Assembly (NCBI GenBank): GCA_051883455.1
Contig: JBJETT010000002.1
Coordinates: 12,584 to 76,583 of the forward strand
DNA from: Christensenellales bacterium
Lineage (GTDB): Bacteria; Bacillota; Clostridia; Christensenellales; UBA3700
Direction: 5' to 3'
Length of the DNA stretch: 64,000 bases
Part shown: positions 1 through 64,000 of the stretch, in pieces
Position numbering within the stretch: position 1 is the stretch's first letter
Layout of the letters: each line of letters opens with the position of its first letter
Program-made: the position numbers and the translations under genes
Notes under the pieces: model-generated
The model's input: the letters and a program-made list of their open reading frames with translations, nothing else
Told to the model about the DNA's origin: nothing
The model's database searches: none

Positions 1-1749
1 AAGCTTGACGGCTTGGTGGAAGCGGGTGCCAACGTGCCCGTGGTCAAGTACGACGACCCTAATTCCGGCTCGACTTGGACCTCGCTACTTTTCCCTATAG
101 GTTCGCTAATTTTGATGGGAATAGTGGTATTCTTCTTGTTTAGACAGGCGGGCGGAGCCAACAAACAAGCCATGAACTTTGGCAAAACCAAAGCAAGACT
201 TAATATGAATGTCAACGTCAAGTTTAGCGACGTGGCGGGCGCGGAAGAAGAAAAACTCGAACTGGCGGAGATTGTAGAATTCCTCAAAAATCCGCAAAAG
301 TTTACCGCACTCGGCGCAAGAATTCCTAAGGGCGTCTTGCTCGTAGGCCCTCCGGGAACTGGTAAAACGTTGTTTGCCAAAGCCGTAGCGGGCGAGAGCA
401 ACGTGCCTTTCTTCTCTATCAGTGGCTCCGACTTCGTAGAGATGTTCGTGGGTACTGGTGCTGCCAGAGTGAGAGATTTGTTCGACCAAGCCAAGCGCAA
501 TATGCCTTGCATAATATTTATCGACGAAATTGACGCCGTAGGTAGACACCGTGGCGCGGGACTCGGCGGCGGAAACGATGAGAGAGAGCAGACTCTCAAC
601 CAACTGCTCGTGCAAATGGACGGCTTCGAAAAGAACGACGGTATCATAATTATGGCGGCAACCAACAGAGTGGATATCCTTGACCCTGCCCTTATGAGAC
701 CGGGCAGATTTGATAGACAAATCTACGTCAACACCCCCGACGTCAAGGGTAGAGAGGCAATCTTCAAGGTGCACGCACGCAACAAACCGCTCGCTAGCGA
801 GATATCCTTCAAGGTGCTTGCTCGTATGACTAGCGGATTTAGCGGTGCGGATATCGAAAACTTGCTCAACGAGGCGTCTATTCTCGCCGCAAGAGCAGAT
901 AGAAAAGTCATTATTATGGAAGATATCCTCGAGGCAATCAACAAAGTCATCGCAGGACCTCAAAAGAAGAGTAGAATTATCACCGACAGCGACAAGCGTA
1001 TCACGGCTTATCACGAGGCGGGACACGCGATTATAGCCAAGGTTTTGCCACATTGCGACGAAGTGCAAGAAGTCAGCATAATTCCGAGAGGTATGGCTGC
1101 GGGATATACTTTGACCAGACCAGAGAGCGACGATAGCCACGTATCTAAGAATAAGCTCACCGACCTCATAACTATGATGCTCGGCGGTAGAGCTGCGGAA
1201 GAAATCGTCATCCACGACGTGTCGACGGGCGCTTCCAACGATATCCAAAGAGCAACTTCTATAGCAAGAAGTATGGTGACCGAGTGGGGTATGTCCGACA
1301 AGGTGGGCAATATCTTCCTCGGCGGAGAAAAGGAAGTATTCTTGGGCAAGGACTACGCTACCCAACACACCTATAGCGAAAAGATTGGCGATTTGATTGA
1401 CAGCGAAATCAAGAAGATAATCGACGACTGCTACGCAAGGGCAATCGAAGTGCTCAAGAGCAAGCGTGATATCCTCGACAATATGGTCAAGGTTTTGTAC
1501 GAAAAAGAGACCATATATACTAGCGAAGTGGAGATGTTGTTTGAGGGCAAAAGCGCCGAAGAGGTCATAGCGAGTATAGACGCTCGTCAAGAAAAGAACG
1601 ACAAATACAAAAAGACCTCTGCGCCTAAGGTAGAAATCGTGCCCGAAACAAGCAAAGAGCAAGAACAACCTACCGAGGACAAGATAGAGGACGAGGCGGA
1701 GGATAAGGAACAAATCACCCCGACCGACGAGCCCAAAGACAACGACTAA
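1..1749 (+). CDS. ftsH: ATP-dependent zinc metalloprotease FtsH (5' end outside window)
   Basis: Walker A GPPGTGKT, Walker [12 protein letters not shown] motif, HEAGH zinc site; frame 1 is open from base 1. Confidence 0.97.
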
Positions 1750-1754
1750 ACTCT

Positions 1755-1777
1755 AAGGACGCCAAGGCGTCCTTTTT
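1755..1777 (+). terminator. Intrinsic terminator after ftsH
   Basis: aaggacgcc-aa-ggcgtcctt followed by a T run. Confidence 0.8.
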
Positions 1778-1924
1778 GTTGGCGGTAGGCTTGACAACCG
1801 CTTATGCCGTCGGGCTAAACAGCTCTGGCAATGCAAAGACTGCAAACGCAACTTAAAATAGGTATTGAAAAATACTAATAATATTGTATAATATATCTAT
1901 ATCAATATAAGGATAGACGAAACT

Positions 1925-2620
1925 ATGGAAATACACGGACTTAACAAATTGACTTTGGTAGACTTCGACCGCAAGACGGCGTGCACGGTGTTTACGGGCA
2001 GATGCAATATGCGTTGTCCCTTTTGTCACAACTCGACCTTGGTGCTTGATCCTGCCTCTCAACCGATGATAAGCACGGAAGAGATATTTGCCTACCTTGC
2101 CAAGCGCAAGGGACTACTTGACGGGGTGTGCATAACGGGTGGAGAACCAACCTTGCAACCCGACATTGCCGAGTTTATGCAAGAGATAAAGAATAGAGGC
2201 TTTTTGGTCAAGCTAGACACCAACGGTAGCAACTACGATACTCTCAAAAAGCTTATCGACAACAAGCTCGTCGATTACGTGGCTATGGATATCAAAAACA
2301 GCCCCGAGGCTTATCCTCGCACCGTCGGCATCAAAAACTTCGACCTGTCGGGAGTCAAAAAGAGCGTAGAATTGCTAAAAGAAGGAAGGGTGGATTACGA
2401 ATTCCGCACCACGGTAGTCAAGCAACTGCACACCGCAGAAGATATGTTGGCAATAGCCGATTGGATCAAGGGAACTAAGAGATACTTTTTGCAAAAGTTT
2501 GTAGACTCGGGCAGTACTATTGCTCAAGGGCTCGAGGCTTGTAGCGACGAAGAGATGAAAGAGTTTCAAGCATTGCTGATAGAGAGGTCGATACCTACCC
2601 ACCTTAGAGGAGTTTTTTAA
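1925..2620 (+). CDS. nrdG: Anaerobic ribonucleotide reductase activating enzyme (radical SAM)
   Basis: CNMRCPFC radical SAM motif, ITGGEPT; adjacent to nrdD. Confidence 0.93.
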   Translation: MEIHGLNKLTLVDFDRKTACTVFTGRCNMRCPFCHNSTLVLDPASQPMISTEEIFAYLAKRKGLLDGVCITGGEPTLQPDIAEFMQEIKNRGFLVKLDTNGSNYDTLKKLIDNKLVDYVAMDIKNSPEAYPRTVGIKNFDLSGVKKSVELLKEGRVDYEFRTTVVKQLHTAEDMLAIADWIKGTKRYFLQKFVDSGSTIAQGLEACSDEEMKEFQALLIERSIPTHLRGVF

Positions 2621-2766
2621 TCGCTAGTCGATAGACCAACGACTTAGTAATACAAAAGCATCATATCAATCACATACCATCAAGCACACATAGCGATTTT
2701 TGTCGAAATGCGTGCTTTTTGCTAAAAAAAGCACTCTCGCAAAGGTTATATGTAAAATATCAAAAA

Positions 2767-2821
2767 ATACAAGATATTGTGTTTTTTTGCTCTTGACAAG
2801 CCCAATATGTTGTTTTATAAT
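2767..2821 (+). promoter_or_regulatory. sigmaA promoter of nrdD with tandem NrdR-like boxes
   Basis: TTGACA 2793-2798, 17 bp spacer, TATAAT 2816-2821; CAAGATATTG (2770-2779) and CAATATGTTG (2803-2812) each differ at one position from the NrdR core CwAtATaTwG. Confidence 0.75.
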
Positions 2822-2857
2822 GGTTGTACAGTGAAAATTTTAAGGGGAGTAAATGAG

Positions 2858-5227
2858 ATGTACCAAGTAGTAAAAAGAGACGGCGAAATCGTAGAATTCA
2901 GCCTTAGCAAAATAAGCAAAGCTATCGAAAGAGCCTTCGTTGCACAAAGCAGACAATACGTTCCAAGCATCATCGAGACGCTTGCTTTGAGAGTTACCGC
3001 GGACTTTGAGCCAAAGATTAAGGACAACCAAATCTCCGTAGAAAGCATCCAAGACAGCGTTGAGGCAGTTTTGGAACAATCGGGCTATACCGACGTTGCA
3101 AGAGCTTATATCTTGTATCGTAAACAAAGAGAAAAAATCCGTAACATGAAGTCGACTATCCTCGACTACAAAGACCTCGTCAACAGCTACGTAAAACTCG
3201 AGGACTGGCGTGTAAAAGAGAACTCCACCGTCACCTATTCCGTCGGCGGACTTATCCTTTCCAACTCGGGCGCTATCACCGCCAACTATTGGCTCAGCGA
3301 AGTTTATGACGAAGAAATCGGCAACGCACACCGCAACGCCGACATTCATATCCACGACTTGTCGATGCTTACCGGCTACTGTGCAGGTTGGTCGCTCAAA
3401 CAGCTCATTCAAGAAGGTTTGGGCGGAATTAGAGGTAAGATTACCTCCGCACCTGCAGCTCACTTGTCTACGCTTTGCAACCAAATGGTCAACTTCCTCG
3501 GTATTATGCAAAACGAATGGGCAGGCGCGCAAGCATTCTCTTCCTTCGACACCTACCTTGCTCCTTTCGTCAAGATAGACAACCTCTCCTACAAAGAGGT
3601 TAAGCAATGCTTGCAATCCTTTATCTACGGCGTCAACACCCCTAGCCGTTGGGGTACGCAAGCTCCGTTTACCAATATTACCCTTGACTGGACGGTTCCT
3701 GCAGACCTTGCAGAAAAGAACTGTATCGTCGGCGGAAAAGAAGTTGACTTCAAGTACAAGGATTGCGTAGACGAGATGGCTATGGTCAACAAGGCGTTTA
3801 TCGAAATCATGATTGAGGGCGACGCCAACGGTAGAGGTTTCCAATATCCTATCCCTACCTATTCTATCACCAAGGACTTCGACTGGTCGGACACCGAGAA
3901 TAACAGACTCTTGTTCGAGATGACTGCCAAGTACGGTACCCCTTACTTCTCCAACTATATCAACAGCGATATGGAGCCAAGCGACGTAAGAAGTATGTGC
4001 TGCAGACTTAGACTCGACCTTAGAGAACTAAGAAAGAAATCGGGTGGTTTCTTCGGTAGCGGCGAGAGCACGGGCTCGGTGGGCGTAGTTACCATCAACC
4101 TTCCACGTATCGCATATTTGTCCAAGAACGAAGAAGAGTTCTACGCTCGTCTTGATAGAATGATGGATATTGCCGCTCGAAGCCTCAAGAATAAGAGAGA
4201 TATCATCACCAAGTTGTTGGAAGAGGGACTCTATCCTTACACCAAGAGATACCTCGGCACCTTTAGCAACCACTTCTCGACCATAGGTCTTGTGGGTATG
4301 AACGAGGCTTGTCTCAACGCTAAGTGGATTGGCAAGGACTTGACGGAAAAAGAGTCGCAAGAGTTTGCAAAAGACGTGCTCAACCACATGCGCAACAGAC
4401 TCTCCGACTACCAAGAGAAGTACGGCGACCTCTATAACCTCGAGGCTACTCCTGCCGAGTCGACCTCTTATAGACTTGCTAAGCACGACAAAAAGCGTTA
4501 TCCTGACATCATCACCGCAAGCGACGCTGAGAACGGAACGCCTTACTACACCAACAGCTCTCACTTGCCTGTAGGCTATACCGCAGACATTTTCGAGGCT
4601 CTTGACGTTCAAGACGAGTTGCAAACTCTCTATACCTCGGGTACCGTATTCCACGCATTCCTCGGCGAGAAGCTTCCTGATTGGCAATCTACCGCCAACC
4701 TCGTTAGAAAGATTGCGGAGAACTACAAATTGCCATACTACACCATGAGCCCTACCTATTCGATATGTGCCGACCACGGTTATATCATAGGCGAGCACTA
4801 CAAGTGTCCTATTTGTGGCAAACCTGCGGAAGTATACAGCAGAATTACTGGTTACTACAGACCTGTCCAAAACTGGAACGACGGTAAGCTAGCAGAGTTC
4901 AAGAATAGAAAGGTTTACGATATTGCCAACTCTAAGATGAGCGCTAAGCACTGTTGCACCGCTCAACTCAAAGAAGAGCCTGTGGCGCAAGTTGAGGAGC
5001 AAGACGGAGTATATCTCTTTACTACGACGAGATGCCCTAACTGCCCAATCGCCAAAGAAGAGTTGCAAGCAGCGGGCGTAAATTATAAGCCTGTCGACGC
5101 CGAAGCCAACGAAGATATGTCGATGAAATACGGAATAATGCAAGTGCCAACTTTGGTGGTTGTCAAGGACGGACAAATCAACAAATACGCAGGCGTTATG
5201 AAAATCAAAAAATACCTAGAAGCTTAA
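2858..5227 (+). CDS. nrdD: Class III ribonucleoside-triphosphate reductase with N-terminal ATP cone and C-terminal glutaredoxin/NrdH-like domain
   Basis: VVKRDG ATP cone, SMCCRL finger loop, CxxH/CxxC zinc site, RITGYY glycyl radical loop, C-terminal CPNC...VPT redoxin fold; ATG 2858 follows GGGAG. Confidence 0.95.
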   Translation: MYQVVKRDGEIVEFSLSKISKAIERAFVAQSRQYVPSIIETLALRVTADFEPKIKDNQISVESIQDSVEAVLEQSGYTDVARAYILYRKQREKIRNMKSTILDYKDLVNSYVKLEDWRVKENSTVTYSVGGLILSNSGAITANYWLSEVYDEEIGNAHRNADIHIHDLSMLTGYCAGWSLKQLIQEGLGGIRGKITSAPAAHLSTLCNQMVNFLGIMQNEWAGAQAFSSFDTYLAPFVKIDNLSYKEVKQCLQSFIYGVNTPSRWGTQAPFTNITLDWTVPADLAEKNCIVGGKEVDFKYKDCVDEMAMVNKAFIEIMIEGDANGRGFQYPIPTYSITKDFDWSDTENNRLLFEMTAKYGTPYFSNYINSDMEPSDVRSMCCRLRLDLRELRKKSGGFFGSGESTGSVGVVTINLPRIAYLSKNEEEFYARLDRMMDIAARSLKNKRDIITKLLEEGLYPYTKRYLGTFSNHFSTIGLVGMNEACLNAKWIGKDLTEKESQEFAKDVLNHMRNRLSDYQEKYGDLYNLEATPAESTSYRLAKHDKKRYPDIITASDAENGTPYYTNSSHLPVGYTADIFEALDVQDELQTLYTSGTVFHAFLGEKLPDWQSTANLVRKIAENYKLPYYTMSPTYSICADHGYIIGEHYKCPICGKPAEVYSRITGYYRPVQNWNDGKLAEFKNRKVYDIANSKMSAKHCCTAQLKEEPVAQVEEQDGVYLFTTTRCPNCPIAKEELQAAGVNYKPVDAEANEDMSMKYGIMQVPTLVVVKDGQINKYAGVMKIKKYLEA

Positions 5228-5289
5228 AAAACTCAATACAGGTCGACAAAAGTAAGTCTTAGCACTTACTTTTGTCTTATAGGAGAGAT

Positions 5290-6192
5290 ATGTACGATAC
5301 TATAATCATAGGCGCGGGACCTGCCGGTCTTACCGCATCGATATACGTGCAGAGAGCGGGCAAAAAAGCTCTTGTGCTAGAAGCAATGGCAGTGGGCGGT
5401 CAAATCCGCAACACCCCCGAGATAGAGAACTATCCCGCTATAGCCAAAATCAGCGGAATGCAATACTCCGACGACTTGGCTGAGCAAGCCAAGGCGTTGG
5501 GCGCAGAAATAAAGAGAGAAAACGTGAGGTCGGTGCAACTTGTCGGTGACGTCAAGACTGTAACAACTCGCAACGCTACCTATCAAGCGAGGAGCGTAAT
5601 CATAGCAGTCGGCGCCAAGTCGAGAGAACTCGGCGTAGAAAAAGAAGAGGACTTGTTCGGCTGTGGCGTAAGCTATTGCGCTATATGTGACGGCGCCTTC
5701 TTTGCGGGCAAAGCCGTTGCCGTGTCGGGTGGTGGCAATACCGCTATCGACGACGCGCTCTTTTTGGCGGAGCGTTGCTCTAAAGTCTATCTGGTGCACC
5801 GAAGAAGCGAGTTTAGAGCCGAACAAATCAAGGTAGAGCAGCTCAAGAGCAAGTCCAACGTAGAATTGGTGCTTGGCTATACCGTAGATGCCTTGGAGGG
5901 CGAAGATTGCTTGCAAGGCGTGATCGTCAAGGATAAGCAAGGTGAAACTAGACGACTCGACGTGAGCGGACTATTCGTTGCTATTGGCAAAATTCCTAAT
6001 ACCGATATGTTGCAAGGTCAAATAGATATGGATGACCAAGGATATATCATTGCGGGCGAAGATTGCAAAACCAACGTCGAAGGCGTATGGGTAGCGGGCG
6101 ATTGCAGAGTCAAGCATATCCGTCAACTCACCACGGCAGTAGCCGACGGCACGATAGCTGCGCTCGGCGCAGTTGAGTACGTAAGGGGCTGA
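5290..6192 (+). CDS. trxB: Thioredoxin-disulfide reductase
   Basis: GAGPAG FAD motif, CAIC redox pair, GGGNTA NADPH motif, VAGD. Confidence 0.93.
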   Translation: MYDTIIIGAGPAGLTASIYVQRAGKKALVLEAMAVGGQIRNTPEIENYPAIAKISGMQYSDDLAEQAKALGAEIKRENVRSVQLVGDVKTVTTRNATYQARSVIIAVGAKSRELGVEKEEDLFGCGVSYCAICDGAFFAGKAVAVSGGGNTAIDDALFLAERCSKVYLVHRRSEFRAEQIKVEQLKSKSNVELVLGYTVDALEGEDCLQGVIVKDKQGETRRLDVSGLFVAIGKIPNTDMLQGQIDMDDQGYIIAGEDCKTNVEGVWVAGDCRVKHIRQLTTAVADGTIAALGAVEYVRG

Positions 6193-6253
6193 TATGGATA
6201 TTCGCGGTCAATTCAAAACGTTATAGAACTAATACAATTTAGTTGCTAAAGAT

Positions 6254-6281
6254 AAGACTCTCCAAGTGGGGGAGTCTTTTT
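6254..6281 (+). terminator. Intrinsic terminator after trxB
   Basis: aagactctcc/ggggagtctt stem plus T run. Confidence 0.7.
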
Positions 6282-6376
6282 GCGTATAATCTTGCTAGCT
6301 CGCCCTTGTGCCTTGTTTCAAAATAGATATTGCTATTTAGTTATTTTTATGTTAATATAATATTTAGAGTAAATAA

Positions 6377-9487
<3,111 letters not shown>

Positions 9488-9488
9488 T

Positions 9489-9971
9489 ATGGACAAGAAA
9501 AAAATTGCTTTGCAGACGAGTATGGCGGTAATATCCGTACTGCTCAATATTTGGGGACTGCTGTCGCTTCTACATACGATACAAGTGTTCAACGTACCTT
9601 TCTTAGCCTATCTCGACAACTTGAGGTTGTTGCTAAAATACGTGGTCATCGTCATCACTATGGCTTGCGGAATAATGCTTTTTGCTCGCTTTGCCACCAC
9701 CTTCAAGGGCAAAGTAAAAAACACGCTTGCCATCATCAACTGTACTTATAGCACCATTCTTACTCTTCCGCTCTTTGGCACCTTCGTAGGTTGCTTTTGG
9801 GCGATGAAGGGCATCAACGTGCCTATGGTCAGCGATATTTGCAACGAGTTTATGGACATATTCAAGTCCACGGGACTGCAATACTTTATTTTTATCGCGG
9901 GTACGATTATGGGAATAGTATTTTTGGCAGTGCCAATATTGATGACGGTGCAGACCGTCAAAAAGGATTAA
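9489..9971 (+). CDS. Hypothetical membrane protein (about 4 TM segments)
   Basis: Four hydrophobic stretches; ATG 1 nt after the lacZ stop. Confidence 0.75.
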   Translation: MDKKKIALQTSMAVISVLLNIWGLLSLLHTIQVFNVPFLAYLDNLRLLLKYVVIVITMACGIMLFARFATTFKGKVKNTLAIINCTYSTILTLPLFGTFVGCFWAMKGINVPMVSDICNEFMDIFKSTGLQYFIFIAGTIMGIVFLAVPILMTVQTVKKD

Positions 9972-10025
9972 ATTCAAAAGGTATTGAAGACGATAACACA
10001 ACAATCACGACAATAATTGTAAAAC

Positions 10026-10056
10026 AAAAATGCGTATCTCACCGATACGCATTTTT
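10026..10056. terminator. Bidirectional terminator between convergent genes
   Basis: aaaaatgcgtatc-tcacc-gatacgcattttt. Confidence 0.85.
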
Positions 10057-10073
10057 ATTATGCTAATTTAGTT

Positions 10074-10673
10074 TTATTTGTTTTCTTCTTCGCTATTATT
10101 TTCTTCCAAGACTCTATTTGGTCGTTGATTGAACAAGCCGACTCTTGCTTTGATAGGCATGCCGAGTACCATAGCCATAACCATCTTGATTGCGTCGCCA
10201 ACGATAAATGGCGTTACGCCTGCTGCAAGAGCTTTGGCGAAGGTGAGTTTTGCCGATACGCTCAACCAAGTCGTGCCTATTGCGTACACTACTATCGTAC
10301 CCAATACCATGCCGACCAACTGCATAGGTTTGTTGTTGCGGAATTTGTCGGCAAATAGGCCGATTATCAAAGACATAGGTATGTATCCTATGAGGTAACC
10401 GCCCGTAGGACCGACCAACTTGGCAAGTCCCGAACCGAAGTTAGCAAAGACAGGTACACCTACCATACCCAAAAGTAGGTACATTATCGTGCACAAAACG
10501 CTTTTTTTCCAACCAAGTAGGTAGCATACCAAATAGATACCGAAAGTGCCCAAGCTAATAGGTACGGGACCTATTGGAAGGGAGATAGGACCGAGCAAAC
10601 ACAAAACGGCAGTCATCAGTCCAATCGATGCAATATTCTTGGTAGTCATAGATGTTGTAGTAGTGTTTTTCAT
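10074..10673 (-). CDS. bioY: Biotin transporter substrate component BioY
   Basis: PVPISLGTF, GVPVFA, GPTGGYLIGY and PFIVGD motifs. Confidence 0.92.
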   Translation of the reverse strand: MKNTTTTSMTTKNIASIGLMTAVLCLLGPISLPIGPVPISLGTFGIYLVCYLLGWKKSVLCTIMYLLLGMVGVPVFANFGSGLAKLVGPTGGYLIGYIPMSLIIGLFADKFRNNKPMQLVGMVLGTIVVYAIGTTWLSVSAKLTFAKALAAGVTPFIVGDAIKMVMAMVLGMPIKARVGLFNQRPNRVLEENNSEEENK

Positions 10674-10797
10674 ATCACTTGCATTATAACAAAGCCAAAA
10701 AATCAGGTCAAATATTTGAAAATAAGTTTGCAATATTTTACAAAAAAATTCTCACCGTAAGTAGCGGTGAGAATAAAATAGCGTATGGTATAGACAA

Positions 10798-12165
10798 TCA
10801 GCCTCTGTCTTCGAGCTCTACATACTCTCTTCTTGGAGATACGGCGATATATGCAGGACGAATAATCTTGCCCTTGTTGGAGAGTTCCTCGAGTCTGTGC
10901 GCCGACCAGCCCACTATTCTCGATACGGCAAAGATTGGTGTGAATAGTACTTCCGGTATCTCAAGCAATCTATACACGTAGCCGGTATAGAAGTCGATAT
11001 TTACGCTTACGCCCTTGTACATAACTCTGTTTTCGCTGATGACCTTAGGCGCGATTTTTTGCAGTCTGGTGTAGAGTTGGTGGAATTTGTTGTGATATCT
11101 CTTGGACATATAATTGTCGATATACTCGTGCAAAATATTAGCTCTTGGATCGGAGATAGAGTATACGGCGTGTCCAAGTCCGTAGATAAGTCCCGAGCCG
11201 TCGAAGGCTTCTTTGTTGAGTATTTTGCGTAGATAATTGGCGATGCCTTCTTCGGTGATATCGTCGGCGTTTTTCATAATATCGTCGAGCATTTGGATAA
11301 CTTTGAGGTTGGCTCCGCCGTGACGAGGACCTTTGAGAGAAGCAAGCGACGCAGCCACGCAAGAGTAGGTGTCGGTGCCCGAAGAAGTAACTACGTGTGT
11401 AGTAAAGGTGGAGTTGTTACCGCCACCGTGCTCGGCTTGCAAAACCATACACATATCGAGCATTCTTGCTTCTTCTTGCGTAAAGCCCTTGCTACCTTTG
11501 AGCAAATAGAGGATATTCTCCGCAGTAGAAAGGTTGTCTTTTGGGTAGCGGATATACAAGTTTTTGCCAAGGTGGTAGTGGTTGTATGCTTGGTAGCTGT
11601 ACACGGCAAGCATAGGCATCAGCGCAATGAGCTGAATGGATTGACGGAATACGTTTTTGATAGAAATATCGTCAGGGTTGCTGTCATAAGAGTACAAAGT
11701 CAGCACGCTTCTCGCTAGAGCGTTCATCATATCCTTAGAAGGTGCCTTGAGAATAATATCGCGGACGAAGCTCTCAGGGAGTTTGCGATACATGCTCAAT
11801 AGTTTAGTAAAGTCTTCAAGTTGCTTTTGGGTAGGCAAAGAACCGCACAAGAGTAGATACGCACATTCTTCATAGCCGTATCTCTTGCCGTTGAAGCCCT
11901 TGACAAGGTCGTAGATATTGATGCCGCGATAGAACATTTCGCCCTCGATTGGCACTCTTTCGCCCTTTTCGTTGATGGCAAAACCGTTCATCTCGGATAT
12001 CTCGGTCAAGCCCGTAACTACGCCCACACCGTTTTTGTCTCTAAGCCCTCTAAAAACCTTGTATTGGTCGTAGAGCTCGGACTGAATTTGGTCGCACTTA
12101 AAGGCGAGGTCACTGAGCTGAGAAATATATTCGTCTGATTTTTTTAGTACTTGTTTGAAGGTCAT
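10798..12165 (-). CDS. gltA: Citrate synthase
   Basis: EHGGGNNSTF, HGGAN, GLGHAVY and NIDF motifs; AAGGAGA RBS before ATG 12165. Confidence 0.93.
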   Translation of the reverse strand: MTFKQVLKKSDEYISQLSDLAFKCDQIQSELYDQYKVFRGLRDKNGVGVVTGLTEISEMNGFAINEKGERVPIEGEMFYRGINIYDLVKGFNGKRYGYEECAYLLLCGSLPTQKQLEDFTKLLSMYRKLPESFVRDIILKAPSKDMMNALARSVLTLYSYDSNPDDISIKNVFRQSIQLIALMPMLAVYSYQAYNHYHLGKNLYIRYPKDNLSTAENILYLLKGSKGFTQEEARMLDMCMVLQAEHGGGNNSTFTTHVVTSSGTDTYSCVAASLASLKGPRHGGANLKVIQMLDDIMKNADDITEEGIANYLRKILNKEAFDGSGLIYGLGHAVYSISDPRANILHEYIDNYMSKRYHNKFHQLYTRLQKIAPKVISENRVMYKGVSVNIDFYTGYVYRLLEIPEVLFTPIFAVSRIVGWSAHRLEELSNKGKIIRPAYIAVSPRREYVELEDRG

Positions 12166-12453
12166 GTCCGTCTCCTTGTAGCAACGAATAGTTGCGTCGA
12201 TTGTAGGTCTAGCGAATTTTGAGTCAAAAACTCTAGCAAAACCTACGATAGCAATTATTTTATATAATAACATAATGCAACCTATATAACAAACAAATTT
12301 TTCATTTTTTTTGTTTTTTGCCCAAAAACGGCATATTTTTGCGCTTTTTATAAAAAAAAGATATAATCAAATTCCCCACGAACCCCTCAAAATATTGACT
12401 TTTTTGCGCATAATGCGTATATTAATATCAGCAACTCAAACAAGGAGAGTATT

Positions 12454-13182
12454 ATGAAAGTTATCGTTACCAAAAATTATACGGAAATGAGCGTAAAAGC
12501 TTACGAGGTTATCAAACAAGTTATGCAAGATACCGAAGGTAAGGCAATACTCGGTTTGGCAACGGGTTCTACGCCTATCGGATTGTACAAAAATATGGTT
12601 GCAGATTACGAGGCAGGCAACGTAAGTTATAAGGACACTCGTAGCGTCAACCTCGACGAATACGTAGGATTGCCAAAGACTCACGACCAAAGCTACTATT
12701 ACTTTATGCACGACAATCTATTTAATCATATTGATATCAAAGAAGAAAACGTCAATTTGCCCGACGGCAACACCGGCGATCCTGACAAAGCTTGCGCCGA
12801 CTACACGGCATTGCTTGCAACTATGCAACAAGACGTGCAAGTGCTCGGTATAGGAAGCAACGGACATATCGGCTTCAACGAGCCGGGTACTGCATTTGAC
12901 AGCACTACTCATATCGTCAAACTTCACGAAGGCACTCGTAGCGACAACGCAAGATTTTTCGATAGCCTTGCAGACGTGCCAACCCACGCAATCACTATGG
13001 GTATCGCCAATATTATGAACGCTAAGAAGATTTTGGTGCTCGCCAGCGGACAAGGCAAAGCAAACGCCGTCAAAGCAATGGTGCAAGGTCCTATTGACCC
13101 TATTTGCCCTGCCAGCGTACTCCAAAATCACCCCGACGTGGTAGTAGTGGTAGACGAAGCAGCCGCAAGCCTTTTGAACTAA
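12454..13182 (+). CDS. nagB: Glucosamine-6-phosphate deaminase
   Basis: GLATGSTP, NLDEY, GIGSNGHIGFNEP. Confidence 0.96.
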   Translation: MKVIVTKNYTEMSVKAYEVIKQVMQDTEGKAILGLATGSTPIGLYKNMVADYEAGNVSYKDTRSVNLDEYVGLPKTHDQSYYYFMHDNLFNHIDIKEENVNLPDGNTGDPDKACADYTALLATMQQDVQVLGIGSNGHIGFNEPGTAFDSTTHIVKLHEGTRSDNARFFDSLADVPTHAITMGIANIMNAKKILVLASGQGKANAVKAMVQGPIDPICPASVLQNHPDVVVVVDEAAASLLN

Positions 13183-13213
13183 TAGTACAGTGGCTAGATA
13201 TAAAACTACTCGG

Positions 13214-13243
13214 CTCACCGCATAATATCGTGCGGTGAGTTTT
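13214..13243 (+). terminator. Intrinsic terminator after nagB
   Basis: ctcaccgca/tgcggtgag stem plus tttt. Confidence 0.75.
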
Positions 13244-13325
13244 GCCAAATATAGCAAATCTAGATAGAGTTTTACAAGACAAAAACGCTAAAAAACCGAT
13301 ACAGGTCGTCAAAAATGAAAAAATT

Positions 13326-13760
13326 ATGTTCGTGTGTCACGGCAATATATGCCGTTCGCCAATGGCGGAATTTGTGACCAAAAAGAAACTGGAAGAGAGA
13401 AATATACAAGCCTTGGTCGAGTCGTCGGCTACGTCGAGAGAGGAGATTGGTAACGGCGTACATTACGGCACGAGAGCCATACTCGATAGACTTGGCATAG
13501 ACTATTCGGGCAAGAGAGCTAGGCAAATAACTCGGCAAGATTATGACGAGTTTGATTATATAGTTGCTATGGATAGATACAACGTCACCAATCTGCTTAG
13601 GATGCTGGGTGGTGATCCACAAGGCAAGATAACCAAACTGCTTGATTGGGTTGGAATTGACCGCGACGTGGCCGACCCGTGGTATACGGGCGACTTTGAA
13701 AAAACGTACGAGGATATCGAACTTGGTTGCACCGCGTTGATTGACCAAATATTCGGGTGA
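13326..13760 (+). CDS. Low-molecular-weight protein-tyrosine phosphatase (start uncertain, see findings)
   Basis: FVCHGNICRSPMAE P-loop and DPWY motif. Confidence 0.88.
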   Translation: MFVCHGNICRSPMAEFVTKKKLEERNIQALVESSATSREEIGNGVHYGTRAILDRLGIDYSGKRARQITRQDYDEFDYIVAMDRYNVTNLLRMLGGDPQGKITKLLDWVGIDRDVADPWYTGDFEKTYEDIELGCTALIDQIFG

Positions 13761-13764
13761 TAAA

Positions 13765-13778
13765 TCGATACGTGTCAA
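13765..13778 (+). repeat. Dispersed motif copy 1 (TCGATACGTGTCAA), 4 nt after a stop codon
   Basis: Exact match to TCGATACGTRT. Confidence 0.85.
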
Positions 13779-13779
13779 C

Positions 13780-13812
13780 AAAAATGCCGAACGTTAATCA
13801 TTCGGCATTTTT
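13780..13812. terminator. Bidirectional terminator
   Basis: aaaaatgccgaa...ttcggcattttt. Confidence 0.85.
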
Positions 13813-13829
13813 GTTTTGATAGACTTAAA

Positions 13830-14834
13830 CTATTCTAATTTTGACTGTTCTTGCTTGTCATTGGCTAGCGTTGCTTGCTCAGTTGTAGAGGCTTGCTCGC
13901 TAGTGGACGTTGCTTGTTCGGTTGCAGGATTTACGTGCACCAAGATATGTTTTATCTTAGGGAAGTTGCGTTCGATATCGTCGTGCACGGTTTCGGCAAT
14001 GCCGTGTGCTTGTTGCAAGGTATAAGAGCCGTCCACTTGTATCTCCAAGTCAACGTAGATTTTGTTGCCGAATATGCGAGTATGCAATAGGTCTATGCCC
14101 TTTACGTTTTCGTTTTTGACGACGCAATCGGCTATTTGCTTTTCCGTTTCTTCATCGCAAGAGCGGTCTATCATTTTGTCCATAGCGTCCTTGAAGATAT
14201 CAAAGGCGGCTTTGGCGATAAACAAGAAGATTACTAGGCTGGCGATAGAATCCATGATAGGGAAGCCGAGTCTTGCACCGGCGATACCTATCAAAGCGCC
14301 TATAGAAGAAAACATATCCGAACGGTGATGCCATGCGTCCGCCATAAGCGCGCTAGAGTCAATCTTCTTGGCGTAGTGTCTGGTATACCAATACATTGCT
14401 TCCTTGCTGACGATTGACACTATTGCGGCAACTAACGCCAAAACGCCCGGGGCTTGCAAGTCGTCGTAGTTGCCGCCCGCTATGTTTTTAACTGCCTCCG
14501 CGCCTATTCCCAGACCCGTTATAAAGAGCACCATAGCCAAGACTATTGCCGCTACGCATTCCATGCGCTCGTGCCCGTATGGGTGCTCCTTGTCGGGTTT
14601 TTTCGACGCCAACCTTATACCTATGATGACCACGAAAGTACTAAACACGTCGGATGCCGAATGTACGGCGTCACTTACCATAGCGCTAGAATGGGCAATA
14701 ATACCGGCAATAAGTTTGAGTGCGGATAGCACCATATTACCGATAATTGTCACTAGCGACACTTTGCCGGCGATTTTTTGGAATTGGACTTCGTCAATGC
14801 CGTCGACGTTAGTAAGCTTTTTGTTTTTCCTCAT
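13830..14834 (-). CDS. Cation diffusion facilitator (FieF/CzcD family) metal exporter
   Basis: SDAVHSASD, HPYGHER, DAWHHRSD motifs and C-terminal dimerisation domain; GGAGG RBS. Confidence 0.92.
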   Translation of the reverse strand: MRKNKKLTNVDGIDEVQFQKIAGKVSLVTIIGNMVLSALKLIAGIIAHSSAMVSDAVHSASDVFSTFVVIIGIRLASKKPDKEHPYGHERMECVAAIVLAMVLFITGLGIGAEAVKNIAGGNYDDLQAPGVLALVAAIVSIVSKEAMYWYTRHYAKKIDSSALMADAWHHRSDMFSSIGALIGIAGARLGFPIMDSIASLVIFLFIAKAAFDIFKDAMDKMIDRSCDEETEKQIADCVVKNENVKGIDLLHTRIFGNKIYVDLEIQVDGSYTLQQAHGIAETVHDDIERNFPKIKHILVHVNPATEQATSTSEQASTTEQATLANDKQEQSKLE

Positions 14835-14907
14835 ATACGTTACCTCCAAATAATAAGATAACTCTTATCACTTATTGAGGGCATTGGTTATAACTTCGAA
14901 AAAAGTA

Positions 14908-15022
14908 TAAAAAAACACCCACGAATCAGTAATAGCAACTACTGTCCCGTGGATGAAAATTCCACTGTCACTTATGCGACCCGACTCCATGATAATTACA
15001 CGGTCTGCTCAGTTTGTACTGT
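14908..15022 (-). promoter_or_regulatory. NiCo (czcD) riboswitch with overlapping intrinsic terminator
   Basis: Minus strand reads AGTACAAACTGAGCAGACC...GAGTCGGGTCGC-ATAA-GTGACAGTGGA...TCCACGGGACAGTAGT, matching the ACUGAGCAG...CGGG...GGGACAGU four-way-junction pattern; terminator hairpin plus T run follows; lies upstream of a CDF gene. Confidence 0.88.
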
Positions 15023-15237
15023 AGATTATATGCAGTGCAAAGAGTTTACTATATTATATGCTACGAGTTGGAGTTTGTCAAGTACCAAAAAACTTATGCG
15101 GATATATTGGTTGGGTATAGCGCTTTGCTTGACAAAATTTTTGGTATATAATATTATAGGAATATAAGAAAAAGGAGGAATTTGTCGAATACTTTTTGGT
15201 TTGACAAATTTTTTTATCTGTACCAAAGGAGCAGTAT

Positions 15238-16047
15238 ATGCAAAGAGAAGAAATTTGCAAAATAATCAGAGAAGACACTTGTAGGTGTATTGCTTCGATA
15301 GGTGTCGGACACATCGGCGGTTGTCTGTCTATCGTAGAAATTTTGGTCAGTTTGTATTACAAACACATGAATATCGACCCTACCAATCCTCACATGGCGG
15401 GTAGAGATAGATTGGTATGCTCTAAGGGACACGCAGGTCCTGCGGTGTACGCAACTCTTGCCAACAAAGGTTATTTTGACAAGTCGGAGCTCCTTACCCT
15501 CAACCACTCGGGCACCAATCTTCCTAGCCACTGCGATATGAACAAGACCATCGGTATAGATATGACCACCGGCTCATTGGGACAAGGATTTAGCTGTGCC
15601 GTAGGTATTGCTTTGGCAAGCAAGCTCGACAAGGACGGCGCTTATATCTACACCATTATCGGTGACGGTGAGAGCCAAGAAGGACAAATTTGGGAAGCGG
15701 GTATGTTCGCGGCTCAAGCCAAACTAGACAATCTCATTGCCTTTACCGATTACAACAAGATGCAGATAGATGGTAACACCGACGACGTCAACTCTTTGGA
15801 ACCTCTCAACAAGAAGTGGGAGAGCTTTGGTTGGAACGTGGTCGTCATCGACGGACACGACTTTGACCAAATCGACGACGCTATCGCTAACGCCAAGGCT
15901 TGCAAAGGCAGACCAACCATGATTATTGCCAACACTATCAAGGGCAAGGGCGTCAAGTATATCGAAGACAAGGGCTACGGCAACCACAGCATGCCAATGC
16001 TTTGGGAAGACGTCGAAAAATATATAGAAGAGATTAGGAGAGCGTAA
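15238..16047 (+). CDS. Transketolase, N-terminal (TPP-binding) subunit
   Basis: GHIGG, SKGHAGP, TTGSLGQG, GDGESQEG...N TPP motif. Confidence 0.93.
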   Translation: MQREEICKIIREDTCRCIASIGVGHIGGCLSIVEILVSLYYKHMNIDPTNPHMAGRDRLVCSKGHAGPAVYATLANKGYFDKSELLTLNHSGTNLPSHCDMNKTIGIDMTTGSLGQGFSCAVGIALASKLDKDGAYIYTIIGDGESQEGQIWEAGMFAAQAKLDNLIAFTDYNKMQIDGNTDDVNSLEPLNKKWESFGWNVVVIDGHDFDQIDDAIANAKACKGRPTMIIANTIKGKGVKYIEDKGYGNHSMPMLWEDVEKYIEEIRRA

Positions 16048-16048
16048 T

Positions 16049-16987
16049 ATGGCTGATATGGAAATGAGAGCCGTTTTGGCTGAGCAACTCAAACAAATGA
16101 TGCAAGAGGACCCAAAGGTTGTCGTTATCGACGCCGACCTTGCTAAAGCAAGCGGCACTTGGGGACTTAGAAAGGATTTTCCCGATAGAGCCATTGACGT
16201 AGGCATAGCAGAACAAAACATGGTGTCTATCGCTTCGGGTATGGCAAGCTACGGATACAAGCCGTTCATTACTTCCTTTACGCCTTTCGTATCTCGCAGA
16301 GTATGCGACCAAATCACCCTTTCTTCTTGCTACGCTAAGCAACCTATCACTATCGTAGGTACCGACCCGGGCATTTGTGCGGAAATCAACGGCGGAACGC
16401 ACATGGGCATGGAAGATATCGGCGTACTTAGAAGCATAGCGGATATAGTAATCTTCGAACCCGTCGACACCGTGCAACTCAAGCAAGCATTGCCAATCAT
16501 TGCAAATCTCGGCAAGACAGTATATATCAGACTTTTCCGCAAAAAGATTGACGACGTGTTCGGCGAAGATTATAAGTTTGATTTGTTCAAAGCCGATACT
16601 ATCAAAGAGGGTAAGGACGTGACCATTTTCTGCACGGGCATAATGGTGCAAGAGACTGTCAAGGCAATGGATTTGTTGCAAAAGGAAGGCATCGATGCCG
16701 AGATTATCAACGTGCACACCATCAAGCCTATCGACAAGGACACTATCGTCAAGTCGGTAGCCAAGACGGGTTGCGCCGTTACCGCAGAAAATCACAATAT
16801 CATTGGCGGACTATTTAGCGCCGTGTCGGAAGTGCTCGCTACGAGTATGCCAACACCAATTTTGCCAATAGGCGTGCCTGATACCTTCGGCGAGGTAGGC
16901 AAGATGCCATATCTCAAGCAAATCTACAAGATGACGGCGGAGGACATCGTAGCCAAGGCAAAAGAAGTGATGAAACTCAAAAAATAA
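16049..16987 (+). CDS. Transketolase, C-terminal subunit
   Basis: DADLA, VGIAEQNM, NGGTHM, TIKPID, TAENH. Confidence 0.93.
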   Translation: MADMEMRAVLAEQLKQMMQEDPKVVVIDADLAKASGTWGLRKDFPDRAIDVGIAEQNMVSIASGMASYGYKPFITSFTPFVSRRVCDQITLSSCYAKQPITIVGTDPGICAEINGGTHMGMEDIGVLRSIADIVIFEPVDTVQLKQALPIIANLGKTVYIRLFRKKIDDVFGEDYKFDLFKADTIKEGKDVTIFCTGIMVQETVKAMDLLQKEGIDAEIINVHTIKPIDKDTIVKSVAKTGCAVTAENHNIIGGLFSAVSEVLATSMPTPILPIGVPDTFGEVGKMPYLKQIYKMTAEDIVAKAKEVMKLKK

Positions 16988-17019
16988 GTAGGTCGTCTAT
17001 CTAAATCGAAAGAAATAAC

Positions 17020-17047
17020 AAAAAAGTAGGGTTGCCCTACTTTTTTT
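17020..17047 (+). terminator. Intrinsic terminator after transketolase genes
   Basis: aaaaaagtaggg-ttg-ccctactttttt. Confidence 0.8.
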
Positions 17048-17267
17048 GATAACGTAGCAGTTTGGCATATACCATTGTATCGAGTGGGTTATATGCATAG
17101 CCAAGTAGTATTTTGTCACAGAAATTATATTGACAACGAACTACGTCGCATATTGACAACATAATATATTGTGCTATAATATAATCAATAAGATGATAGA
17201 CAAACTTTTGCATCGCAATTTTGGTGGTATAAGGGGGAGTCGTTCAATAAAAACAGGGGGAGTTTTT

Positions 17268-17645
17268 ATGAAAAAGTTTTTTATTTGCAAAAAGTGTGGC
17301 AATTTCGTTGGAATGATCAACAATTCCGGCGTAGTTATGCAATGCTGCGGCGAGCCTATGACTCAACTCGTGGCAAGTAAAGAAGAGAGTGGAGCAGAGA
17401 AACATTTGCCCGACGTGGAGATAGACGGCGATATCGTTAGAGTCAACGTTGGAAGAGTACCTCATCCTATGACGCCCGAGCATTATATCCAATGGGTTTG
17501 CTTGGAGACGACCAAGGGCGCTCAAAGAAAGAAATGCGGTGGATATCCTCAAGTTACCTTCTCTTTGGTGGACGAAAAGCCGATTGCGGTATACGCATAT
17601 TGCAACTTGCACGGCTTGTGGATGACTAAACTACCAATGGTATAA
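17268..17645 (+). CDS. dfx: Desulfoferrodoxin / superoxide reductase
   Basis: CKKCG...CCG centre I; EKH, HPM...HYI and CNLHG centre II ligands. Confidence 0.92.
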   Translation: MKKFFICKKCGNFVGMINNSGVVMQCCGEPMTQLVASKEESGAEKHLPDVEIDGDIVRVNVGRVPHPMTPEHYIQWVCLETTKGAQRKKCGGYPQVTFSLVDEKPIAVYAYCNLHGLWMTKLPMV

Positions 17646-17722
17646 TAGCCGGGAAGGACGCCCAACCACAATATTTTACCAATCAATTGACTGCGACAGC
17701 GGTATGGTTAGGTTGTAATCGC

Positions 17723-17755
17723 GTTGCGCTTACGGGATATGTAGGCGCAACTTTT
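17723..17755 (+). terminator. Intrinsic terminator downstream of dfx
   Basis: gttgcgcttac/gtaggcgcaac stem plus tttt. Confidence 0.7.
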
Positions 17756-17913
17756 ATTTGTATTTTGTTGTCGAAAGCGACAGCGCGGCATATAGGAAAA
17801 ACTAATAAATTTTCAAAAAAACTGTATTCATCAATTTGCCAAAAGCCCCTTCGTTGTGATATAAAATAAGTGTCGGTTGCAAGACCCACAATCATAGCTT
17901 TAAGGAGAAGGAA

Positions 17914-18597
17914 ATGAAAAAGATTTACACAGGTAAGACGAAAGACGTATTTGCTTTGGACAATGGCAACTATTTGCTCAAATTCAAGGATGATTGCACG
18001 GGAAAAGACGGCGTGTTCGATCCGGGTGAAAACACCGTTGGACTTACTATCGAAGGTATCGGTAAAGCCAATCTCGAAGTGTCGATTATGTTCTTTGAAA
18101 TTTTGAAAAAAGCAGGTATCAAGACCCACTACGTGAGCGCAGATATTGACAATGCCACTATGGAAGTGTTGCCTGCAACCGTATTTGGCAAAGGACTCGA
18201 AGTTATTTGCAGACTCGTAGCAACGGGAAGTTTCGTACGTAGATACGGCGACTATATCGAGGACGGTACCAAGATTGAGGGTGGTTACGTAGAGACTACC
18301 TTCAAGAACGACGCCAAGGGCGACCCACTCGTTACCAGCGAAGGTCTCGCAGTGCTCGGCATTATGGACCAAAAGATGTTCGACAGCATGAAAGAGCAAA
18401 CTTTGGCTATCACCAAAATCGTAGCCGACGAGCTTGCCAAGAAAGGGCTCGAGTTGTGGGATATCAAATTTGAGTTCGGTTACAACAACGACGAAGTTAT
18501 CCTCATTGACGAAATCGCTTCGGGCAATATGAGAGTATACAAGGACGGCAAAATCGTTGACCCTGTAGACCTCACCGCAATGATCCTCGGCAAATAA
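17914..18597 (+). CDS. purC: SAICAR synthetase
   Basis: [17 protein letters not shown]...GSF, DIKFEFG, LIDEI. Confidence 0.93.
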
Positions 18598-18613
18598 TAA
18601 TATCAACACAATC

Positions 18614-18646
18614 AAAAGACTCGCTTGATAAAGCGAGCCTTTTTTT
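18614..18646 (+). terminator. Intrinsic terminator after purC
   Basis: aaaagactcgctt-gata-aagcgagcctttttt. Confidence 0.8.
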
Positions 18647-18655
18647 GTCAAATTG

Positions 18656-18675
18656 TTGATACGTATCGAGTTTTT
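18656..18675 (-). repeat. Dispersed motif copy 2 (AAAAACTCGATACGTATCAA on minus strand)
   Basis: Exact match to TCGATACGTRT, intergenic. Confidence 0.85.
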
Positions 18676-18729
18676 ATGTTTTGTTGCAAAAAATGCACGC
18701 CGATTAGGCGTGCAATCTTTTTGTATCGA

Positions 18730-19917
18730 TTAGTCGTTAGCGTAGTTGGTAAAGTAGTTTTGGATAAGGATAATAGGAGTACCCTTGTCACCACTTCCGC
18801 TAGTGAGGTCGCACAAGCTACCGAGCAAATCGGTAAGGCGTCTTGGCGTTGTGCCTTGCGAAGCCATATCTGCCGTGAGGTCTTCCTTCTTTGCTTTGAT
18901 GAGGTCTTGCATAGCCTTCTTGGCGTCTTCGCCTTTGAGGTCGCCGATTGCGTTGTCGGCAAGGTATTTGAGCTTGAGTTCGTTAGGTCTACCTATCAAA
19001 CCTGCAGTGTGAGCAGGGGAAACGACAGGGTCGGCAAGCTCCCAAATTCCACCGATTGGGTCTTTGAACGCGCCGTCACCGTAAATCATAACTTCGATGT
19101 TTTTGCCCGTCTTTTCTTTGAGGATAGCGGCTACTTTGTCAACCAAAGCTTGTCCGTCTCTTGGGAAGAGTTTGATAGAGTTGTCGGTAGCGAGGTTGCT
19201 TCCGTATAGACCGTAGTCGGCGTTGTAACCGCTTCCGTCCACACTCTCGGTCATAAAGTCCGCAAGGTTGAAGACCTTAGACGCGCCTGCTTCTTTCAAG
19301 ATGCGTTTGGTGCGATTGCGGGTATGGATATCCGCGTTGATAACCACGTCGGTGTATTGCAAGATAGCCTTTGGATTGTTGGCAAGGATGATTTGACAAT
19401 CGCAAAATTCGCCCGCCATATTTTTGTATAGTTCGATATAGTCAAGACCCGTAAACGGATGCAATATTTTGCCAAAGGTAGCGTAATATTTTTCTTCGTC
19501 AAACACGTCGGTATATGGGTTGACGCCCTTTTCGTCGATGATATCCATAGGGATGAGTGGGTTGCCCACTTCGTCGGAAGGGTAAGACAACTGAATGATG
19601 AGTTTCTTGACGCCCATAGCGATAGCTTTGAGTATCATAGAAAATCTGTTTCTCGACATGATAGGGAAGATAAGTCCTACAGTTTCGCCGCCCGTCTTGG
19701 TCTTGACATCTTTGGCGATTTGGTCAAGCGTAGCGTAGTTGCCTTGCGCTCTACCCACGATAGCCTCGGTCATAGCAACGACGTCTCTGTCTTGCAATTC
19801 GAATTTGCCTTCTTCGCTTGCGGCAAGCACCGAGTCTACTACGATAGTAGCCAAGTCGTCGCCCGTCTTGATGATAGGGGCTTTGATACCTCTGGAAATT
19901 GTTCCGATAGTTTTCAT
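18730..19917 (-). CDS. Coenzyme F420-0:L-glutamate ligase-like (CofE family) protein
   Basis: N-terminal P(I)IK.GDDL, DVVAMTEAIVGRAQG, C-terminal DLTSGSGDKGTPIILI typical of this family. Confidence 0.8.
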   Translation of the reverse strand: MKTIGTISRGIKAPIIKTGDDLATIVVDSVLAASEEGKFELQDRDVVAMTEAIVGRAQGNYATLDQIAKDVKTKTGGETVGLIFPIMSRNRFSMILKAIAMGVKKLIIQLSYPSDEVGNPLIPMDIIDEKGVNPYTDVFDEEKYYATFGKILHPFTGLDYIELYKNMAGEFCDCQIILANNPKAILQYTDVVINADIHTRNRTKRILKEAGASKVFNLADFMTESVDGSGYNADYGLYGSNLATDNSIKLFPRDGQALVDKVAAILKEKTGKNIEVMIYGDGAFKDPIGGIWELADPVVSPAHTAGLIGRPNELKLKYLADNAIGDLKGEDAKKAMQDLIKAKKEDLTADMASQGTTPRRLTDLLGSLCDLTSGSGDKGTPIILIQNYFTNYAND

Positions 19918-20080
19918 TTTAGTTCCTCCATTGTGGAATTCTCACAGCAATTATTATAATACATAATAGGTATATATAGCAAGTATCATAAAAAATTTTT
20001 TTGTTGGTTGCACAAAATTTTTTCAATCTACGAGTATTGAAGAATGCTAGACTTTTGAAAGCGAAGAATATTGAAAACGA

Positions 20081-21334
20081 TTAGTCGGCTATAGTTTGCG
20101 ACTTCTTCGATAACTTAGAGCTGATGATTTGGCATACGAATAAGGCTATCGGGAATACGGTAGAAATCAATATTCCGCCTCTAAGTCCTAGTCCCTCTAC
20201 GTTGATACCAAGGTCGATAGCGAGTGCTTGCATATCGGGGCTATTGACTATGGCATCGGCAATCATACCCGACAAGGCAGGACCTACCGTGCAACCTAGG
20301 TCGCCTGCAAAGGCGAGTAGACCAAAGAGCATCGTTCCGCCAAGTGGAAATTTTTCTGCCGTATTGCTAAGCGTGCCCGGCCACAAGAGAGCCACCGTCA
20401 ATCCCGTAAATCCACAAGCTAATAGCGAGATAATTTGAAGTGGGACGAGCGCTGCCAAAAGATAGCAAATTATTGCGGAAAAAGAGCTGATTTTTAGCAG
20501 TTTTTCGAGGTTTATCTTGTTGCTAAACAGCCCGAAGAAAACTCTGCCTAGAGCCATAAGCAAGGCAAAAAAGCATGGACCGAGCAAATCTCCTACGAAC
20601 TTGCTCACCCCAAGACCTTTCTCTGCAAAGAGTGAAGACCATTGAGCTATTATCGCTTCGCTTGCACCGCTAAATACCATTGCGAGGAATGCAAGTATGA
20701 ATAGTGGAGAAGCAAATAGCTTTCGTACGGGGGTTCGCTCCTCAGAAGACACGGGGTCTACGAGCGGAACGAATAAAAACATAATTAGATTGACAAGAGG
20801 AATAATCGCCCAAATATACGGCAATATATACCATTTGTCGCCGCCGCATAATTTGATGAACAACGTCGATAGCAGTACTACGCCTAGTTGTCCCCAACAG
20901 TAGAAAGAGTGCAAGAGCGCCATTGCGCCGTGCTTTTCTCCAAGAGGAAGTGCGTCGGTGAGCGGACTGACGACGGCTTCTAGCAAACCTCCGCCGACGG
21001 AATAGACGAACGTGGCTATAAATATCGCCAAAAACGAGCGAGTCATCACTCTAGGCAACGTGCCTAGCAACACTAGTCCAATTATCGTCAACGTAAGGGC
21101 AAATATCATCGTGCCTCTAAACTTGAGCGCGTCGGTGATTTTGGCGGCGAAGAGGTCGATTAGTAGTTGGAAAGAAAAGTTGACGAGCACCAAAGCCGAA
21201 AGAAGAGATAGGCTTAGTCCGTATACGTCTTGAAAAATCGCAAACAAAATAGGCGCAAGGTTGACTATCGTCGCTTGCACTATATATGCTACGTAACAGC
21301 TATGGAGAGTAGATTTGTAAGTGAGATTTTTCAT
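20081..21334 (-). CDS. MFS transporter (putative sugar permease)
   Basis: 417 aa, about 12 hydrophobic segments in two halves. Confidence 0.85.
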   Translation of the reverse strand: MKNLTYKSTLHSCYVAYIVQATIVNLAPILFAIFQDVYGLSLSLLSALVLVNFSFQLLIDLFAAKITDALKFRGTMIFALTLTIIGLVLLGTLPRVMTRSFLAIFIATFVYSVGGGLLEAVVSPLTDALPLGEKHGAMALLHSFYCWGQLGVVLLSTLFIKLCGGDKWYILPYIWAIIPLVNLIMFLFVPLVDPVSSEERTPVRKLFASPLFILAFLAMVFSGASEAIIAQWSSLFAEKGLGVSKFVGDLLGPCFFALLMALGRVFFGLFSNKINLEKLLKISSFSAIICYLLAALVPLQIISLLACGFTGLTVALLWPGTLSNTAEKFPLGGTMLFGLLAFAGDLGCTVGPALSGMIADAIVNSPDMQALAIDLGINVEGLGLRGGILISTVFPIALFVCQIISSKLSKKSQTIAD

Positions 21335-21523
21335 TTTTTCCCTTTGCCAAACAGTATCATACCAAAGTGGCGTATATAAGTCAAGTGAGAGCCTTTATAT
21401 AAGGTTATTTTGGCACGATAGTCATCAAAAATGCGTTATTGAGGCAATATTATTTTACAATCTCAAAATAAAAGTATATAATATATAAAATATAAGGCAA
21501 TCAACCTGTCAAAGGAGAACAAT

Positions 21524-23482
21524 ATGGCAGAAAAATTTTATATTACCACACCAATCTATTATCCAAGCGGCAAGTGGCATATAGGCACTTGCTACACGAC
21601 TATCGTTTGCGACGCAATCGCTCGTTTCAAACGAATGCAAGGCGTGGACGTCTTTTATTTGACGGGTACCGACGAACACGGACAAAAAATCCAAAAAGTT
21701 GCTCAAGCGGCGGGCGTCCCTGTCAAAGAATATATTGACAAAATCGTAGGAGAACTCAAGGACCTTTGGAAGCTCCTCGACATTTCTTATGACAAATTTA
21801 TCCGTACCACCGACGAATATCACGAGAAGGCAGTACAAAAGATTTTCAACAAGCTCTACGAGCAAGGTGACATTTACAAGAGCGAATACGAGGGTTGGTA
21901 TTGCACCCCTTGCGAAGCCTTTTGGACCAAGTCGCAACTCGTTGACGGCAAATGCCCCGACTGCGGTAGACCTGTCGAACTGATGAAAGAGGAGAGCTAC
22001 TTCTTCAAGATGAGCAAATATCAAGATAGAATTATCAAACTCATCGAAGAAAATCCCGACTTTCTGCAACCCGTATCCCGTCAAAACGAGATGCTCAACA
22101 ACTTCTTAAGACCGGGACTCCAAGATTTGTGCGTATCGAGGACGTCGTTCGATTGGGGTATCAAAGTGCCTTTTGACCCAAAACACGTAGTATACGTATG
22201 GCTTGACGCTCTCACCAACTATATCACGGCACTCGGTTACGGCAGTGACGACACGACTTTGTTCGACAAATATTGGCCTGCCGATATCCACATGATGGGC
22301 AAAGAAATCATTAGATTCCACTCTATTATATGGCCTGCAATCTTGATGGCACTCGACATACCTCTTCCGAAGAAGGTTTACGGACACGGCTGGCTCAAGT
22401 TTGGCACCGACAAGATGAGCAAGTCCAAAGGCAACGTGGTAGACCCGTTTATCTTATGCGATAGATACGGAGTGGACGCGCTCAGATATTATATGCTTAG
22501 AGAGGTGCAGTTTGGACAAGACGGCAGTTATACCAACGAGAGCTTTATCAAGCGTATCAACAGCGACTTGACCAACGAGCTCGGCAACCTCGTATCGAGA
22601 GTTACGGCAATGGTTACGCAGTACTTTGGCGGTCAAATACCTGCTCCAAACGAACAACAACCTATAGACGTTGAACTCAAAGAGCTATGTGAGGGCTTGT
22701 ACGGCAAATTGTGCAAGGATATAGACGAACTCGCCGTGCCTCAGGCGCTAGAGCATATATGGGAAGTTATTCAAAGAGCCAACAAGTATATAGACGAAAC
22801 CACGCCTTGGATACTTGCCAAGAGCGAAGACGGCAAGGTAAGGCTTGCAACCGTTATGTACAACTTGTGCGAGGCAATAAGATACGTAGCAACTACGCTT
22901 AGACCATTCCTCACTAAGACGCCCGACAAGATTTTTGCCAAGCTCGGCATAGAGGACGAGGCGCTCAAGAGTTTCGACTCGCTATCAACTTTCGGCGCAA
23001 CCAAAGTCGGCACTACGGTGGACAAGGGCGAAGCGCTCTTTGTTAGATACGACCTCAACAAAGAGCTGGCGTATATGGACGGCATAATCGAAGAACAAAT
23101 GAAACAAGCTAAAGCAAAGGAAGAAAAACAAGTGGAAAACGCAGTTACTATTCAAGAAATCGGTATCGAAGAATTCGAAAAGGTACAACTCAAAGTCGGC
23201 ACGATTGTCGAGTGCGAAAAAGTACCTAAGGCGGACAAGCTACTTTGCAGCAAAGTCGACCTCGGCGAGGGAAGTTTGCGCACTATCGTCAGCGGAATTG
23301 CCAAGTATTACACCCCTGAAGAAATGGTTGGCAAGCAAGTGGTGGTAGTCACCAACCTCAAGCCTGTCAAGCTTCGCGGCATAGAGTCGCAAGGCATGGT
23401 GCTTTGCGCAAGCGACGACGAGGGCAACCTCACTCTGATATCACCTGCTGTCAAAATGAAGTCGGGTAGCGAAATAAGATGA
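21524..23482 (+). CDS. metG: Methionyl-tRNA synthetase with C-terminal tRNA-binding domain
   Basis: YITTPIYY, WHIG, KMSKS, zinc knuckles, C-terminal Trbp111-like NLKP...GIESQGM. Confidence 0.97.
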   Translation: MAEKFYITTPIYYPSGKWHIGTCYTTIVCDAIARFKRMQGVDVFYLTGTDEHGQKIQKVAQAAGVPVKEYIDKIVGELKDLWKLLDISYDKFIRTTDEYHEKAVQKIFNKLYEQGDIYKSEYEGWYCTPCEAFWTKSQLVDGKCPDCGRPVELMKEESYFFKMSKYQDRIIKLIEENPDFLQPVSRQNEMLNNFLRPGLQDLCVSRTSFDWGIKVPFDPKHVVYVWLDALTNYITALGYGSDDTTLFDKYWPADIHMMGKEIIRFHSIIWPAILMALDIPLPKKVYGHGWLKFGTDKMSKSKGNVVDPFILCDRYGVDALRYYMLREVQFGQDGSYTNESFIKRINSDLTNELGNLVSRVTAMVTQYFGGQIPAPNEQQPIDVELKELCEGLYGKLCKDIDELAVPQALEHIWEVIQRANKYIDETTPWILAKSEDGKVRLATVMYNLCEAIRYVATTLRPFLTKTPDKIFAKLGIEDEALKSFDSLSTFGATKVGTTVDKGEALFVRYDLNKELAYMDGIIEEQMKQAKAKEEKQVENAVTIQEIGIEEFEKVQLKVGTIVECEKVPKADKLLCSKVDLGEGSLRTIVSGIAKYYTPEEMVGKQVVVVTNLKPVKLRGIESQGMVLCASDDEGNLTLISPAVKMKSGSEIR

Positions 23483-24249
23483 TAATAGACTCTCACGCAC
23501 ACGTCAACGACAGCGCTTTAGACGAGTTGCGCTCGCAAATATTGCAAGATACGGTTGATATTCCTATGAAGTTTTGCGAAGTGGGGTTTGATTGCGACAG
23601 CTCGCTGAGAGCCGTAGACCTTGCCGAGAACAACGTAGGCGTCTACGCAATAATCGGCACGCATCCGCAAGAAGCGGAAAAGTTGACGGACGAACACCTA
23701 GAAACATATCGAAGACTATCCACTCACCCCAAGGTAGTGGCGTTGGGCGAGATAGGGCTAGACTATCACTATCCCGACCCACCGAGAGAGAGTCAGCTTG
23801 TGGCCTTCGAAAGACAGCTCCAACTTGCGACCACTCTCGACTTGCCCGTGGTGTTGCACGTAAGGGAGAGCTATAAGGACACCTTTGACCTATTGTCGCA
23901 ATATGCTAGCGGTATCAAGAGAGGAATACTTTTGCACTGTTACAGTGGGTCGGTAGAGAGTGTAAAACTCTTTGATAAGCTGGGTTGTTATTACGCTTTG
24001 GGCGGAGCGATCACCTTCAAAAACGCAAAAAAGGAAGATGTCATCAAGGCAATTAGCCCCGATAGACTTTTGCTAGAAACAGATTGTCCTTATATGACGC
24101 CCGTACCATTTAGAGGCACGCCTAATATGCCTAAGTACGTAAGACTCGTTGCACAAAAAGTGGCGGACGTGCTTGGCGAGGACGTGGAGAGCGTAATAGA
24201 AAGAACAAGTGCCAATACCAAGAGATTATTCTACAAAATAGTAGACTGA
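23479..24249 (+). CDS. tatD: TatD family hydrolase/DNase
   Basis: DSHAH, GEIGLDY, HVRE, LHCY, LETDCPY. Confidence 0.93.
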   Translation: MIIDSHAHVNDSALDELRSQILQDTVDIPMKFCEVGFDCDSSLRAVDLAENNVGVYAIIGTHPQEAEKLTDEHLETYRRLSTHPKVVALGEIGLDYHYPDPPRESQLVAFERQLQLATTLDLPVVLHVRESYKDTFDLLSQYASGIKRGILLHCYSGSVESVKLFDKLGCYYALGGAITFKNAKKEDVIKAISPDRLLLETDCPYMTPVPFRGTPNMPKYVRLVAQKVADVLGEDVESVIERTSANTKRLFYKIVD

Positions 24250-24259
24250 CGGAGGAAGT

Positions 24260-24856
24260 ATGGGACAAAAATACGTCTACACCGTGGACAACAATTTATA
24301 TATCAATCTCACCAATCGTTGCAGCAACAGGTGCGAATTTTGCGTGAGGTATTACGACAAACCTATCTACGGCGACTTGTGGATTAAGGACGAGCCGACA
24401 GCAGAGCAAGTCATTGACATACTTGAGCGTGACTACGATATTGCCGATTACGGCGAAGTGGTATTTTGCGGTTACGGAGAGCCGACCTACAAGTTTGACG
24501 AGATAGTCAAGATATGCGACTATGTTCACTCTAAGGGTGGCAAGACTCGTATCAACACTAACGGACAGGGTAGCCAAATCAACGGCAGAGATATATCGGG
24601 TGAGATGAGCAAAATCATGGATACTATCAACATATCGCTCAACGCTACCGACAAGGTCAAGTACGACGCAATTTGTCACAGTGATTACGGCTTGGAGGCA
24701 TTTGATATTATGCTCGACTTTGCAAGAAGCTGCGTTCAAGCGGGTGGCAACGTCGTGCTTAGCGTGGTGGATTGCATTGGACAAGAAGAGATAGCTAAAG
24801 CACGCAAAATCGCCGAGGAAATCGGAGCAAAGCTAAGAGTGAGAGAGTTGTTATGA
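24260..24856 (+). CDS. TatD-associated radical SAM protein
   Basis: LYINLTNRCSNRCEFC, VVFCGYGEPT, RINTNG; follows tatD. Confidence 0.88.
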   Translation: MGQKYVYTVDNNLYINLTNRCSNRCEFCVRYYDKPIYGDLWIKDEPTAEQVIDILERDYDIADYGEVVFCGYGEPTYKFDEIVKICDYVHSKGGKTRINTNGQGSQINGRDISGEMSKIMDTINISLNATDKVKYDAICHSDYGLEAFDIMLDFARSCVQAGGNVVLSVVDCIGQEEIAKARKIAEEIGAKLRVRELL

Positions 24857-25674
24857 ATATAAGCGAATTGCTAAAAGACAACGACTTCAGATTCAACAAG
24901 CAGTTTGGTCAAAACTTTATCACTGACGTCAATCTTCTTAGCGCGATGGTAGCGGACAGCGGAATAACGTCAGACGACGTGGTTGTTGAGATTGGCGCGG
25001 GTGCGGGCACGTTGACAAGGCAACTCGCAAGCGTGGCAAAAAAGGTGTATTCCTTCGAGATAGACCGCAATCTAGTACCTATTTTGTCCCAGTCGCTACA
25101 AGGCTTGGACGATAAGGTTGAGGTGATTTTCAAGGACTTTCAAAAGGTGAGTGAAGAAGAACTCATCGCAATGACGGGCAATAAGTACAAGGTCGTTGCT
25201 AATCTTCCTTACTATATCACCACCCCTCTAATAATGCGCTTCTTGGAGAGCGAGCACAAACCCGAAAGCGTGACGGTGATGATACAAAAAGAAGTGGGAG
25301 AGCGTATAGTCAGCAAGGAAGGTAGCGGTGACTACGGCGTGATAACTCTTGCCATTGCCTTAGAGGGTGAGGCAAAGATTACTCGCACCGTGCCTAAGAC
25401 TCTCTTCGTGCCACAACCCAAGGTCGATAGCTGTATAGTGCGCATAGACCTAGACGACAAGTACGACGGCGTGGACAAGGCTAAGGTTAAGAAGGTGATA
25501 AGGGCGGGATTTGCTATGAGAAGAAAGACGCTCGTCAACAACCTTTTGCAGTTGGGCGTAGATAGAAGCGTGGCGGAAAAGGCTCTCACCGATATGGGAC
25601 TGGATATTAGAGTGAGAGGCGAGAGCTTGTCCTTGGAGCAGTACGTAGAACTATCGGACAAACTGTCTATATAG
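24853..25674 (+). CDS. rsmA: 16S rRNA (adenine1518/1519) dimethyltransferase
   Basis: KQFGQNF, VEIGAGAG, VANLPYYITTP, RRKTL. Confidence 0.96.
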   Translation: MNISELLKDNDFRFNKQFGQNFITDVNLLSAMVADSGITSDDVVVEIGAGAGTLTRQLASVAKKVYSFEIDRNLVPILSQSLQGLDDKVEVIFKDFQKVSEEELIAMTGNKYKVVANLPYYITTPLIMRFLESEHKPESVTVMIQKEVGERIVSKEGSGDYGVITLAIALEGEAKITRTVPKTLFVPQPKVDSCIVRIDLDDKYDGVDKAKVKKVIRAGFAMRRKTLVNNLLQLGVDRSVAEKALTDMGLDIRVRGESLSLEQYVELSDKLSI

Positions 25675-25708
25675 GATAAAAATATATTGATAAATATTAT
25701 AATATAAG

Positions 25709-25732
25709 AGCGGACGCATTCGTCCGTTTTTT
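25709..25732 (+). terminator. Intrinsic terminator after rsmA
   Basis: cggacg-catt-cgtccg plus T6. Confidence 0.75.
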
Positions 25733-25827
25733 GTTGCCAAAATTCTACCAATTTGAGTGGCGTTTTGCTTTGTTTGCAAGTAATATTAGTTAGCTTGACG
25801 GCATAGTCTATTGTGATAGGAGGGGCT

Positions 25828-26823
25828 ATGTTTATCAATAAAAAACTTATCGTGCTTAGCGGAGATACGACGGGATACGTCAAAATAGAAAGGTTGAGTG
25901 ACAAGTGCATTGCCAAAGCCAAAATCAACGGGGCTAAGGATGCACTAATCGGAATATTCGAAGGGGATAGATTGGCATATCTCGGTGATTGTGACAGCGT
26001 TGCTAATATAGAAGGAGTTGATATGGACGCCACGCTCACGGCTGTGGCTTTGTCGGAGGGTAGAATAATTGCCAAAGGTAGCGTCAACGGCAACGCACTT
26101 GGTCAGGCGCATATTCTTAGGGAGATAAATAATAGGGTGAGCAAGTACGATAATAGCCAAAAAGTCGATACGTATCCCCAAAAATCTCAACAACGGCAAT
26201 CTAACGTAGAGCAAAATAGCGATGCGATTAGAGCCCAAGAGCAAGTGCAAAATGACGAGAAAAAACGCAAAATCAATCGTCAAGAAATAATTCATGAAGA
26301 GCCTCACCGTATAGAAGAAAGAAAAGAGGCTCGGGAAGAAAAAGAAGAGTGCGACGAAACCTTAACGAGCGAGCAAGAGGTTGTAGAAGAGGTGCAACCT
26401 ACCATGCAAGCGAGTGAGGATAAGTTTGAACAAGAGCTAATAGCTAAGGGCGATACGTCAAACGACGTGAGCGAAAATACGGGAGAGGAGTATAAGCCTT
26501 CTACGGACTTTTATAACTCTATCAAAGACGAGCTCGACAAATTATTTGACACTTATCAAGCCGACGAAGAGTTGGAGAGCCTAATCGAAAACAGTAGGTG
26601 GGTGAGAGTGCCTACGGGAGAAGAGGGCTATTACGTTACGGGCATAATTTATTACGACGGCGTGCCACAAATAATATGTTACGGCGTGCCCGACAAGGAC
26701 AACTCCAATCCACCGCCTTGCAGCTCGAGTTGCAGACAATGGTTGCCTATTGTAGAAGACGGCAGAGGCTATTGGATGATGTATCAATCTGCTATCGACG
26801 GAGAATTCGTAGAGGAAAGTTAA
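25828..26823 (+). CDS. Hypothetical protein with acidic low-complexity linker and conserved-looking C-terminal domain
   Basis: AGGAGG RBS, 331 codons; C-terminus SRWVRV...ICYGVP...PP...GYWMMYQ. Confidence 0.8.
   Translation: MFINKKLIVLSGDTTGYVKIERLSDKCIAKAKINGAKDALIGIFEGDRLAYLGDCDSVANIEGVDMDATLTAVALSEGRIIAKGSVNGNALGQAHILREINNRVSKYDNSQKVDTYPQKSQQRQSNVEQNSDAIRAQEQVQNDEKKRKINRQEIIHEEPHRIEERKEAREEKEECDETLTSEQEVVEEVQPTMQASEDKFEQELIAKGDTSNDVSENTGEEYKPSTDFYNSIKDELDKLFDTYQADEELESLIENSRWVRVPTGEEGYYVTGIIYYDGVPQIICYGVPDKDNSNPPPCSSSCRQWLPIVEDGRGYWMMYQSAIDGEFVEES
26159..26176 (+). repeat. Dispersed motif copy 3 (AAAAAGTCGATACGTATC), inside a CDS
   Basis: Exact match to TCGATACGTRT; encodes KVDTY. Confidence 0.8.
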
Positions 26824-26837
26824 ATTCTCAATCTACT

Positions 26838-26859
26838 CGCCACCTGAGGGTGGCGTTTT
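26838..26859 (+). terminator. Intrinsic terminator
   Basis: cgccacc-tgag-ggtggcg plus tttt. Confidence 0.75.
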
Positions 26860-27113
26860 CGTATAACGTTGCTCGTTGCTCCTTGACGTATTATTATATG
26901 ATTTATAATTTTGCCGGTAGTTGCAGAGATTTCTCTCATTACGATAGGAAAATCGCTTTGTTAAAAACTCGAGAAGTACAGTAGTGCGTTGAATATTATT
27001 CGGATAATTATGATAAAATAAAAAATTTTATAAAAACATAAAAATATTATTGTCTAACAGCGTGAATTAGTGTAAAATAACTGTAAAAGAAAATTTACAA
27101 AAGGGGAAAACTT

Positions 27114-28535
27114 ATGAAAAAAGGTTTTATTACACCAAAAGAAGCCGTCTTAAGCTTCCAACACGTTTTCGCAATGCTCGGCGCAACCATTCTCGTACCG
27201 ATTCTTGCCAATATGAGTATCTCAATCGCTCTTATCTCGGCAGGTATAGGTACGATTATTTTTTATTTCATCACCAAGCGTAAAGTCCCCGTATTCTTGG
27301 GCTCTAGCTTTGCTTTCTTGAGCGCACTGCAGATGCAAATGGGAGACAAAGGGGCTATCGGTTCCGAGACTTGGAACTACGCAATGGCGCAACTAAGTAT
27401 TGCAGTCCTCTGTACGGGTCTCGTTTACGTAATCTTGTCATTGATTATCAAACTCGTCGGCACCAACTTTATTCGTAAACTTTTCCCACCAATCGTCGTA
27501 GGTCCGGTAATCATAGTTATCGGTATGTGTCTTGCGCCCGTTGCAATCAACAACTTCGTAGCGCCCGACACTGCAACCACTACGCAAACCATCGGTTACG
27601 TAATCACAGGCGTTGCAACGGCGGCAACCATTATCGGATTTTCGGTATTTGCCAAAGGTTTCTTCAAGATTATCCCTGTATTGCTCGGTATCGTTGTAGG
27701 CTATATCGTAGCGCTTTGCTTCGGTATCGTTAGTTTTGACACCGTAGTCAACAGTGGTTGGATTTTGTTCCAACCAAGCGAGTTTAGCAAGGCATTCGGC
27801 TGGTACGGCTCACTCGGCAAGATTTGGAACAAAGATTTGCTCAAAGTAATATTGATGTTCGCACCAATTGCTATAGTTACCTTTATGGAACACCTTGGCG
27901 ACGTCAACGCAAGCTCTATCGTGTGCGGTAAGGACTTCATCACCGACCCGGGCGTACATCGCACCTTGCTCGGCGACGGCGTTGCAACCATGGCAGCAGG
28001 TCTTATCGGCGGTCCTTGCAACACCACTTACGGCGAGAACACCGCAGTTCTTTCCCTTACCAAGAACTATAATCCTAACGTATTGTTCGTTGCAGGTATC
28101 TTTGCGGTAGTGCTTGGTATCTTTAGCAAGTTCGGCGCAGTGCTCGGCACAATCCCTGCACCTGTAATCGGTGGCGCTTCGCTCATTCTCTACGGTATGA
28201 TTGCAGCCAACGGTCTAAAGACTATCGTTGAGGCAAAGGTTGACTTCTCCGATAGTAAGAACATGATCGTATGTTCCGTAATCCTCGTTATCGGTATCGG
28301 TATGAGCGCGGCAGGCAAGACTCTCAACATCGGCATACTCAGCTTCTCGGCACTCGCAGTAGCTACCTTTATCGGTATCATTCTCAACGCAATCTTTATG
28401 ATTGGCAGAGGCAAGAATAAGCAAGAGTCTATCGTTGGTAGCGCTTACGGCGGAGAACTAGTCAAGAGCGAAGAAGCAACCGAAGAAGCGGTAGTTGAAG
28501 AAACCGTTGCTACCGAAAGCGTGGACAACAACTAA
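27114..28535 (+). CDS. uraA: Uracil/xanthine permease (NCS2 family)
   Basis: QHVFAMLGATILVP, LGSSFAF, EHLGD, NTTYGEN; upstream of upp. Confidence 0.92.
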   Translation: MKKGFITPKEAVLSFQHVFAMLGATILVPILANMSISIALISAGIGTIIFYFITKRKVPVFLGSSFAFLSALQMQMGDKGAIGSETWNYAMAQLSIAVLCTGLVYVILSLIIKLVGTNFIRKLFPPIVVGPVIIVIGMCLAPVAINNFVAPDTATTTQTIGYVITGVATAATIIGFSVFAKGFFKIIPVLLGIVVGYIVALCFGIVSFDTVVNSGWILFQPSEFSKAFGWYGSLGKIWNKDLLKVILMFAPIAIVTFMEHLGDVNASSIVCGKDFITDPGVHRTLLGDGVATMAAGLIGGPCNTTYGENTAVLSLTKNYNPNVLFVAGIFAVVLGIFSKFGAVLGTIPAPVIGGASLILYGMIAANGLKTIVEAKVDFSDSKNMIVCSVILVIGIGMSAAGKTLNIGILSFSALAVATFIGIILNAIFMIGRGKNKQESIVGSAYGGELVKSEEATEEAVVEETVATESVDNN

Positions 28536-28551
28536 AAAATAGGAGAAAATT

Positions 28552-29190
28552 ATGAAAGATTATCCAAACGTAATGGTATTCAACCACCCTCTCATCAAGC
28601 ACAAAATCGCGCATTTGAGAGACAAAAATACGGGTATGAAAGAGTTTAGAGAGCTTGTGGAAGAGATTACTTCCATTATGGCTTTCGAGGCGCTCAAGGA
28701 TATCCCTACCAAAGAAGTGGAGATAGAGACCCCGCTTGAGGTTTGCACCCAAACCATGATAGTGGAGAAGTCGGTAGCTATCGTGCCTATCCTTAGAGCC
28801 GGTCTAGGAATGGTCAACGGTATTCACACCCTTTTGCCTACCGCCAAAGTGGGACATATCGGTATGTACCGTGATGAAGAAACCATGGAGCCACAAGCAT
28901 ACTACTGCAAACTGCCTCAAGGCATCGAAAATATGAAGGTATTTTTGCTCGACCCAATGCTCGCAACGGGCGGTAGTGCCAGCGAAGCAATAGGCTTTCT
29001 CAAAAAGCAAGGCGTCAAGGATATTACCATGATGAGCATCATCGCAGCGCCTGCAGGATTGGAGAGAGTAGCAGGTGACCACCCTGACGTCAAGGTTTAC
29101 GTGTCCACCTTGGATAGAGAGCTCAACGAGCACTGCTATATCCTCCCGGGACTAGGCGACGCGGGCGATAGACTCTTCGGTACGAAATAA
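28552..29190 (+). CDS. upp: Uracil phosphoribosyltransferase
   Basis: [26 protein letters not shown]. Confidence 0.97.
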
Positions 29191-29212
29191 TTATACAAAA
29201 ATCATCAAAAAC

Positions 29213-29237
29213 AGACGGCTTTTTGCCGTCTTTTTTT
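29213..29237 (+). terminator. Intrinsic terminator after upp
   Basis: agacggc/gccgtct plus T run. Confidence 0.8.
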
Positions 29238-29387
29238 GTCATTTTGACAAGAAATTAGTAGAAAAACAGAACGATAGAAAAGATAATAGAAAATAATCGT
29301 TATTTTTGTCACAAACTTTGGGCTATTGTGTTGTCTTTATATATATTATTTGATATAATGTTGGCAGTTACCAAAACGGAGGAAGTT

Positions 29388-29870
29388 ATGAATATAGAAG
29401 ATTGCACGGTCATTGACGAGATTTTGCAAGCCAACGACAACAGTGCCACCAATCTCATCAGCATTTTGCAACAAATCCAAGGCAAGTATAGATATTTGTC
29501 TCAAGAAGTTATGGAATACGTTGCTAAGAAATTGCAAATCAGTCCTGCCAAAATCTACAGTGTAGCGACTTTTTACGAAAACTTTTCGCTTGAGCCAAAG
29601 GGAAAATACGTATTTAGAGTGTGCGACGGTACGGCTTGTCACGTGCGTAAGTCCACCGCCGTTATCAACGCTTTGCGTGGAGAACTCGGACTTATCAACC
29701 AAGATACGACCGACGACCTTATGTTTACGATAGAGACGGTGTCTTGTCTCGGTGCGTGCGGACTTGCACCCGTGTTGACTCTCAACGACGTGGTTTATCC
29801 TGCAATGACGCCTGACAAAGTCAAGGCACTCATCAAAGAGATTAAGGAGAAAGAAAATGGAAAAGTTTAA
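29388..29870 (+). CDS. hydC: HydC/NuoE-like [2Fe-2S] subunit of bifurcating hydrogenase
   Basis: VCDGTACH and CLGACG motifs. Confidence 0.9.
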   Translation: MNIEDCTVIDEILQANDNSATNLISILQQIQGKYRYLSQEVMEYVAKKLQISPAKIYSVATFYENFSLEPKGKYVFRVCDGTACHVRKSTAVINALRGELGLINQDTTDDLMFTIETVSCLGACGLAPVLTLNDVVYPAMTPDKVKALIKEIKEKENGKV

Positions 29871-31734
29871 GAGCGACGTCGAACTCAAAGTTTTTAGAGA
29901 AACGTGCAAAGAAAACCTCGACAGCCAAAAGAAAAAGGTCTTGGTTTGCGCGGGTACGGGTTGTCTTGCAGGCGGTTCCGACAAGATATATCACCGCATA
30001 ATCGAATTGTGTCAAGCCAAAGGCATTGACGTTCAAGTATCGCTTGAGAGTCACGTTGACCACAGCGGAATTGGCGTCAAAAAGAGCGGTTGCAACGGCT
30101 TTTGCGAGCTTGGTCCCTTGCTTAGAATAGACCCAATGGGGTGGTTGTACACCAAGGTAAAACTCGAAGATTGCGAAGAGATAGTAGACAAGTCTATCGC
30201 TGGCGACGAGCTTATCACTAGACTTATCTACGAAAACAACGTGGCTTTTGCTAAGCAAGATGACATTCCTTTCTATGCTAAGCAGACTCGTACCGTACTT
30301 GCCAACTGCGGACACATTGACGCGGAGGATATAGGCGAATACATTGCCAAGGGCGGATACAGTGCGTTGGAAAAGGCGCTCTTTCACATGACTTCGCAAG
30401 AGATTTGCGACACGATGGTTACTTCCAACCTCAGAGGTAGAGGCGGTGGTGGTTATCCTACGGGACGCAAGTGGGCGCAAGTAGCCAGACAAAAACAACA
30501 ACAAAAGTACATAGTCTGCAACGGCGACGAGGGTGACCCTGGCGCATTTATGGACCGTAGCATTATGGAGGGCAATCCTCATTCCGTACTAGAGGGTATG
30601 ATGATAGCGGGTATTGCCACGGGTGCCGATACGGGCTATATCTACGTAAGAGCAGAATATCCTTTGGCAGTATCTCGTCTACACAAGGCGGTAGAACAAG
30701 CCAAAGAAGTCGGACTTTTGGGCAAAAATATACTTGGTAGCGGATTTAGTTTCGATATTCACATCAACCAAGGCGCGGGCGCATTCGTTTGCGGTGAAGG
30801 TAGCGCAATGACGGCGTCTATCGAAGGTAACAGAGGTATGCCTAGAGTCAAACCGCCTCGTACGGTAGAAGCAGGTTTGTTTGGCAAACCTACCGTGCTC
30901 AACAACGTTGAGACCTTCTCGACCGTACCGCTCATCATAGTCAACGGCGCAGAGTGGTTTTTGGGTATCGGTCCTGCCAACAGCCCGGGAACTAAAGCCT
31001 TTGCGCTTACCGGCAACGTGCGCAATACGGGACTTATCGAAGTACCGATGGGTACGACTTTGAGAGAAGTCGTGTTCGATATCGGCGGCGGTATCAAAAA
31101 CGATAAGAAGTTTAAGGCAGTGCAGATAGGCGGACCGTCGGGCGGTTGTTTGACGGAAGAGCACCTTGACCTTCCGCTTGACTTCGACTCACTCAAGAAG
31201 GTGGGCGCGATGATAGGTAGCGGTGGTCTCGTAGTTATGGACGAGGACACTTGTATGGTAGAGGTTGCGCGCTTCTTCATGAACTTTACCCAAAACGAGT
31301 CTTGCGGCAAGTGCGTACCTTGTAGAGAAGGCACCAAGAGAATGAAGGAAATTCTCGAAAGAATAGTAGCGGGACAAGGACAGCTCGAAGACCTCGATAT
31401 GTTGACGGAGCTTGCCGAAACTATCAGCGCAACGGCTCTGTGTGGACTAGGCAAGACGGCTGCGGGACCTGTTATCAGTACCCTCAAATATTTTAGAGAC
31501 GAGTACGTGACCCACGTCGTGGACAAGAAGTGTCCGACTCACGTATGTAGCAAACTCAAGACCATTTATATCGACCCTGAGGTATGTAGAGGTTGCAGCA
31601 AGTGCGCTAGACAATGCCCTGTTATGGCTATTAGCGGTGAAATCAAAAAGCCGTTCAAGATAGATCCTAACAAGTGTATTAAGTGCGGTGCGTGCGAGAC
31701 GGCTTGTCCGTTTAAGGCAATCAAGGAGGACTAA
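29857..31734 (+). CDS. hydB: HydB/NuoF-like FMN/NADH subunit
   Basis: GRGGGG, CNGDEGDPG, GAFVCGEGSA, SCGKCVPCREG, C-terminal 2[4Fe-4S] ferredoxin. Confidence 0.92.
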   Translation: MEKFKSDVELKVFRETCKENLDSQKKKVLVCAGTGCLAGGSDKIYHRIIELCQAKGIDVQVSLESHVDHSGIGVKKSGCNGFCELGPLLRIDPMGWLYTKVKLEDCEEIVDKSIAGDELITRLIYENNVAFAKQDDIPFYAKQTRTVLANCGHIDAEDIGEYIAKGGYSALEKALFHMTSQEICDTMVTSNLRGRGGGGYPTGRKWAQVARQKQQQKYIVCNGDEGDPGAFMDRSIMEGNPHSVLEGMMIAGIATGADTGYIYVRAEYPLAVSRLHKAVEQAKEVGLLGKNILGSGFSFDIHINQGAGAFVCGEGSAMTASIEGNRGMPRVKPPRTVEAGLFGKPTVLNNVETFSTVPLIIVNGAEWFLGIGPANSPGTKAFALTGNVRNTGLIEVPMGTTLREVVFDIGGGIKNDKKFKAVQIGGPSGGCLTEEHLDLPLDFDSLKKVGAMIGSGGLVVMDEDTCMVEVARFFMNFTQNESCGKCVPCREGTKRMKEILERIVAGQGQLEDLDMLTELAETISATALCGLGKTAAGPVISTLKYFRDEYVTHVVDKKCPTHVCSKLKTIYIDPEVCRGCSKCARQCPVMAISGEIKKPFKIDPNKCIKCGACETACPFKAIKED

Positions 31735-31738
31735 AGCA

Positions 31739-33445
31739 ATGGGAATAATGATTATCGACGGACATAGAGTAGAGTTTACCGACGAGCAGAACATACTTGC
31801 AGTCATCAGAAAAGCAGGTATCGAATTGCCAACCTTCTGTTACAATTCCGACTTGTCCATATACGGTGCGTGTCGTATGTGCGTGGTAGAGGACGATAGA
31901 GGAAGCATTCACGCATCTTGTTCCACCCCACCTAAGGACGGAATGGTTATCAAGACCAACACCGAGAGGTTGCATAAGCATCGCAAGATGATACTCGAGC
32001 TTTTGCTTGCCAGCCACTGCAAAGATTGCACCACTTGCGAGAGAAACGGCAACTGCCGTCTGCAAGAATTGGCAGCTAAGTTCGGTATCAAAAAGATAAG
32101 ATTTGAGGACACTCGTCCAAAAGCAGAGATAGACAAGAGCGCCAAGGGTATCGTTAGAGATCCTAACAAATGTATCCTGTGCGGCGACTGCGTGCGTATG
32201 TGTAGCGAAGTGCAAGGCATAGGTGCTATCGACTTTGCTCATAGAGGCAGCGAGGTTAGAGTTATGCCTGCCTTCAATCGTCCGCTTGCCGAGAGCAACT
32301 GCGTCAACTGCGGTCAATGCGCGGCGGTATGTCCTACGGGTGCTATCGTCATCAACAACCAGACCGACAAGTTGTGGCACTTGCTTGGCAACAAAGAGGG
32401 CAAGCGTATCGTTGCGCAGATTGCCCCAGCCGTAAGAGTGGCAATAGGCGAAGAGTTTGGCTTCGAGGCAGGTAGAAACGGACTCGGTAAGACAGTGGCT
32501 GCACTTCACAAACTCGGCTTTGACGAGGTTTACGACACTTCTTTGAGTGCCGACTTGACGGTTATCGAAGAGTCTAACGAGTTTTTGGATAGGCTCAACA
32601 ACAACGGCGTTTTCCCAATGTTTACCTCGTGCTGTCCCGGTTGGATACAGTACGTAGAAAAGATGCACCCCGAACTCAAGCCTAACGTATCCACTTGTCG
32701 TAGCCCAATGAGTATGTTTAGTAGCGTAATCAAAGATTATTACAACAAAAAGGACGACGGCAAAGAGACCTACGTAGTAGCAATTATGCCTTGTACGGCT
32801 AAGAAATACGAAGCCGACAGACCTGAATTTACCGCAGCTGACGGCAGACAAGAGACCGACCTCGTCATCACTACGAGAGAACTCGTCAAGATGATCAAGC
32901 GTGCAGGAATTTTGTTCAACGAGCTGGAGGGCGAAGCTCCCGATATGCCGTTTGGACTCTTTAGTGGCGCAGGCGTTATATTTGGCGTAACGGGTGGCGT
33001 TACCGAAGCCGTTATTCGTAGATGCAGCACCGACAAGAGCAAAGAGGCGCTTGACAAAATTGCAATTATCGGCGTAAGAGGTAGAGAGACTCTCAAAACC
33101 ACGAGCATTATGATTGGAGATAGAGAGGTCAAAATCGCTATCGTCTACGGACTAAAAGCCGCGGGTGAACTCATCAAAGACTTGCAGTCGGGCAAAGCAT
33201 ACTACGACTTTATTGAGGTGATGGCTTGTCCTGAGGGCTGTATCGCCGGAGGCGGACAACCTTGCACCAAGTATAAAGATAGGGAGCATAGAGCGAGAGG
33301 CTTGTATCACGTAGATAGAAAATTGCAAATCAAGTCGTCCGACCAAAACCCTGCCGTTACTCAAATCTACGACTACATCATAGGCAAGAGAAGACACGAG
33401 CTGTTGCATATCGACTACGTCAAGGACGGCAAGCACGAAGAGTAA
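31739..33445 (+). CDS. hydA: [FeFe]-hydrogenase catalytic subunit (NADH-dependent, group A3 type)
   Basis: H-cluster motifs TSCCPGW, MPCTAKKYE, EVMACPEGCIAGGG; N-terminal Fe-S domains. Confidence 0.93.
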   Translation: MGIMIIDGHRVEFTDEQNILAVIRKAGIELPTFCYNSDLSIYGACRMCVVEDDRGSIHASCSTPPKDGMVIKTNTERLHKHRKMILELLLASHCKDCTTCERNGNCRLQELAAKFGIKKIRFEDTRPKAEIDKSAKGIVRDPNKCILCGDCVRMCSEVQGIGAIDFAHRGSEVRVMPAFNRPLAESNCVNCGQCAAVCPTGAIVINNQTDKLWHLLGNKEGKRIVAQIAPAVRVAIGEEFGFEAGRNGLGKTVAALHKLGFDEVYDTSLSADLTVIEESNEFLDRLNNNGVFPMFTSCCPGWIQYVEKMHPELKPNVSTCRSPMSMFSSVIKDYYNKKDDGKETYVVAIMPCTAKKYEADRPEFTAADGRQETDLVITTRELVKMIKRAGILFNELEGEAPDMPFGLFSGAGVIFGVTGGVTEAVIRRCSTDKSKEALDKIAIIGVRGRETLKTTSIMIGDREVKIAIVYGLKAAGELIKDLQSGKAYYDFIEVMACPEGCIAGGGQPCTKYKDREHRARGLYHVDRKLQIKSSDQNPAVTQIYDYIIGKRRHELLHIDYVKDGKHEE

Positions 33446-33463
33446 CTAAATATTATCAACTAG

Positions 33464-33497
33464 AATTACGGCATTGAAATAATGCCGTAATTTTTTT
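33464..33497 (+). terminator. Intrinsic terminator after hydA
   Basis: aattacggcatt/aatgccgtaatt plus T run. Confidence 0.85.
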
Positions 33498-33559
33498 GCA
33501 ATAGGTTGATCGAAAAGGATTTGAAAGAAGGCAAATTATATTGCAAAAAGTCAAAATTA

Positions 33560-33580
33560 TAGACACGTATCGAGTTTTTT
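33560..33580 (-). repeat. Dispersed motif copy 4 (AAAAAACTCGATACGTGTCTA on minus strand)
   Basis: Exact match to TCGATACGTRT, intergenic. Confidence 0.85.
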
Positions 33581-33709
33581 GAGATTTTAGGACATGTTTA
33601 TACTTCAATTAGCTCATCGTTTTACTTTGCTCGTTTTTCAAAGAAGAATAGCCTCATATATGGATATTTGACGATGTTATAATATCTAGTAATAACTAAA
33701 AATTTTTTA

Positions 33710-33738
33710 TTGACACGCAAGAATTATTGTTTTATAAT
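33710..33738 (+). promoter_or_regulatory. sigmaA promoter of the ABC operon
   Basis: TTGACA, 17 bp, TATAAT. Confidence 0.75.
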
Positions 33739-33769
33739 AAATAAGTATTAAAATAAGGAGGCCACCACG

Positions 33770-34777
33770 ATGGCAAAACAAAAAAAGACAATGAAGATGA
33801 AGAAAATTTACATCGTATCAATGCTCGTAATATTGCTAGTTGCAATTTCGGCATTCTCTTTCGCAGGCTGCTCCAAAGCCGACTACACGGTAGGTATTAT
33901 TCAGCTCCTTCCACACGGTGCTTTGGACAAGGCTAACGAAGGTTTCCAGACGGAACTTACCAAACTTATGAAAGAAGTTGGTAAGACGGTCAAATTTGAC
34001 GACAACAACGCACAAGGCGACCAATCTAACAACGGTACCATTGCACAAAAGCTCGTCAATATGAACGTTGACCTTATCTATGCAATCGCAACTCCATCGG
34101 CTCAGGCTGCCGCAGTTGCAACTAGCAATATCCCTGTTATTTTCAACGCAGTAACCGATCCTGTCGACGCAGGACTCGTAAATAGTGCTACCAATCCTGG
34201 CAAAAACGTATCGGGTTGCAGCGATATGAACCCTATCGCAACGCAAGTTGCTCTGATGAAGGAGCTTGTTCCTACCGCGACTAAGTTCGGCGTGCTTTAC
34301 ACCGCTTCTGAGACCAACTCTCAAATTCAAGCAAATATGGTAGTAGAAGAAGCTAGAGCGCTTGGCGTAGAGACGATAGTTGAGACTATTCAAGACCTCA
34401 ACGATTTGTCAACTGCTCTTGGCAACCTCAAGAATAGAGGCGCACAATGCGTTTATATTCCTACCGACAACGTGCTCGCAGATGCGGCTCAATCGGTTCA
34501 CACTGCCAACACCACCGGCGGATACAATCTTCCTATCGTATGTGGAGAAGGCAGCATGAACGAATTGTGTGGCGTAGCGACCTACGGTCTTGACTACTAC
34601 GAGTTGGGCGTACAAGCTGCAAAGATGGCTTTTGAAGTACTTTACAATCAAGCAGATATTTCTACTATGCCTGTAAGATATCAAACGACCAACTTCACAC
34701 TTAGTGTAAACACCAATATTGCTCAAGCAATAGGCTTTACTATTCCTCAAAGCATCTTGGACGCTTACAACAACTAA
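33770..34777 (+). CDS. ABC transporter substrate-binding lipoprotein (TrpX/ABC_sub_bind type)
   Basis: Lipobox FAGC, HGALD, AIATPSAQ, AVTDPV, IPTDN. Confidence 0.88.
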   Translation: MAKQKKTMKMKKIYIVSMLVILLVAISAFSFAGCSKADYTVGIIQLLPHGALDKANEGFQTELTKLMKEVGKTVKFDDNNAQGDQSNNGTIAQKLVNMNVDLIYAIATPSAQAAAVATSNIPVIFNAVTDPVDAGLVNSATNPGKNVSGCSDMNPIATQVALMKELVPTATKFGVLYTASETNSQIQANMVVEEARALGVETIVETIQDLNDLSTALGNLKNRGAQCVYIPTDNVLADAAQSVHTANTTGGYNLPIVCGEGSMNELCGVATYGLDYYELGVQAAKMAFEVLYNQADISTMPVRYQTTNFTLSVNTNIAQAIGFTIPQSILDAYNN

Positions 34778-34798
34778 TAAGGATTAGCGACAAAACAA

Positions 34799-35797
34799 AT
34801 GGACGTAGTATTTAATATGTTTATCACGGGTACCGGATACGGTATCCTATGGGGAATAATGGCGCTTGGCGTTTACATTACCTACAGACTGCTCGACGTG
34901 GCGGATTTGACCGTAGAGGGAAGTTTCGCTACGGGTGGTGCGGTTGCCGCTATGCTCATTACGAAAGGAGGCATGTCGCCGATTTTGGCGTGTCTTATCG
35001 CTTTGATGGCGGGCGCTATTGCGGGAGCAGTAACGGGTTTGTTGATTACCAAGCTCCGCATTCCACCTATCTTGGCGGGCATTTTGACTATGACGGCTCT
35101 CTATTCCGTCAATTTGTTGATAATGGGCAGCAAGAGCTCGATTGCCATAATTGGACAGTCTATTTTCAAGTTAGGCGCTATTGATATGAAGTATAGCATT
35201 TTGCTTGTTGGGGTATTGTTGAGCGGTGTTATCATTGCGGGTAGCTATTGGTTCTTCGGTACCGAAGTCGGCAGTGCGATTCGTGCCACGGGTGCCAATG
35301 AAAAGATGTGCCGCGCACAAGGTATCAACACCGACAACACCAAGATTATCGGTCTTATGCTTTCCAATGCGCTCGTTGCATTTTCGGGTGCGCTTATCGC
35401 TCAATACCTTGGCACCGGCAACGTTACAATGGGTGTAGGCTCTATCGTCATAGGACTTGCTTCCGTCATCATAGGAGAGACGATAATATCGGCAAAGCAC
35501 AACTTCTTGTGGCGACTTATCAGTGTATTTTTGGGTAGCGTGATATACCGCGTCATCATTACGATAGTGTACTATATGGGACTTGGCACGGAATATATCA
35601 AGCTTCTCACGGCAGTGCTCGTAGTTATCGCACTATCCCTGCCTAATATCAAGGGCAAGTTCAAACGTAGCTCCAAGTCTAACAACTCCAAGCGTGTCAA
35701 AGAAGCGGTGGGCAATCCTACCGACGTGATTATGAACGACGAGGTAGCCAATCAAATAGTAGAGAACGCTGAAAAGGAGGGTGGTGAAAATGCTTAA
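34799..35797 (+). CDS. ABC transporter permease
   Basis: ADLTVEGSFATG, GTEVGSAIRATG, hydrophobic. Confidence 0.9.
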   Translation: MDVVFNMFITGTGYGILWGIMALGVYITYRLLDVADLTVEGSFATGGAVAAMLITKGGMSPILACLIALMAGAIAGAVTGLLITKLRIPPILAGILTMTALYSVNLLIMGSKSSIAIIGQSIFKLGAIDMKYSILLVGVLLSGVIIAGSYWFFGTEVGSAIRATGANEKMCRAQGINTDNTKIIGLMLSNALVAFSGALIAQYLGTGNVTMGVGSIVIGLASVIIGETIISAKHNFLWRLISVFLGSVIYRVIITIVYYMGLGTEYIKLLTAVLVVIALSLPNIKGKFKRSSKSNNSKRVKEAVGNPTDVIMNDEVANQIVENAEKEGGENA

Positions 35798-36584
35798 ACT
35801 TACCAATATTCACAAGACCTTCAATATCGGCACTATCAACGAAAAGAAGGCGCTCAACGGACTTAACCTCGAGATGGAAGAGGGCGATTTCGTTACCGTA
35901 ATAGGCGGTAACGGCGCGGGTAAGTCCACCATGCTCAACATTATCTCGGGCGTATTCCTTCCCGAAGAAGGTAGCGTAGAGATCAACGGCAAGGATATCA
36001 CCAAGTATCCCGAATACAAGAGAGCGTCTATGCTTGGTCGAGTATTCCAAGACCCGATGGTAGGTACTGCTGCCAATATGAGCATTATCGAAAATCTTGC
36101 TCTTGCCAATCGTAGAGGCAAAAAGAGAGGCTTGGGTTGGGGCGTGACCAAAGCGGAACATGCTATCTACAAAGAAAAACTCGCTATGCTTGGACTCAAT
36201 CTCGAAGATAGACTGACTTCCAAGGTGGGTTTGCTATCGGGTGGACAACGCCAAGCGCTCACTTTGCTTATGGCTACTCTCAAAAAACCTGATTTGCTAC
36301 TTTTGGACGAGCACACCGCGGCGCTTGACCCAAAGACTGCCGCCAAGGTGTTGGAATTGACCGAAGAGATTACCTCTAAGGACAACCTCACCACCATAAT
36401 GATTACGCACAACATGAAGGACGCAATCAGATACGGCAATAGATTGGTTATGATGCACAACGGCGCAATCATCTACGACGTCAAAGGCGAAGAAAAGAAA
36501 AGTCTCACCGTTGCCGACTTGCTCAAAAAGTTTGAGGAAGTGGCAGGTACGCAGATGGCCAACGATAGAATGTTGATGAACTAA
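35790..36584 (+). CDS. ABC transporter ATP-binding protein
   Basis: GGNGAGKST, LSGGQRQ, LLLDEHT, ITH. Confidence 0.93.
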   Translation: MLKLTNIHKTFNIGTINEKKALNGLNLEMEEGDFVTVIGGNGAGKSTMLNIISGVFLPEEGSVEINGKDITKYPEYKRASMLGRVFQDPMVGTAANMSIIENLALANRRGKKRGLGWGVTKAEHAIYKEKLAMLGLNLEDRLTSKVGLLSGGQRQALTLLMATLKKPDLLLLDEHTAALDPKTAAKVLELTEEITSKDNLTTIMITHNMKDAIRYGNRLVMMHNGAIIYDVKGEEKKSLTVADLLKKFEEVAGTQMANDRMLMN

Positions 36585-36602
36585 TTGTATAACAACAACT
36601 CT

Positions 36603-36630
36603 AAAAGGACGGATTTTACCGTCCTTTTTT
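36603..36630 (+). terminator. Intrinsic terminator after the ABC operon
   Basis: aaaaggacgg/ccgtcctttttt. Confidence 0.85.
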
Positions 36631-36687
36631 TGCCAAAAAAATTTTATATGTATTGAAAATAGAAAATTTATATATTATAATATATTT

Positions 36688-37392
36688 ATGAGCGAGCAAT
36701 TTTCTAGGACGGCAATGCTACTGGGACAGAGTGCCGTGGACAAGTTGGCTAATTCTTGCGTAGCTATCTTCGGCGTAGGCGGCGTAGGAGGATACGTAGT
36801 TGAGGGCTTGGCAAGGAGCGGAGTCGGCAACTTTGTCTTGATAGACCACGACGTCGTTTCGCTTAGCAATCTCAATAGACAAATCATCGCTCTACATAGC
36901 ACTATCGGCAAAAAGAAAGTGGACGTTGCCAAGGAAAGGATATTAGATATCAATCCTATGGCAAAGGTCACGACGTACGACAAGTTTTATTTGCCGGGTG
37001 ACAATGAAGTAAATCTTGACGGCGTGGATTATATCGTCGATGCCGTGGATACGGTGAGTGCAAAAATCGAAATAATAATGCAAGCGAATAAGCTTGGCAT
37101 ACCCGTTATTAGCAGTATGGGTACGGGCAACAAGACCGACCCGACGGCTTTTGAAATCAAGGACGTGTTTGATACCAATAATTGCGCCCTTGCCAAAGTA
37201 ATGCGTAGAGAACTCAAAGCTCGAGGTATAGACAGCTTGACTACGGTATGTTCTCGTCAACTGCCCATCAAGAGGCAGGCGCAAGAAGGTGAGCGCAAGC
37301 CTACGCCAGCATCGGTGGCATGGTGCCCGTCGGTTGCGGGTTTGATAATAGCAAGCAAAGTAGTCAGTGATTTGACTAACGTTAATAAATAA
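36688..37392 (+). CDS. tcdA: tRNA threonylcarbamoyladenosine dehydratase (ThiF/E1-like)
   Basis: GVGGVGG, SNLNRQ, DAVD, SSMGTG, PLAKVMR-like segment, C-terminal PASVAWCPSVAG. Confidence 0.85.
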   Translation: MSEQFSRTAMLLGQSAVDKLANSCVAIFGVGGVGGYVVEGLARSGVGNFVLIDHDVVSLSNLNRQIIALHSTIGKKKVDVAKERILDINPMAKVTTYDKFYLPGDNEVNLDGVDYIVDAVDTVSAKIEIIMQANKLGIPVISSMGTGNKTDPTAFEIKDVFDTNNCALAKVMRRELKARGIDSLTTVCSRQLPIKRQAQEGERKPTPASVAWCPSVAGLIIASKVVSDLTNVNK

Positions 37393-37421
37393 AAATACAA
37401 AAAGTATAAGGAGAATAAGCA

Positions 37422-39179
37422 ATGAGACCAACGATAGGTATTCGCCCTATCATCGACGGAAGATGTATGGGTGTAAGAGAGAGCCTCGAAGAGCAAACAA
37501 TGAATCTTGCTTTGTCGGCAAAAAAACTGATTGAAGACAACGTTTTTTACACCGACGGCACACCTGCAAGGGTTATTATAGCCGACGGCACTATAGCGGG
37601 CGGTAAAGAAGCGGCTGACTGTGCCGAGAAGTTTGAGGCTAACAACGTAGTTGCGACCTTGTCGGTTACGCCATGTTGGTGCTACGGCAGCGAAACAATA
37701 GACGTCAATCCGCACACCATCAAAGCCGTATGGGGCTTCAACGGTACGGAAAGACCGGGCGCCGTTTATCTTGCCGCAGCGATGGCTGTACACGCACAGA
37801 GAGGCTTGCCTGCATTTAGCATCTATGGCAAGGACGTGCAAGATATGGGCGACACGAGTATTCCTCAAGACGTTCAAGAGAAGATTTTGCGTTTTGCTCG
37901 TTGCGCATTGGCAGTGGGCGAAATGAGGAACAAAGCCTATGTCGGACTCGGCTCGGTATCTATGGGTATCGGTGGCTCTTACGTTGACGCCAACTTCTTG
38001 CAAAAGTATCTCGGCATCAGAGCAGAATGGGTGGACATGTCTGAGATCAATCGTCGCGTTACGCTCGGCATTTACGACCACGACGAATACGAAAAGGAAC
38101 TTGCTTGGATTAAGAAGAACTGCAAGGAAGGTATCGATATCAACGCAGAGCAAAGAAGTAGAGAAGACAAGGACGCTCAATGGGAATTTATCGCCAAGAT
38201 GACGCTCGTCATCAAGGATATAATGCTAGGCAATCCAAAGCTCAAAGAGATGGGCCATCCCGAGGAGTCTTTGGGTAGAAACGCTATCGCGGGCGGCTTC
38301 CAAGGTCAAAGAATGTGGACTGACTGGTTGCCAAACGGCGATTTTACCGAGGCTATCCTCAACTCGACTTTTGACTGGAACGGCAAGAAAGAACCATTTA
38401 CTCTCGCCACCGAAAACGACTGCCTCAACGGCTTGGCAATGCTGTTTAGCAAATTGCTCAACCAAAGAGCTAGCGTCTTTGCCGACGTAAGAACTTTCTG
38501 GTCGCCGGAATCGGTAGAGAGAGTTACGGGTTGGAAGCCAACTGGCAAAGCGTCGGGCGGATTTATCCACCTCATCAACTCGGGCGCAGCAGCACTTGAC
38601 GGTAGTGCAATGTCCCAAGAAGACGGCAAGGCAGTGATGAAACAGTGGTGGAATATGAAGGACGAGGATATCAACGCTTGTATGGGCGCTACTCAGTGGA
38701 CTCAAGCCAACTTGCAATACTTCAGAGGCGGCGGATTTAGTTCTCAATTCCGTACGGCTGCCGAGATGCCTGTCACTATGGTGAGAATTAACCTCATCGA
38801 CGGACTAGGACCCGTTATGCAAATCGCCGAGGGATGGACCGTCGTATTGCCTGACGAGGTTGACTCCAAGCTTTGGAAGAGAACTGACCCAACGTGGCCA
38901 AGCACTTGGTTTGCTCCAAGACTCAGCGACAAAAAGTCGGCTTTTAAGGACGTATATTCCGTCATGGCAAATTGGGGCGCCAATCACGGTGCGTTTACGT
39001 ACGGACACATAGGCAAAGACCTCATTACTCTGGCAAGTATGCTTCGCATTCCTGTCAATATGCACAACGTTGACGACGACGAGCTCTTTAGACCACACTG
39101 CTGGACGGCATTCGGCACGGGCGACAAGGAGAGCGTAGACTACAGAGCGTGCAAAAATTACGGACCACTTTACAAATAA
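37422..39179 (+). CDS. fucI: L-fucose isomerase
   Basis: [40 protein letters not shown]. Confidence 0.95.
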
Positions 39180-39181
39180 TT

Positions 39182-40423
39182 ATGGATATGAAACAAAAAG
39201 TATTAGATACGATGAATAGGGTCTACCACAGTTCCCTTACTTCCACCAGCGGAGGCAATATCTCGACGATTGACCAAGACGGACACATCTTTATCACGCC
39301 GAGCAGTAAGGACAAAGGAACGTTGTCGGTAGACGATATAGCAGAAGTATTGCCCGACGGAACTCGCCTCGGGCAGTACCCTCCGTCTATGGAGCTTCCT
39401 TTCCACAGCAATATTTACAAGATGAGGAGTGACCTCAAAGCAGTCGTACACGCTCATGCACCTGCCGTAGTTGCTTACGCTACGGCTCGCAGAGTGCCCG
39501 ATTCTTCGGTGGCAAGAGCCTATGAGGACGTTTTGGGCGAGGTAGTCGGCTCGTGCTACGAGCTCCCGGGTAGTCTAAAGCTCGGCGATATCGTCAAGTC
39601 TAAGTTCGAAGAGGGCTACAACGCCGTGATGATGGACAATCACGGAGCAACGGTAGCCGACAGCGATCTCGACAAGGCGTTTATGCGTTACGAAACGTTG
39701 GATTTTCTATGCCAGACCCTCATCAACGCAAGTATGTTGGGTGGAGTCAACAAACCTAAGAGAGTAGAATTGCAAAAGACGGATATTTGCGTAATAGAAG
39801 ATAAGAGCGGACAATTTGAGGCGCAAAAGAAAGAAATATGCGACTTTTGCGTAAGAAGCTACAACAACAAGCTTATGTCCTCGACCTTCGGTACTATTGC
39901 CGTGAGAGCGGGCGAGGGATTTTTGTTCAATCCCGACAGCGTGGATAGAAAGAAGGTTCAACCTGATGATATCGTCTATTGCGTAGGTGGCAATCTTTCT
40001 TCCTTTGAAAGCACCAAATATCTTGCGTATATCAAGGAGATTTTCGACACCAAGCCAGAGGTCAACTGTGTGATGATATCGATGCCAAGCGCGACTATGG
40101 GCTTTGCCGTATCTCACAAGCCACTCAACGCTCGCCTCATTCCCGAGAGTTACATAATGCTCAAAGACGTAACGCGCGCAGAGTACGACGTCATCGCTAG
40201 TGCAGACAAGGTCGCAGGCTTACTTTCGACCACGGCTCCCGCACTCATCATCGACAACGAGGGCGTATTTACCATAGGCAAAAACGTGACCAAGGCATTC
40301 GATAGATTGGAAGTGCTAGATTACAGTGCGCGCTCAATTATATCGGCGCTCGCTATTGCCGATATCGTGCCAATCAACGACGAGCAAGTCAAAGAAATCA
40401 ACGATACTTTCAACGGGTGGTAA
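39182..40423 (+). CDS. Class II aldolase with tandem domains (putative L-fuculose-1-phosphate aldolase)
   Basis: Domain 1: GGNIS, SMELPFH, HAH, NHG; domain 2 is a degenerate repeat; located in the fuc cluster. Confidence 0.85.
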   Translation: MDMKQKVLDTMNRVYHSSLTSTSGGNISTIDQDGHIFITPSSKDKGTLSVDDIAEVLPDGTRLGQYPPSMELPFHSNIYKMRSDLKAVVHAHAPAVVAYATARRVPDSSVARAYEDVLGEVVGSCYELPGSLKLGDIVKSKFEEGYNAVMMDNHGATVADSDLDKAFMRYETLDFLCQTLINASMLGGVNKPKRVELQKTDICVIEDKSGQFEAQKKEICDFCVRSYNNKLMSSTFGTIAVRAGEGFLFNPDSVDRKKVQPDDIVYCVGGNLSSFESTKYLAYIKEIFDTKPEVNCVMISMPSATMGFAVSHKPLNARLIPESYIMLKDVTRAEYDVIASADKVAGLLSTTAPALIIDNEGVFTIGKNVTKAFDRLEVLDYSARSIISALAIADIVPINDEQVKEINDTFNGW

Positions 40424-40424
40424 G

Positions 40425-41876
40425 ATGAAAAGAGTTTTGGCAATAGACCTAGGCGCAAGTAGCGGTAGAGGAATAGTATTCGAGTGCGACGGTGGTAAAA
40501 TGAACTATCAAGAGGTTCATAGATTTGACAACAACGCCGTCAAGGTTGGAGACACTTTGCGTTGGGACGTCGATATGCTTTTGAGAGAAATCACGACCTG
40601 TATCGAGTTATCGACTGCTAGCGGACGAAAAATCGACTCTATCGGTATAGATACTTGGGGCGTTGACTACGGCGTAGTCGATAGCAGAGGCAATATCAAG
40701 GAGATGCCGTATCACTATCGTGACTCTCGTACGTCGGGGTGTATTGACAAGCAAGAGTTGCTCACCAAAAGAGAGACCTTCGACATGGCGGGCATATCTC
40801 TCAACGAGTTCAACACCTCATACCAACTCATCGCACAACAAAAGAGCAACAAGGTCGTCGAGGGCGACACCATACTCTACATGCCCTATTTGCTAGGCTA
40901 TATGCTCACCGGCAAAATGGCTAGCGACGCCACTATTGCAACGACCAGTGGATTTTATCTTGACGGATACAATAGAGGTTTTCTAGACAAGTTAGGTTTG
41001 AATGATAGCAATTTTGCTCCAGTCAAACCCGTAGGAAGCGTGCTTGGCAATCTCAAAGAGGAAATCAAAGCCAAACTCAATCTAACTTACGATATCCCCG
41101 TTATACTCACGTGCGGGCACGATACGGCGTGCGCAATCATGACGGTTATGCAAGAGGAAAAACAACCTCTCTACGTCAGCAGCGGCACTTGGTCGCTATT
41201 CGGCACGCTATCGGATAAGCCAATCGTCAACGACGTAACTTACTCGCAAGGCTACACCAACGAGATAGGATTTGGCGACAAGATATGTCTACTCAAAAAT
41301 ATTATGGGTATGTGGATAATCCAAGAGTGTAGACGCGAGTGGATAAAAAAGCAACCTATAAGTTGGTCGCAGATAGTTGAAGAATGTCAAAAAGTCGACG
41401 AGTTTAAGGGTTATATCAACGTAGCCGACAATATCTTTTCTCCGCCTTTCGGCATGGATGAGAGAATAGTCAAATACGTGAGAGATACTCAAGGGGTTCA
41501 ACTCAAGGGTATAGGCGAAATTGCTCGTTGTGTGTACAATTCTTTGGCTATGGAATACCGCTACGCCTTAGAGGGCTTGCAAGCAATTACGGGTAAGACT
41601 TACGATACGTTGCATATCATTGGCGGAGGCACCAACAATCACTTGCTCAATCAAATGGTGGCGGACTGTCTCGGTGTCAAGGTCGTAGGCGGCTGTGTGG
41701 AAGCTACGGCGATAGGCAACGCACTCGGTCAATTATACGGACTTGGCGTAGTCAAGGACACGAACGAAGCTTATGCTTTGGCGCAAACCACATTCGAGCC
41801 TATCGAGTTTGTTCCTAGCCCCGATAGAGAGATATGGGATAGAGAATATAGTCAATATCTTCGACTAAAAAAGTGA
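40425..41876 (+). CDS. Fuculokinase/rhamnulokinase (FGGY family)
   Basis: AIDLGASSGR, IDTWGVDY, YRDSRT, GHDTA, SSGTWS, NIMGMW. Confidence 0.9.
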   Translation: MKRVLAIDLGASSGRGIVFECDGGKMNYQEVHRFDNNAVKVGDTLRWDVDMLLREITTCIELSTASGRKIDSIGIDTWGVDYGVVDSRGNIKEMPYHYRDSRTSGCIDKQELLTKRETFDMAGISLNEFNTSYQLIAQQKSNKVVEGDTILYMPYLLGYMLTGKMASDATIATTSGFYLDGYNRGFLDKLGLNDSNFAPVKPVGSVLGNLKEEIKAKLNLTYDIPVILTCGHDTACAIMTVMQEEKQPLYVSSGTWSLFGTLSDKPIVNDVTYSQGYTNEIGFGDKICLLKNIMGMWIIQECRREWIKKQPISWSQIVEECQKVDEFKGYINVADNIFSPPFGMDERIVKYVRDTQGVQLKGIGEIARCVYNSLAMEYRYALEGLQAITGKTYDTLHIIGGGTNNHLLNQMVADCLGVKVVGGCVEATAIGNALGQLYGLGVVKDTNEAYALAQTTFEPIEFVPSPDREIWDREYSQYLRLKK

Positions 41877-42048
41877 GTCGGCTGTTTTGCAACTAAGCTA
41901 GTTATAGCCACGACACAACAATTCTACAACGCTATCCAAAAGGGTAGCGTCTTGTCATTTTCATAAGTCAGTTGTTTGACAGCTAGTATTTACGCAGTTT
42001 ATAATAGAGTAAAACAACCCGTTTACAAAAGTTTTGAAAAGGTGAAAT

Positions 42049-42993
42049 ATGTTCAAACTACAAAGATACGCTCAAACCGTTGCGCAGATTCCAAGTCTTG
42101 GCGACGTGGTAGATTATCTCAAAAAAAATCAAAAATGCACCATTGCAGATATCGTCGAGGCGACGGGCTTGTCGCACCCGACGGTAGCGCACGCATTGCG
42201 TCTAGCTCAAGAGGCGGACGTAGCAATTAAGAGGGAGATAGCCACTTCGTCGGGTGGTAGGAGAGCACAAATTTACGCACTCAATCCCGACTTTATACAC
42301 TATGCGTTGATAGTCGTAAAAGAAGATGGTGTTGTCTATCAAATTAGAGATTTTGAGGGCAAGGTATTATCTAATATTCAAAAGAAATGCGACAAAAACG
42401 ACTTTATCGTTGGACTTACGAGAATAGTCGAGAATATCAAGATAGAAGACGACTTGGTAGAGCTGTGCGCCATATCTTTGCCGTGCGTTGTCAACGGCAC
42501 TATGATAGAAGAATGGGCTAGGCTGGGACTTAGAAAGGTCAATATCGTCGAACAAATCGAAACCAAGACGGGCGTCAAGGTTCGTATCGAAAACGATATG
42601 AAGCTCTTATCGTTAGCGGGTTGTCACGAAGACGACCAAGAGGGAGAAATACACGTATCCTTGTACGTTGATAAAAGCTCCGTAGGCATTGGCGTAAGTA
42701 TAGACGGCAAAGTTTTCAAAGGCGCTAGCGGCTATGCCGGAGAAATCAAATATTGTCCTAATATGGGCGGTTTGGTTGGCGACAAGGCGGTAAGGGCAGC
42801 GCTCAACGCTATTGCTATGTACAATCCACATTCTATGACGGTATTTGCGCAAGACTCTGCCAAAGCGTCGGCATACGTCAACGCTATATCCAAGCGATTG
42901 CCCGAATATCTCGTTCCACGCTTCGTTATTTACGACGATTACGTAGTTGCCCAAACTCAAGCGTTGTGGGAATTGGTACGAGGCACACTATGA
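42049..42993 (+). CDS. ROK-family transcriptional regulator
   Basis: N-terminal HTH, SSGGR, IENDM, GYAGEI. Confidence 0.85.
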   Translation: MFKLQRYAQTVAQIPSLGDVVDYLKKNQKCTIADIVEATGLSHPTVAHALRLAQEADVAIKREIATSSGGRRAQIYALNPDFIHYALIVVKEDGVVYQIRDFEGKVLSNIQKKCDKNDFIVGLTRIVENIKIEDDLVELCAISLPCVVNGTMIEEWARLGLRKVNIVEQIETKTGVKVRIENDMKLLSLAGCHEDDQEGEIHVSLYVDKSSVGIGVSIDGKVFKGASGYAGEIKYCPNMGGLVGDKAVRAALNAIAMYNPHSMTVFAQDSAKASAYVNAISKRLPEYLVPRFVIYDDYVVAQTQALWELVRGTL

Positions 42994-43811
42994 AGTTCGA
43001 CAGATTTTTGTGCCCTGTATGCGGTAATACTCTCGTCTTAGAAGGTAGGACGTGCAAGTGTAGTAAGGGGCATTGTTTTGACGTAGCGAGAGAAAACTAC
43101 GTCAACCTCAATCTCAGCCAAAGGTCGGGAGAAAAAATCGGCGACAACAAGGAGATGATAGAGGCAAGGCGTAGATTTTTGGAGCTAGGTCACTATCAAC
43201 GGCTAGCTGACGAGCTAGCCGACCTAGTAGGTGAGTATTGCCCTAAGGGGGGAAGCGTGCTTGACCTTGGTTGTGGATACGGATATTATATCTGCCATAT
43301 TGCCAAAAGGTATGGCGAAAGCTATCGTTATCTAGCCACGGATATATCCAAAGAAGGAGTCAAAATAGGCGGAAAACTCGATACGTGTATTGATTTTTGC
43401 GTTGCCAACTCGTTCAATTTGCCACTTGCAGGTAGCAGTATCGACGTGCTTGTTTGTGTCTTTGCGCCTTACGCAATCGACGAAATATGTAGAGTGCTAA
43501 AAGAGGGTGGCGTTGCCATATTCGTCAGCCCCGCACCATATCATCTATGGGAACTAAAACAAGCAATATACGGTGACAAGGCGTATCCCAAGAGCTTTTC
43601 GGTAGACTTCCAACCACTCAAGAAGGTGCAGCGCGAAGAACTCGATTATATCTTCACATTGGACACTCATCAACAAATTGATAGTCTTTTGGCAATGACC
43701 CCGTATTATTATACGACGCCCAAAGACCTGCTTAATCGCTTAGAAAATGTAGAAAAAATACAAATTAGAGCAAATTTTGACATAACGGTAGTCAAAAAGT
43801 TGACAATTTGA
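42990..43811 (+). CDS. RlmA-like rRNA (guanine-N1) methyltransferase
   Basis: CPVC...CSKGHCFD zinc finger, LDLGCGYG, MTPY. Confidence 0.85.
   Translation: MKFDRFLCPVCGNTLVLEGRTCKCSKGHCFDVARENYVNLNLSQRSGEKIGDNKEMIEARRRFLELGHYQRLADELADLVGEYCPKGGSVLDLGCGYGYYICHIAKRYGESYRYLATDISKEGVKIGGKLDTCIDFCVANSFNLPLAGSSIDVLVCVFAPYAIDEICRVLKEGGVAIFVSPAPYHLWELKQAIYGDKAYPKSFSVDFQPLKKVQREELDYIFTLDTHQQIDSLLAMTPYYYTTPKDLLNRLENVEKIQIRANFDITVVKKLTI
43373..43390 (+). repeat. Dispersed motif copy 5 (AAAACTCGATACGTGTAT), inside a CDS
   Basis: Exact match to TCGATACGTRT; encodes KLDTC. Confidence 0.8.
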
Positions 43812-43862
43812 CATAAAATATTATAATTATTGTCAGTTAGTTATTAATTTGGAGGTACAAAT

Positions 43863-44186
43863 ATGGAAGATAAAGTATGTTGCGTAACTTTTTACGTAGA
43901 CAACAAGACCGATAAGGACGTTGATTGCGTATACATCTGTGGCAATCATCCTAAGCTTGGCAATTGGAATCCTGCTAAAGCGCTCAAAGTAAAGAAGGAC
44001 AACGGCATTTTTAGAATCGTTAGAAGATTTGATGAAGGAACTACTTTGGAATACAAAGTACTTTGCAAGCCTAATTGGGAAGGCGTGGACAAAGGAATGT
44101 GGGGCGAAGAAATCGTCAACCACACCGTAGTCGTTGAGAGCGCAACAAAGAGTCCCGTTACCGTATACAACTGGCGTCAAAACTAA
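43863..44186 (+). CDS. Stand-alone CBM20 starch-binding protein
   Basis: VYICGNHPKLGNWNPAKAL, LEYKV, NWEG match the CBM20 pattern; 107 aa; GGAGG RBS. Confidence 0.8.
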   Translation: MEDKVCCVTFYVDNKTDKDVDCVYICGNHPKLGNWNPAKALKVKKDNGIFRIVRRFDEGTTLEYKVLCKPNWEGVDKGMWGEEIVNHTVVVESATKSPVTVYNWRQN

Positions 44187-44210
44187 TAGGGGTTAGACCA
44201 ATCAACAAGC

Positions 44211-44245
44211 AATACGTCTCGTCAATCGACGGGCCGTATTTTTTT
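44211..44245 (+). terminator. Intrinsic terminator
   Basis: aatacg..cgtc/gacg..cgtatt plus T run. Confidence 0.6.
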
Positions 44246-44332
44246 GTGGGAAGTACAAACCGCTTCAAAATAGGGTATTGTCAACTATTTTTATTTATGT
44301 TATAATAATTAAAATATAACGTGGAGAGAGTT

Positions 44333-45976
44333 ATGCTAGAAAACTATTATTTACATATCAGATACAAGGACGGACGAGAAGTCAAAACCGCCACGATGAG
44401 CAACGACGATTTTACGCTCAATTACGTCAAAAACAACGCCTGTCTTACTCTGAATATCAAGGTAAACATTCCTATCGAGATAGACAAGGTTTGGCTTGAG
44501 ATGGAATATGATTTTGCGCCCGGCGACAGGTTTTTTGCCAACGGCTACCAGTCTTGGACCGACAGCAGAGAGTTTACTTGCAACCAAAGAATGGCTGACC
44601 AAGGCTTGCTCAACAAGACGCCAATCGGCAAGATGTTAGGTATGATCAATTACGGCGACTACACGTGGGTTGAACAACCTAAGAAGAAAGGGCAATTCCA
44701 CTCTCACGGATACGCTTACGTTCGCAGAGGCGACGAGATAGATTTCGTAGGCTCTCTCAGCGACAAGGACGGCTACACCGTTATTCAAGCAGATATGAAT
44801 GCCAACCGTATACGCATATACAAGGACGTGGAGGGCGTATTGATTGACAATACCTACACGCTATTTAGTCTCATATCACTCAAGGGCGAGTACAACGAAG
44901 TCTTTGACAAATACTTTGCAATGATGGGCATACCGAGACCAATGTATCCCGTCATCAAAGGATATACTACTTGGTACAATTATTATCAAAATATTAGCGA
45001 GAGCATCGTGCTCAACGACCTCGAAAGCATTGCTTCCACGGGGCTTATCAACACCTTCCAAATCGACGACGGCTATCAGACCAAGGTAGGCGAATGGAAG
45101 AGTATCGACACGGTCAAATTCCCTAACGGTCTTGACGGCATTGTCAAGGCTATACACGCCAAGGGCTTGCAAGCAGGCTTGTGGATGGCGCCGTTTGGCG
45201 TTCAAAAGAACTCACAATTAGTGGAGCAACATCCCGACTGGTTTGTCAAAGGCGCAGACGGTAAAAAGATAGTCTGTGGTGCCAACTGGGGCGGATTTTA
45301 CGCTTTGGATATTTACAACAAAGAGGTTAGAGCGTATATCAAAGATTGCTTTGCTTATTACTGCAATATGGGCTTTGACCTATTCAAACTCGACTTTTTG
45401 TATTGCGCTGCTATGGTGCCTAATTACAACAAATCTAGAGCAACTATCATGTACGACGCGATTACTTTGATTAGAGAATGTGTGGGCGACAGAAAGATAC
45501 TCGGTTGCGGAACTCCGCTTATGCCATGCTTTGGCAGAGTGGAATATATGAGAATAGGCGCCGATATGGGGCTTAGTTGGAAAGAGGGCTTTATCCAAAA
45601 GATATCTCATCGTGAGGACGTGTCGAGTCAAGGAGCGGTATATAATATCTTGTATCGCAGACACCTCAACAAGAGGGCGTTTATGTGCGATCCCGACGTC
45701 TTCACTATTAGGGATTACAACGTCAAGTTTACCCCTTCGCAACAACAGCTTCTTGCCACTATCATCAAGATATTCGGCTCGGTTTTGTTTACCAGCGACG
45801 ACGTGGGCAGATACGACGACACTCAAAAGAAACTCTTTGCCGAGGTGATGAGCGAGTGCGAGATATGGGTAGAAGACGTCACCCAAATAGGCAACGAGGT
45901 CACCGTCAAATATAGCGTAGACGGCGACGATAGAGTACTTAAATTTGATATGAAAAACTGCCAAAAATTATCCTAA
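44333..45976 (+). CDS. Alpha-galactosidase-like glycoside hydrolase (GH36 family)
   Basis: TTWYNY, FQIDDGYQ, GLWMAPF, FKLDFLY, RIGAD. Confidence 0.85.
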   Translation: MLENYYLHIRYKDGREVKTATMSNDDFTLNYVKNNACLTLNIKVNIPIEIDKVWLEMEYDFAPGDRFFANGYQSWTDSREFTCNQRMADQGLLNKTPIGKMLGMINYGDYTWVEQPKKKGQFHSHGYAYVRRGDEIDFVGSLSDKDGYTVIQADMNANRIRIYKDVEGVLIDNTYTLFSLISLKGEYNEVFDKYFAMMGIPRPMYPVIKGYTTWYNYYQNISESIVLNDLESIASTGLINTFQIDDGYQTKVGEWKSIDTVKFPNGLDGIVKAIHAKGLQAGLWMAPFGVQKNSQLVEQHPDWFVKGADGKKIVCGANWGGFYALDIYNKEVRAYIKDCFAYYCNMGFDLFKLDFLYCAAMVPNYNKSRATIMYDAITLIRECVGDRKILGCGTPLMPCFGRVEYMRIGADMGLSWKEGFIQKISHREDVSSQGAVYNILYRRHLNKRAFMCDPDVFTIRDYNVKFTPSQQQLLATIIKIFGSVLFTSDDVGRYDDTQKKLFAEVMSECEIWVEDVTQIGNEVTVKYSVDGDDRVLKFDMKNCQKLS

Positions 45977-46034
45977 GCAACTATTACAATAATTGCACCG
46001 CCACGAGGCGGTGCACATCGATAAATTTACAGCT

Positions 46035-49000
46035 ATGAATTGTACACAATCTATCAACAACCAACGTATTAGTGGCATATTGATGCCGATTTCCGCATTG
46101 CCGTCGCCTTACGCAATAGGTACTTTTGGCGAGTCGGCATACCGATTTATAGATTTTTTAGTAGACGCGGGTCAAAGCGTCTGGCAAGTACTACCGCTCG
46201 TGCCGACGGGTATGGGTGGCTCTCCCTATCAATCAATCAGCGCACAGGCTATCGACGTCAACTATATTGACCTAGAGGCTTTGCGAGAGCAAGGCTTGTT
46301 GACTTCTAAGCACTTGCAAGAGTTGAGAGCTATCAACGGAGAGCGGGTAGATTACGATAGACTTACCCCAATCAAGCTTCGACTTTTGCGCACAGCCTAC
46401 GACAAATATGAGCCAACCCAAGATTATCTCGATTGGGTCAATGGCAAGAGCTTTTTGAACTACGCAGTGTTTATGGCTCTCAAAGAGCAAGACGAAGCGC
46501 CTTGGTACGAGTGGCAATGCTATCGTATTTTTAACGAAACAGAGATAGAGCGTTACGCCGAGCAAAACGCCTACGAAGTGGGATTTTATCTTTGGACGCA
46601 ATGGGTAGCACATGAGCAATGGCTCAAGTTGAGAAGCTACGCTAATTCCAAGGGCGTCAAGATAATGGGCGATATGCCTATTTACGTTGCCTTGGACAGC
46701 GTAGAGGTATGGAGCCAACCGCAAAATTTCCAATTAGACGACAATTTCGTTCCCAAAGCCGTAGCGGGCGTTCCACCCGATTATTTTTGCGAAGAAGGAC
46801 AACTATGGGGCAATCCTCTATACGATTGGGACAAGATGAAAGAGGACGGCTTTGCGTGGTGGAACAAGCGTATCGCTCAGGCATTTGAGCTGTACGACGT
46901 GGTGCGTATCGACCATTTTAGAGCTATGGACAGATACTACAGCGTGCCTTATGGGGCAAAGAACGCCATAGACGGCGAGTGGAAACAAGGCGTCGGCTTC
47001 GATTTGTTTGCCGACAAGCTGGGGCTCGACATAGTTGCCGAGGACTTGGGACTTATCGACGACGGCGTAAGACAGCTTTTGTCCAAGACGGGCTATTGCG
47101 GTATGAGAGTGGTTCAGTTCGGCATGGACGGCGACGTGGACAGCGACAACAGACCAAGCAACTATCCTCGCAAGAGCATAGCCTATACGGGCACGCACGA
47201 CAACGCGACCTTGATGCAATTTATTTGTCAAAGTGACAAGGCGAGGTTGTCGCAACTCAAGCGTAGCATCAAGGACGAGTGTTCGTTGATGGATATACCG
47301 TGCCAATGCGATAGTGCCAAGGATATTGCCGACACTCTCATAAGGTTGGTTTATGCAAGTAGGTCCAACGTAGCTATCGTACCTTTTGCCGATTGGCTGT
47401 ATCTTGGCGACGAGGGTAGAGTCAACACCCCGGGCACTGTGTCCAACCTCAACTGGAGCTGTCGTATAGACTTCCCTAGCGACAAAGAACTAGGCAAGAT
47501 TGCCAAGAATATCAAAAAGATAACTCGCCTTTTCGATAGAACGGGCAAGGTAGACAGACCACCAAAGACCAAGTTTGATTTGGGCGTCAACGTAAGTGGA
47601 AAAGCCACAACCTTTGCCGTTTGGTCACCGCCTACCAATTACGCCAAGGTCAAGATTTTTGACACGGCTTTTGACTCAAACCTTATAGCCGCCTACGATA
47701 TGACCAAGGACGGAGACGTCTTCCGTTGTACGGTAGCTCAAGACTTGACGGGCAAATTTTACGCCTACGAGATAGACGGCAAAGAGTGCGTAGACCCTTA
47801 CGCCCGAGCAGTCGGCGTCAACGGATGTCGAGCAATGATAGTCGATCTTTCTCGTACCGATCCCGACGGTTGGGAGCAAGACAAATATCACGGCAACGCA
47901 ACCCCGATAATATGGGAAGTGCATATAAGAGATTTTAGCATTAGTATGCCCGATACCTTTGAAGTTAGAGGCAGATACGGCGGTTTTGCTACGGGATACA
48001 AGACTATTTGTGGCAAGGCGTGTCTTGTCGATTATCTCAAGCAGTTGGGTGTGACATACGTTCAACTTTTGCCTATCGCCGACTTTGAGAGTGTGGACGA
48101 GAGAGAATTTTGGCAACGCAACTGGGGCTACGACCCGTGCAACTTCAACGTGCCGGAGGGCTCTTACAGTTCCAACCCTTACGACCCTGAGACAAGGATA
48201 CGAGAACTCAAACAACTAGTCTTGACCTTGCACGACAATGGCATAGGAGTAATTGCCGACGTGGTGTACAATCATACCTATCGCACCGAGGACTCCAACC
48301 TTGAGGCAGTAGCTAAAGATTGCTATTATCGCAAGTTCGCCGATGGTAAATTCTTCAACGGCTCGGGGTGTGGCAACGAGATTGCCACCGAGAAGCCTAT
48401 GGTGCGTCAGTTTATCATAGATTCGCTCACTTATTGGGTAGAAGAATACCATATCGACGGCTTTAGATTTGACCTTATGGGACTGTACGATATCGACACC
48501 GTCGTTGCAATACGAAGTAAGCTTGACGAATTGGAAGCTAAGCTTGGCAAGAGCATATTGACTTACGGTGAGCCGTGGTGGGCTTTGCCACCTGCTCCTT
48601 GGATAGTGCCTGCCGATACGTCCAACCTTGCACTACTTCCCGACAAGGTGGGAGTGTTCAACTCTTCGTATCGTGACGGACTTAGGGGCGACAATCATTT
48701 ATCGCGAGGATTTTTGCAAGGAATGGCAGTATCTTTGAGTGCCGTTATGAGCGGAATAGAAGGGGCGAGCGATAAGCGTGACGGAGTCGTCTTTAAGCTC
48801 AATAGCCCAAGCCAAAACGTATGCTATATGTCGGCGCACGACAACTACGCACTCTACGACCAGCTCAAAGCCACTATGCCTAACGAGAGAGAAATCAAGA
48901 TAGCCACCAAGTTCGGCGCGTTTTTCGTTATGAGTTCTTTGGGGCTTGCCTTTATGCAAGCGGGCGAAGAGTTTTGTCGTACCAAGCAAATGAACGACAA

Positions 49001-49376
49001 TAGCTACAACGCGGGCGACGATATCAACGCTTTGGATTGGAATAGAAAGGACGCCTATTGCGATATATCCGACTACTACCAAGGGCTTATCCGTATCCGA
49101 AGACACAACCCTGTATTCCGCAATCTATCTACGGCAAAAGAGCACTTCGAGTGGCTTGCCGTGCGTTCGGCGTGGGGAGCACTTGCCTACCGTATAGGCG
49201 ACTATATCTATATTGCCAATCCTACCGACGGCGACGCTTACGTGGATTTGACGAGGTTTGGACAATTAGAGAGACTGGCAGATATAGATACTGCCAATCT
49301 CTATTGCATAGACAAGCTTAGCGGCGATATCAAAATCCCTGCCAAAAACCTAGCCATTTTGCGCAAGATAGACTAA
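46035..49376 (+). CDS. Fused 4-alpha-glucanotransferase (GH77, MalQ) and type I pullulanase (CBM48-GH13)
   Basis: GH77: WQVLPL, RIDHFR, AEDLG, GTHDN; GH13: NWGYDP, DVVYNH, GFRFDLM, YGEPW, SAHDN; one uninterrupted ORF. Confidence 0.9.
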   Translation: MNCTQSINNQRISGILMPISALPSPYAIGTFGESAYRFIDFLVDAGQSVWQVLPLVPTGMGGSPYQSISAQAIDVNYIDLEALREQGLLTSKHLQELRAINGERVDYDRLTPIKLRLLRTAYDKYEPTQDYLDWVNGKSFLNYAVFMALKEQDEAPWYEWQCYRIFNETEIERYAEQNAYEVGFYLWTQWVAHEQWLKLRSYANSKGVKIMGDMPIYVALDSVEVWSQPQNFQLDDNFVPKAVAGVPPDYFCEEGQLWGNPLYDWDKMKEDGFAWWNKRIAQAFELYDVVRIDHFRAMDRYYSVPYGAKNAIDGEWKQGVGFDLFADKLGLDIVAEDLGLIDDGVRQLLSKTGYCGMRVVQFGMDGDVDSDNRPSNYPRKSIAYTGTHDNATLMQFICQSDKARLSQLKRSIKDECSLMDIPCQCDSAKDIADTLIRLVYASRSNVAIVPFADWLYLGDEGRVNTPGTVSNLNWSCRIDFPSDKELGKIAKNIKKITRLFDRTGKVDRPPKTKFDLGVNVSGKATTFAVWSPPTNYAKVKIFDTAFDSNLIAAYDMTKDGDVFRCTVAQDLTGKFYAYEIDGKECVDPYARAVGVNGCRAMIVDLSRTDPDGWEQDKYHGNATPIIWEVHIRDFSISMPDTFEVRGRYGGFATGYKTICGKACLVDYLKQLGVTYVQLLPIADFESVDEREFWQRNWGYDPCNFNVPEGSYSSNPYDPETRIRELKQLVLTLHDNGIGVIADVVYNHTYRTEDSNLEAVAKDCYYRKFADGKFFNGSGCGNEIATEKPMVRQFIIDSLTYWVEEYHIDGFRFDLMGLYDIDTVVAIRSKLDELEAKLGKSILTYGEPWWALPPAPWIVPADTSNLALLPDKVGVFNSSYRDGLRGDNHLSRGFLQGMAVSLSAVMSGIEGASDKRDGVVFKLNSPSQNVCYMSAHDNYALYDQLKATMPNEREIKIATKFGAFFVMSSLGLAFMQAGEEFCRTKQMNDNSYNAGDDINALDWNRKDAYCDISDYYQGLIRIRRHNPVFRNLSTAKEHFEWLAVRSAWGALAYRIGDYIYIANPTDGDAYVDLTRFGQLERLADIDTANLYCIDKLSGDIKIPAKNLAILRKID

Positions 49377-49381
49377 ATAAG

Positions 49382-49395
49382 TCGATACGTGTCGA
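49382..49395 (+). repeat. Dispersed motif copy 6 (TCGATACGTGTCGA), 5 nt after a stop codon
   Basis: Full 14-bp near-palindrome. Confidence 0.85.
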
Positions 49396-49412
49396 GCAAA
49401 TTGATTTTTAAC

Positions 49413-49446
49413 AAAAATAAGCCCTGCTATTTAGCAGGGCACATTT
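49413..49446. terminator. Terminator hairpin between convergent genes
   Basis: gccctgct-attt-agcagggc with a 5' A run. Confidence 0.65.
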
Positions 49447-49459
49447 ATTGTTACTTCGA

Positions 49460-50401
49460 TTATGCGATAGTCGATTTTATCACGTCTTGGTCTATGGTGT
49501 ATTGAGACTTTTCGTAGGTCAATACGCTCTTGCAAGTTTGCTCACACTTTAGCGTTGCAAGCCCTAGTGCCTTTCCTTGATACTTTTCGTGACGTAGCCA
49601 AGAAGTAATCTTGAGCACGCCGTCTATCTCTTTGACGGTAAAGTCGATAGTAGTGTCCATCAGCATCTCAAAGCTATCGGGACTGCACGTCGTGCGGTCG
49701 ATAAATTCTTGCTTGGCTGCAATTTGTTGGTTGGCGAGCACTTGAGCCGAGCAGTCGAGCGCTATGGTAAAGTAGTACGTGCCTTCTTGGTCTACGTATA
49801 TGTTGTCGTTGTGGTACTGAGATAGCAGACTGCGGTCGTTCATAGTATATGTTGTCAAGTGTGAGGTATCATCTAGCATTCTTGCGTTGCAAGCCTCCAA
49901 GTTAGCGTCGGCTTTCAGCGTTCCGTAACTTTTGACGTTGAAGTCAGCCATAGTGCCTTGTAGAGATTTTTTCTTTTCTACTATGTTCTTATTTTTGACG
50001 TAATTATTAGAGTAGTAGGTGGTGCCGTCGAAGTATAAGGTTTTTAGGTCGTATGCTTCCCCGGGACCTATTCCGTAGCCCACCTTGACGTCGCGGGATA
50101 GAAACTTGTTGCCGTCTCTATACACTACGAAGTGAGAGCATTGTTCGATGCCCGTCGTCTTGAAGTGGAACAGCTCGTCACGATAGTAACCTCTATCGTT
50201 TTTGTAGGTTTCATACACTTGTTGATAGAGGTCAAACGCCGACATTGAGTCAACCTTAGTCAGCGTAGTGTAGTCAACGCCCTCGTAAGAGCCTTTTATA
50301 GCGTCTTGAGGTAAGTCTTTGTCTTGGTTGCAAGCGACAAGACTTATACAACCAAGTAGGATAGTCAATATTATAGCAATGGATATTAGTTTAGTCTTCA
50401 T
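49460..50401 (-). CDS. Hypothetical lipoprotein
   Basis: Signal peptide with lipobox LVAC; GGAGG RBS. Confidence 0.8.
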   Translation of the reverse strand: MKTKLISIAIILTILLGCISLVACNQDKDLPQDAIKGSYEGVDYTTLTKVDSMSAFDLYQQVYETYKNDRGYYRDELFHFKTTGIEQCSHFVVYRDGNKFLSRDVKVGYGIGPGEAYDLKTLYFDGTTYYSNNYVKNKNIVEKKKSLQGTMADFNVKSYGTLKADANLEACNARMLDDTSHLTTYTMNDRSLLSQYHNDNIYVDQEGTYYFTIALDCSAQVLANQQIAAKQEFIDRTTCSPDSFEMLMDTTIDFTVKEIDGVLKITSWLRHEKYQGKALGLATLKCEQTCKSVLTYEKSQYTIDQDVIKSTIA

Positions 50402-50631
50402 AATTTCCTCCAATAATATTAAAGCATATTATTGACCTAAGGTCAAGAGGAGAAAAGCAACGAAAATTTTGTACAAAACGCATCGTTTTGTATAGGTAAA
50501 TATTGAGTAAAAAAAGATTGAAAAAAGAGATTTTTAATAAATCTTTAAGGCAATATTGATAGCATAAAGTCAGTAAAATCTAGAAAAAACGCAAAAATTC
50601 TATATAATTAATTGCAAAAAGGGGTGATTGT

Positions 50632-51978
50632 ATGTCGAAAAAGTGGAAGATTGCCGTGATAGTATTGGTTATAATAGCGTTGTTTTCGCTGTGCGCTTGT
50701 CAACAAGGTGGCTTGTCTGCCTACGAAATCGCCGTGCAAAATGGATTTGAGGGTACTGAGGCCGAGTGGCTTGAGAGTCTCAAAGGTGCAGACGGCGTGG
50801 ACGGAACTAACGGTATTGACGGGAGCAATGGACTAGACGGCGCCGACGGACAAAGCATAACGCTGGACGACTTGAGAGACTTGTACGAGCAAGAAGTGCA
50901 AGATAACGGCTATGCGGGCACTTTCTACGACTTCTTGCAAGACAAGTTGGGACTGACTATCAATTTTTCGACAGACGACAGCGCTGTGATAGAGGACTGC
51001 TTGTTGTCGAGTGTCAGCGTTAGAGCGACCAACGATAGCGGTAGTGGCTCTGCAGGAGCGGGGGTAATATACCAACTTGACAAAGAGGCGGGAGATGCAA
51101 TAATCATCACCAACTATCACGTAGTATACGACGGCTCGGCAGACGACGGAGTGTACGACAATATCAACGTATATCTCTATGGTGGCGAGAGTACAAACAG
51201 TGCGATATCTTCCACCTACGTGGGGGGCTCGATGAACTACGACTTAGCGGTGCTTAGAGTATCTTCCAACGATATTATCAAAAACAGCTTTGCCAAACAA
51301 GCGACTTTTGCAGACGACTACCAAGTGGGTGAGAGAGCGATTGCTATCGGCAATCCGCAAGACAAAGGCATTGCCGCTACGTCGGGCATAGTCAGCCTCG
51401 AAAGCGAAAAAATCAATATTGCCGCGGTAGACAATAGTGGATACGTGGAGATTCGCGTAATGCGTGTAGATACTGCAATCAACAGCGGCAATAGTGGCGG
51501 AGGATTGTTCAACGCTGAGGGCAAGCTCATCGGCATAGTCAATGCCAAGCACAACGAAACGTCAATCGACAACGTGGGCTATGCAATTCCTGTTGATATA
51601 GTCAAAAAGGTCGTTGACAACGTTCTTGCGAGCAGTGACGGGGTAGTGCGAAAGCTTATTATCGGTGTAACCGTTACCGCACAGGACAGCACTCTTGCCT
51701 ACGATGCAGTGAATGACAAGTATTATATAAGAGAAAAGTGTGTAATAACCGAAGTGAAGGCAGACAGCCTTTTGAGAGAAAGCATTCAACTCAACGACGT
51801 ATTGAAGAGCATATCTATCAACGGCAATAGCAGCGATATCAATAGATTTTTCTGCGTGGCAGACCTAATGCTCACCGTGAGAGACGGCGACGAGGTCAAA
51901 CTTACCGTTGTAAGAGAGGGCGTTGACGTAGACATTGCTTTTACCGTGACCAATCAAAATCTAGTTGTGGTCAAATAG
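50632..51978 (+). CDS. HtrA/DegP-like S1C serine protease lipoprotein with collagen-like segment and PDZ domain
   Basis: Lipobox LCAC; TNYHVV, DLAVL, GNSGG triad; (G-x-D/N)7 run. Confidence 0.88.
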   Translation: MSKKWKIAVIVLVIIALFSLCACQQGGLSAYEIAVQNGFEGTEAEWLESLKGADGVDGTNGIDGSNGLDGADGQSITLDDLRDLYEQEVQDNGYAGTFYDFLQDKLGLTINFSTDDSAVIEDCLLSSVSVRATNDSGSGSAGAGVIYQLDKEAGDAIIITNYHVVYDGSADDGVYDNINVYLYGGESTNSAISSTYVGGSMNYDLAVLRVSSNDIIKNSFAKQATFADDYQVGERAIAIGNPQDKGIAATSGIVSLESEKINIAAVDNSGYVEIRVMRVDTAINSGNSGGGLFNAEGKLIGIVNAKHNETSIDNVGYAIPVDIVKKVVDNVLASSDGVVRKLIIGVTVTAQDSTLAYDAVNDKYYIREKCVITEVKADSLLRESIQLNDVLKSISINGNSSDINRFFCVADLMLTVRDGDEVKLTVVREGVDVDIAFTVTNQNLVVVK

Positions 51979-52065
51979 ATTGAGATTACGTTATTCGATA
52001 GATTTCGTATGAACTAAATATTTTAGAAGGTGTTGCACTTGATAGTATAATTCACCACAAAAATC

Positions 52066-52094
52066 AAAAAGTCCGAGTATTAGCTCGGACTTTT
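52066..52094. terminator. Bidirectional terminator
   Basis: aaaaagtccgag/ctcggactttt. Confidence 0.85.
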
Positions 52095-52113
52095 CGTTTA
52101 GTCAAACGGTGTA

Positions 52114-53160
52114 TTATAGTAACGTAGTTTTGTCTTCGGCAATACCTATCAAACCACTCAAGTCGTAAGTCGTATCGTCGTCGTCCTTGACGTAGCCCGA
52201 CACCACGCCGAAAGGCAAGTAGTATTCTACCTTTGCAACGCCGACGTTGGGGGTCATAACGTAGGTGTTTTGAATTTCGAATGCGATATTGACTCTATCG
52301 TATTGGTCGTACACTCGCCAAACTTTATCCTTCTTTTCGAAGGTAACGGGTGGTAGTATAATTTGTCTATCTTGTAGCCAAACGAGGTTTTCGTTGTAGT
52401 CGTGTTGGTTTATCGATTGGTTGAGAGTAAGGTTGAAGGCGATAAACGTATCTTTGCCATTGTGTTTGATTTTGCCCATAGTCGTCAGCCAGTCGTAGTG
52501 CGCACGCCTAGGATAATATCCCTTGTGGTCGTCAATAACGGCGACGGCGTCCTTCAATTCTATTCGTTTGCCGTCCTTTTCGATATAGCCTTGCGCGCTA
52601 AAGAAGTCCTTTTGAGTATACAACGGCATATTGTCGCCAAAAGGTATGGACACAACGCTTGGCGGTGAGAGTCTAGTTAGGTCTACGCAATAAGTTAGGT
52701 TTCCCTTTTTGCTAGCGATAGCGCAAGTAGTAGAGGCTTTACCCTTATCCATATCGTTCTTGACCGAGATATTCATTGCTTTCGTCTTGATAAACGTCGT
52801 TGTGTCAATCAAGTTGGGTGCAACCTTCAGCGTGCGAGAGGTAGCAGGCTTTAGCCAAAAGTCGATATCGTGAGTTATGCGGTCGAAGGCTACTACTATG
52901 CCAAAGCCCACTTGACCCATAGAATATATAGCCGATACTATGGCAAGCTCGTCGGTAACGATTTCCGTAGCTTCCCATTCCGTCAGCTTAAAGTCTTGTA
53001 TAGGGCGGGTCATTCTTTTGCCGTAAGGACGGTAGCAATCTATCAAATTGAGATTTTTAATCTCTTTGTCAAAAGTGCCGAAAACTGCTTGTCCTCTCTC
53101 GTCCACTATGCTTTCGGGTGGCGTAGTGGGTTGCCTGAGTTGAGAAATGCGCTCTTGCAT
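52114..53160 (-). CDS. DUF2804-like protein
   Basis: FGTF...NLID, KLTEWE, DDHKGYY...YDW, NENLVW, FG..SG pattern recalled for this family. Confidence 0.7.
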   Translation of the reverse strand: MQERISQLRQPTTPPESIVDERGQAVFGTFDKEIKNLNLIDCYRPYGKRMTRPIQDFKLTEWEATEIVTDELAIVSAIYSMGQVGFGIVVAFDRITHDIDFWLKPATSRTLKVAPNLIDTTTFIKTKAMNISVKNDMDKGKASTTCAIASKKGNLTYCVDLTRLSPPSVVSIPFGDNMPLYTQKDFFSAQGYIEKDGKRIELKDAVAVIDDHKGYYPRRAHYDWLTTMGKIKHNGKDTFIAFNLTLNQSINQHDYNENLVWLQDRQIILPPVTFEKKDKVWRVYDQYDRVNIAFEIQNTYVMTPNVGVAKVEYYLPFGVVSGYVKDDDDTTYDLSGLIGIAEDKTTLL

Positions 53161-53278
53161 ACAATATCCCCCTTATAAGTTTAGTTTAGCAACTAAAATA
53201 CCCACTGTCAATACGCAATTCTAAATAAAAATGCTAACCTTTGTCGAAAAAGCTGCGTATAATGTCAAGGGGGCGTAT

Positions 53279-53734
53279 ATGCAAGACGAGAAGCGAAAAA
53301 TTAGCAGACTAAAGGCGTTGATAATTAAAGAGCAAAAGCTACTACTCGACCTTATTGCCACTACGGCAAGAGCCGACAAGAAGGGGGTCGCTCAAACGGC
53401 GGACACTCCCGATTTTTTGGACTACAACGCGTTGCTTGCTCGGCAGTTGCAACTACTGTCTCGTCTTTTTAATCAGCAAACGAAAAAGCAAAGCATAATC
53501 GCGCTTTGCCAAAAAGAAAAGGCAAAAAACTCGATACGTGTCGACAATTTGGACGTCGAGCAGGACGGTATACAAGACGATATCGTTGAGCCGTCGCCTA
53601 ATCCGCCAATTAGCCGATACGACGATAGCATTGACGAACATGAGTATTGCCAAGTCGACGAAGTTAAAGCACAATCGGATAGCGAGGTAGAGCAATCACA
53701 ATCCCTTGACCAATCTCAGCCAAATATACGATAG
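53279..53734 (+). CDS. Hypothetical protein (helical N-terminus, acidic C-terminus)
   Basis: G-rich RBS before ATG 53279, followed by a strong hairpin. Confidence 0.6.
   Translation: MQDEKRKISRLKALIIKEQKLLLDLIATTARADKKGVAQTADTPDFLDYNALLARQLQLLSRLFNQQTKKQSIIALCQKEKAKNSIRVDNLDVEQDGIQDDIVEPSPNPPISRYDDSIDEHEYCQVDEVKAQSDSEVEQSQSLDQSQPNIR
53524..53544 (+). repeat. Dispersed motif copy 7 (AAAAAACTCGATACGTGTCGA), inside an ORF
   Basis: Full 14-bp near-palindrome. Confidence 0.85.
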
Positions 53735-53761
53735 CCCCTATTCCGATTGGAGAATAGGGGC
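53734..53761. terminator. Hairpin between convergent genes
   Basis: gcccctattc/gaataggggc stem; no clear T run. Confidence 0.55.
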
Positions 53762-53784
53762 GCTGGCAATAGTGATGTTGTTGC

Positions 53785-54576
53785 TTACCAGAGGCAAATA
53801 AAGTTATCGAGCAAGACGAAGACTGACAACGCTATTAGGTACAATCCAAAATATCTCAATTTGCATTTTTGCACTAGCCCTAGCATAATTTTGATGGATA
53901 GATAACCGCTTACGGTTGCGGCAAGCATTCCTAGCGAGGTAGCTAAAGGCGGTAATGCAATCGAGCAATCTCCCTTGGCAATTTTTAGCGTTTGTAGTAG
54001 TACCGAAGCCAAAATAATAGGTATGCTCATCAAAAATGAAAAGTCCGTCACGTCCCGTCTTTGTCCATTAGTTGCTATGCCGCCCACTATAGTGCTTCCG
54101 CTCCGACTTATCCCGGGAAAAACCGCTACTGCTTGCATCAAGCCCATAGCGATAGCTTGTTTGATGCCGATAGAGCCGAGAGGTAAGCTATCGTTTTGCT
54201 TAGACGGCTTGAAAAAGTCGCTTGCAATCAAAAGAACTGCCGAAATCAAAAAGAATATCCATAGATATTTGCTTGTGGCAAACAACGCTTCTATCTCGTC
54301 GCTCAGCACCAGTCCCACTATCCCTGCGGGGATTGTCGCCAATATTAGCAATAGTAGAGGCTTTAGAGGTTGCTTGGCAATACCTAGCAGTTGTTTGCGC
54401 AGTGCAACGCACACCGCAACCAGCGTAGATAGGTGCAATAGAGTATCGAATAATAATACGTCGCTTTCAATGCCAAGCAGGTCTTGTACGAGTACCAAAT
54501 GTCCGCTACTCGAAATTGGCAAGAATTCCGTAAACCCTTGTACCAATCCCAACAATATAGCTTCCCAAATCTCCAT
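53785..54576 (-). CDS. uppP: Undecaprenyl-diphosphate phosphatase
   Basis: GLVQGFTEFLPISSSGH and PGISRSGSTI. Confidence 0.96.
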   Translation of the reverse strand: MEIWEAILLGLVQGFTEFLPISSSGHLVLVQDLLGIESDVLLFDTLLHLSTLVAVCVALRKQLLGIAKQPLKPLLLLILATIPAGIVGLVLSDEIEALFATSKYLWIFFLISAVLLIASDFFKPSKQNDSLPLGSIGIKQAIAMGLMQAVAVFPGISRSGSTIVGGIATNGQRRDVTDFSFLMSIPIILASVLLQTLKIAKGDCSIALPPLATSLGMLAATVSGYLSIKIMLGLVQKCKLRYFGLYLIALSVFVLLDNFICLW

Positions 54577-54806
54577 AAGCACCTCATAGCAGTCTATTCT
54601 TACGGAGAAGAGATAATAACAAAATAACCAAGTAGATAAAACGACGTTTCTAACGCTAGCAAAAAATATCTCCTAAGAAGCGGAACGGGTATAATAATAT
54701 AACATATAGTAAGTAATGTATAACGGGCAAAACAGCTAACGCTTTACCCTACGCTTGTCAACGGTGCTTTAGCCGATAGCGCAATACAAATGAATAGATA
54801 CCGTTG

Positions 54807-55697
54807 TTATTTTACCTTCTTAAATCCACGCCCCAACACCTCGCGAGTATTGATTGCAAAGGCAAAGGCGTGCGGGTCTATCCTTTTGAGCAGTCTTTTG
54901 AAGGAAGATATTTGAGAGCGGGACACAACGCAAATCAGCACGTTGTTGTCGGCTTGGCTATAACCGCCGTGTGAGTTCATAATAGTGACGCTACGACCTA
55001 TCTCGCTCAAAATGGCGGCAGTCAATTCTTGCGTTTTTTCCGTCACTACCTCAAACTTGACTGCCTGTCTACCGCCGTTGAGCACTATGTCCATGCTCTT
55101 AGAGTTGAAGAAAATTTGCACCAACGAGCATATTGCAATGGTGATGATTTCCGTCGTTTGCATTTTCCCCGCGAACTTATACAAGATACAACCAAGCGAC
55201 ACGACGACGCAGTTGATTGCCAAAATTATGTACGACATTGACACCGAGTTATGCTTTTTTTGCAACAATACGCCCGCAATCTCCGTACCGCCGGGGCAAA
55301 AGTCACAGCTCACCAACAGTCCTATTCCCGCGCCCGAAATAATACCGCCTGCGATAGCGCAAAGAAGTGGTTGCGACGGATTAGAGTAGCTAAAAAATCC
55401 GATATAAGACCATAGCCTCAGCATGCCTGCCATTAGCACGGTGCCCACCAAAGACTTGAGCGCAAAGGTCTTGTTTTTGATAAAGAAAGCCAGTACTATC
55501 AACGGAAAGTTGATAATTAGCACGGTATAGCTCGCCTCAAAGCCCGTCAAAATTTGTATCATAGAAGCAATACCCGACACCCCGCCGGGGAAAAACTTGG
55601 CGGGTATAGTAAAGGTATGTATAGATATCGACATCAACGTAGCCCCGAGTATTACTTTGACTGCCGTCAGCAGATTGCTAATAATTTTGTTAGTCAT
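54807..55697 (-). CDS. YitT family membrane protein (C-terminal DUF2179)
   Basis: GGVSGIA, GGTEIAG, GRSVT...GGYS, DPHAF. Confidence 0.85.
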   Translation of the reverse strand: MTNKIISNLLTAVKVILGATLMSISIHTFTIPAKFFPGGVSGIASMIQILTGFEASYTVLIINFPLIVLAFFIKNKTFALKSLVGTVLMAGMLRLWSYIGFFSYSNPSQPLLCAIAGGIISGAGIGLLVSCDFCPGGTEIAGVLLQKKHNSVSMSYIILAINCVVVSLGCILYKFAGKMQTTEIITIAICSLVQIFFNSKSMDIVLNGGRQAVKFEVVTEKTQELTAAILSEIGRSVTIMNSHGGYSQADNNVLICVVSRSQISSFKRLLKRIDPHAFAFAINTREVLGRGFKKVK

Positions 55698-55782
55698 ACG
55701 CCCTCATTATATGATTATGCTAACTTGAATTGCCCTACTTGTCAATACCCAAGCAAATTTATCGTAATAAAATAACCCCATT

Positions 55783-55837
55783 TTAAGATAAGATTAAGTA
55801 ACTATAATATTTAATTATATATTAACAAGATTTTAAC
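55783..55837. promoter_or_regulatory. Two pairs of TTAA(G/C) direct repeats with 11-bp period
   Basis: TTAAG at 55783 and 55794; TTAAC at 55822 and 55833. Confidence 0.35.
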
Positions 55838-55938
55838 GCAAAAATAAACAACTAAAAAGGCGTATGGTATGGAATTTTTTTTATAATTATTGTATAATTG
55901 AATTACAATGGCTAACAAATAGCTTTTTAGGAGGAATT

Positions 55939-57339
55939 ATGAAGAAAATTGCATTTATAGCGGTACTCGTAGTATTGTTCACGCTATTGACGTTCACTTT
56001 CATCGGTTGTGCGGACAAACGCCAACCTGTAGAAATCGACGCCGAAAACCTAAGCGTTTGGATGGACAACGAATATTACATTGGCACCAAGACTTATACT
56101 ACGGGTGTCAACACCGACAACAAGTTCGACTTGTCCAAAGTATTTGGCAACAACGTCAACTTCAATTTGTGGGAGGCGCATAGCACGGCAACGTTGACGG
56201 GTAGCGTTCTCGCCATCAACGATACAGGCACGGCAAAACTCGACGTCACCGATGCCGATGGCAACAAAGTTACCAAAAAGATTACCTTCGTCGAAGGTAT
56301 CAATGCATACACTTATCCGGAATTCGTATATGCGGTAGTTAGCAAAAAGCCTGTCGTAGTTCACGACAACTTTGAGATGATACCTGCAAGAGATATCGAG
56401 AATCCTGTCATTACAGTGCCTGAACACGGCTATCTCGATGTTCAAGCTTCTATTTATGGCAACGGACACGTTTTCGATGCATACAAAATAGCAGGATACG
56501 GCGAAGGACTTCCGGGCTCAAGCGTGCTATTCTGTAGCAAGTCCGACGATATAGTACTCCAAGACTTCAAGATTACCGGAAGAGTGCTCGAAGAGGACGA
56601 AACTCTCGACCTTACCAGCCTTGAGAGATACGGTGTGCTTATCAGCGTTGACGGCGACAATTCTTTTAGACCAAAAGTTACTATGAAAAACTTGATTGTG
56701 GAGAACAGCCACAAGAATATTTACTTCAACAACTGTGACGTTACTATGCAAGGCTGTATCGTTCAAAACGCTTCCGACTCCACCATCTCTATCGAGACCA
56801 ACAACGAAAAGGGTGCCAAGGTTGTTATGAGAAACAACGTAATCGCCAACTCTATGACGGCAGGTATCGTATTGTGGGGCTGGACGGATACGGGTGACTA
56901 CAAGACTCAAAATAAATTCGTAGACCTCACCGTAGAAGGCTTCCTCGATATATACAACTGGAAAGACTCTAAGCACGCTAAGCTTATGCCTAACACCGAG
57001 GACTTGGCTGATACTGTCAACGGTCTTGTAGAAACGGAGATGGACAAACCAAAATATGACCAATTCTTCTACAAATATAAGGAGCAAAAGTGGGTTCAAA
57101 CGGGAATGATTATTCTTGCAACGGGCGGACTGAAAGAAAACAAAGCTGAGTTCCACGGACTTGAAAATATCGGCTTTGAGATAAGAGAATTCCCTCTTCC
57201 TTCCGCGGCAAAACTTTTCTGTAAGACGTGTAAGGTAGTAGGTTACGGCACCGATGGTAATAAAGTCGGCGTTCAACCTGACGCTAAGATTAGTGACAAC
57301 GTATATCTTATGTCTGATCTTAGATACGGTAGAAGTTAA
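55939..57339 (+). CDS. Hypothetical lipoprotein with probable right-handed beta-helix
   Basis: Lipobox FIGC; IYGNGH, then repeated N/I/V-rich short strands (MKNLIVENS, MQGCIVQN, MRNNVIAN). Confidence 0.7.
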   Translation: MKKIAFIAVLVVLFTLLTFTFIGCADKRQPVEIDAENLSVWMDNEYYIGTKTYTTGVNTDNKFDLSKVFGNNVNFNLWEAHSTATLTGSVLAINDTGTAKLDVTDADGNKVTKKITFVEGINAYTYPEFVYAVVSKKPVVVHDNFEMIPARDIENPVITVPEHGYLDVQASIYGNGHVFDAYKIAGYGEGLPGSSVLFCSKSDDIVLQDFKITGRVLEEDETLDLTSLERYGVLISVDGDNSFRPKVTMKNLIVENSHKNIYFNNCDVTMQGCIVQNASDSTISIETNNEKGAKVVMRNNVIANSMTAGIVLWGWTDTGDYKTQNKFVDLTVEGFLDIYNWKDSKHAKLMPNTEDLADTVNGLVETEMDKPKYDQFFYKYKEQKWVQTGMIILATGGLKENKAEFHGLENIGFEIREFPLPSAAKLFCKTCKVVGYGTDGNKVGVQPDAKISDNVYLMSDLRYGRS

Positions 57340-57360
57340 TACTACGGTATAGCAATTATT

Positions 57361-57392
57361 ATCGCTCACCCTATGCGGTGGGCGATTTTTTT
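57361..57392 (+). terminator. Intrinsic terminator
   Basis: atcgctcacc/ggtgggcgat plus T run. Confidence 0.8.
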
Positions 57393-57463
57393 GCAAAAAA
57401 TGGGTATTGTAATTTAATCTACATAATGCTATAATAATTATAATAAATATATAGGGAGAGATT

Positions 57464-59209
57464 ATGTTCGAGATCAAAGGCAACGATTTTTTGCTTGATG
57501 GCAAAAAGTACAATATCTATTCGGGAGCAATGCACTACTTCCGCATCCCACACGAGTATTGGGAAGATAGACTCACCAAACTAAAGCTTGCGGGCTTCAA
57601 CACGGTAGAGACCTACGTGTGTTGGAATTTGCACGAACCTAAGAAGGGAGAATTTTGCTTTGAGGGCGACCTCGATATAGCCGAGTACATAGCCATAGCG
57701 GGCAAGCTCGGGCTCAACGTCATCGTTAGGCCGGGACCATATATATGTGCCGAATGGGAAGCGGGCGGTTTCCCTGCTTGGCTATTCAAGGACAAAAATA
57801 TTGATTTGAGATGCTTCTGTCCCGAGTACCTCGCCCACGTCAAAGATTATTACACCAAACTTATGAGCATACTCGTGCCTTTGCAATGCACCAAAGGCGG
57901 CAATATCATCGCCATGCAGATTGAGAATGAGTACGGCAGCTTCGGCAACGACAAACGCTACCTCGCCTATATGCGCGATATGATGCAAGAGTTGGGCGTT
58001 GACGTACTGACCTTTACTTCCGACGGAGATTGGTGCAACATGCTCTCGTCGGGCACGCTGGAAGGTACTTTCAAGACCCTCAACTTCGGTAGCAACGTCA
58101 GCGGAAGAATGAAAGCGCTTGATAGATATCCCGACAACGGACCTAAGATGTGTATGGAATTTTGGTGCGGTTGGTTCGACCATTGGGGCGAAAGGCACCA
58201 TACTCGCAATCACAAGTCTATTATCAAAGAGCTCAACACTTTCTTCGACATTGGTGCTTCCTTCAACTTTTATATGTTCCACGGCGGTACCAATTTCGGT
58301 TTCAATGCGGGCGCCAATCATTTCAGCACGTATCAACCTACCGTGACTAGCTACGACTATTGCGCGCTTCTCAACGAATACGGCGACTATACCCCCGCAT
58401 ACCACGCGGTGAGGGAATTATTGTGCAGTAGACAGGGTATAGAACTCAAACCTTTGCCACCGTCAGTACGCCTTCAAAATATCGGCGAGGTCAAACTCAC
58501 CGAGTGCACGGGCTTGTTCGAAAACTTTGACAATATCGGTACCAAACACCATAGCGGTGCGGCAAAACACATGGAATATTACGACCAAAATTACGGACTT
58601 ATCTATTACAAGACCGTGAAGAAGGGCAAGTATACTATGGGCAATTTGTCTATAGAAGGATTGCACGACAGAGCGCACGTCTATATAGATGGACAACTCA
58701 AAGGCATCTGCGACGTAACGGGCAAAGCCCCTCGCAAACATAGACGCAATTCCTTCATGGTTTCGGGATTTGACGGCGAGAGAGAGATAGGCGTTTTGGT
58801 CGAGGCAATGGGCAGAGTCAATTACGGCAACCATATCAACGACCGCAAGGGTATATCGGGACTTTTGCTTGGACCTCATAATATTTTCGATTACGAAGTG
58901 ACGACGCTTCCACTTGACAATATCGACAAACTGGATTGGAGTCTTGGCGCAGAAAAGTATCCAAAATTCTTCAAGGCGCAGTTTGACGCGTCGAGCAATG
59001 CCGATTGTTTCGTTGATATGAAGGGCTTTGGTAAGGGCTACGTATGGGTCAACGGACACAACCTCGGTAGATATTGGAATATAGGACCGCAAAGGTCGTT
59101 GTACTTGCCGGGCGTATGGCTAAAAGAAAAGGACAACGAGATAATCGTGCTCGAACTTGACGGCAACAAGACGGATAGCGTAGCTATCACGGACAAGCAT
59201 TATCTCTAA
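57464..59209 (+). CDS. Beta-galactosidase, GH35
   Basis: SGAMHYFR, RPGPYICAEW, QIENEYG, MEFWCGWFDHWG, YMFHGGTNFG. Confidence 0.93.
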   Translation: MFEIKGNDFLLDGKKYNIYSGAMHYFRIPHEYWEDRLTKLKLAGFNTVETYVCWNLHEPKKGEFCFEGDLDIAEYIAIAGKLGLNVIVRPGPYICAEWEAGGFPAWLFKDKNIDLRCFCPEYLAHVKDYYTKLMSILVPLQCTKGGNIIAMQIENEYGSFGNDKRYLAYMRDMMQELGVDVLTFTSDGDWCNMLSSGTLEGTFKTLNFGSNVSGRMKALDRYPDNGPKMCMEFWCGWFDHWGERHHTRNHKSIIKELNTFFDIGASFNFYMFHGGTNFGFNAGANHFSTYQPTVTSYDYCALLNEYGDYTPAYHAVRELLCSRQGIELKPLPPSVRLQNIGEVKLTECTGLFENFDNIGTKHHSGAAKHMEYYDQNYGLIYYKTVKKGKYTMGNLSIEGLHDRAHVYIDGQLKGICDVTGKAPRKHRRNSFMVSGFDGEREIGVLVEAMGRVNYGNHINDRKGISGLLLGPHNIFDYEVTTLPLDNIDKLDWSLGAEKYPKFFKAQFDASSNADCFVDMKGFGKGYVWVNGHNLGRYWNIGPQRSLYLPGVWLKEKDNEIIVLELDGNKTDSVAITDKHYL

Positions 59210-59299
59210 TGCGACTTTTGACGATATAGTCTAGTACTCAATCACACTCAACGACATTCGCCGATTATTCGGCTAAGAATAACAAATAGGAGGCTTATT

Positions 59300-60448
59300 A
59301 TGGCAAACAGAATAGTTCTCAACGAACAATCATACCATGGCGCAGGCTCAAGAGCAGAACTTGCGTCCATAGTCAAGGGCAAGGGCTTTACCAAGGCTTT
59401 CGTTTGCTCCGACAAAGCGACTTTCAACGTAGGCGTTACTTCCAAAGTGACCGAAGTTTTGGACAAGGCGGGACTTGCTTATACCGTACATACGGACATC
59501 GTGCCTAACCCACCAATCGAAAACGTGCTTGACGGTGTCAAGGCGTTCAAAGAGAGTGGCGCGGACTACCTACTTGCAGTAGGCGGTGGCTCGTCTATCG
59601 ACACGGCTAAGGCTATCGGTATCATCGTAGCCAATCCCGAGTTTGGTGACGTTAGAAGTTTGGAAGGCGTTGCACCTACCAAAAATCCTAGCGTGCCTAT
59701 CATTGCCGTTCCTACCACGGCAGGTACCGCTGCAGAAGTAACTATCAACTACGTTATCACCGACAGACAAAAACAACGCAAATTCGTATGCGTAGACGTA
59801 CACGATATCCCTGTCGTTGCAATCATCGACTCCGAGCTTATGTCCACCATGCCTAAGGGCTTGACGGCTGCTACGGGTATGGACGCATTGACCCACGCTA
59901 TCGAGGGCTACACTACCAAGGGCGCTTGGGAAATGACGGATATGTTCCACCTCAAAGCTATCGAAATCATCTCTCGTTCGCTTCGTGGCGCTGTTGCAGG
60001 CACCAAGGAAGGCAGAGAGGGTATGGCGCTCGGTCAATATATCGCGGGTATGGGCTTTAGCAACGTAGGACTTGGTATCGTTCACTCTATGGCTCACGCT
60101 TTGGGCGCAGTTTACGACACGCCACACGGCGTCGGCAACGCGATTTTGTTGCCAACCGTTATGGCTTACAACGCCGAGGCTACGGGCGAAAAGTATAGAG
60201 AAATCGCACGTGCTATGGGCGTTGAGGGCGTAGACGATATGACCCAAGAAGAGTATCGCAAGGCAGCCGTAGATGCGGTAAGACAACTCTCTATCGACGT
60301 TGGCATTCCTCAAGACCTCAAAGCAATCGTCAAAGAAGAAGATATTGACTTCCTCGCTCAATCGGCTATGGACGACGCTTGCAGACCGGGCAATCCAAAA
60401 GACCCAACGAAGGAAGATATCATAGCTCTCTACAAGAGTTTGCTATAA
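59300..60448 (+). CDS. fucO: Lactaldehyde reductase (Fe-dependent alcohol dehydrogenase)
   Basis: MANRIVLN N-terminus, GGGSSID, PTTAGT, DALTHAIE, HSMAH, PHG. Confidence 0.9.
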   Translation: MANRIVLNEQSYHGAGSRAELASIVKGKGFTKAFVCSDKATFNVGVTSKVTEVLDKAGLAYTVHTDIVPNPPIENVLDGVKAFKESGADYLLAVGGGSSIDTAKAIGIIVANPEFGDVRSLEGVAPTKNPSVPIIAVPTTAGTAAEVTINYVITDRQKQRKFVCVDVHDIPVVAIIDSELMSTMPKGLTAATGMDALTHAIEGYTTKGAWEMTDMFHLKAIEIISRSLRGAVAGTKEGREGMALGQYIAGMGFSNVGLGIVHSMAHALGAVYDTPHGVGNAILLPTVMAYNAEATGEKYREIARAMGVEGVDDMTQEEYRKAAVDAVRQLSIDVGIPQDLKAIVKEEDIDFLAQSAMDDACRPGNPKDPTKEDIIALYKSLL

Positions 60449-60546
60449 TAGTCCGAAAGTGGAAATAAGTAGAACGGTACTATTACTATAGCAAGGACAC
60501 GTCAAAATTTTGGCTTTCCGAGCAATAGCAAAACCGTAACGACAAA

Positions 60547-60576
60547 ACGGGCAGATACTTAGTGGTATCTGCCCGT
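60547..60576. terminator. Strong hairpin between convergent genes
   Basis: acgggcagatac/gtatctgcccgt, A run on the 5' side. Confidence 0.6.
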
Positions 60577-60587
60577 ACTAATCTATA

Positions 60588-60730
60588 ACGCGATATATCG
60601 CTACGCAATGCGAAATATTTATTATAATAAATGCGATATATACTTCACTTCGCTCGTATGAGATATGATATAAATTCCGTCAGGAACTTATATCGTTTCG
60701 ATGTAATCGAACGACACGTATCGACTTTTT
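60588..60730. repeat. Array of GCGATAT-like units with short hairpins, ending in dispersed motif copy 8
   Basis: GCGATATAT 60590 and 60633, GCGAAATAT 60610, GAGATATGATATA 60660, TTATATCG 60688. Confidence 0.5.
60711..60730 (-). repeat. Dispersed motif copy 8 (AAAAAGTCGATACGTGTCGT on minus strand)
   Basis: Exact match to TCGATACGTRT; overlaps the end of the small ORF. Confidence 0.85.
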
Positions 60731-60899
60731 AGCTCATTTTGCGATATTCTAGCATATTTACGCATTCCAGCTTGTCGCCTATCATCAGGTCGTAAGGGAG
60801 CAAAAATACGCTGATATCGAGTAGGTCGCCGTTTTCGGCTTGGAGTACGGCATAGTCACCGCAGATTTCTTTTACAACATAAATTTCTCTATTTTCCAT
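60729..60899 (-). CDS. Small hypothetical protein (56 aa, DUF3006-like)
   Basis: YVVKEICGDYAVLQ...LLPYDLMIGDKL resembles small clostridial beta-barrel proteins; weak RBS. Confidence 0.55.
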   Translation of the reverse strand: MENREIYVVKEICGDYAVLQAENGDLLDISVFLLPYDLMIGDKLECVNMLEYRKMS

Positions 60900-60968
60900 A
60901 CAATTATTATATAGTAAGCCTGTCGCTGGGTCAACTAAACTAGTATAAGACAATTTTGCCATATATTA

Positions 60969-60997
60969 TTGACTTTGCCTAATAATGTTGCTATTAT
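60969..60997 (+). promoter_or_regulatory. sigmaA-like promoter upstream of the riboswitch
   Basis: TTGACT, 17 bp, TATTAT. Confidence 0.6.
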
Positions 60998-61010
60998 AAA
61001 GGTACAACTT

Positions 61011-61132
61011 AATTGTATAGGGAGTAGCTGGCATAGAGATATGCGGTTGAGCCAACAACCTGAAAGTAATCTTTCTGGTTCAATCACAATTAGCAAGACT
61101 ATATTTTGCAGTGGCAAAATGTGGTCTTTTTT
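61011..61132 (+). promoter_or_regulatory. yybP-ykoY (Mn2+)-type riboswitch with overlapping intrinsic terminator
   Basis: P1 TATAG-GGAGTAGC...TAGCAAGA-CTATA; P2 GCATA-GAGA-TATGC; P3 GGTTGAGCC/GGTTCAATC with AACAACC loop; P4 GAAAG-TAAT-CTTTC; terminator aagactatattttgc-agtg-gcaaaatgtggtctt-tttt. Confidence 0.88.
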
Positions 61133-61162
61133 GTTTAACAATACTTCTACAAGGAGAAATTT

Positions 61163-62266
61163 ATGGGCTTTTTGATTGAGGGTATCTCTGCAATCACGTG
61201 GCAACAAGTGGTGATGATAATTATCGGCTTGGTGCTCATAGTACTCGCCATAGTCAAAGAGATGGAACCTGCCTTGTTGTTGCCAATGGGTTTTGGCGCA
61301 ATAATGGTCAACCTTCCTTTGTCAACTTTGGCAGATAGTAACGGCATTATAGGTTGGCTGTTCAATATAGGTATAGACGGCGCTGAGGCCTTTCCGCTCT
61401 TGCTCTTTATCGGTATAGGCGCCATGATTGACTTCGGACCTTTGCTATCCAATCCCAAGCTATTCATATTCGGTGCGGGCGCGCAGTTCGGTATATTTGC
61501 CACGATAGTGCTGGCAACCTTGCTTGGCTTTAGCATGGCAGACGCCGCTTCGATAGGTATCATAGGCGCGGCAGATGGACCTACTTCGATATTCGTGGCC
61601 AACGCTTTGGGTAGCAATTATCTTGGAGCAATTACGGTAGTTGCCTATTCGTATATGGCGCTCGTGCCTATCATTCAACCTACCGTCATCAAACTCATTA
61701 CTACGGAAAAAGAACGCAAAATCCGTATGGAATACAATCCAAAGAAGGTAAGTAAACTCACCAAAATTCTTTTCCCTATCGTTGTAACGATAATTGCGGG
61801 CATCATTGCTCCAATGTCTATTTCGCTTGTCGGCTGTCTTATGTTCGGCAATCTCATCAGAGAGTGCGGAGTGCTTGACAACTTGTCGGAGACGGCGCAA
61901 AAGGTACTAGCCAACCTCATCACTTTGCTACTCGGTTTGACGATAGCGTCGCAGATGAAAGCGGAGTATTTCCTTAGAGTGCAGACCTTGATGATTATGG
62001 CTTTGGGACTTTGTGCATTCGTATTCGATACCGTTGCAGGTGTAATGCTCGCCAAGATTATGAACTTGTTTAGCAAAAAGAAAATCAACCCTATGATAGG
62101 CGCTGCGGGCATATCGGCATTCCCTATGTCGGCTCGTATCGTTCACAAAATGGGCTTAGAAGCCGACCCGCAAAATCACCTATTGATGCACTCGATAGGT
62201 TGCAACGTGTCGGGACAAATTGCCTCTGCGATTGCAGGCGGTGTAGTGCTTAGCATTTTGTTGTAA
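61163..62266 (+). CDS. oadB: Na+-translocating decarboxylase beta subunit (OadB/MmdB/GcdB family)
   Basis: GIIGAADGPT, AYSYMALVP, NPMIGAAGISAFPMSAR, GCNVSGQI. Confidence 0.93.
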   Translation: MGFLIEGISAITWQQVVMIIIGLVLIVLAIVKEMEPALLLPMGFGAIMVNLPLSTLADSNGIIGWLFNIGIDGAEAFPLLLFIGIGAMIDFGPLLSNPKLFIFGAGAQFGIFATIVLATLLGFSMADAASIGIIGAADGPTSIFVANALGSNYLGAITVVAYSYMALVPIIQPTVIKLITTEKERKIRMEYNPKKVSKLTKILFPIVVTIIAGIIAPMSISLVGCLMFGNLIRECGVLDNLSETAQKVLANLITLLLGLTIASQMKAEYFLRVQTLMIMALGLCAFVFDTVAGVMLAKIMNLFSKKKINPMIGAAGISAFPMSARIVHKMGLEADPQNHLLMHSIGCNVSGQIASAIAGGVVLSILL

Positions 62267-62276
62267 GGAGGGGCGT

Positions 62277-62555
62277 ATGAACAAAGAAGTCGTTTTGCAA
62301 GGATTAAACGTATTTTGGAAGGGCATGCTAGCCATCTTTATAGCTATCATCATTATTATGCTTGCGGTATACTTGTTGCAAAAGGTGTCGGAAGCCACCG
62401 ACAACGTAATTGCCAATCGCGCCGCTACGGCAGACGAAAGAGAGGCGAAGAAACAAGCCAAGAAGGCGGAGAGAGAAGAGAGAAAACTCGCTAAACAAGC
62501 TGCCAAGCAAGCCCAAAAAGTCCAAACTCCACCCGACGATACCACGGGCGCATAA
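62277..62555 (+). CDS. OadG-like small membrane-anchored subunit
   Basis: One N-terminal TM helix (GMLAIFIAIIIIMLAV) and an Ala/Lys/Glu-rich tail; AAGGAGG RBS; follows oadB. Confidence 0.7.
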   Translation: MNKEVVLQGLNVFWKGMLAIFIAIIIIMLAVYLLQKVSEATDNVIANRAATADEREAKKQAKKAEREERKLAKQAAKQAQKVQTPPDDTTGA

Positions 62556-62653
62556 AATATAACGTATTATAATTATTGAAAAAACTCGGGCGTGAGTCGA
62601 ATATATTGCGATTATATAACTTGGCGCAAAAATATGATACCAATAAGATAAAC

Positions 62654-62686
62654 AAAAAGGCTAAACGAACTTCGTTTAGCCTTTTT
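62654..62686. terminator. Bidirectional terminator
   Basis: aaaaaggctaaacgaa-c-ttcgtttagccttttt. Confidence 0.85.
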
Positions 62687-62698
62687 GATTTGTAGATT

Positions 62699-63631
62699 TT
62701 ATATTGCCCATAGGATATTTTTAGTTCTCAACACGTGGTCTTTTACCTTATCGTTGACGGCGTAGGCGTGCTTTTCTAGGTCGTTGCCGACTTCGCCGCT
62801 CAAGCCTTGTTTCGTCAGCTCTTTGGCGATATCGTCGCATATCTTTTCTATGATATCGACCTTGATTTTTACGCTTTGCTCGTCGTTAGGACTAGATATT
62901 AGATATTCTATATCCTTTGACAAACTAGGCAGTATATGCAATTCTCGCATAGCTCTAAACGACCACTTATAGTACGGCATATACTTTTTGTTTAGCAAAA
63001 ATATCACTTGCATTATACTCTTAACGCACTCGCCCACGGCAAGTTGAGCCGCACCCGTTTCGCCTCTTTTTGCACAGCGAGGGTAGTTATATTGTCCCGA
63101 TTGGTTGATAAGCAACAAGTTGCCCGCAAGTTTTTTTATTCTCACGTCGTCGGGGTAGTAGGCAAGTTTTTTTCTTATCTCGCTCATAAGTCCGAGGTTG
63201 TCCTCAAACAACTCGCCGTTGATAGTTTCCGCCAACGAGTATTCGGGGATATAGAACCACTGTTCGAGTGAAATATCAGCGCTATCAAAGCCGATTTTTT
63301 GCGTCAAAAAGTCGGATATTCTGATTATGCCCTGTCTATTACCGCCCACGGGACATACGATATTGCGCTTATATCCCTCCCACTCTCTAGGCAGAGAGCA
63401 GTACGTTCGCTCCAATTCAAATATTTGCTTAGCAGTCAATTCGTCGGGCACGAACACGCAAAATCCTAGCCCAAAGTCGTGGTCTTGCGATAGGGCGTCG
63501 TCGTAGCCGAAGCACTCCGACCCGCTACCCACTAGACCAAAGCAAAGGTTGTCGTAAACTTTGCCTAGGGCAGAAAAGGTAGGCTTGCCATATTTATAAA
63601 AAAATTCTTTGGACAGTTCAATCCCTTTCAT
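62699..63631 (-). CDS. DUF4037 domain protein (nucleotidyltransferase-like)
   Basis: MKGIELS, GLVGSGSECFGYDDALSQDHDFG, YYPDDVR, PYYKW. Confidence 0.8.
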   Translation of the reverse strand: MKGIELSKEFFYKYGKPTFSALGKVYDNLCFGLVGSGSECFGYDDALSQDHDFGLGFCVFVPDELTAKQIFELERTYCSLPREWEGYKRNIVCPVGGNRQGIIRISDFLTQKIGFDSADISLEQWFYIPEYSLAETINGELFEDNLGLMSEIRKKLAYYPDDVRIKKLAGNLLLINQSGQYNYPRCAKRGETGAAQLAVGECVKSIMQVIFLLNKKYMPYYKWSFRAMRELHILPSLSKDIEYLISSPNDEQSVKIKVDIIEKICDDIAKELTKQGLSGEVGNDLEKHAYAVNDKVKDHVLRTKNILWAI

Positions 63632-63998
63632 ATATCGCGGTATACCTTTTGATAAGTTGTTTTTCGTATATCACCCAGCCGTAGTAACCAAAGACCGAGG
63701 CACACTTTTCGCACACGAAGGTATAGTAGCCGTCGGTATCGTCCTTGTGCTTATCGAGTAGCTGAGAGGCTTTTTCAAGGCAGTCGTTGATATATTCTTC
63801 GCCTTGCGATAGACCGTATTGCACCTCGTGCATAGTTGCGAGATTTAGATAGCTTATTGCTTGCTCTAGAGCGCCTCTCGGTGCATCGTTGAGGATATCT
63901 ATGGCTTTTTCGTAGAGTTTTTTTGCTTGGTCAAATTCTTTTAGGTCGACGAGGGCCAGAGCGGTATTGTTGTATAGTCCCGCAATTCTCGGGTCGGT
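63618..63998 (-). CDS. TPR-repeat protein (5' end outside window)
   Basis: Frame is open to the window edge: AGLYNNTALALVDLKEFDQAKKLYEKAIDI...AISYLNLA; overlaps the DUF4037 start. Confidence 0.8.
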   Translation of the reverse strand, partial: TDPRIAGLYNNTALALVDLKEFDQAKKLYEKAIDILNDAPRGALEQAISYLNLATMHEVQYGLSQGEEYINDCLEKASQLLDKHKDDTDGYYTFVCEKCASVFGYYGWVIYEKQLIKRYTAIYERD

Positions 63999-64000
63999 AG

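Follow-up and report, generated by a model that had tools for sequence, protein, structure and literature searches.

A class III ribonucleotide reductase fused to a thioredoxin-fold domain and encoded beside a thioredoxin reductase in a gut Clostridia bacterium

The physiological reductant of most class III ribonucleotide reductases (RNRs) with a double cysteine is undecided between formate and thioredoxin, because these enzymes keep the finger-loop methionine (PMC9669993). A locus in which such an enzyme ends in a redoxin domain and is followed by trxB raises the question of whether the protein is supplied with electrons through its own tail. We analysed this locus in a window of 64,000 nt, the whole stretch of DNA under study, which covers only 64 kb of the genome of a gut Clostridia bacterium (Christensenellales bacterium, GCA_051883455.1 JBJETT010000002.1:12584-76583). 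We consider it reasonably probable that nrdD-trxB encodes an NrdD2-type class III RNR with its own reductant system attached, running from NADPH through TrxB and the redoxin to the active site. The locus consists of the following parts:

1925..2620, + strand: nrdG, radical-SAM activase of class III RNR (NCBIfam TIGR02495 NrdG2, 208.9 bits, cut-off 131; Pfam Radical_SAM)
2767..2821, + strand: promoter region of nrdD-trxB, with a perfect sigma-70-like TTGACA-17-TATAAT at 2793-2821 (promoter scan 12/12)
2767-2782, + strand: NrdR-box-like palindrome 1, ATACAAGATATTGTGT, overlapping the promoter region, two mismatches to consensus
2800-2815, + strand: NrdR-box-like palindrome 2, GCCCAATATGTTGTTT, overlapping the promoter
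2858..5227, + strand: nrdD fusion gene, 789 aa (ATP-cone, class III RNR core, linker, thioredoxin-fold domain)
5245..5276, + strand: intergenic RNA hairpin (stem 5245-5257/5264-5276), a perfect 13-bp stem with a 6-nt loop, ending 5 nt 5' of the trxB ribosome-binding site
5290..6192, + strand: trxB, low-Mr thioredoxin reductase, 300 aa (TIGR01292, PDB relatives, motifs)
6256..6283, + strand: intrinsic terminator 3' of trxB, GACTCTCC-AAGT-GGGGGAGTC then TTTTT (terminator scan and sequence), ending the putative nrdD-trxB unit

The cognate activase is thus encoded 5' of nrdD, an arrangement that most relatives with the fusion share. The scans placed a promoter only 5' of nrdD and a strong terminator only 3' of trxB, and a 2554-nt metatranscriptome contig spanning 3079-5630 (a single, assembled contig) crosses the nrdD-trxB junction, showing that the locus is transcribed. 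A single transcription unit is the best explanation, which makes nrdD-trxB a candidate operon. The promoter and both NrdR-like boxes are kept in the 95% and 89% relatives, box 1 being even nearer to the consensus there, and the boxes are spaced by 33 bp, compared with ~31 bp in S. coelicolor; we infer that they act as operators.

The trxB start codon (ATG at 5290, closely preceded by the ribosome-binding site AGGAGAG) follows the nrdD stop at 5227 by exactly the 62 nt given in the earlier note, which had also stated that no terminator lies between the genes. That holds for the canonical form, as the terminator scan of the gap found no GC-rich stem with a T-run, but the gap does carry the conserved hairpin, which the scan did not call because it lacks a T-run. 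None of 200 shuffles was as stable as this hairpin (dG -17.6 kcal/mol, z -3.7). Its stem, with one G-U change, is kept in the 95% and 89% relatives, where the loops differ and the flanks have diverged; the 80% relative, with a gap of 3 nt, has no such hairpin. RNA contig depth drops past ~5266 in three of four runs (weak evidence, from assembled contigs), and the conserved hairpin and lower depth over trxB together suggest that expression of the two genes is not strictly 1:1.

Curated models place the NrdD protein in class III, with 1143 bits for NCBIfam PRK08270 (cut-off 548), 528 for TIGR02487 (cut-off 326) and 645 bits for Pfam PF13597; its Pfam matches are the ATP-cone, NRDD and Glutaredoxin/Thioredoxin_3/Thioredoxin. 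The features of the core are:

2864..3133, + strand: ATP-cone (aa 3-92), allosteric on/off domain (Pfam PF03477, 79 bits; AF2 pLDDT 78-90)
3380..3382 (motif 3374-3391), + strand: C175 in GYCAGW, conserved beta-A "bottom" Cys and proposed disulfide partner, aligning with T. maritima C125 (YCFAY)
3992..4009 (CC codons 3998-4003), + strand: finger loop S-M380-C381-C382-R-L, with the thiyl-radical Cys, an extra Cys and the Met retained, aligning with T. maritima SCCR (C329/C330)
4442..4444 (motif 4436-4462), + strand: E529 in NLEATPAES, active-site Glu of NrdD2 type, aligning with T. maritima NIEQVPAE (E495)
4766..4852, + strand: glycyl-radical domain, with Zn site C637, H640, C650, C653 and loop RITG665Y (G codon 4850-4852), aligning with T. 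maritima SVCEDGH...CPVCGK...RIVGY

The adjacent cysteines of SMCCRL, the upstream cysteine in GYCAGW and the glutamate in NLEATPAES had been pointed out in the earlier note, and all three lie where it put them. A third active-site cysteine together with this glutamate defines NrdD2 (Wei et al. 2014, as given in PMC4493059), a group described as thioredoxin-dependent and formate-independent; C381-C382 and E529 give the window protein this signature, by alignment to T. maritima NrdD, to which it is only distantly related (E 3e-44). AF2 models the core with low confidence (pLDDT 57). Judged by sequence, the fused NrdD is an architectural variant of thioredoxin-dependent NrdD2. The contrast drawn earlier with formate-type enzymes, said to have an MGCR loop and a tyrosine in place of the glutamate, was borne out: P. 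copri NrdD has TMGCR aligned to SMCCR, and the position of E529 is Tyr in T4 NrdD (1H78) and in 9D3X (FSLYSTPAE / FSVYSTPSE vs YNLEATPAE) and Leu in P. copri. GYCAGW, the extra finger-loop cysteine and E529 are each found in 77/77 fused homologues, SMCCRL and its methionine in 76/77, and the Zn-site cluster and the RxxGY glycyl loop are invariant in homologue alignments A1-A3.

The double cysteine and glutamate had been read in the earlier note as the mark of a thioredoxin-dependent enzyme; they are indeed the NrdD2 signature, but the methionine is kept. According to Burnim et al. 2022, the Met-retaining double-Cys majority type has components for either formate or thioredoxin, and thioredoxin-only use was assigned to small clades without the finger-loop methionine (PMC9669993). 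Membership of such a thioredoxin-only subclade (Glu present, Met absent, SCCR-like) is ruled out by the loop S-M380-C-C-R. The description of the enzyme as formate-independent therefore went too far, and the fused NrdD, since it keeps M380, may still use formate.

The part that sets this protein apart lies behind the glycyl-radical loop:

4925..5002, + strand: linker (aa 690-715), ~26 residues, variable, carrying H-C699-C700 (nt 4952-4957); AF2 pLDDT ~30, no secondary structure
5003..5224, + strand: thioredoxin-fold redoxin domain (aa 716-789; Pfam, PDB sequence matches, AF2)
5033-5044, + strand: C726-P-N-C729 at the start of helix 1 of the redoxin domain, preceding helix 729-738
5144-5152, + strand: cis-Pro motif V-P764-T of the redoxin domain, preceding strand 765-770; cis conformation assumed

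A fused domain of ~74 aa with CPNC and VPT had been described at this place, and it is present as stated. An HMM search of the tail against the NrdH, glutaredoxin and thioredoxin families, which the earlier note had proposed, gave three Pfam families above their gathering cut-offs for the tail alone: Thioredoxin_3 (31.4 bits, cut-off 24.8), Glutaredoxin (31.3, cut-off 22.9) and Thioredoxin (28.1, cut-off 23.5). The PDB sequence matches are the thioredoxins 1FO5 and 2GZY, and the AF2 model of the domain (pLDDT 83-88) has the order b-a-b-a-b-b-a of a thioredoxin-fold dithiol oxidoreductase. By profiles and model, the tail is a genuine thioredoxin-fold dithiol redoxin domain and not a chance CxxC. 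More specific identities were rejected, including the proposed NrdH (TIGR02194, 18.9 bits vs cut-off 85.75) as well as YruB (TIGR02196, 40.7 vs 88.6), MJ0307-type thioredoxin (TIGR00411, 35.4 vs 92.8) and classical glutaredoxin (TIGR02181, 20.4 vs 90); the tail is a short and divergent redoxin, a type apart from these families.

In the homologue alignments, C726, P727, N728, C729, P764 and T765 are invariant; CPNC is found in 72/77 fused homologues, with CPKC or CAKC in the remainder, and the cis-Pro motif [AV]PT[LM] is near-universal. The linker, predicted to be disordered, ranges from 19 to 67 aa and is unconserved in sequence across the 77 homologues, 26 of which have a vicinal cysteine pair in it. 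The tail is conserved in at least 80 species, over which the linker drifts, and this points to selection on the redox motif. An example of decay is a single protein, P0152, whose degenerate tail lacks the CxxC and is unlike that of the window.

The reductase downstream carries the motifs of an NADPH-dependent enzyme:

5311-5328, + strand: FAD motif GAGPAG (aa 8-13)
5677-5688, + strand: redox motif C130-A-I-C133
5728-5745, + strand: NADPH motif GGGNTA (aa 147-152; GxGxxA)
5797-5817, + strand: NADPH motif HRRSEFR (aa 170-176; HRRxxxR)

All the motifs by which NTRs are defined in PMC10880999 (CxxC, FAD GxGxxG, GxGxxA, HRRxxxR) are thus present. TrxB matches TIGR01292 over its full length with 341.3 bits, ~2 bits under the equivalog cut-off of 343.45; its top matches in the PDB are without exception thioredoxin reductases (E 4e-73), with much lower scores for ferredoxin-type FFTRs. 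HRRxxxR is missing from the linked reductases of most other species, which have "QNL" or "TLFDKFF" loops, the latter being without GxGxxA as well, so NADPH use cannot be generalised to those species.

From these parts we propose the following cycle. NrdG would install the glycyl radical on G665, and in each turnover the radical would pass to the finger-loop pair C381/C382. The two electrons for removal of the 2'-OH would come from C175 and one of C381/C382, leaving a disulfide, with E529 as the proton relay. In N. bacilliformis NrdD, of the NrdD2 type, thioredoxin reduces such a disulfide, as summarised in PMC9669993; here it would be re-reduced by C726-P-N-C729 of the C-terminal domain, which could swing on its ~26-residue flexible linker and reach the active site in its own subunit or in the partner, perhaps with the participation of C699/C700. 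TrxB, probably co-transcribed, would then recycle the oxidised redoxin domain using FAD and, presumably, NADPH.

The distribution of the fusion bears on this scheme. We found it in at least 80 species-level genomes, cultured Lachnospiraceae included, and also in very abundant human-gut lineages; the same domain layout recurs in more than 120 database homologues of 785-829 aa, and one 80%-identical protein occurs on at least 1000 contigs. Of the 76 fused genomes with room for it, 47 have trxB immediately 3' of nrdD in the same orientation, as do 6 further fused metagenome loci. The survey of co-occurrence that the earlier note had suggested yielded trxB adjacency at 53/88 fused loci and, within 3.5 kb, at 0/63 unfused relatives (Fisher p ~1e-13 to 1e-17, a statistic not corrected for phylogeny), which supports a route from NADPH via TrxB and the fused redoxin to the active-site cysteine pair, but left ~40% of fused NrdDs without an adjacent trxB. 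Where the three genes co-occur, nrdG-nrdD-trxB stays together while the flanking genes differ. In 29/76 fused genomes (38%), no trxB is nearby and the gene downstream is pyrF-like or thyA-like; the fused domain therefore needs no dedicated neighbour, and "self-contained" or "hard-wired", as the system had been called, does not describe it. A formate-related gene linked to nrdD was found in none of the 160 loci examined, nor among the scanned ORFs of the window.

These numbers also bear on what else the fusion might do. It may be a supplement rather than a replacement, the enzyme taking formate when fermentation supplies it and NADPH/TrxB/redoxin electrons otherwise. The MCCR loop with Glu, as the combination with components for either reductant (Burnim et al., PMC9669993), is compatible with such dual use, as are the many fused genomes that have not kept trxB beside nrdD, but with formate genes at 0/160 loci and a conserved redoxin motif arguing that the thiol route matters, we regard it as unlikely. 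We give rather less credence to a role in maintenance or activation, where redoxin and TrxB would keep structural or regulatory cysteines reduced (e.g., Zn-site C637/C650/C653), aiding radical installation by NrdG or recovery after oxygen, with formate as the turnover reductant. The redoxin is the next domain after the Zn-ribbon/glycyl-radical domain, thioredoxin is reported to activate the formate-dependent E. coli class III RNR (PMC4390871), and M380, needed in the formate mechanism (PMC9669993), is retained almost throughout; against this, the extra finger-loop cysteine and E529, required for thiol-based turnover and missing in formate enzymes, are never lost among the 77, and a stoichiometric, covalent redoxin with a dedicated reductase would be heavy equipment for occasional repair. 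That a general thioredoxin reductase sits beside nrdD by chance and the tail is vestigial or purely structural is very improbable: TrxB does resemble an ordinary NTR, no second trxB is visible within the 64-kb window for comparison, and between species whose NrdDs share 73-78% identity the linked TrxBs share only 41-51%, but trxB is a neighbour of fused nrdD genes only (0/63 unfused relatives), CxxC and cis-Pro are kept across distant species despite the drifting linker, and it is the decayed P0152, unlike the window protein, that lost its CxxC.

With the attached reductant system as the preferred reading, a welded redoxin and a reductase in the same putative operon are strong genomic evidence for a thiol route in the Met-retaining majority type, and point to dNTP supply tied to NADPH and not to the production of formate. 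Since the gut Clostridia of humans and livestock that carry the architecture are very abundant, it would describe how DNA precursors are made in much of the anaerobic gut flora. For studying the reductant question at the bench, NrdG, a single fusion protein, TrxB and NADPH also make a compact system. A broader reading, which we put forward tentatively, is that the fused redoxin marks a large class III RNR family, unrecognised in the searchable literature, with an external relay like that of classes I and II, the linker cysteine pair acting as a shuttle in about one-third of members. Its electrons would come from three kinds of TrxR-like flavoenzyme dedicated to RNR, a minority (the window's included) of NADPH type and the majority ("QNL", "TLFDKFF") fed by a different donor, for instance NADH or ferredoxin; in that case, dNTP synthesis in gut Clostridia would be coupled to fermentative redox metabolism at different points. 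As the earlier note had supposed, we found no biochemical test of an NrdD-redoxin fusion in the searchable literature; the fusion itself is very common in public data, and a 2018 RefSeq survey already lists, without study, one Glutaredoxin:NrdD protein, from Lachnospiraceae bacterium TWA4 (WP_082039398; PMC6187632).

Among known systems, the NrdDs of N. bacilliformis and T. maritima (PDB 4U3E/4COI) share the glycyl-radical RNR fold, the beta-A cysteine, the double-Cys finger loop and the active-site glutamate, and PMC9669993 and PMC4493059 give thioredoxin/TrxR/NADPH as the reductant of the former. These NrdD2 enzymes have SCCR without Met and a free, separately encoded thioredoxin, whereas the window has MCCR, a C-terminally fused redoxin and trxB in the same putative operon. 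Methanosarcina barkeri NrdD3 is likewise encoded alongside a small thioredoxin-like protein (an NrdH-like redoxin) and a reductase, but according to secondary citation (PMC9176816, Table 1 and ref. 70) it lacks the Glu, its redoxin is separate and its reductase is a [4Fe-4S] ferredoxin-dependent disulfide reductase, not a flavoprotein TrxR. Clostridia have 2-4 TrxBs, some pathway-paired and co-encoded, such as C. difficile TrxA3/TrxB3 with the grd operon (PMC10880999). In these dedicated systems TrxA is a separate protein and the electrons go to glycine reductase or to stress defence; no copy linked to nrdD is described in that paper. A redoxin fused to an RNR subunit and shown to be its reductant, by a dithiol mechanism, is known from Facklamia ignava Grx::ATP-cone::NrdB (PMC6187632); that fusion is class I, N-terminal, on the radical-generating subunit and glutathione-dependent, whereas ours is class III, C-terminal, on the catalytic subunit and partnered by TrxR. 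The C-terminal tails of class I/II RNRs are similarly flexible extensions that ferry electrons to a buried active site (PMC4390871; PMC9669993), but they consist of a bare cysteine pair or Zn-finger fed by free Trx/Grx, where the window tail is a whole redoxin domain and only one-third of the fused homologues have a linker cysteine pair as well. Lundin et al. 2015 describe class III enzymes as being without such external cysteines (PMC4390871), a textbook statement that the fused redoxin contradicts.

The fused NrdD of the window carries the active-site motifs that the earlier note had read from it, and sequence inspection placed each of them where that note had it: an upstream Cys (C175) within GYCAGW, the finger loop S-M380-C381-C382-R-L with its CC codons at 3998–4003, the active-site Glu (E529, codon 4442–4444) within NLEATPAES, the glycyl loop RITG665Y and, in the tail, CPNC at 5033–5044 and VPT at 5144–5152. 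When aligned to solved structures, C175, C381/C382 and E529 match C125, C329/C330 and E495 of the T. maritima enzyme. The contrast drawn with formate-using enzymes also held: the P. copri NrdD, of the formate type, has TMGCR and a Leu at the Glu position, whereas the window has SMCCRL and Glu, and both T4 NrdD and 9D3X have Tyr in place of E529. Among 77 fused proteins, NLEATPAE and GYCAGW were present in all and SMCCRL in 76; the redox motif was CPNC in 72, CPKC in 3 and CAKC in 2, and nearly all had the cis-Pro motif [AV]PT[LM].

A profile search had been proposed for the tail, and the tail scanned alone indeed exceeded the gathering scores of three Pfam families (Thioredoxin_3, Glutaredoxin and Thioredoxin); it fell far under the cut-offs of all curated small-redoxin families (NrdH, YruB, MJ0307 and Grx). 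As it passes the former and misses the latter, the tail is, judged by these profiles, a genuine yet divergent short thioredoxin-fold domain. The full-length AF2 model was built on a shallow alignment of 25 sequences, all at least 79% identical, resulting in a poor core (mean pLDDT 57), and we relied only on its tail, ATP-cone and disordered linker. The tail was modeled confidently (pLDDT 83–88) with the order b-a-b-a-b-b-a, CPNC starting helix 1 and Pro764 preceding strand 3; a tail model from the single sequence (pLDDT 39) was discarded. Linker residues 690–713 were modeled at a pLDDT of about 30 without secondary structure, as would fit a flexible tether, and across the 77 fused proteins the linker varies from 19 to 67 residues with no conservation of sequence. 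The window linker contains the pair C699–C700 (4952–4957), and vicinal Cys pairs are frequent in the linkers of the species set, loci L005–L084 (CC, CxC and CxxC, such as CEAC, CESC or CASC). Such pairs were found in 18 of 44 trxB-adjacent fused loci versus 2 of 24 nonadjacent ones (Fisher p = 0.005, ignoring phylogeny). The pair may act as a shuttle dithiol like those of class I/II enzymes; half of the fused family is without it. The distant relative P0152 (782 aa) has an N-rich low-complexity linker and retains the VPTLVV strand, with the CxxC lost (RNDEN) and no glycyl loop recognizable by motif search, and looks like a decayed copy.

The fusion is widespread. The best 120 database matches were all 785–829 aa long with the domains of the window NrdD; an 80%-identical protein occurred on at least 1000 contigs, a further one on 464. 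A scan with one genome per species gave at least about 600 matches, and the tail was covered in all of the best 80; these 80 include the cultured isolates Pseudobutyrivibrio sp. YE44, Butyrivibrio sp. INlla16, Kineothrix alysoides, Clostridium boliviensis, Ruminococcus turbiniformis and Clostridiales bacterium CCNA10, and also Lentisphaeria/Victivallaceae MAGs. About 17 of the 72 clusters at 50% identity with an intact C-terminus were fused. The Lentisphaeria/Victivallaceae proteins (L059, L067, L074 and L076; trxB downstream in two of the four) are 74–75% identical to that of the window, and because this matches the closeness of many Clostridia, it suggests that the fused gene was transferred horizontally.

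We consider a thiol-driven class III RNR the best-supported reading and hold it with moderate confidence. The glycyl radical would be made by NrdG, the C175/C381–C382 pair would be oxidized in turnover with E529 as the proton relay, the tethered CPNC domain would re-reduce the oxidized pair, and TrxB would recycle this domain with NADPH. The reading is supported by precedents, as the N. bacilliformis NrdD takes electrons from thioredoxin (PMC9669993, PMC4493059) and a fused Grx is the reductant of a class I RNR (PMC6187632), and it is directly testable. The earlier note had gone further and proposed a formate-independent chain; of its interpretation, the thiol-driven part is supported and formate independence is not established, because M380 is retained and MCCR + Glu enzymes are, according to Burnim et al. 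2022 (PMC9669993), equipped for either reductant. A dual-reductant enzyme is one rival reading. In another, the redoxin would act in activation or repair, as favored by the reported activation of the E. coli enzyme by thioredoxin (PMC4390871).

A chance neighborhood of trxB and the fused gene is unlikely, because trxB was found within the flanks of none of 63 unfused nrdD loci. In the species set, 76 loci had enough sequence; in 46 of these trxB lay immediately downstream on the nrdD strand, and in 1 more it followed after a 485-nt gap. The second scan, seeded on unfused relatives that are about 50% identical and likewise have the MCCR + Glu core, gave the 63 unfused loci and 17 fused ones, with trxB in 6, all of them fused. 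The co-occurrence of fusion and trxB, which the earlier note had suggested surveying, was in total 53/88 for fused versus 0/63 for unfused loci (Fisher p 2e-17, ignoring shared ancestry); when loci had to have 1.6 kb or more downstream, the unfused count was 0/45 (Fisher p 1e-13, again ignoring shared ancestry). The two kinds of locus differ in gene order: in the unfused ones nrdG comes immediately after nrdD, and in the fused ones the usual order is nrdG, nrdD, trxB; nrdG is still downstream in a few fused loci (L090, L102 and L117). In the 80% relative, nrdG, fused nrdD and trxB (3-nt gap) stay together while the flanking genes vary among contigs. Some of its strains have small GIY-YIG (homing-endonuclease-like) ORFs between or near nrdG and nrdD (L003, 5295–5821; L002, 3528–3782).

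As 29 fused genomes, mostly Lachnospiraceae, are without adjacent trxB, the fused domain must there be served by genes elsewhere in the genome. Another reductase beside nrdD was considered for these loci and rejected: the downstream ORFs of roughly 300 aa resemble pyrF or thyA, calls (orotidine-phosphate-decarboxylase-like or thymidylate-synthase-like) that rest on sequence inspection. These genes (L012, L014, L019, L064; L024, L028, L043, L052, L071, L083) look like nucleotide-metabolism neighbors, not redox partners.

The window TrxB has the FAD motif GAGPAG, the redox motif CAIC, and GGGNTA and HRRSEFR; GxGxxA- and HRRxxxR-type NAD(P)H motifs define NTRs in Clostridia (PMC10880999). Its closest solved structures are thioredoxin reductases (E 4e-73), ferredoxin-dependent FFTRs match much more weakly, and its score is 2 bits under the NCBIfam equivalog cut-off. 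From the latter two motifs and the closeness to thioredoxin reductases, NADPH use can reasonably be inferred for the window organism. At the NADPH 2'-phosphate loop, the 54 typed among the linked TrxR-like enzymes of loci L001–L167 fell into three types: HRRxxxR (12, the window's among them), "V(I/V)QNLxxxTGE" (32) and "TLFDKFF" (10, including a very abundant human-gut species), the last having GDANTA in place of GGGxxA. Since loop types other than HRRxxxR prevail, most linked enzymes may not use NADPH canonically. The idea that they are FFTR-like was rejected, as all three types match canonical TrxRs best and the FFTR structures 6GNA-D much more weakly.

The layout of the locus is as follows:
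13–1749, + strand: ftsH
1755–1774, + strand: terminator after ftsH
1925–2620, + strand: nrdG, preceded by a promoter-like site
2793–2821, + strand: perfect TTGACA-17-TATAAT promoter within the 237-nt nrdG–nrdD gap
2858–5227, + strand: nrdD
5290–6192, + strand: trxB (ATG at 5290), after a 62-nt gap from nrdD
about 6256–6283, + strand: strong terminator downstream of trxB
after the trxB terminator, + strand: GH2 beta-galactosidase

Overlapping the nrdD promoter are two palindromes that resemble NrdR boxes (2767–2782 and 2800–2815); both are retained in the 95% and 89% relatives (L165 and L166), with box 1 nearer the consensus there. As the pattern is not enriched across the window (2 matches versus 0.95 expected), the case for NrdR boxes stands on position and conservation in relatives; these suggest NrdR control of nrdD–trxB separate from nrdG. 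Between nrdG and the promoter of nrdD there is an inverted repeat rich in A and T (GTGCTTTTT-gct-AAAAAGCAC, 2700–2735), shared by L165, that may be a weak terminator parting nrdG from nrdD–trxB.

The claim of no terminator between nrdD and trxB needs qualifying, since the gap is occupied by a perfect 13-bp hairpin (5245–5276; dG −17.6, z −3.7). Being without a T-run, it is by its sequence no textbook terminator, and to that extent the claim stands. The stem is retained at the same place in L165 and L166, with differing loops, one G–U change and diverged flanks, and is absent from the 80% relative with its short gap. The hairpin may slow read-through (attenuation) or stabilize or process the RNA; when window 1–10000 was scanned against Rfam with E up to 1, neither leader nor hairpin matched a riboswitch or other known RNA. 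Contigs from pig-gut metatranscriptomes cover the locus, and one of 2554 nt spans the junction. The depth of contigs from three other runs drops past about 5230–5270, which is only suggestive because these are assembled contigs.

The remaining window, with glycoside hydrolases, a fucose isomerase, a HydABC-type [FeFe]-hydrogenase, MetRS and citrate synthase, is ordinary gene content for a saccharolytic anaerobe. No pyruvate formate-lyase was found among the window ORFs scanned, and no second trxB or thioredoxin within the 64 kb. Near-identical proteins come from MAGs of pig gut and other guts, labeled Eubacteriales, Clostridia or Christensenellales. At 29857–33445, a Nuo51-like flavoprotein (NuoF/HydB-like, 625 aa) adjoins an [FeFe]-hydrogenase large subunit (585 aa), a pair typical of electron-bifurcating hydrogenases that bears on the balance of NAD(P)H versus ferredoxin in this anaerobe.

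Other architectures were seen among the representative NrdD proteins. P0236 and P0251 have a C-terminal radical-SAM activase domain and no redoxin, i.e., are NrdD–NrdG fusions. Many representatives within P0122–P0270 are 1000–1880 aa long and match the query in two to four separate stretches, a pattern expected of intein-bearing NrdDs; some of these long proteins (P0125, P0127 and P0133) also have the redoxin tail. P0019 (950 aa), in which a stretch of about 155 NrdD-core residues is duplicated internally in tandem, finger loop included, was rejected as a new architecture and is probably an assembly artefact.

Within the papers covered by full-text search, no study of a redoxin–NrdD fusion was found. 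One "Glutaredoxin:NrdD" protein is listed, with no remarks on it, in a 2018 survey of RefSeq (PMC6187632), and class III enzymes are said in a 2015 review to be without external redox cysteines (PMC4390871). Widespread and, in the literature searched, uncharacterized, the fused NrdD adds a new architecture to the known thioredoxin-dependent class III RNRs.

Follow-up and report, generated by a model that had tools for sequence, protein, structure and literature searches.

An exact 12-base word with A-rich flanks recurs about every 7 kb, mostly at the ends of genes, in an uncultured gut Christensenellales lineage. By analogy, the pattern comes closest to the uptake signals that mark 'self-DNA' in Neisseria and Haemophilus, and our tentative reading is that the motif may be a self-recognition word like the Neisseriaceae DUS and Pasteurellaceae USS, maintained by recombination-coupled drive.

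The window (the whole 64-kb stretch of DNA that was analysed) contains eight exact matches to TCGATACGTRT (13765+, 18659-, 26165+, 33563-, 43378+, 49382+, 53531+, and 60714-), five on the plus strand and three on the minus strand, each exactly where the original prediction had placed it. With their flanks and surroundings, the copies are as follows.

Copy 1, 13759..13776, plus strand, gATAAA-TCGATACGTGTC: core beginning 4 nt past the TGA stop of an LMW phosphatase gene (13242-13760), in a convergent spacer upstream of a strong terminator hairpin (about 13780-13814), within an imported cassette.
Copy 2, 18658..18675, minus strand, AAAAAC-TCGATACGTATC: between the two terminator hairpins of the convergent purC (+) and F420-ligase-like (-) genes.
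Copy 3, 26159..26176, plus strand, AAAAAG-TCGATACGTATC: on the sense strand of the gene for a 331-aa unknown protein, encoding KVDTY in a poorly conserved linker.
Copy 4, 33562..33579, minus strand, AAAAAC-TCGATACGTGTC: in the spacer that follows an [FeFe] hydrogenase gene, ahead of an ABC transporter operon and antisense to the genes on either side.
Copy 5, 43372..43389, plus strand, GAAAAC-TCGATACGTGTA: on the sense strand of an rlmA-like 23S rRNA methyltransferase gene, encoding KLDTC.
Copy 6, 49376..49393, plus strand, AATAAG-TCGATACGTGTC(GA): core beginning 5 nt past the TAA stop of a fused 4-alpha-glucanotransferase/pullulanase gene, in a convergent spacer upstream of a terminator.
Copy 7, 53525..53542, plus strand, AAAAAC-TCGATACGTGTC(GA): on the sense strand of the gene for a 167-aa unknown protein, encoding NSIRVD in a low-complexity stretch.
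Copy 8, 60713..60730, minus strand, TAAAAAG-TCGATACGTGTC: intergenic, with an A-tract that contains the TAA of a possible 77-aa ORF.

No other 11-mer or 12-mer of the window is repeated as often as this word. Dinucleotide shuffles yielded a mean of 0.03 copies, with none of 100 shuffles reaching eight, and Markov models (orders 1 to 5) fitted to the window's own sequence gave expectations of 0.03-0.10 copies for the G form and 0.04-0.25 copies for the A form; relative to these shuffles and models the word is over-represented 30- to 250-fold. In the window, the tetranucleotides TCGA and ACGT occur slightly more often than expected (observed/expected ratios of 1.27 and 1.25, respectively), which would favour a compositional or chance origin of the count, and the original prediction had raised the richness in TCGA and CG as a concern; against this, every Markov order up to 5 expects at most 0.25 copies, and the same word is present in related Christensenellales MAGs at orthologous places in independent assemblies. 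A polar signal of the Chi or KOPS type is incompatible with a word of at least 12 bp that occurs in both orientations (5:3) and also exists in palindromic form. The chance or polar-signal reading is thus effectively refuted, and the original prediction was right to reject both a regulon and a polar KOPS/Chi site. A separate repeat, TATTATAATA, corresponds to -10-like promoter elements.

Only two 11-mers with one mismatch to the word occur in the window, both without an A-tract and in a number close to chance; no cloud of decayed copies surrounds the word there. The density is ~1 per 7-8 kb in the window, which is an unbiased sample, and unbiased related loci contain one copy per 5-10 kb; at ~1 per 7 kb, hundreds of copies per genome are suggested. 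Copies are single, without clusters or dimers, and are spaced more evenly than random (CV 0.28, P=0.0014). The information content of the site is ~34 bits, compared with the 14 bits needed to locate eight sites in 128 kb of two-strand sequence, an excess typical of driven or descended words and not of ordinary operators.

The conserved unit is oriented, and consists of a 5' A-tract, C or G, TCGATACGTRTC, and a second A/T tract two helical turns off; its consensus is AAAAA-(C/G)-TCGATACGT(G/A)TC, with a tract-to-tract distance of ~21 bp. AAAA(C/G) lies directly 5' of the word in seven of the eight window copies, in agreement with the A run plus C/G noted originally before most copies, and C occupies position 12 in 7/8, with positions 13-14 free. 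The extension to TCGATACGTGTCGA is found in two copies (49382 and 53531), in line with the two originally described as reaching the full near-palindrome. Perfect palindromes are absent from the eight window copies; what is conserved is the oriented 12-mer with its 5' A-tract. In relatives the word often overlaps with itself on the two strands, as the 14-bp palindrome TCGATACGTATCGA flanked by A/T tracts. A/T tracts flank sites on both sides, in either orientation, with ~21-bp phasing, and about half of the palindromic copies have T-tracts in direct orientation on both sides. The palindromic, A/T-flanked form folds like a bidirectional terminator (-13.3 kcal/mol) and is the only form that qualifies as an intrinsic terminator. 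The asymmetric copies of the window fold no better than shuffles (z -0.6 and -0.3), lack a hairpin, and adjoin separate strong terminators, indicating that the sequence is conserved and not the structure.

Five of the eight copies are intergenic, compared with 9.7% of the window that is non-coding, and three lie in convergent spacers, a category covering 1.1% of the window. The remaining three are in ORFs, with the core starting at codon position 2 in two copies and position 1 in one, so that the five-to-three division and the two reading frames originally reported both hold. Copies are concentrated in convergent spacers and near the 3' ends of genes, next to real terminators but separate from them. 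Among roughly 60 sites in relatives, about 70% lie between genes, chiefly at 3' ends and in many cases 3-15 nt past a stop codon, although most of these copies were found by a search that required the motif and their statistics are biased accordingly. The coding copies occupy weakly conserved stretches, where comparison with relatives reveals amino-acid changes and unchanged length. They are mostly in sense orientation, and copies no more than 15 nt from a stop codon mostly share the orientation of the upstream gene. Together with the several copies that lie between a stop codon and a terminator, these orientations could reflect an RNA-level element of 3' UTRs and coding regions that is read on the transcript, whether by binding an RNase or an RNA-binding protein, by pairing with a small RNA, or by acting as a weak terminator or a stabilising hairpin. 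We regard such an element as very improbable: the sense bias of the coding copies is explained by the 2.7-fold excess of A5 over T5 on sense strands; copy 2, between two terminators, and copy 4, antisense to both neighbours, are both conserved; the asymmetric copies have no stable fold; and a search of the window and eight motif-bearing loci against Rfam at gathering thresholds placed no family at the motif. The Rfam search did identify a NiCo riboswitch elsewhere, away from the motif.

Copies keep their position across species, in relatives at ~92% nucleotide identity. At orthologous places, one close relative (L115) keeps 3/3 sites and five others (L146-L150) keep 2/2 each; copy 2 is kept in three MAG species and in 5/5 unbiased close relatives, copy 3 is kept in close relatives, and copy 4 is kept in CAMBZZ (L006). 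One site is conserved inside a variable spacer. In JBJETQ, at ~80% identity, individual sites are not kept, and every place examined has a variant of 1-3 bases without indels, including a palindromic one-off, TCGATATGTATCGA, in the spacer matching that of copy 4. Variants in place and without indels were found at the places of window copies 2-7 (L116, L117, L143, and L144), with the direction of gain or loss ambiguous; L116 and L143 differ from the window at sites by substitutions only. The codons of copy 5 read TCAATAC in L116 and L117 (Asn for Asp, no indel). The place of copy 6 has the A form in L115, TCAATACGTGTC in L116, and, in L117, the dialect, which there lies on the other strand and overlaps the stop codon. 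That of copy 7 has the full palindrome in L115 and CAGATACATATCGA in L116, again without an indel. Homology between the copy 8 region and CALGRX (L074) stops just past the core. Site decay falls mainly on the two CpGs. Positional stability and CpG decay are also expected of a selected binding site or of a passive old element.

Sister lineages (CAMFVQ, L106, L144, and L143) carry an oriented dialect, TCGATACATRTC, which at the place of copy 3 is present in L143 and L144; non-palindromic dialect copies have ACAT in 6/6 cases and ATGT in none. A metagenome scan with the RlmA protein recovered only distant relatives (≤56% identity), but revealed the ACAT dialect. The motif was not found in an outgroup whose MetG is 76% identical. 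Sliding identity profiles contained a single stretch suggestive of recombination, ~5 kb long, 98% identical, and surrounding copy 5, and showed no general link between recombination tracts and copies. A scan of viral contigs gave 25 single matches, about the chance level, and no contig with several copies. Matches of 17 bases in Enterococcus and Anoxybacillus were rejected as coding coincidence, given that they encode KVDTYR in release-factor genes.

The original prediction had offered three options for the motif, one of which was the end or target of a small mobile repeat. An element of this kind would be a REP-like or miniature palindromic unit, or a copied 'terminator cassette', that is now inactive and vertically inherited after past spread by an HUH/tyrosine (RAYT-like) transposase or by gene conversion. 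As with REP/REPIN sequences, there is a palindromic 20-30-bp unit that is species-specific, vertically stable, and found extragenically at 3' ends and in convergent spacers; its palindromic form with A/T flanks gives a stable hairpin, its variants differ between lineages, and the direct T-tracts around about half of the palindromic copies are readable as a target duplication. REPs within genes are also known (PMC3733652). However, most window copies are asymmetric, and exact yet without hairpin potential, and 3/8 lie in genes without adding length, with relatives differing there by point substitutions and not by clean insertions or deletions. No insertion polymorphism of the unit was seen among six close relatives (L115 and L146-L150), and no transposase, RAYT or other, lies between or beside the closely spaced copies examined, where only housekeeping genes are present. 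Unlike REP/REPIN-RAYT systems and CGTC-tagged REPs such as neisserial dRS3, the motif forms no dimers or clusters, and neither a GTAG nor a CGTC tag was found in its consensus; furthermore, the REP survey PMC3733652 does not mention Firmicutes. Based on this evidence, a mobile-repeat origin is weakened, and we consider it unlikely.

Another option was a chromosome-organisation site, a palindrome like those bound by Noc, SlmA, MatP, or ParB. The motif resembles parS (ParB), NBS (Noc), SBS (SlmA), matS (MatP), and ram (RacA) in its 12-16-bp dyad core with central CG/ACGT, and in being exact and dispersed on the chromosome. Those sites number about 10-70 per genome and are regionally restricted, symmetric, and not tied to gene ends; the present motif has roughly ten times the density of such systems and is an oriented 12-mer with an A-tract, with copies at gene 3' ends, which weakens this option. 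A broader alternative is that some abundant intracellular DNA-binding protein would occupy the copies as an array, be it a protein associated with the nucleoid or with domain boundaries, an anchor for topoisomerase or gyrase (as at REP/BIME), or a transcription roadblock at 3' ends, with the phased A/T tracts helping to wrap or bend the DNA. The near-palindromic core, the phased tracts on both sides, the even spacing, and the stability of positions at 92% identity (with one site retained in a variable spacer) are consistent with such an array, as is the location of copies in convergent spacers, where supercoiling stress would accumulate. Nevertheless, the information content is 2.4 times that needed for locating sites, the oriented 12-mer is conserved in place of a dyad, individual sites are not kept in JBJETQ, a change of dialect over many sites would be hard to achieve via selection on each site, and no known protein family has such a site. 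We hold a binding array to be rather unlikely.

The remaining option, a signal resembling those for DNA uptake, fits best, by analogy with two known systems. The Neisseriaceae DUS is the 12-mer ATGCCGTCTGAA, with dialects, and is read by the minor pilin ComP; the Pasteurellaceae USS is AAGTGCGGT/ACAAGCGGT with phased AT tracts. Both occur at about 1 per kb, with hundreds to thousands of copies per genome. The present motif is likewise a short, exact, oriented, and strongly over-represented word that occurs in both orientations with rather even spacing, is enriched at gene 3' ends and terminators, has two-strand forms that resemble bidirectional terminators, turns over by point substitution, has coding copies in poorly conserved stretches, and shows lineage dialects; as in USS, it is flanked by phased A/T tracts. 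It differs in that the host belongs to the Gram-positive-type Clostridia, in that the density is 5-10 times lower and so below about 1 per kb, and in that the two-strand form is an overlapping palindrome and not two separated inverted copies. About half of DUS/USS copies are in predicted terminators, as are >90% of inverted pairs (bioRxiv 10.1101/2025.10.24.684340), and DUS/USS are described as accumulating in permissive regions and showing dialects (bioRxiv 10.1101/2025.10.24.684340; PMC3630211). A further comparison is HIP1 (GCGATCGC) of cyanobacteria, a clade-wide, very over-represented palindromic word that is likewise quasi-regular in distribution, and whose function is described as unsettled (bioRxiv 10.64898/2026.06.24.733823). 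Unlike the present motif, HIP1 is 8 bp, far denser, symmetric, and methyltransferase-linked, with no A/T flanks and no gene-end bias.

Searches of the literature on uptake sequences and REPs in Firmicutes, Clostridia, and Christensenellales found no description of the word, and a full-text search for the sequence returned unrelated primer matches only. A scan for prepilin motifs gave no match in 580 kb of clade sequence, which is too little DNA for the result to be telling. The Spo0A box (TGTCGAA), ECF-sigma promoters, LacI/GntR-type operators, cre, and the LexA box were all rejected for misfit of consensus or spacing, and most sites are outside promoters.

Under the uptake-signal reading, we propose that the lineage-specific word would be read on double-stranded DNA by a putative sequence-specific protein. 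The A/T tracts ~21 bp apart would make a bendable site of about 30 bp, and the palindrome TCGATACGTATCGA would be a compact presentation of the unit on both strands. Word-bearing DNA would be preferentially bound and taken up, or otherwise favoured, in exchange between relatives, and recombination would spread the word and keep it where it is tolerated: past stop codons, in convergent spacers by terminators, and in weakly conserved coding sequence. When the preference of the reader shifts, sites would follow, giving rise to dialects, with upkeep by drive rather than by selection on each site.

To our knowledge, sequence-biased DNA uptake is known from two proteobacterial families only, and we know of no case of sequence-specific DNA uptake in Gram-positive bacteria; the literature searches revealed none either. 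It is possible, if doubtful, that the motif directs sequence-specific uptake or recombination of 'self-DNA', which would make it the first such signal outside the Proteobacteria. With similar reserve, AAAAAS-TCGATACGTRTC might then tag the chromosome approximately every 7 kb, with a putative receptor, for example a protein of a competence pilus or one associated with ComEA, that prefers the word, and sister lineages may have shifted to TCGATACATRTC.

In its two proteobacterial families, sequence-biased uptake shapes gene flow, species borders, and genetic tractability. If the present motif is an uptake word, it would mean that genetic exchange in the gut microbiome is biased towards self-DNA in these abundant uncultured Clostridia, and would offer a way to find a new type of DNA receptor in monoderms; donor DNA that carries the word might also transform these organisms more readily. 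If it is instead the array of a chromosomal protein at gene ends, it would represent a new layer of chromosome or transcription-unit organisation in Clostridia. On either reading, the word marks the clade cleanly, which is of use in binning and in detecting foreign DNA in these genomes.

The exact word TCGATACGTRT occurs eight times in the window, and the positions and strands of the original prediction all hold:

13765, plus strand: copy 1, after the LMW phosphatase gene
18659, minus strand: copy 2, in the purC spacer
26165, plus strand: copy 3, in a 331-aa ORF
33563, minus strand: copy 4, after the hydrogenase gene
43378, plus strand: copy 5, in rlmA
49382, plus strand: copy 6, after the pullulanase gene
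53531, plus strand: copy 7, in a 167-aa ORF
60714, minus strand: copy 8, intergenic

The word is the top-repeated 11-mer and 12-mer of the window. Dinucleotide-preserving shuffles gave a mean of 0.03 copies, with 0 of 100 reaching eight, and first- to fifth-order Markov models, fitted to the window itself with the motif copies left in, predict 0.03–0.10 copies of the form with G at position 10 (G form) and 0.04–0.25 of that with A (A form). Both TCGA (observed/expected 1.27) and ACGT (1.25) are enriched in the window, but because the Markov expectation stays at or below 0.25 at every order, this enrichment does not account for the eight copies; together, the shuffle and Markov counts rule out a chance or compositional origin. 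Only two one-mismatch 11-mers were found in the window, approximately the chance number and both lacking the A-rich flank; thus, where this genome has a copy, it is an exact one.

Certain other four-base palindromes are strongly avoided in the window (observed/expected: GGCC 0.10, GATC 0.11, TTAA 0.20, CATG 0.28, CCGG 0.30), which suggests that several restriction systems have acted in the past; the motif is composed solely of non-avoided palindromes (TCGA and ACGT). A separate palindromic word, TATTATAATA, is present in AT-rich intergenic DNA at 19952, 25695, 36673, and 60620 (four sites, or eight when both strands are counted), and these look like ordinary −10 promoter elements.

An alignment of all eight copies, taken on the motif strand, gives AAAA(A)-(C/G)-TCGATACGT(G/A)TC, with position 10 occupied by G in six copies and A in two, and position 12 by C in seven of the eight. 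Positions 13–14, which would complete a palindrome, are free to vary across the window copies, and the A-tract is 5′ of the core; what is conserved is therefore a 12-mer with a direction, plus its 5′ A-tract, rather than a dyad. A further A/T-rich tract begins ~15 nt past the core start, and the position table of the relatives suggests that the A/T tracts are phased ~21 bp apart, center to center, equivalent to two helical turns. The information content is ~34 bits (eight window copies, small-sample-corrected), against 14 bits needed to locate eight sites on both strands of 64 kb. Relatives show two forms of the word: the asymmetric G form AAAAAS-TCGATACGTGTC(GAC)-AAWWTT, and a perfect palindrome, TCGATACGTATCGA, which holds the 12-mer on both strands and carries on both sides a C/G followed by a run of 4–6 A or T. 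These flanking runs are inverted (A...T) about as frequently as direct (T...T), a pattern more in keeping with DNA bending than with base pairing.

The copies are concentrated at gene ends. Five of the eight are intergenic, versus a 9.7% non-coding share of the window, and three of the eight fall in convergent spacers, although the seven such spacers total just 714 bp (1.1% of the window). A stop codon precedes the core start by 4–5 nt in copies 1, 6, and 8 (in copy 8 the TAA is within the A-tract); separate strong terminator hairpins are directly downstream of copies 1 and 6, and copy 2 is flanked by both terminators of a convergent gene pair. Among relatives, ~70% of sites are intergenic, mainly at 3′ ends and often 3–15 nt from a stop codon, and few are in divergent promoter regions; these figures are indicative only, being based on crude gene calls and loci chosen for carrying the motif. 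Three window copies do lie inside ORFs in two reading frames, as originally described, in a variable linker, a low-complexity tail, and a moderately conserved part of RlmA. Coding copies are mainly on the sense strand, for which the excess of A5 over T5 on sense strands (2.7-fold) is a sufficient explanation. Neighboring copies are 4.1–9.8 kb apart (seven spacings, CV 0.28), a regularity greater than expected for sites placed at random (P = 0.0014) or at randomly chosen gene ends (P = 0.0025), with the caveat that no copy lies in the opening 13.7 kb.

The gene content of the window is that of anaerobe housekeeping, including NrdD, a group A6 [FeFe] hydrogenase, MetG, FtsH, and a fused MalQ–pullulanase. 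The latter, a fusion of MalQ (4-alpha-glucanotransferase, GH77) with type I pullulanase (1127 aa, 45993–49376), is kept in the clade (homologs 94, 77, and 64% identical). One Logan metagenome contig is identical to the window. When one genome per species was scanned with AAAASTCGATACGTRTC, many blocks came from a few MAGs (CALGRX01, CAMBZZ01, JBJETR01, JBJETQ01, and CAMFVQ01), labeled Christensenellales or uncultured Clostridia and syntenic with the window at 82–93% nucleotide identity; outside these MAGs there were single chance-level matches only. Matches of 17 nt in Enterococcus and Anoxybacillus (L077, L096, L100, and L030) were rejected as a K-V-D-T-Y-R coding coincidence in peptide chain release factor genes, beside the GGQ motif.

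Most relatives' copies were obtained by motif-dependent search; motif-unselected loci were fetched via pullulanase and MetG homologs. In L115 (pullulanase 94% identical), all three sites in range are kept, two with a G↔A switch at position 10, and in five strains at ~92% nucleotide identity (L146–L150) both in-range sites are kept and these loci have no additional sites. Copy 2 is exact although the surrounding spacer varies in bases and length. By comparison, 44 kb of unselected JBJETQ sequence (L116 and L143; ~75–80% identity) has no exact word, and a 1–3-base variant, with no indels, stands at every orthologous place:

TCAATACGTGT: in rlmA and after the pullulanase stop
CAGATACATATCGA: in the 167-aa ORF
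TCGATACTTATC: at the place of copy 2
TCGATACATATA: at the place of copy 3
TCGATATGTATCGA: palindrome, after the hydrogenase gene

The JBJETQ changes are mostly at the two CpGs of the word (TCGA to TCAA; ACGT to ACAT, ATGT, or ACTT), and could reflect CpG-specific hypermutation (perhaps via cytosine methylation) or relaxed maintenance in that lineage. In rlmA, a single A-to-G change (Asn to Asp) separates the motif form from both outgroups. Lower-GC relatives (CAMFVQ loci L117 and L044, metagenome contig L106, and L144) carry a variant, GAAAAC-TCGATACATRTC, at 1 per 4–22 kb; on the motif strand, all 6 of its non-palindromic copies have ACAT and none has ATGT, which favors a real dialect over random CpG decay. 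After the pullulanase stop in L117, the dialect word is on the opposite strand and overlaps the stop codon. The outgroup L145 (MetG 76% identical, GC 38%) has no word. Thus, at the species level copies stay in place, at the genus level substitutions turn them over, and the consensus has shifted between lineages. This positional stability, together with the near-dyad core, phased A/T tracts, and even spacing, would also suit an array of sites at gene ends for a putative intracellular chromosomal protein, the strongest rival to the reading we propose, although we consider it rather unlikely.

Four anecdotal observations, which prove nothing, fit exchange between relatives. The first is an imported cassette that is missing from relatives:

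13699–15150: cassette (~1.4 kb), with a replacement LMW phosphatase 3′ end, motif copy 1, and a terminator
within the cassette, minus strand: CDF (CzcD-like) transporter
14940–15022, minus strand: NiCo riboswitch (RF02683, 68.5 bits)
15085–15150: degenerate remnant of the original phosphatase 3′ end

The CDF of relatives is a different gene (49% identical), located between desulfoferrodoxin and purC and missing from the window. Second, a ~5-kb tract (41900–46900), with copy 5 near its center, is ~98% identical to L115 over a ~88% background, and is likely a recent homologous recombination event. Third, identity to CAMBZZ (L006) falls from 93–95% at 32.0–33.5 kb to 81% in the 500-bp bin of copy 4 and 62–72% at 34.0–35.5 kb; the latter region (34000–35500; substrate-binding and permease genes of a TrpX-like ABC transporter) is a divergent allele starting ~0.5–1 kb downstream of copy 4, with both flanks at 93–95%. 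Fourth, CALGRX homology stops just past the core of copy 8.

Several functions can be set aside. A polar Chi or KOPS signal and a simple regulon had already been doubted, and both rejections stand: the word is too long for the former, occurs in either orientation, and also exists as palindromes, while for a regulon operator the sites are mainly at 3′ ends, the neighboring genes are unrelated, and the information is 2.4 times that required. Viral-contig searches indicate that the word is not phage-borne. The suggestion of a small mobile repeat fails for a classical REP (palindromic repeat linked to RAYT/transposase) or MITE: window copies are hairpin-less, with no GTAG/CGTC tag and no dimers, closely spaced copies have no transposase nearby, insertion polymorphism is absent among six close relatives, and coding copies add no length. 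A REP-like relic of distant-past origin is left as an unlikely reading, ranking after the chromosomal-protein array; Firmicutes are unmentioned in a REP survey (PMC3733652). Ranking lower again, and improbable in our estimation, is an RNA-level element. The palindrome with A...T flanks has a bidirectional-terminator-like predicted fold (−13.3 kcal/mol); the asymmetric copies fold no more stably than shuffles do (z −0.6 and −0.3). No Rfam family matches at the motif.

The DNA uptake sequences of Neisseriaceae (DUS) and their Pasteurellaceae counterparts (USS) build up in intergenic DNA and in coding stretches of low conservation, with about half in predicted terminators (>90% for inverted pairs), and exist as dialects (bioRxiv 10.1101/2025.10.24.684340; see also, in part, PMC3630211). 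The combined features here match that behavior: an oriented word, exact in sequence and present both ways round, accumulation in permissive DNA with terminator association, compact forms that carry the word on both strands, coding copies where conservation is weak, at amino-acid cost, substitution turnover with dialects, and rather even spacing with phased A/T flanks. We therefore propose, tentatively and by analogy, that the word might serve as a self-recognition tag read on double-stranded DNA and be maintained by recombination-coupled drive. This reading is weakened mainly by a density 5–10 times below that of the known systems, by the motif-dependent origin of most relatives' copies, and by the fact that uptake specificity is not known in Gram-positive bacteria. 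Our literature search found no paper with the sequence and none describing such a word in this clade. The feature is real, extends across the clade, and, as far as these searches can tell, is new to the literature; it is of a known kind, a dispersed driven or recognized genomic word, and is new in its host group and anatomy.

What the first reader, a model, noticed from the sequence alone, without database searches (positions are those of the whole stretch)
61011..62555. Mn2+-class (yybP-ykoY) riboswitch controlling a Na+-pumping decarboxylase module
Seen: promoter, then a full four-way-junction aptamer with the hallmark GGAGTAGC and GCAAGAC strands, a terminator whose 5' arm is the 3' strand of P1 (so ligand binding should cause read-through), then oadB and an oadG-like gene. 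The L3 loop reads AACAACC, keeping the CA but differing from the CAUAC/CAAUUC loops of studied examples. Established: this class senses Mn2+ and typically drives Mn exporters (MntP, TerC/Alx, P-type ATPases); the E. coli alx copy also responds to alkaline pH; Na+-transport genes are associated with a different class (DUF1646/Na+). Inference: either Mn2+ or pH controls Na+ bioenergetics here, or the OadB-like protein has been recruited to metal or pH homeostasis, or the aptamer is a ligand-shifted variant. I know of no characterised case of this pairing.
Basis: partly seen in the sequence, partly recalled or inferred. Interest (0 to 1): 0.85.

Follow-up and report, generated by a model that had tools for sequence, protein, structure and literature searches.

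The report
Manganese-type riboswitch controlling sodium-pump subunit
A genuine manganese-class (yybP-ykoY) riboswitch of the known three-helix subtype switches on a stand-alone gene for the membrane subunit of a sodium-pumping decarboxylase, a pairing that recurs across many gut Clostridia and hints that divalent-metal stress is linked to sodium pumping.

Summary
The RNA is real, at 61016-61103 (+). It has a promoter, an aptamer, and a 15-bp terminator whose 5' arm is the 3' strand of P1. oadB and a weak oadG-like ORF follow.

It is a three-way junction, not a four-way one: P4 is replaced by a 5-nt linker, as in the validated S. pneumoniae mgtA Mn2+ riboswitch. Rfam's Mn model scores it at only 23.6 bits (cut-off 45). 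The same model also misses every other P4-less member I tested, including MntP-linked ones.

A covariance model built from relatives of another subtype finds the window element at 52 bits (E about 1e-10). Covariation is very strong: 95.7% of cells are paired and 24 of 26 pairs show compensatory changes. L1 GGAGUA and the Mn2+-ligating L3 adenosine (A61057) are invariant.

The pairing is not a one-off: 36 of 80 close OadB loci carry the leader. The aptamers in front of oadB cannot be told apart from those in front of MntP, P-type ATPase and CaCA exporter genes, so a changed ligand is unlikely. OadB keeps all Na+-site residues and matches operon-embedded β subunits.

Why a divalent-metal signal induces a Na+ pump subunit remains an inference. 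The RNA is a known kind; the regulon member appears to be new.

The parts
60969..60997 (+). Sigma-70-type promoter: -35 TTGACT (60969-60974), 17-nt spacer, TG-extended -10 TATTAT (60992-60997)
   Evidence: 10 of 12 consensus matches with TG before the -10. It lies about 20 nt upstream of the first aptamer base.
61016..61103 (+). Aptamer: three-way-junction (P4-less) yybP-ykoY fold. P1.1 61016-61020/61099-61103; L1 5' GGAGUA 61021-61026; P1.2 61027-61030/61091-61094; P2 hairpin 61031-61044; P3.1 61045-61054/61076-61085; L3 ACAACCU 61055-61061; P3.2 hairpin 61062-61075; linker ACAAU 61086-61090; L1 3' AAGA 61095-61098
   Evidence: Model R1 hit, 52.4 bits, E 1.4e-10. The aptamer-only MFE fold reproduces this structure exactly at -24.2 kcal/mol. 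Covariation on 38 sequences: 95.7% of cells paired, 24 of 26 pairs compensatory. Partial Rfam matches: Manganese 23.6 bits and SSRC10 32.8 bits.
61057..61057 (+). L3 adenosine equivalent to L. lactis A41 / X. oryzae A48, whose N7 is the Mn2+-selective ligand
   Evidence: It is the third base of the 7-nt L3 and follows a C. The position is invariant in 36 of 36 aligned oadB-linked aptamers. Its role is taken from PMC6754395 and PMC6649816.
61095..61136 (+). Intrinsic terminator: 15-bp stem 61095-61109/61114-61128, loop AGUG, U tract UUUUGUUU 61129-61136. The 5' arm overlaps L1 3' (AAGA) and P1.1 3' (CUAUA)
   Evidence: terminator scan; the terminator-containing fold is -38.8 kcal/mol and the aptamer fold is -22.2 kcal/mol, and the two are mutually exclusive. 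The same arrangement is seen in the relatives.
61151..61156 (+). Ribosome-binding site AAGGAG, 6 nt before the oadB ATG
   Evidence: Read directly from the sequence.
61163..62266 (+). oadB: β (membrane, Na+-translocating carboxybiotin decarboxylase) subunit, 367 aa
   Evidence: Pfam OAD_beta 9.9e-152. TIGR01109 432.7 bits. PDB 6IVA chain A, E 1e-99. The equivalents of Glu40, Asp203, Tyr227, Tyr229, Asn373, Gly377, Ser382, Arg389, Asn412 and Ser419 are invariant in all 81 homologs.
62277..62555 (+). Small membrane ORF (92 aa), γ-subunit-like: one N-terminal TM helix and a Lys/Glu/Ala-rich tail. Its own RBS AAGGAGG lies at 62266-62272
   Evidence: Sub-threshold OAD_gamma (22.6 against 27) and oadG_fam (19.9 against 36.05). 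BLAST-detectable homologs directly follow oadB in 14 other loci.
62653..62687 (.). Strong hairpin (16 bp) between the convergent oadG-like and DUF4037 genes. It is a likely bidirectional terminator ending the two-gene operon

Best explanation
The leader at 61016-61136 is a transcriptional ON riboswitch of the Mn2+-sensing yybP-ykoY family. It belongs to the already described P4-less three-way-junction sub-architecture, typified by the S. pneumoniae mgtA riboswitch.

Shown here:
- The fold, and its covariation across relatives.
- Strict conservation of the metal-site nucleotides: L1 GGAGUA/AAGA, the L3 (C)A, and the invariant C-G pair in P3.1.
- Mutually exclusive P1.1 and terminator pairing.
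- Recurrence of the leader in front of stand-alone oadB genes in many Clostridia.
- That these aptamers cannot be distinguished from those in front of MntP, P-type ATPase and CaCA exporter genes.

Inferred mechanism, from established knowledge of the family: without the metal, the 15-bp terminator forms and transcription stops before oadB. When cytoplasmic Mn2+ rises (possibly also Ca2+), L1 docks on L3 around the bound ions. P1.1 is then stabilised, the terminator's 5' arm is sequestered, and RNA polymerase reads through into oadB and the oadG-like gene.

The product is a normal Na+-translocating decarboxylase β subunit with a γ-like anchor. All Na+-site residues are intact, and it is 70% identical to β subunits that sit in full α-γ-BCCP-β operons.

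Inferred physiology (least certain): this clade places Na+-extrusion capacity in its divalent-cation stress regulon. One possible reason is to maintain the Na+ gradient that drives CaCA-type Mn2+/Ca2+ efflux, assuming that exchanger is Na+-coupled. Another is to remove the Na+ such an exchanger lets in. The α and biotin-carrier partners would be encoded elsewhere in the genome.
For: Fold and significance.

Metal-site conservation:
- GGAGUA in 37 of 37, L3 adenosine in 36 of 36.
- the C-G pair at alignment columns 89/150 is invariant in 36 of 36.
- Structural roles come from PMC6754395, PMC12153347 and PMC6649816. The last paper describes the same three-way junction, with P4 replaced by UNAAA plus a terminator, and shows Mn2+-dependent read-through.

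Best Rfam matches are Manganese and SSRC10. SSRC10 lies upstream of the S. pyogenes 'putative calcium transporter' gene. From my own knowledge this is the mgtA-type ATPase, so I read SSRC10 as the terminated streptococcal Mn riboswitch.

Recurrence: 36 of 80 OadB loci, always on the coding strand just upstream.

Same class as exporter-linked copies:
- The metagenome sample gives P-type ATPase 28, MntP 28, CaCA 25 and OadB 8.
- R1 scores are equal across classes.
- Identical L3 strings occur across classes.

OadB is bona fide: with residue roles from PMC7274780.

A CaCA-superfamily Mn2+ exporter under this riboswitch has experimental precedent: B. pertussis BP3410, PMC8546581.

No Na+-I or other known riboswitch was found at any of the 60 OadB loci scanned with Rfam, or in the window leader.
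Against: - No ligand-binding or expression data exist for any oadB-linked member.
- Rfam's curated model does not reach threshold (23.6 against 45 bits).
- The window clade's linker is ACAAU, not the UNAAA reported as invariant in streptococci.
- No α or biotin-carrier gene lies within the 64 kb, nor within 3 kb in 74 of 80 homolog loci. It is therefore unproven that the induced β subunit can pump at all.
- No CaCA, MntP, TerC or P-type ATPase gene lies in the window. Co-occurrence of riboswitch-CaCA and riboswitch-oadB in the same genome was not tested.
- The counter-ion of the riboswitch-controlled CaCA exporters is unknown.
Confidence: 0.6

Rival explanations
1. The stand-alone OadB, with its γ-like partner, is itself the effector of metal homeostasis. 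On this view a β3γ3 membrane complex works without α or biotin as a divalent-cation exporter or as a cation exchanger. That would make it a new Mn2+-efflux family, like every other major target of this riboswitch.
For: - Essentially all other genes behind this aptamer type are membrane transporters of divalent cations: MntP, P-type ATPase, CaCA and TerC.
- oadB is stand-alone in 74 of 80 close homolog loci. It lacks α and BCCP within 3 kb there, and within the 64-kb window.
- None of the 6 operon-embedded copies has the leader.
- The β subunit has an elevator-type transporter fold with an Asp/Ser/Asn ion site (PMC7274780).
Against: - Riboswitch-linked OadBs are about 70% identical to β subunits embedded in α-γ-BCCP-β operons, and are interspersed with them in the tree.
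- Every residue required for Na+ binding or for function in the Salmonella/Klebsiella enzymes is invariant.
- The only variable 'essential' positions (304 and 311) vary in the same way in the operon-embedded proteins.
- I believe decarboxylase subunit genes are dispersed in some Clostridia, but this is recalled, not checked here.
Confidence: 0.17
2. The physiological signal for the oadB-linked copies is Ca2+, or Ca2+ as well as Mn2+. The regulon would then be a Ca2+-efflux regulon made up of a Na+/Ca2+ exchanger, a Ca2+-ATPase-like pump and a Na+ pump.
For: - The S. pneumoniae three-way-junction aptamer binds Ca2+ more tightly than Mn2+ in vitro (PMC6649816).
- Most oadB-linked aptamers share the UCAnnAC L3 type with CaCA and PII-type ATPase genes, whereas MntP-linked ones are ACAUACU.
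Against: - In the same study Mn2+, not Ca2+, drove strong read-through and in vivo induction.
- The soft-ligand adenosine is invariant.
- The window's own L3 is of the MntP-like type.
- The CaCA homolog studied in B. pertussis exports Mn2+.
Confidence: 0.12
3. The aptamer is a ligand-shifted derivative of the yybP-ykoY fold that senses Na+, Li+, pH or another signal appropriate to a Na+ pump.
For: - The gene function: Na+ translocation.
- Precedent that Na+-I riboswitches sometimes control oxaloacetate decarboxylase genes (PMC9337991).
- The sub-threshold Rfam score.
Against: - No nucleotide signature separates oadB-linked aptamers from those in front of MntP, CaCA or ATPase genes. L1, the L3 adenosine and the linker are the same, and whole L3 strings are identical across classes.
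- A model built only from oadB leaders scores the exporter-linked RNAs equally well.
- The low Rfam score is explained by the missing P4, and it is shared by MntP-linked copies.
- There is no match to the Na+-I model.
Confidence: 0.05
4. The leader is a decaying relic or a chance resemblance with no regulatory role.
For: Some relatives (L024, L034, L035, L048) appear to retain only a terminator-like hairpin without an aptamer, and L042 has a degenerate 3' strand.
Against: - The window copy is intact in every helix and every conserved loop.
- It has a promoter and a strong terminator.
- It is conserved with compensatory changes across species.
Confidence: 0.02

Closest known systems
Streptococcus pneumoniae mgtA riboswitch (yybP-ykoY family; Rfam also holds its terminated form as sRNA SSRC10, RF02617)
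   Same: - Three-way junction with P2 stacked on P1.
- P4 replaced by a short A-rich linker (UNAAA; most oadB relatives have U(U/G)AAA).
- Invariant L1 and an L3 C-A.
- An intrinsic terminator overlapping the P1 3' strand; an ON switch.
- SSRC10 is the best-scoring Rfam family for the window leader.
   Different: - It controls a P-type Mn2+/Ca2+ ATPase, not a decarboxylase subunit.
- The window clade's linker is ACAAU.
- The ligand response has been measured for mgtA but not here.
Crystallised Mn2+ riboswitches: L. lactis yoaB (4Y1I) and X. oryzae
   Same: - L1 GGAGUA/AAGA.
- A 7-nt L3 with (A/U)-C-A. The window's ACAACCU compares with X. oryzae ACAUACU.
- The P1.1 switch helix.
   Different: Those are four-way junctions with a P4 helix stacked on P3. 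The window RNA has no P4.
E. coli alx riboswitch
   Same: It is a member of the family with a three-way junction, which shows that loss of one peripheral helix is tolerated.
   Different: alx lacks P2 rather than P4, is translational, and couples Mn2+ sensing to alkaline pH. It controls a TerC-family exporter.
Bordetella pertussis BP3410 riboswitch-CaCA Mn2+ exporter
   Same: It shows that non-classical, Na+/Ca2+-exchanger-family transporters are genuine Mn2+-riboswitch targets. The same protein family is a major target (25 of about 108) of the P4-less aptamers sampled here.
   Different: It is a different gene family from OadB, from a proteobacterium, and its aptamer is recognised by Rfam.
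Na+-I riboswitch (DUF1646 motif)
   Same: It is an ion-sensing ON riboswitch that is occasionally found upstream of oxaloacetate decarboxylase genes.
   Different: It is an unrelated fold and binds Na+. There is no match to it in the window leader or in the 60 OadB loci scanned.
Salmonella/Klebsiella oxaloacetate decarboxylase βγ sub-complex (PDB 6IVA/6IWW)
   Same: The β subunit is homologous along its length (E 1e-99) with all Na+-site residues conserved. It is followed by a small single-TM γ-like protein.
   Different: - The window β lacks the roughly 35-residue segment that follows TM1 in the enterobacterial protein.
- No α subunit gene is adjacent.
- The γ-like ORF is below family thresholds.

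Membership tests
yybP-ykoY (Mn2+) riboswitch | L1 internal loop with a conserved 5' GGAGUA (the extruded A makes the A-minor contact) and a 3' (A/G)AGA strand | tested here: met
   Window 61021-61026 GGAGUA and 61095-61098 AAGA. GGAGUA is invariant in 37 of 37 oadB-linked members.
yybP-ykoY (Mn2+) riboswitch | L3 bulge of about 7 nt carrying the invariant adenosine, preceded by C, whose N7 ligates Mn2+ | tested here: met
   Window L3 is ACAACCU (61055-61061) with the adenosine at 61057. The A is present in 36 of 36, and the preceding base is C in 31 and U in 5. Reference L3s: ACAUACU and UCAAUUC.
yybP-ykoY (Mn2+) riboswitch | Two helical legs (P1.1-L1-P1.2-P2 and P3.1-L3-P3.2), supported by covariation, with a conserved C-G pair in P3.1 as the A-minor receptor | tested here: met
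   95.7% of cells paired, 24 of 26 pairs with compensatory changes, 0 of 500 shuffles as good, slid controls 35-44% paired. The C-G pair at columns 89/150 is invariant (window C61053-G61077).
yybP-ykoY (Mn2+) riboswitch | Four-way junction with P4 | tested here: not met
   P4 is absent and a 5-nt linker takes its place. [quoted passage not shown] This does not exclude membership.
yybP-ykoY (Mn2+) riboswitch | Score at or above the Rfam RF00080 gathering threshold | tested here: not met
   23.6 bits against 45. However, 0 of 33 P4-less relatives pass, including MntP-, TerC-, CaCA- and ATPase-linked ones. The criterion is uninformative for this sub-architecture.
yybP-ykoY (Mn2+) riboswitch | P1.1 switch helix whose 3' strand alternatively pairs in the expression platform | tested here: met
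   The terminator 5' arm (61095-61109) includes the P1.1 3' strand (61099-61103).
yybP-ykoY (Mn2+) riboswitch | Selective binding of Mn2+ and Mn2+-dependent gene activation | not testable with these tools
   This needs transcription termination assays, in-line probing or reporter assays.
Na+-I riboswitch (DUF1646 motif) | Match to the family covariance model | tested here: not met
   No hit even at E<=10 in 60900-61250, and none at gathering score in 60 OadB loci.
Na+-translocating decarboxylase β subunit (OadB/MmdB/GcdB) | Family HMM above the curated cut-off, and Na+-site residues (Asp203, Ser382, Asn412) plus Glu40, Tyr229, Asn373 and Gly377 | tested here: met
   All are invariant in the window protein and in all 80 homologs.
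Na+-translocating decarboxylase β subunit (OadB/MmdB/GcdB) | Encoded together with carboxyltransferase (α) and biotin-carrier subunits | tested here: not met
   No α or BCCP homolog in the 64-kb window (tblastn with OadA-type α and BCCP queries), nor within 3 kb in 74 of 80 loci. The rest of the genome could not be searched, and a Carboxyl_trans-type α (MmdA/GcdA) was not queried.
OadG (γ subunit) | Family HMM above the cut-off; an N-terminal TM helix that binds β | tested here: inconclusive
   OAD_gamma 22.6 bits against 27, and oadG_fam 19.9 against 36.05. Its position, size and single TM helix fit.

The most novel reading that the evidence does not exclude
The stand-alone OadB/γ-like pair is a previously unrecognised divalent-cation (Mn2+/Ca2+) efflux or exchange system derived from the decarboxylase Na+ pump. 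It would work without α or biotin and would be kept under the same riboswitch as MntP, CaCA and P-type ATPase exporters in gut Clostridia.

If instead it pumps Na+ as usual, a weaker version still holds: Mn2+ stress directly commands Na+ bioenergetics to power Na+-coupled metal efflux.
Probability: 0.17. Interest if true: 0.8.

Novelty: new member of a known kind. Interest (0 to 1): 0.55.

Why it matters
The RNA itself is a known class and a known sub-architecture. What appears to be new is its target. A Na+-pump membrane subunit sits in the Mn2+-riboswitch regulon of many abundant gut Clostridia (Christensenellales, Lachnospiraceae including Blautia and Fusicatenibacter, and Oscillospiraceae).

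This gives a directly testable link between divalent-metal stress and sodium bioenergetics. Alternatively, it points to a new metal-exporter role for orphan β subunits.

There is also a practical gap. The curated Rfam Mn2+ model misses the whole P4-less subclass, and one validated representative is filed in Rfam as an 'sRNA' (SSRC10). Surveys based on Rfam will therefore under-count Mn2+ riboswitches in Firmicutes and miss targets such as OadB and CaCA.

Tried and rejected
- Rfam at gathering score on the window: the only hit is a NiCo riboswitch elsewhere. I did not take this as evidence against the finding, because the model also misses every validated-type P4-less relative.
- One MAFFT alignment of all subtypes (A1): L3 was mis-registered between subtypes, so I dropped it. 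I used per-subgroup RNAalifold and a covariance-model alignment instead.
- RNAalifold on subgroup A proposed an alternative P1 register, GGGAGU pairing with ACUUUU. I rejected it in favour of the canonical P1.1 (AAAAG/CUUUU). P1.1 covaries in the other subgroup and in A4, and it leaves GGAGUA unpaired, as in the crystal structures.
- Looking for α, BCCP and γ genes next to oadB: found in only 6 of 80 loci and not in the window.
- Looking for CaCA, MntP, TerC and P-type ATPase genes in the window: none.
- Looking for oadB-specific substitutions at the Arg304/Asn311 positions: these are variable, but equally so in operon-embedded copies, so they are not a signature.
- A first regex test for the Ser382/Arg389 motif gave false negatives. 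I replaced it with a column-wise check.
- The Na+-I riboswitch as an alternative regulator of leader-less oadB homologs: none found.
- Dambach 2015, Price 2015 and Meyer 2011 could not be read. I cannot exclude that a supplementary gene-association table there already lists a decarboxylase β subunit.
Full report
**What is in the sequence.**
Upstream of the ORF at 61163-62266 lies a sigma-70-type promoter: TTGACT at 60969-60974, a 17-nt spacer, and a TG-extended TATTAT at 60992-60997. It is followed by a leader of about 120 nt. The leader contains GGAGUAGC (61021-61028) and AGCAAGAC (61092-61099). It ends in a 15-bp hairpin (61095-61128) followed by UUUUGUUU.

The ORF is a Na+-translocating decarboxylase β subunit. 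Pfam OAD_beta gives 9.9e-152 and TIGR01109 gives 432.7 bits against a cut-off of 190.6. The match to PDB 6IVA has E 1e-99.

The next ORF (62277-62555, 92 aa) has one TM helix and only sub-threshold γ-subunit matches. A strong hairpin at 62653-62687 separates it from a convergent DUF4037 gene. The unit is therefore a two-gene operon.

**The fold.**
Folded alone, 61016-61104 gives the following structure at -24.2 kcal/mol:
- P1.1: UAUAG/CUAUA
- L1: 5' strand GGAGUA, 3' strand AAGA
- P1.2: GCUG/UAGC
- P2: a hairpin at 61031-61044
- P3.1: 10 bp, 61045-61054 paired with 61076-61085
- L3: a 7-nt bulge, ACAACCU
- P3.2: a hairpin
- Linker: 5 nt, ACAAU

There is no P4.

With the downstream sequence included, the terminator replaces P1.1 and the L1 3' strand (-38.8 against -22.2 kcal/mol). 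The default state is therefore termination, and anything that stabilises P1.1 gives read-through.

**Database models.**
Rfam at gathering score finds nothing here. A sensitive scan of the leader gives two sub-threshold hits: SSRC10 at 32.8 bits (cut-off 56) and Manganese/yybP-ykoY at 23.6 bits (cut-off 45). In the Manganese alignment the model's last helix is forced onto the terminator.

SSRC10 is an sRNA mapped upstream of the S. pyogenes 'putative calcium transporter' gene (PMC3675131). From my own knowledge this is the mgtA-type P-type ATPase, so I read SSRC10 as the terminated streptococcal Mn riboswitch.

Martin et al. [quoted passage not shown] In it, P4 is replaced by an invariant UNAAA, and a terminator follows. 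The RNA is compacted by Mn2+ or Ca2+, and Mn2+ activates read-through. [quoted passage not shown] E. coli alx is another three-way-junction member, lacking P2 (PMC12153347). The window RNA therefore matches a sub-architecture that is already described and validated.

**Relatives and covariation.**
A scan of GTDB species representatives with the OadB protein returned 80 loci with 65-99% identity, all from Clostridia and allies. The window is 98-99% identical in OadB to three Christensenellales/Clostridia MAGs.

Many of these loci carry GGAGTAG upstream of oadB, followed by the same strands and a terminator. Two sequence subgroups folded independently by RNAalifold gave the same three helices. 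Compensatory changes occurred in 16 of 27 and 18 of 28 predicted pairs.

I built covariance model R1 from 13 leaders of the Lachnospiraceae/Oscillospiraceae subgroup only. It found:
- the window element full-length at 52.4 bits, E 1.4e-10, as the only hit in the 64 kb;
- 36 of the 80 loci, always on the coding strand just upstream of oadB.

On the resulting alignment, 95.7% of cells form standard pairs, against 35-44% when the partners are slid. 24 of 26 pairs show changes on both sides, and no shuffle out of 500 reaches the observed values. Members with GGAGUAAC paired to GGUAAGAC show a G-C to A-U swap in the first P1.2 pair.

**Functional nucleotides.**
Across the oadB-linked set:
- GGAGUA is invariant (37 of 37).
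- The L1 3' strand is (A/G)AGA.
- L3 is N-(C/U)-A-N-N-N-(C/U), with the adenosine invariant (36 of 36).

A C-G pair near the base of P3.1 is also invariant.

These are the elements that form the metal site in the crystal structures. The L1 adenosine makes an A-minor contact to P3.1, and the N7 of the L3 adenosine is the Mn2+-selective ligand. The reference L3 sequences are ACAUACU in X. oryzae and UCAAUUC in L. lactis (PMC6754395). The window's ACAACCU differs only at positions that vary among validated members.

**Is the oadB-linked aptamer a special variant?**
I scanned metagenome contigs for GGGAGTAG-N(48-78)-TKAAANNGCRAGAC, which is the P4-less signature. The scan returned 120 loci, mostly from human gut. 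The first downstream ORFs cluster as follows:

| Downstream gene | Count |
|---|---|
| P-type cation ATPase | 28 |
| MntP | 28 |
| Na_Ca_ex (CaCA) exchanger | 25 |
| OadB | 8 |
| ABC ATPase | 3 |
| TerC, CitMHS, Na+/Pi cotransporter with PhoU | 1 each |

R1 was trained only on oadB leaders, yet it scores CaCA-linked RNAs (75-79 bits) and ATPase-linked RNAs (73-76 bits) as highly as oadB-linked ones (55-82 bits).

Compared by class, L1, the linker and the closing pairs are the same. Whole L3 strings such as UCAAUAC, UCAGUAC and UCAAGAC occur in front of OadB, CaCA and ATPase genes alike. MntP-linked copies carry ACAUACU, and the window's own L3 is of that type.

Nothing marks the oadB-linked RNAs as a separate specificity class. 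Rfam's Mn model also fails at gathering score on all 13 of these exporter-linked loci that I tested and on all 20 oadB loci. The missing model hit is therefore a property of the model.

**The protein.**
Only 6 of the 80 OadB loci place the gene inside an α (PYC_OADA) - γ - biotin carrier - β operon, and none of those has the leader. The other 74 are stand-alone. In leader-bearing loci the genes further downstream are unrelated: ABC transporter, MarR, BipA, TatD and others. The window has no OadA-type α or BCCP homolog.

Even so, the riboswitch-linked proteins are interspersed with leader-less and operon-embedded ones in a neighbour-joining tree. They are 70-71% identical to the embedded ones.

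The following positions (Salmonella/Klebsiella numbering) are invariant in all 81 sequences: Glu40, Asp203, Tyr227, Tyr229, Asn373, Gly377, Ser382, Arg389, Asn412 and Ser419. Asp203, Ser382 and Asn412 are the Na+-site residues (PMC7274780). Positions 304 and 311 differ from the enterobacterial enzyme, but they differ identically in embedded and riboswitch-linked copies.

On sequence, this is an ordinary Na+-pump β subunit.

**Mechanism and physiology.**
Three steps are well supported: promoter to aptamer; metal-dependent docking of L1 on L3 stabilising P1.1; and anti-termination leading to oadB and oadG-like expression. The structure and the competing pairings are shown here. The ligand is inferred from family membership and site conservation.

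Why a Na+ pump subunit belongs to this regulon is an inference. One clue is that CaCA-family exchangers are a major target of the same aptamer. One such protein, B. pertussis BP3410, is an experimentally shown Mn2+ exporter under a yybP-ykoY riboswitch, and its closest crystallised homolog is the NCX_Mj Na+/Ca2+ exchanger (PMC8546581). If Mn2+/Ca2+ efflux in these anaerobes is Na+-coupled, then inducing Na+ extrusion alongside it makes sense.

The main rival is that the orphan β/γ-like pair itself moves divalent cations. Ca2+ as the in vivo signal is a further possibility. A changed ligand (Na+, pH) is now unlikely.

No Na+-I riboswitch is present at any of the 60 OadB loci I scanned with Rfam. 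That class is known to pair occasionally with oxaloacetate decarboxylase genes elsewhere (PMC9337991).

**Novelty.**
Full-text searches combining yybP-ykoY or manganese riboswitch with oxaloacetate decarboxylase, decarboxylase, or decarboxylase β subunit returned no paper describing this pairing. The original 2015 family papers could not be read, so an earlier mention in a supplementary table cannot be excluded.

I rate the RNA as a new member of a known kind, with a target that appears to be unreported but recurs.

Noticed in passing
window 13830-15022 (-): A NiCo (czcD-type) riboswitch at 14940-15022 (68.5 bits, full-length) lies directly upstream of a 339-aa ORF (13830-14849). The ORF looks like a CDF/CzcD-type cation exporter, judged by eye from its sequence and not run against Pfam. 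This is a textbook arrangement, and it shows that this genome uses more than one metal riboswitch.
   Followed up: partly
Rfam RF00080 and RF02617; loci L004-L069 and L090-L149: Rfam's Manganese model at gathering score misses every P4-less three-way-junction yybP-ykoY RNA tested (0 of 33). That includes copies in front of MntP, TerC, CaCA and P-type ATPase genes. The Rfam 'sRNA' family SSRC10 appears to be the terminated streptococcal mgtA Mn2+ riboswitch.
   Followed up: yes
L081-L200 (metagenome loci): CaCA (Na_Ca_ex) exchangers account for about a quarter (25 of about 108) of the genes behind the P4-less aptamer in gut metagenomes. Single cases precede a CitMHS transporter (L162), a Na+/Pi cotransporter with a PhoU domain (L193) and ABC ATPases (L094, L117, L136).
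   Followed up: partly
alignments A4 and A5: There is an L3 dichotomy that tracks the target gene. MntP-linked aptamers have ACAUACU closed by UCA/UGG. OadB-, CaCA- and ATPase-linked ones mostly have UCAnnAC closed by GCG/CGC or UCG/CGG. The window's oadB leader is of the MntP-like type. Whether this tunes affinity or Mn2+/Ca2+ preference is unknown.
   Followed up: partly
L024, L034, L035, L048 (about 120 nt upstream of oadB): These Lachnospiraceae oadB leaders have a good promoter and a hairpin, GAGAGACUUUUGGCG...GUCAGAAGUCUC, that resembles the riboswitch terminator, but they have no aptamer. This looks like a remnant left after the sensor was lost.
   Followed up: no
L054:2888-2975 and L057:1424-1524: Two oadB leaders score weakly with the model (21 and 27 bits). 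They appear to have the opposite layout: no P2 but a short P4 hairpin, as in alx. Both kinds of three-way junction would then occur in front of oadB.
   Followed up: no
L059, L060, L065, L066, L073, L079: The operon-embedded OadB homologs sit in an α-γ-BCCP-β cluster that is followed directly by a second γ-BCCP-β set. The decarboxylase membrane module is duplicated in tandem.
   Followed up: partly
L125:2093-2180 and L125:8159-8253: One metagenome contig carries two copies of the P4-less aptamer about 6 kb apart. One precedes a P-type ATPase. The target of the other was not examined.
   Followed up: no
L042:2671-2760: This is an oadB-upstream copy whose 3' strand is degenerate (GGGG instead of AAGA, and no P1.1 3' strand). 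It lies 326 nt from the start codon and is possibly decaying.
   Followed up: no
window 60729-60962 (-): A small divergent ORF (77 aa) with a weak DUF3006 match. Its own near-consensus promoter (TTGACC-17-TATAAT, 60934-60906) lies back-to-back with the riboswitch promoter.
   Followed up: no
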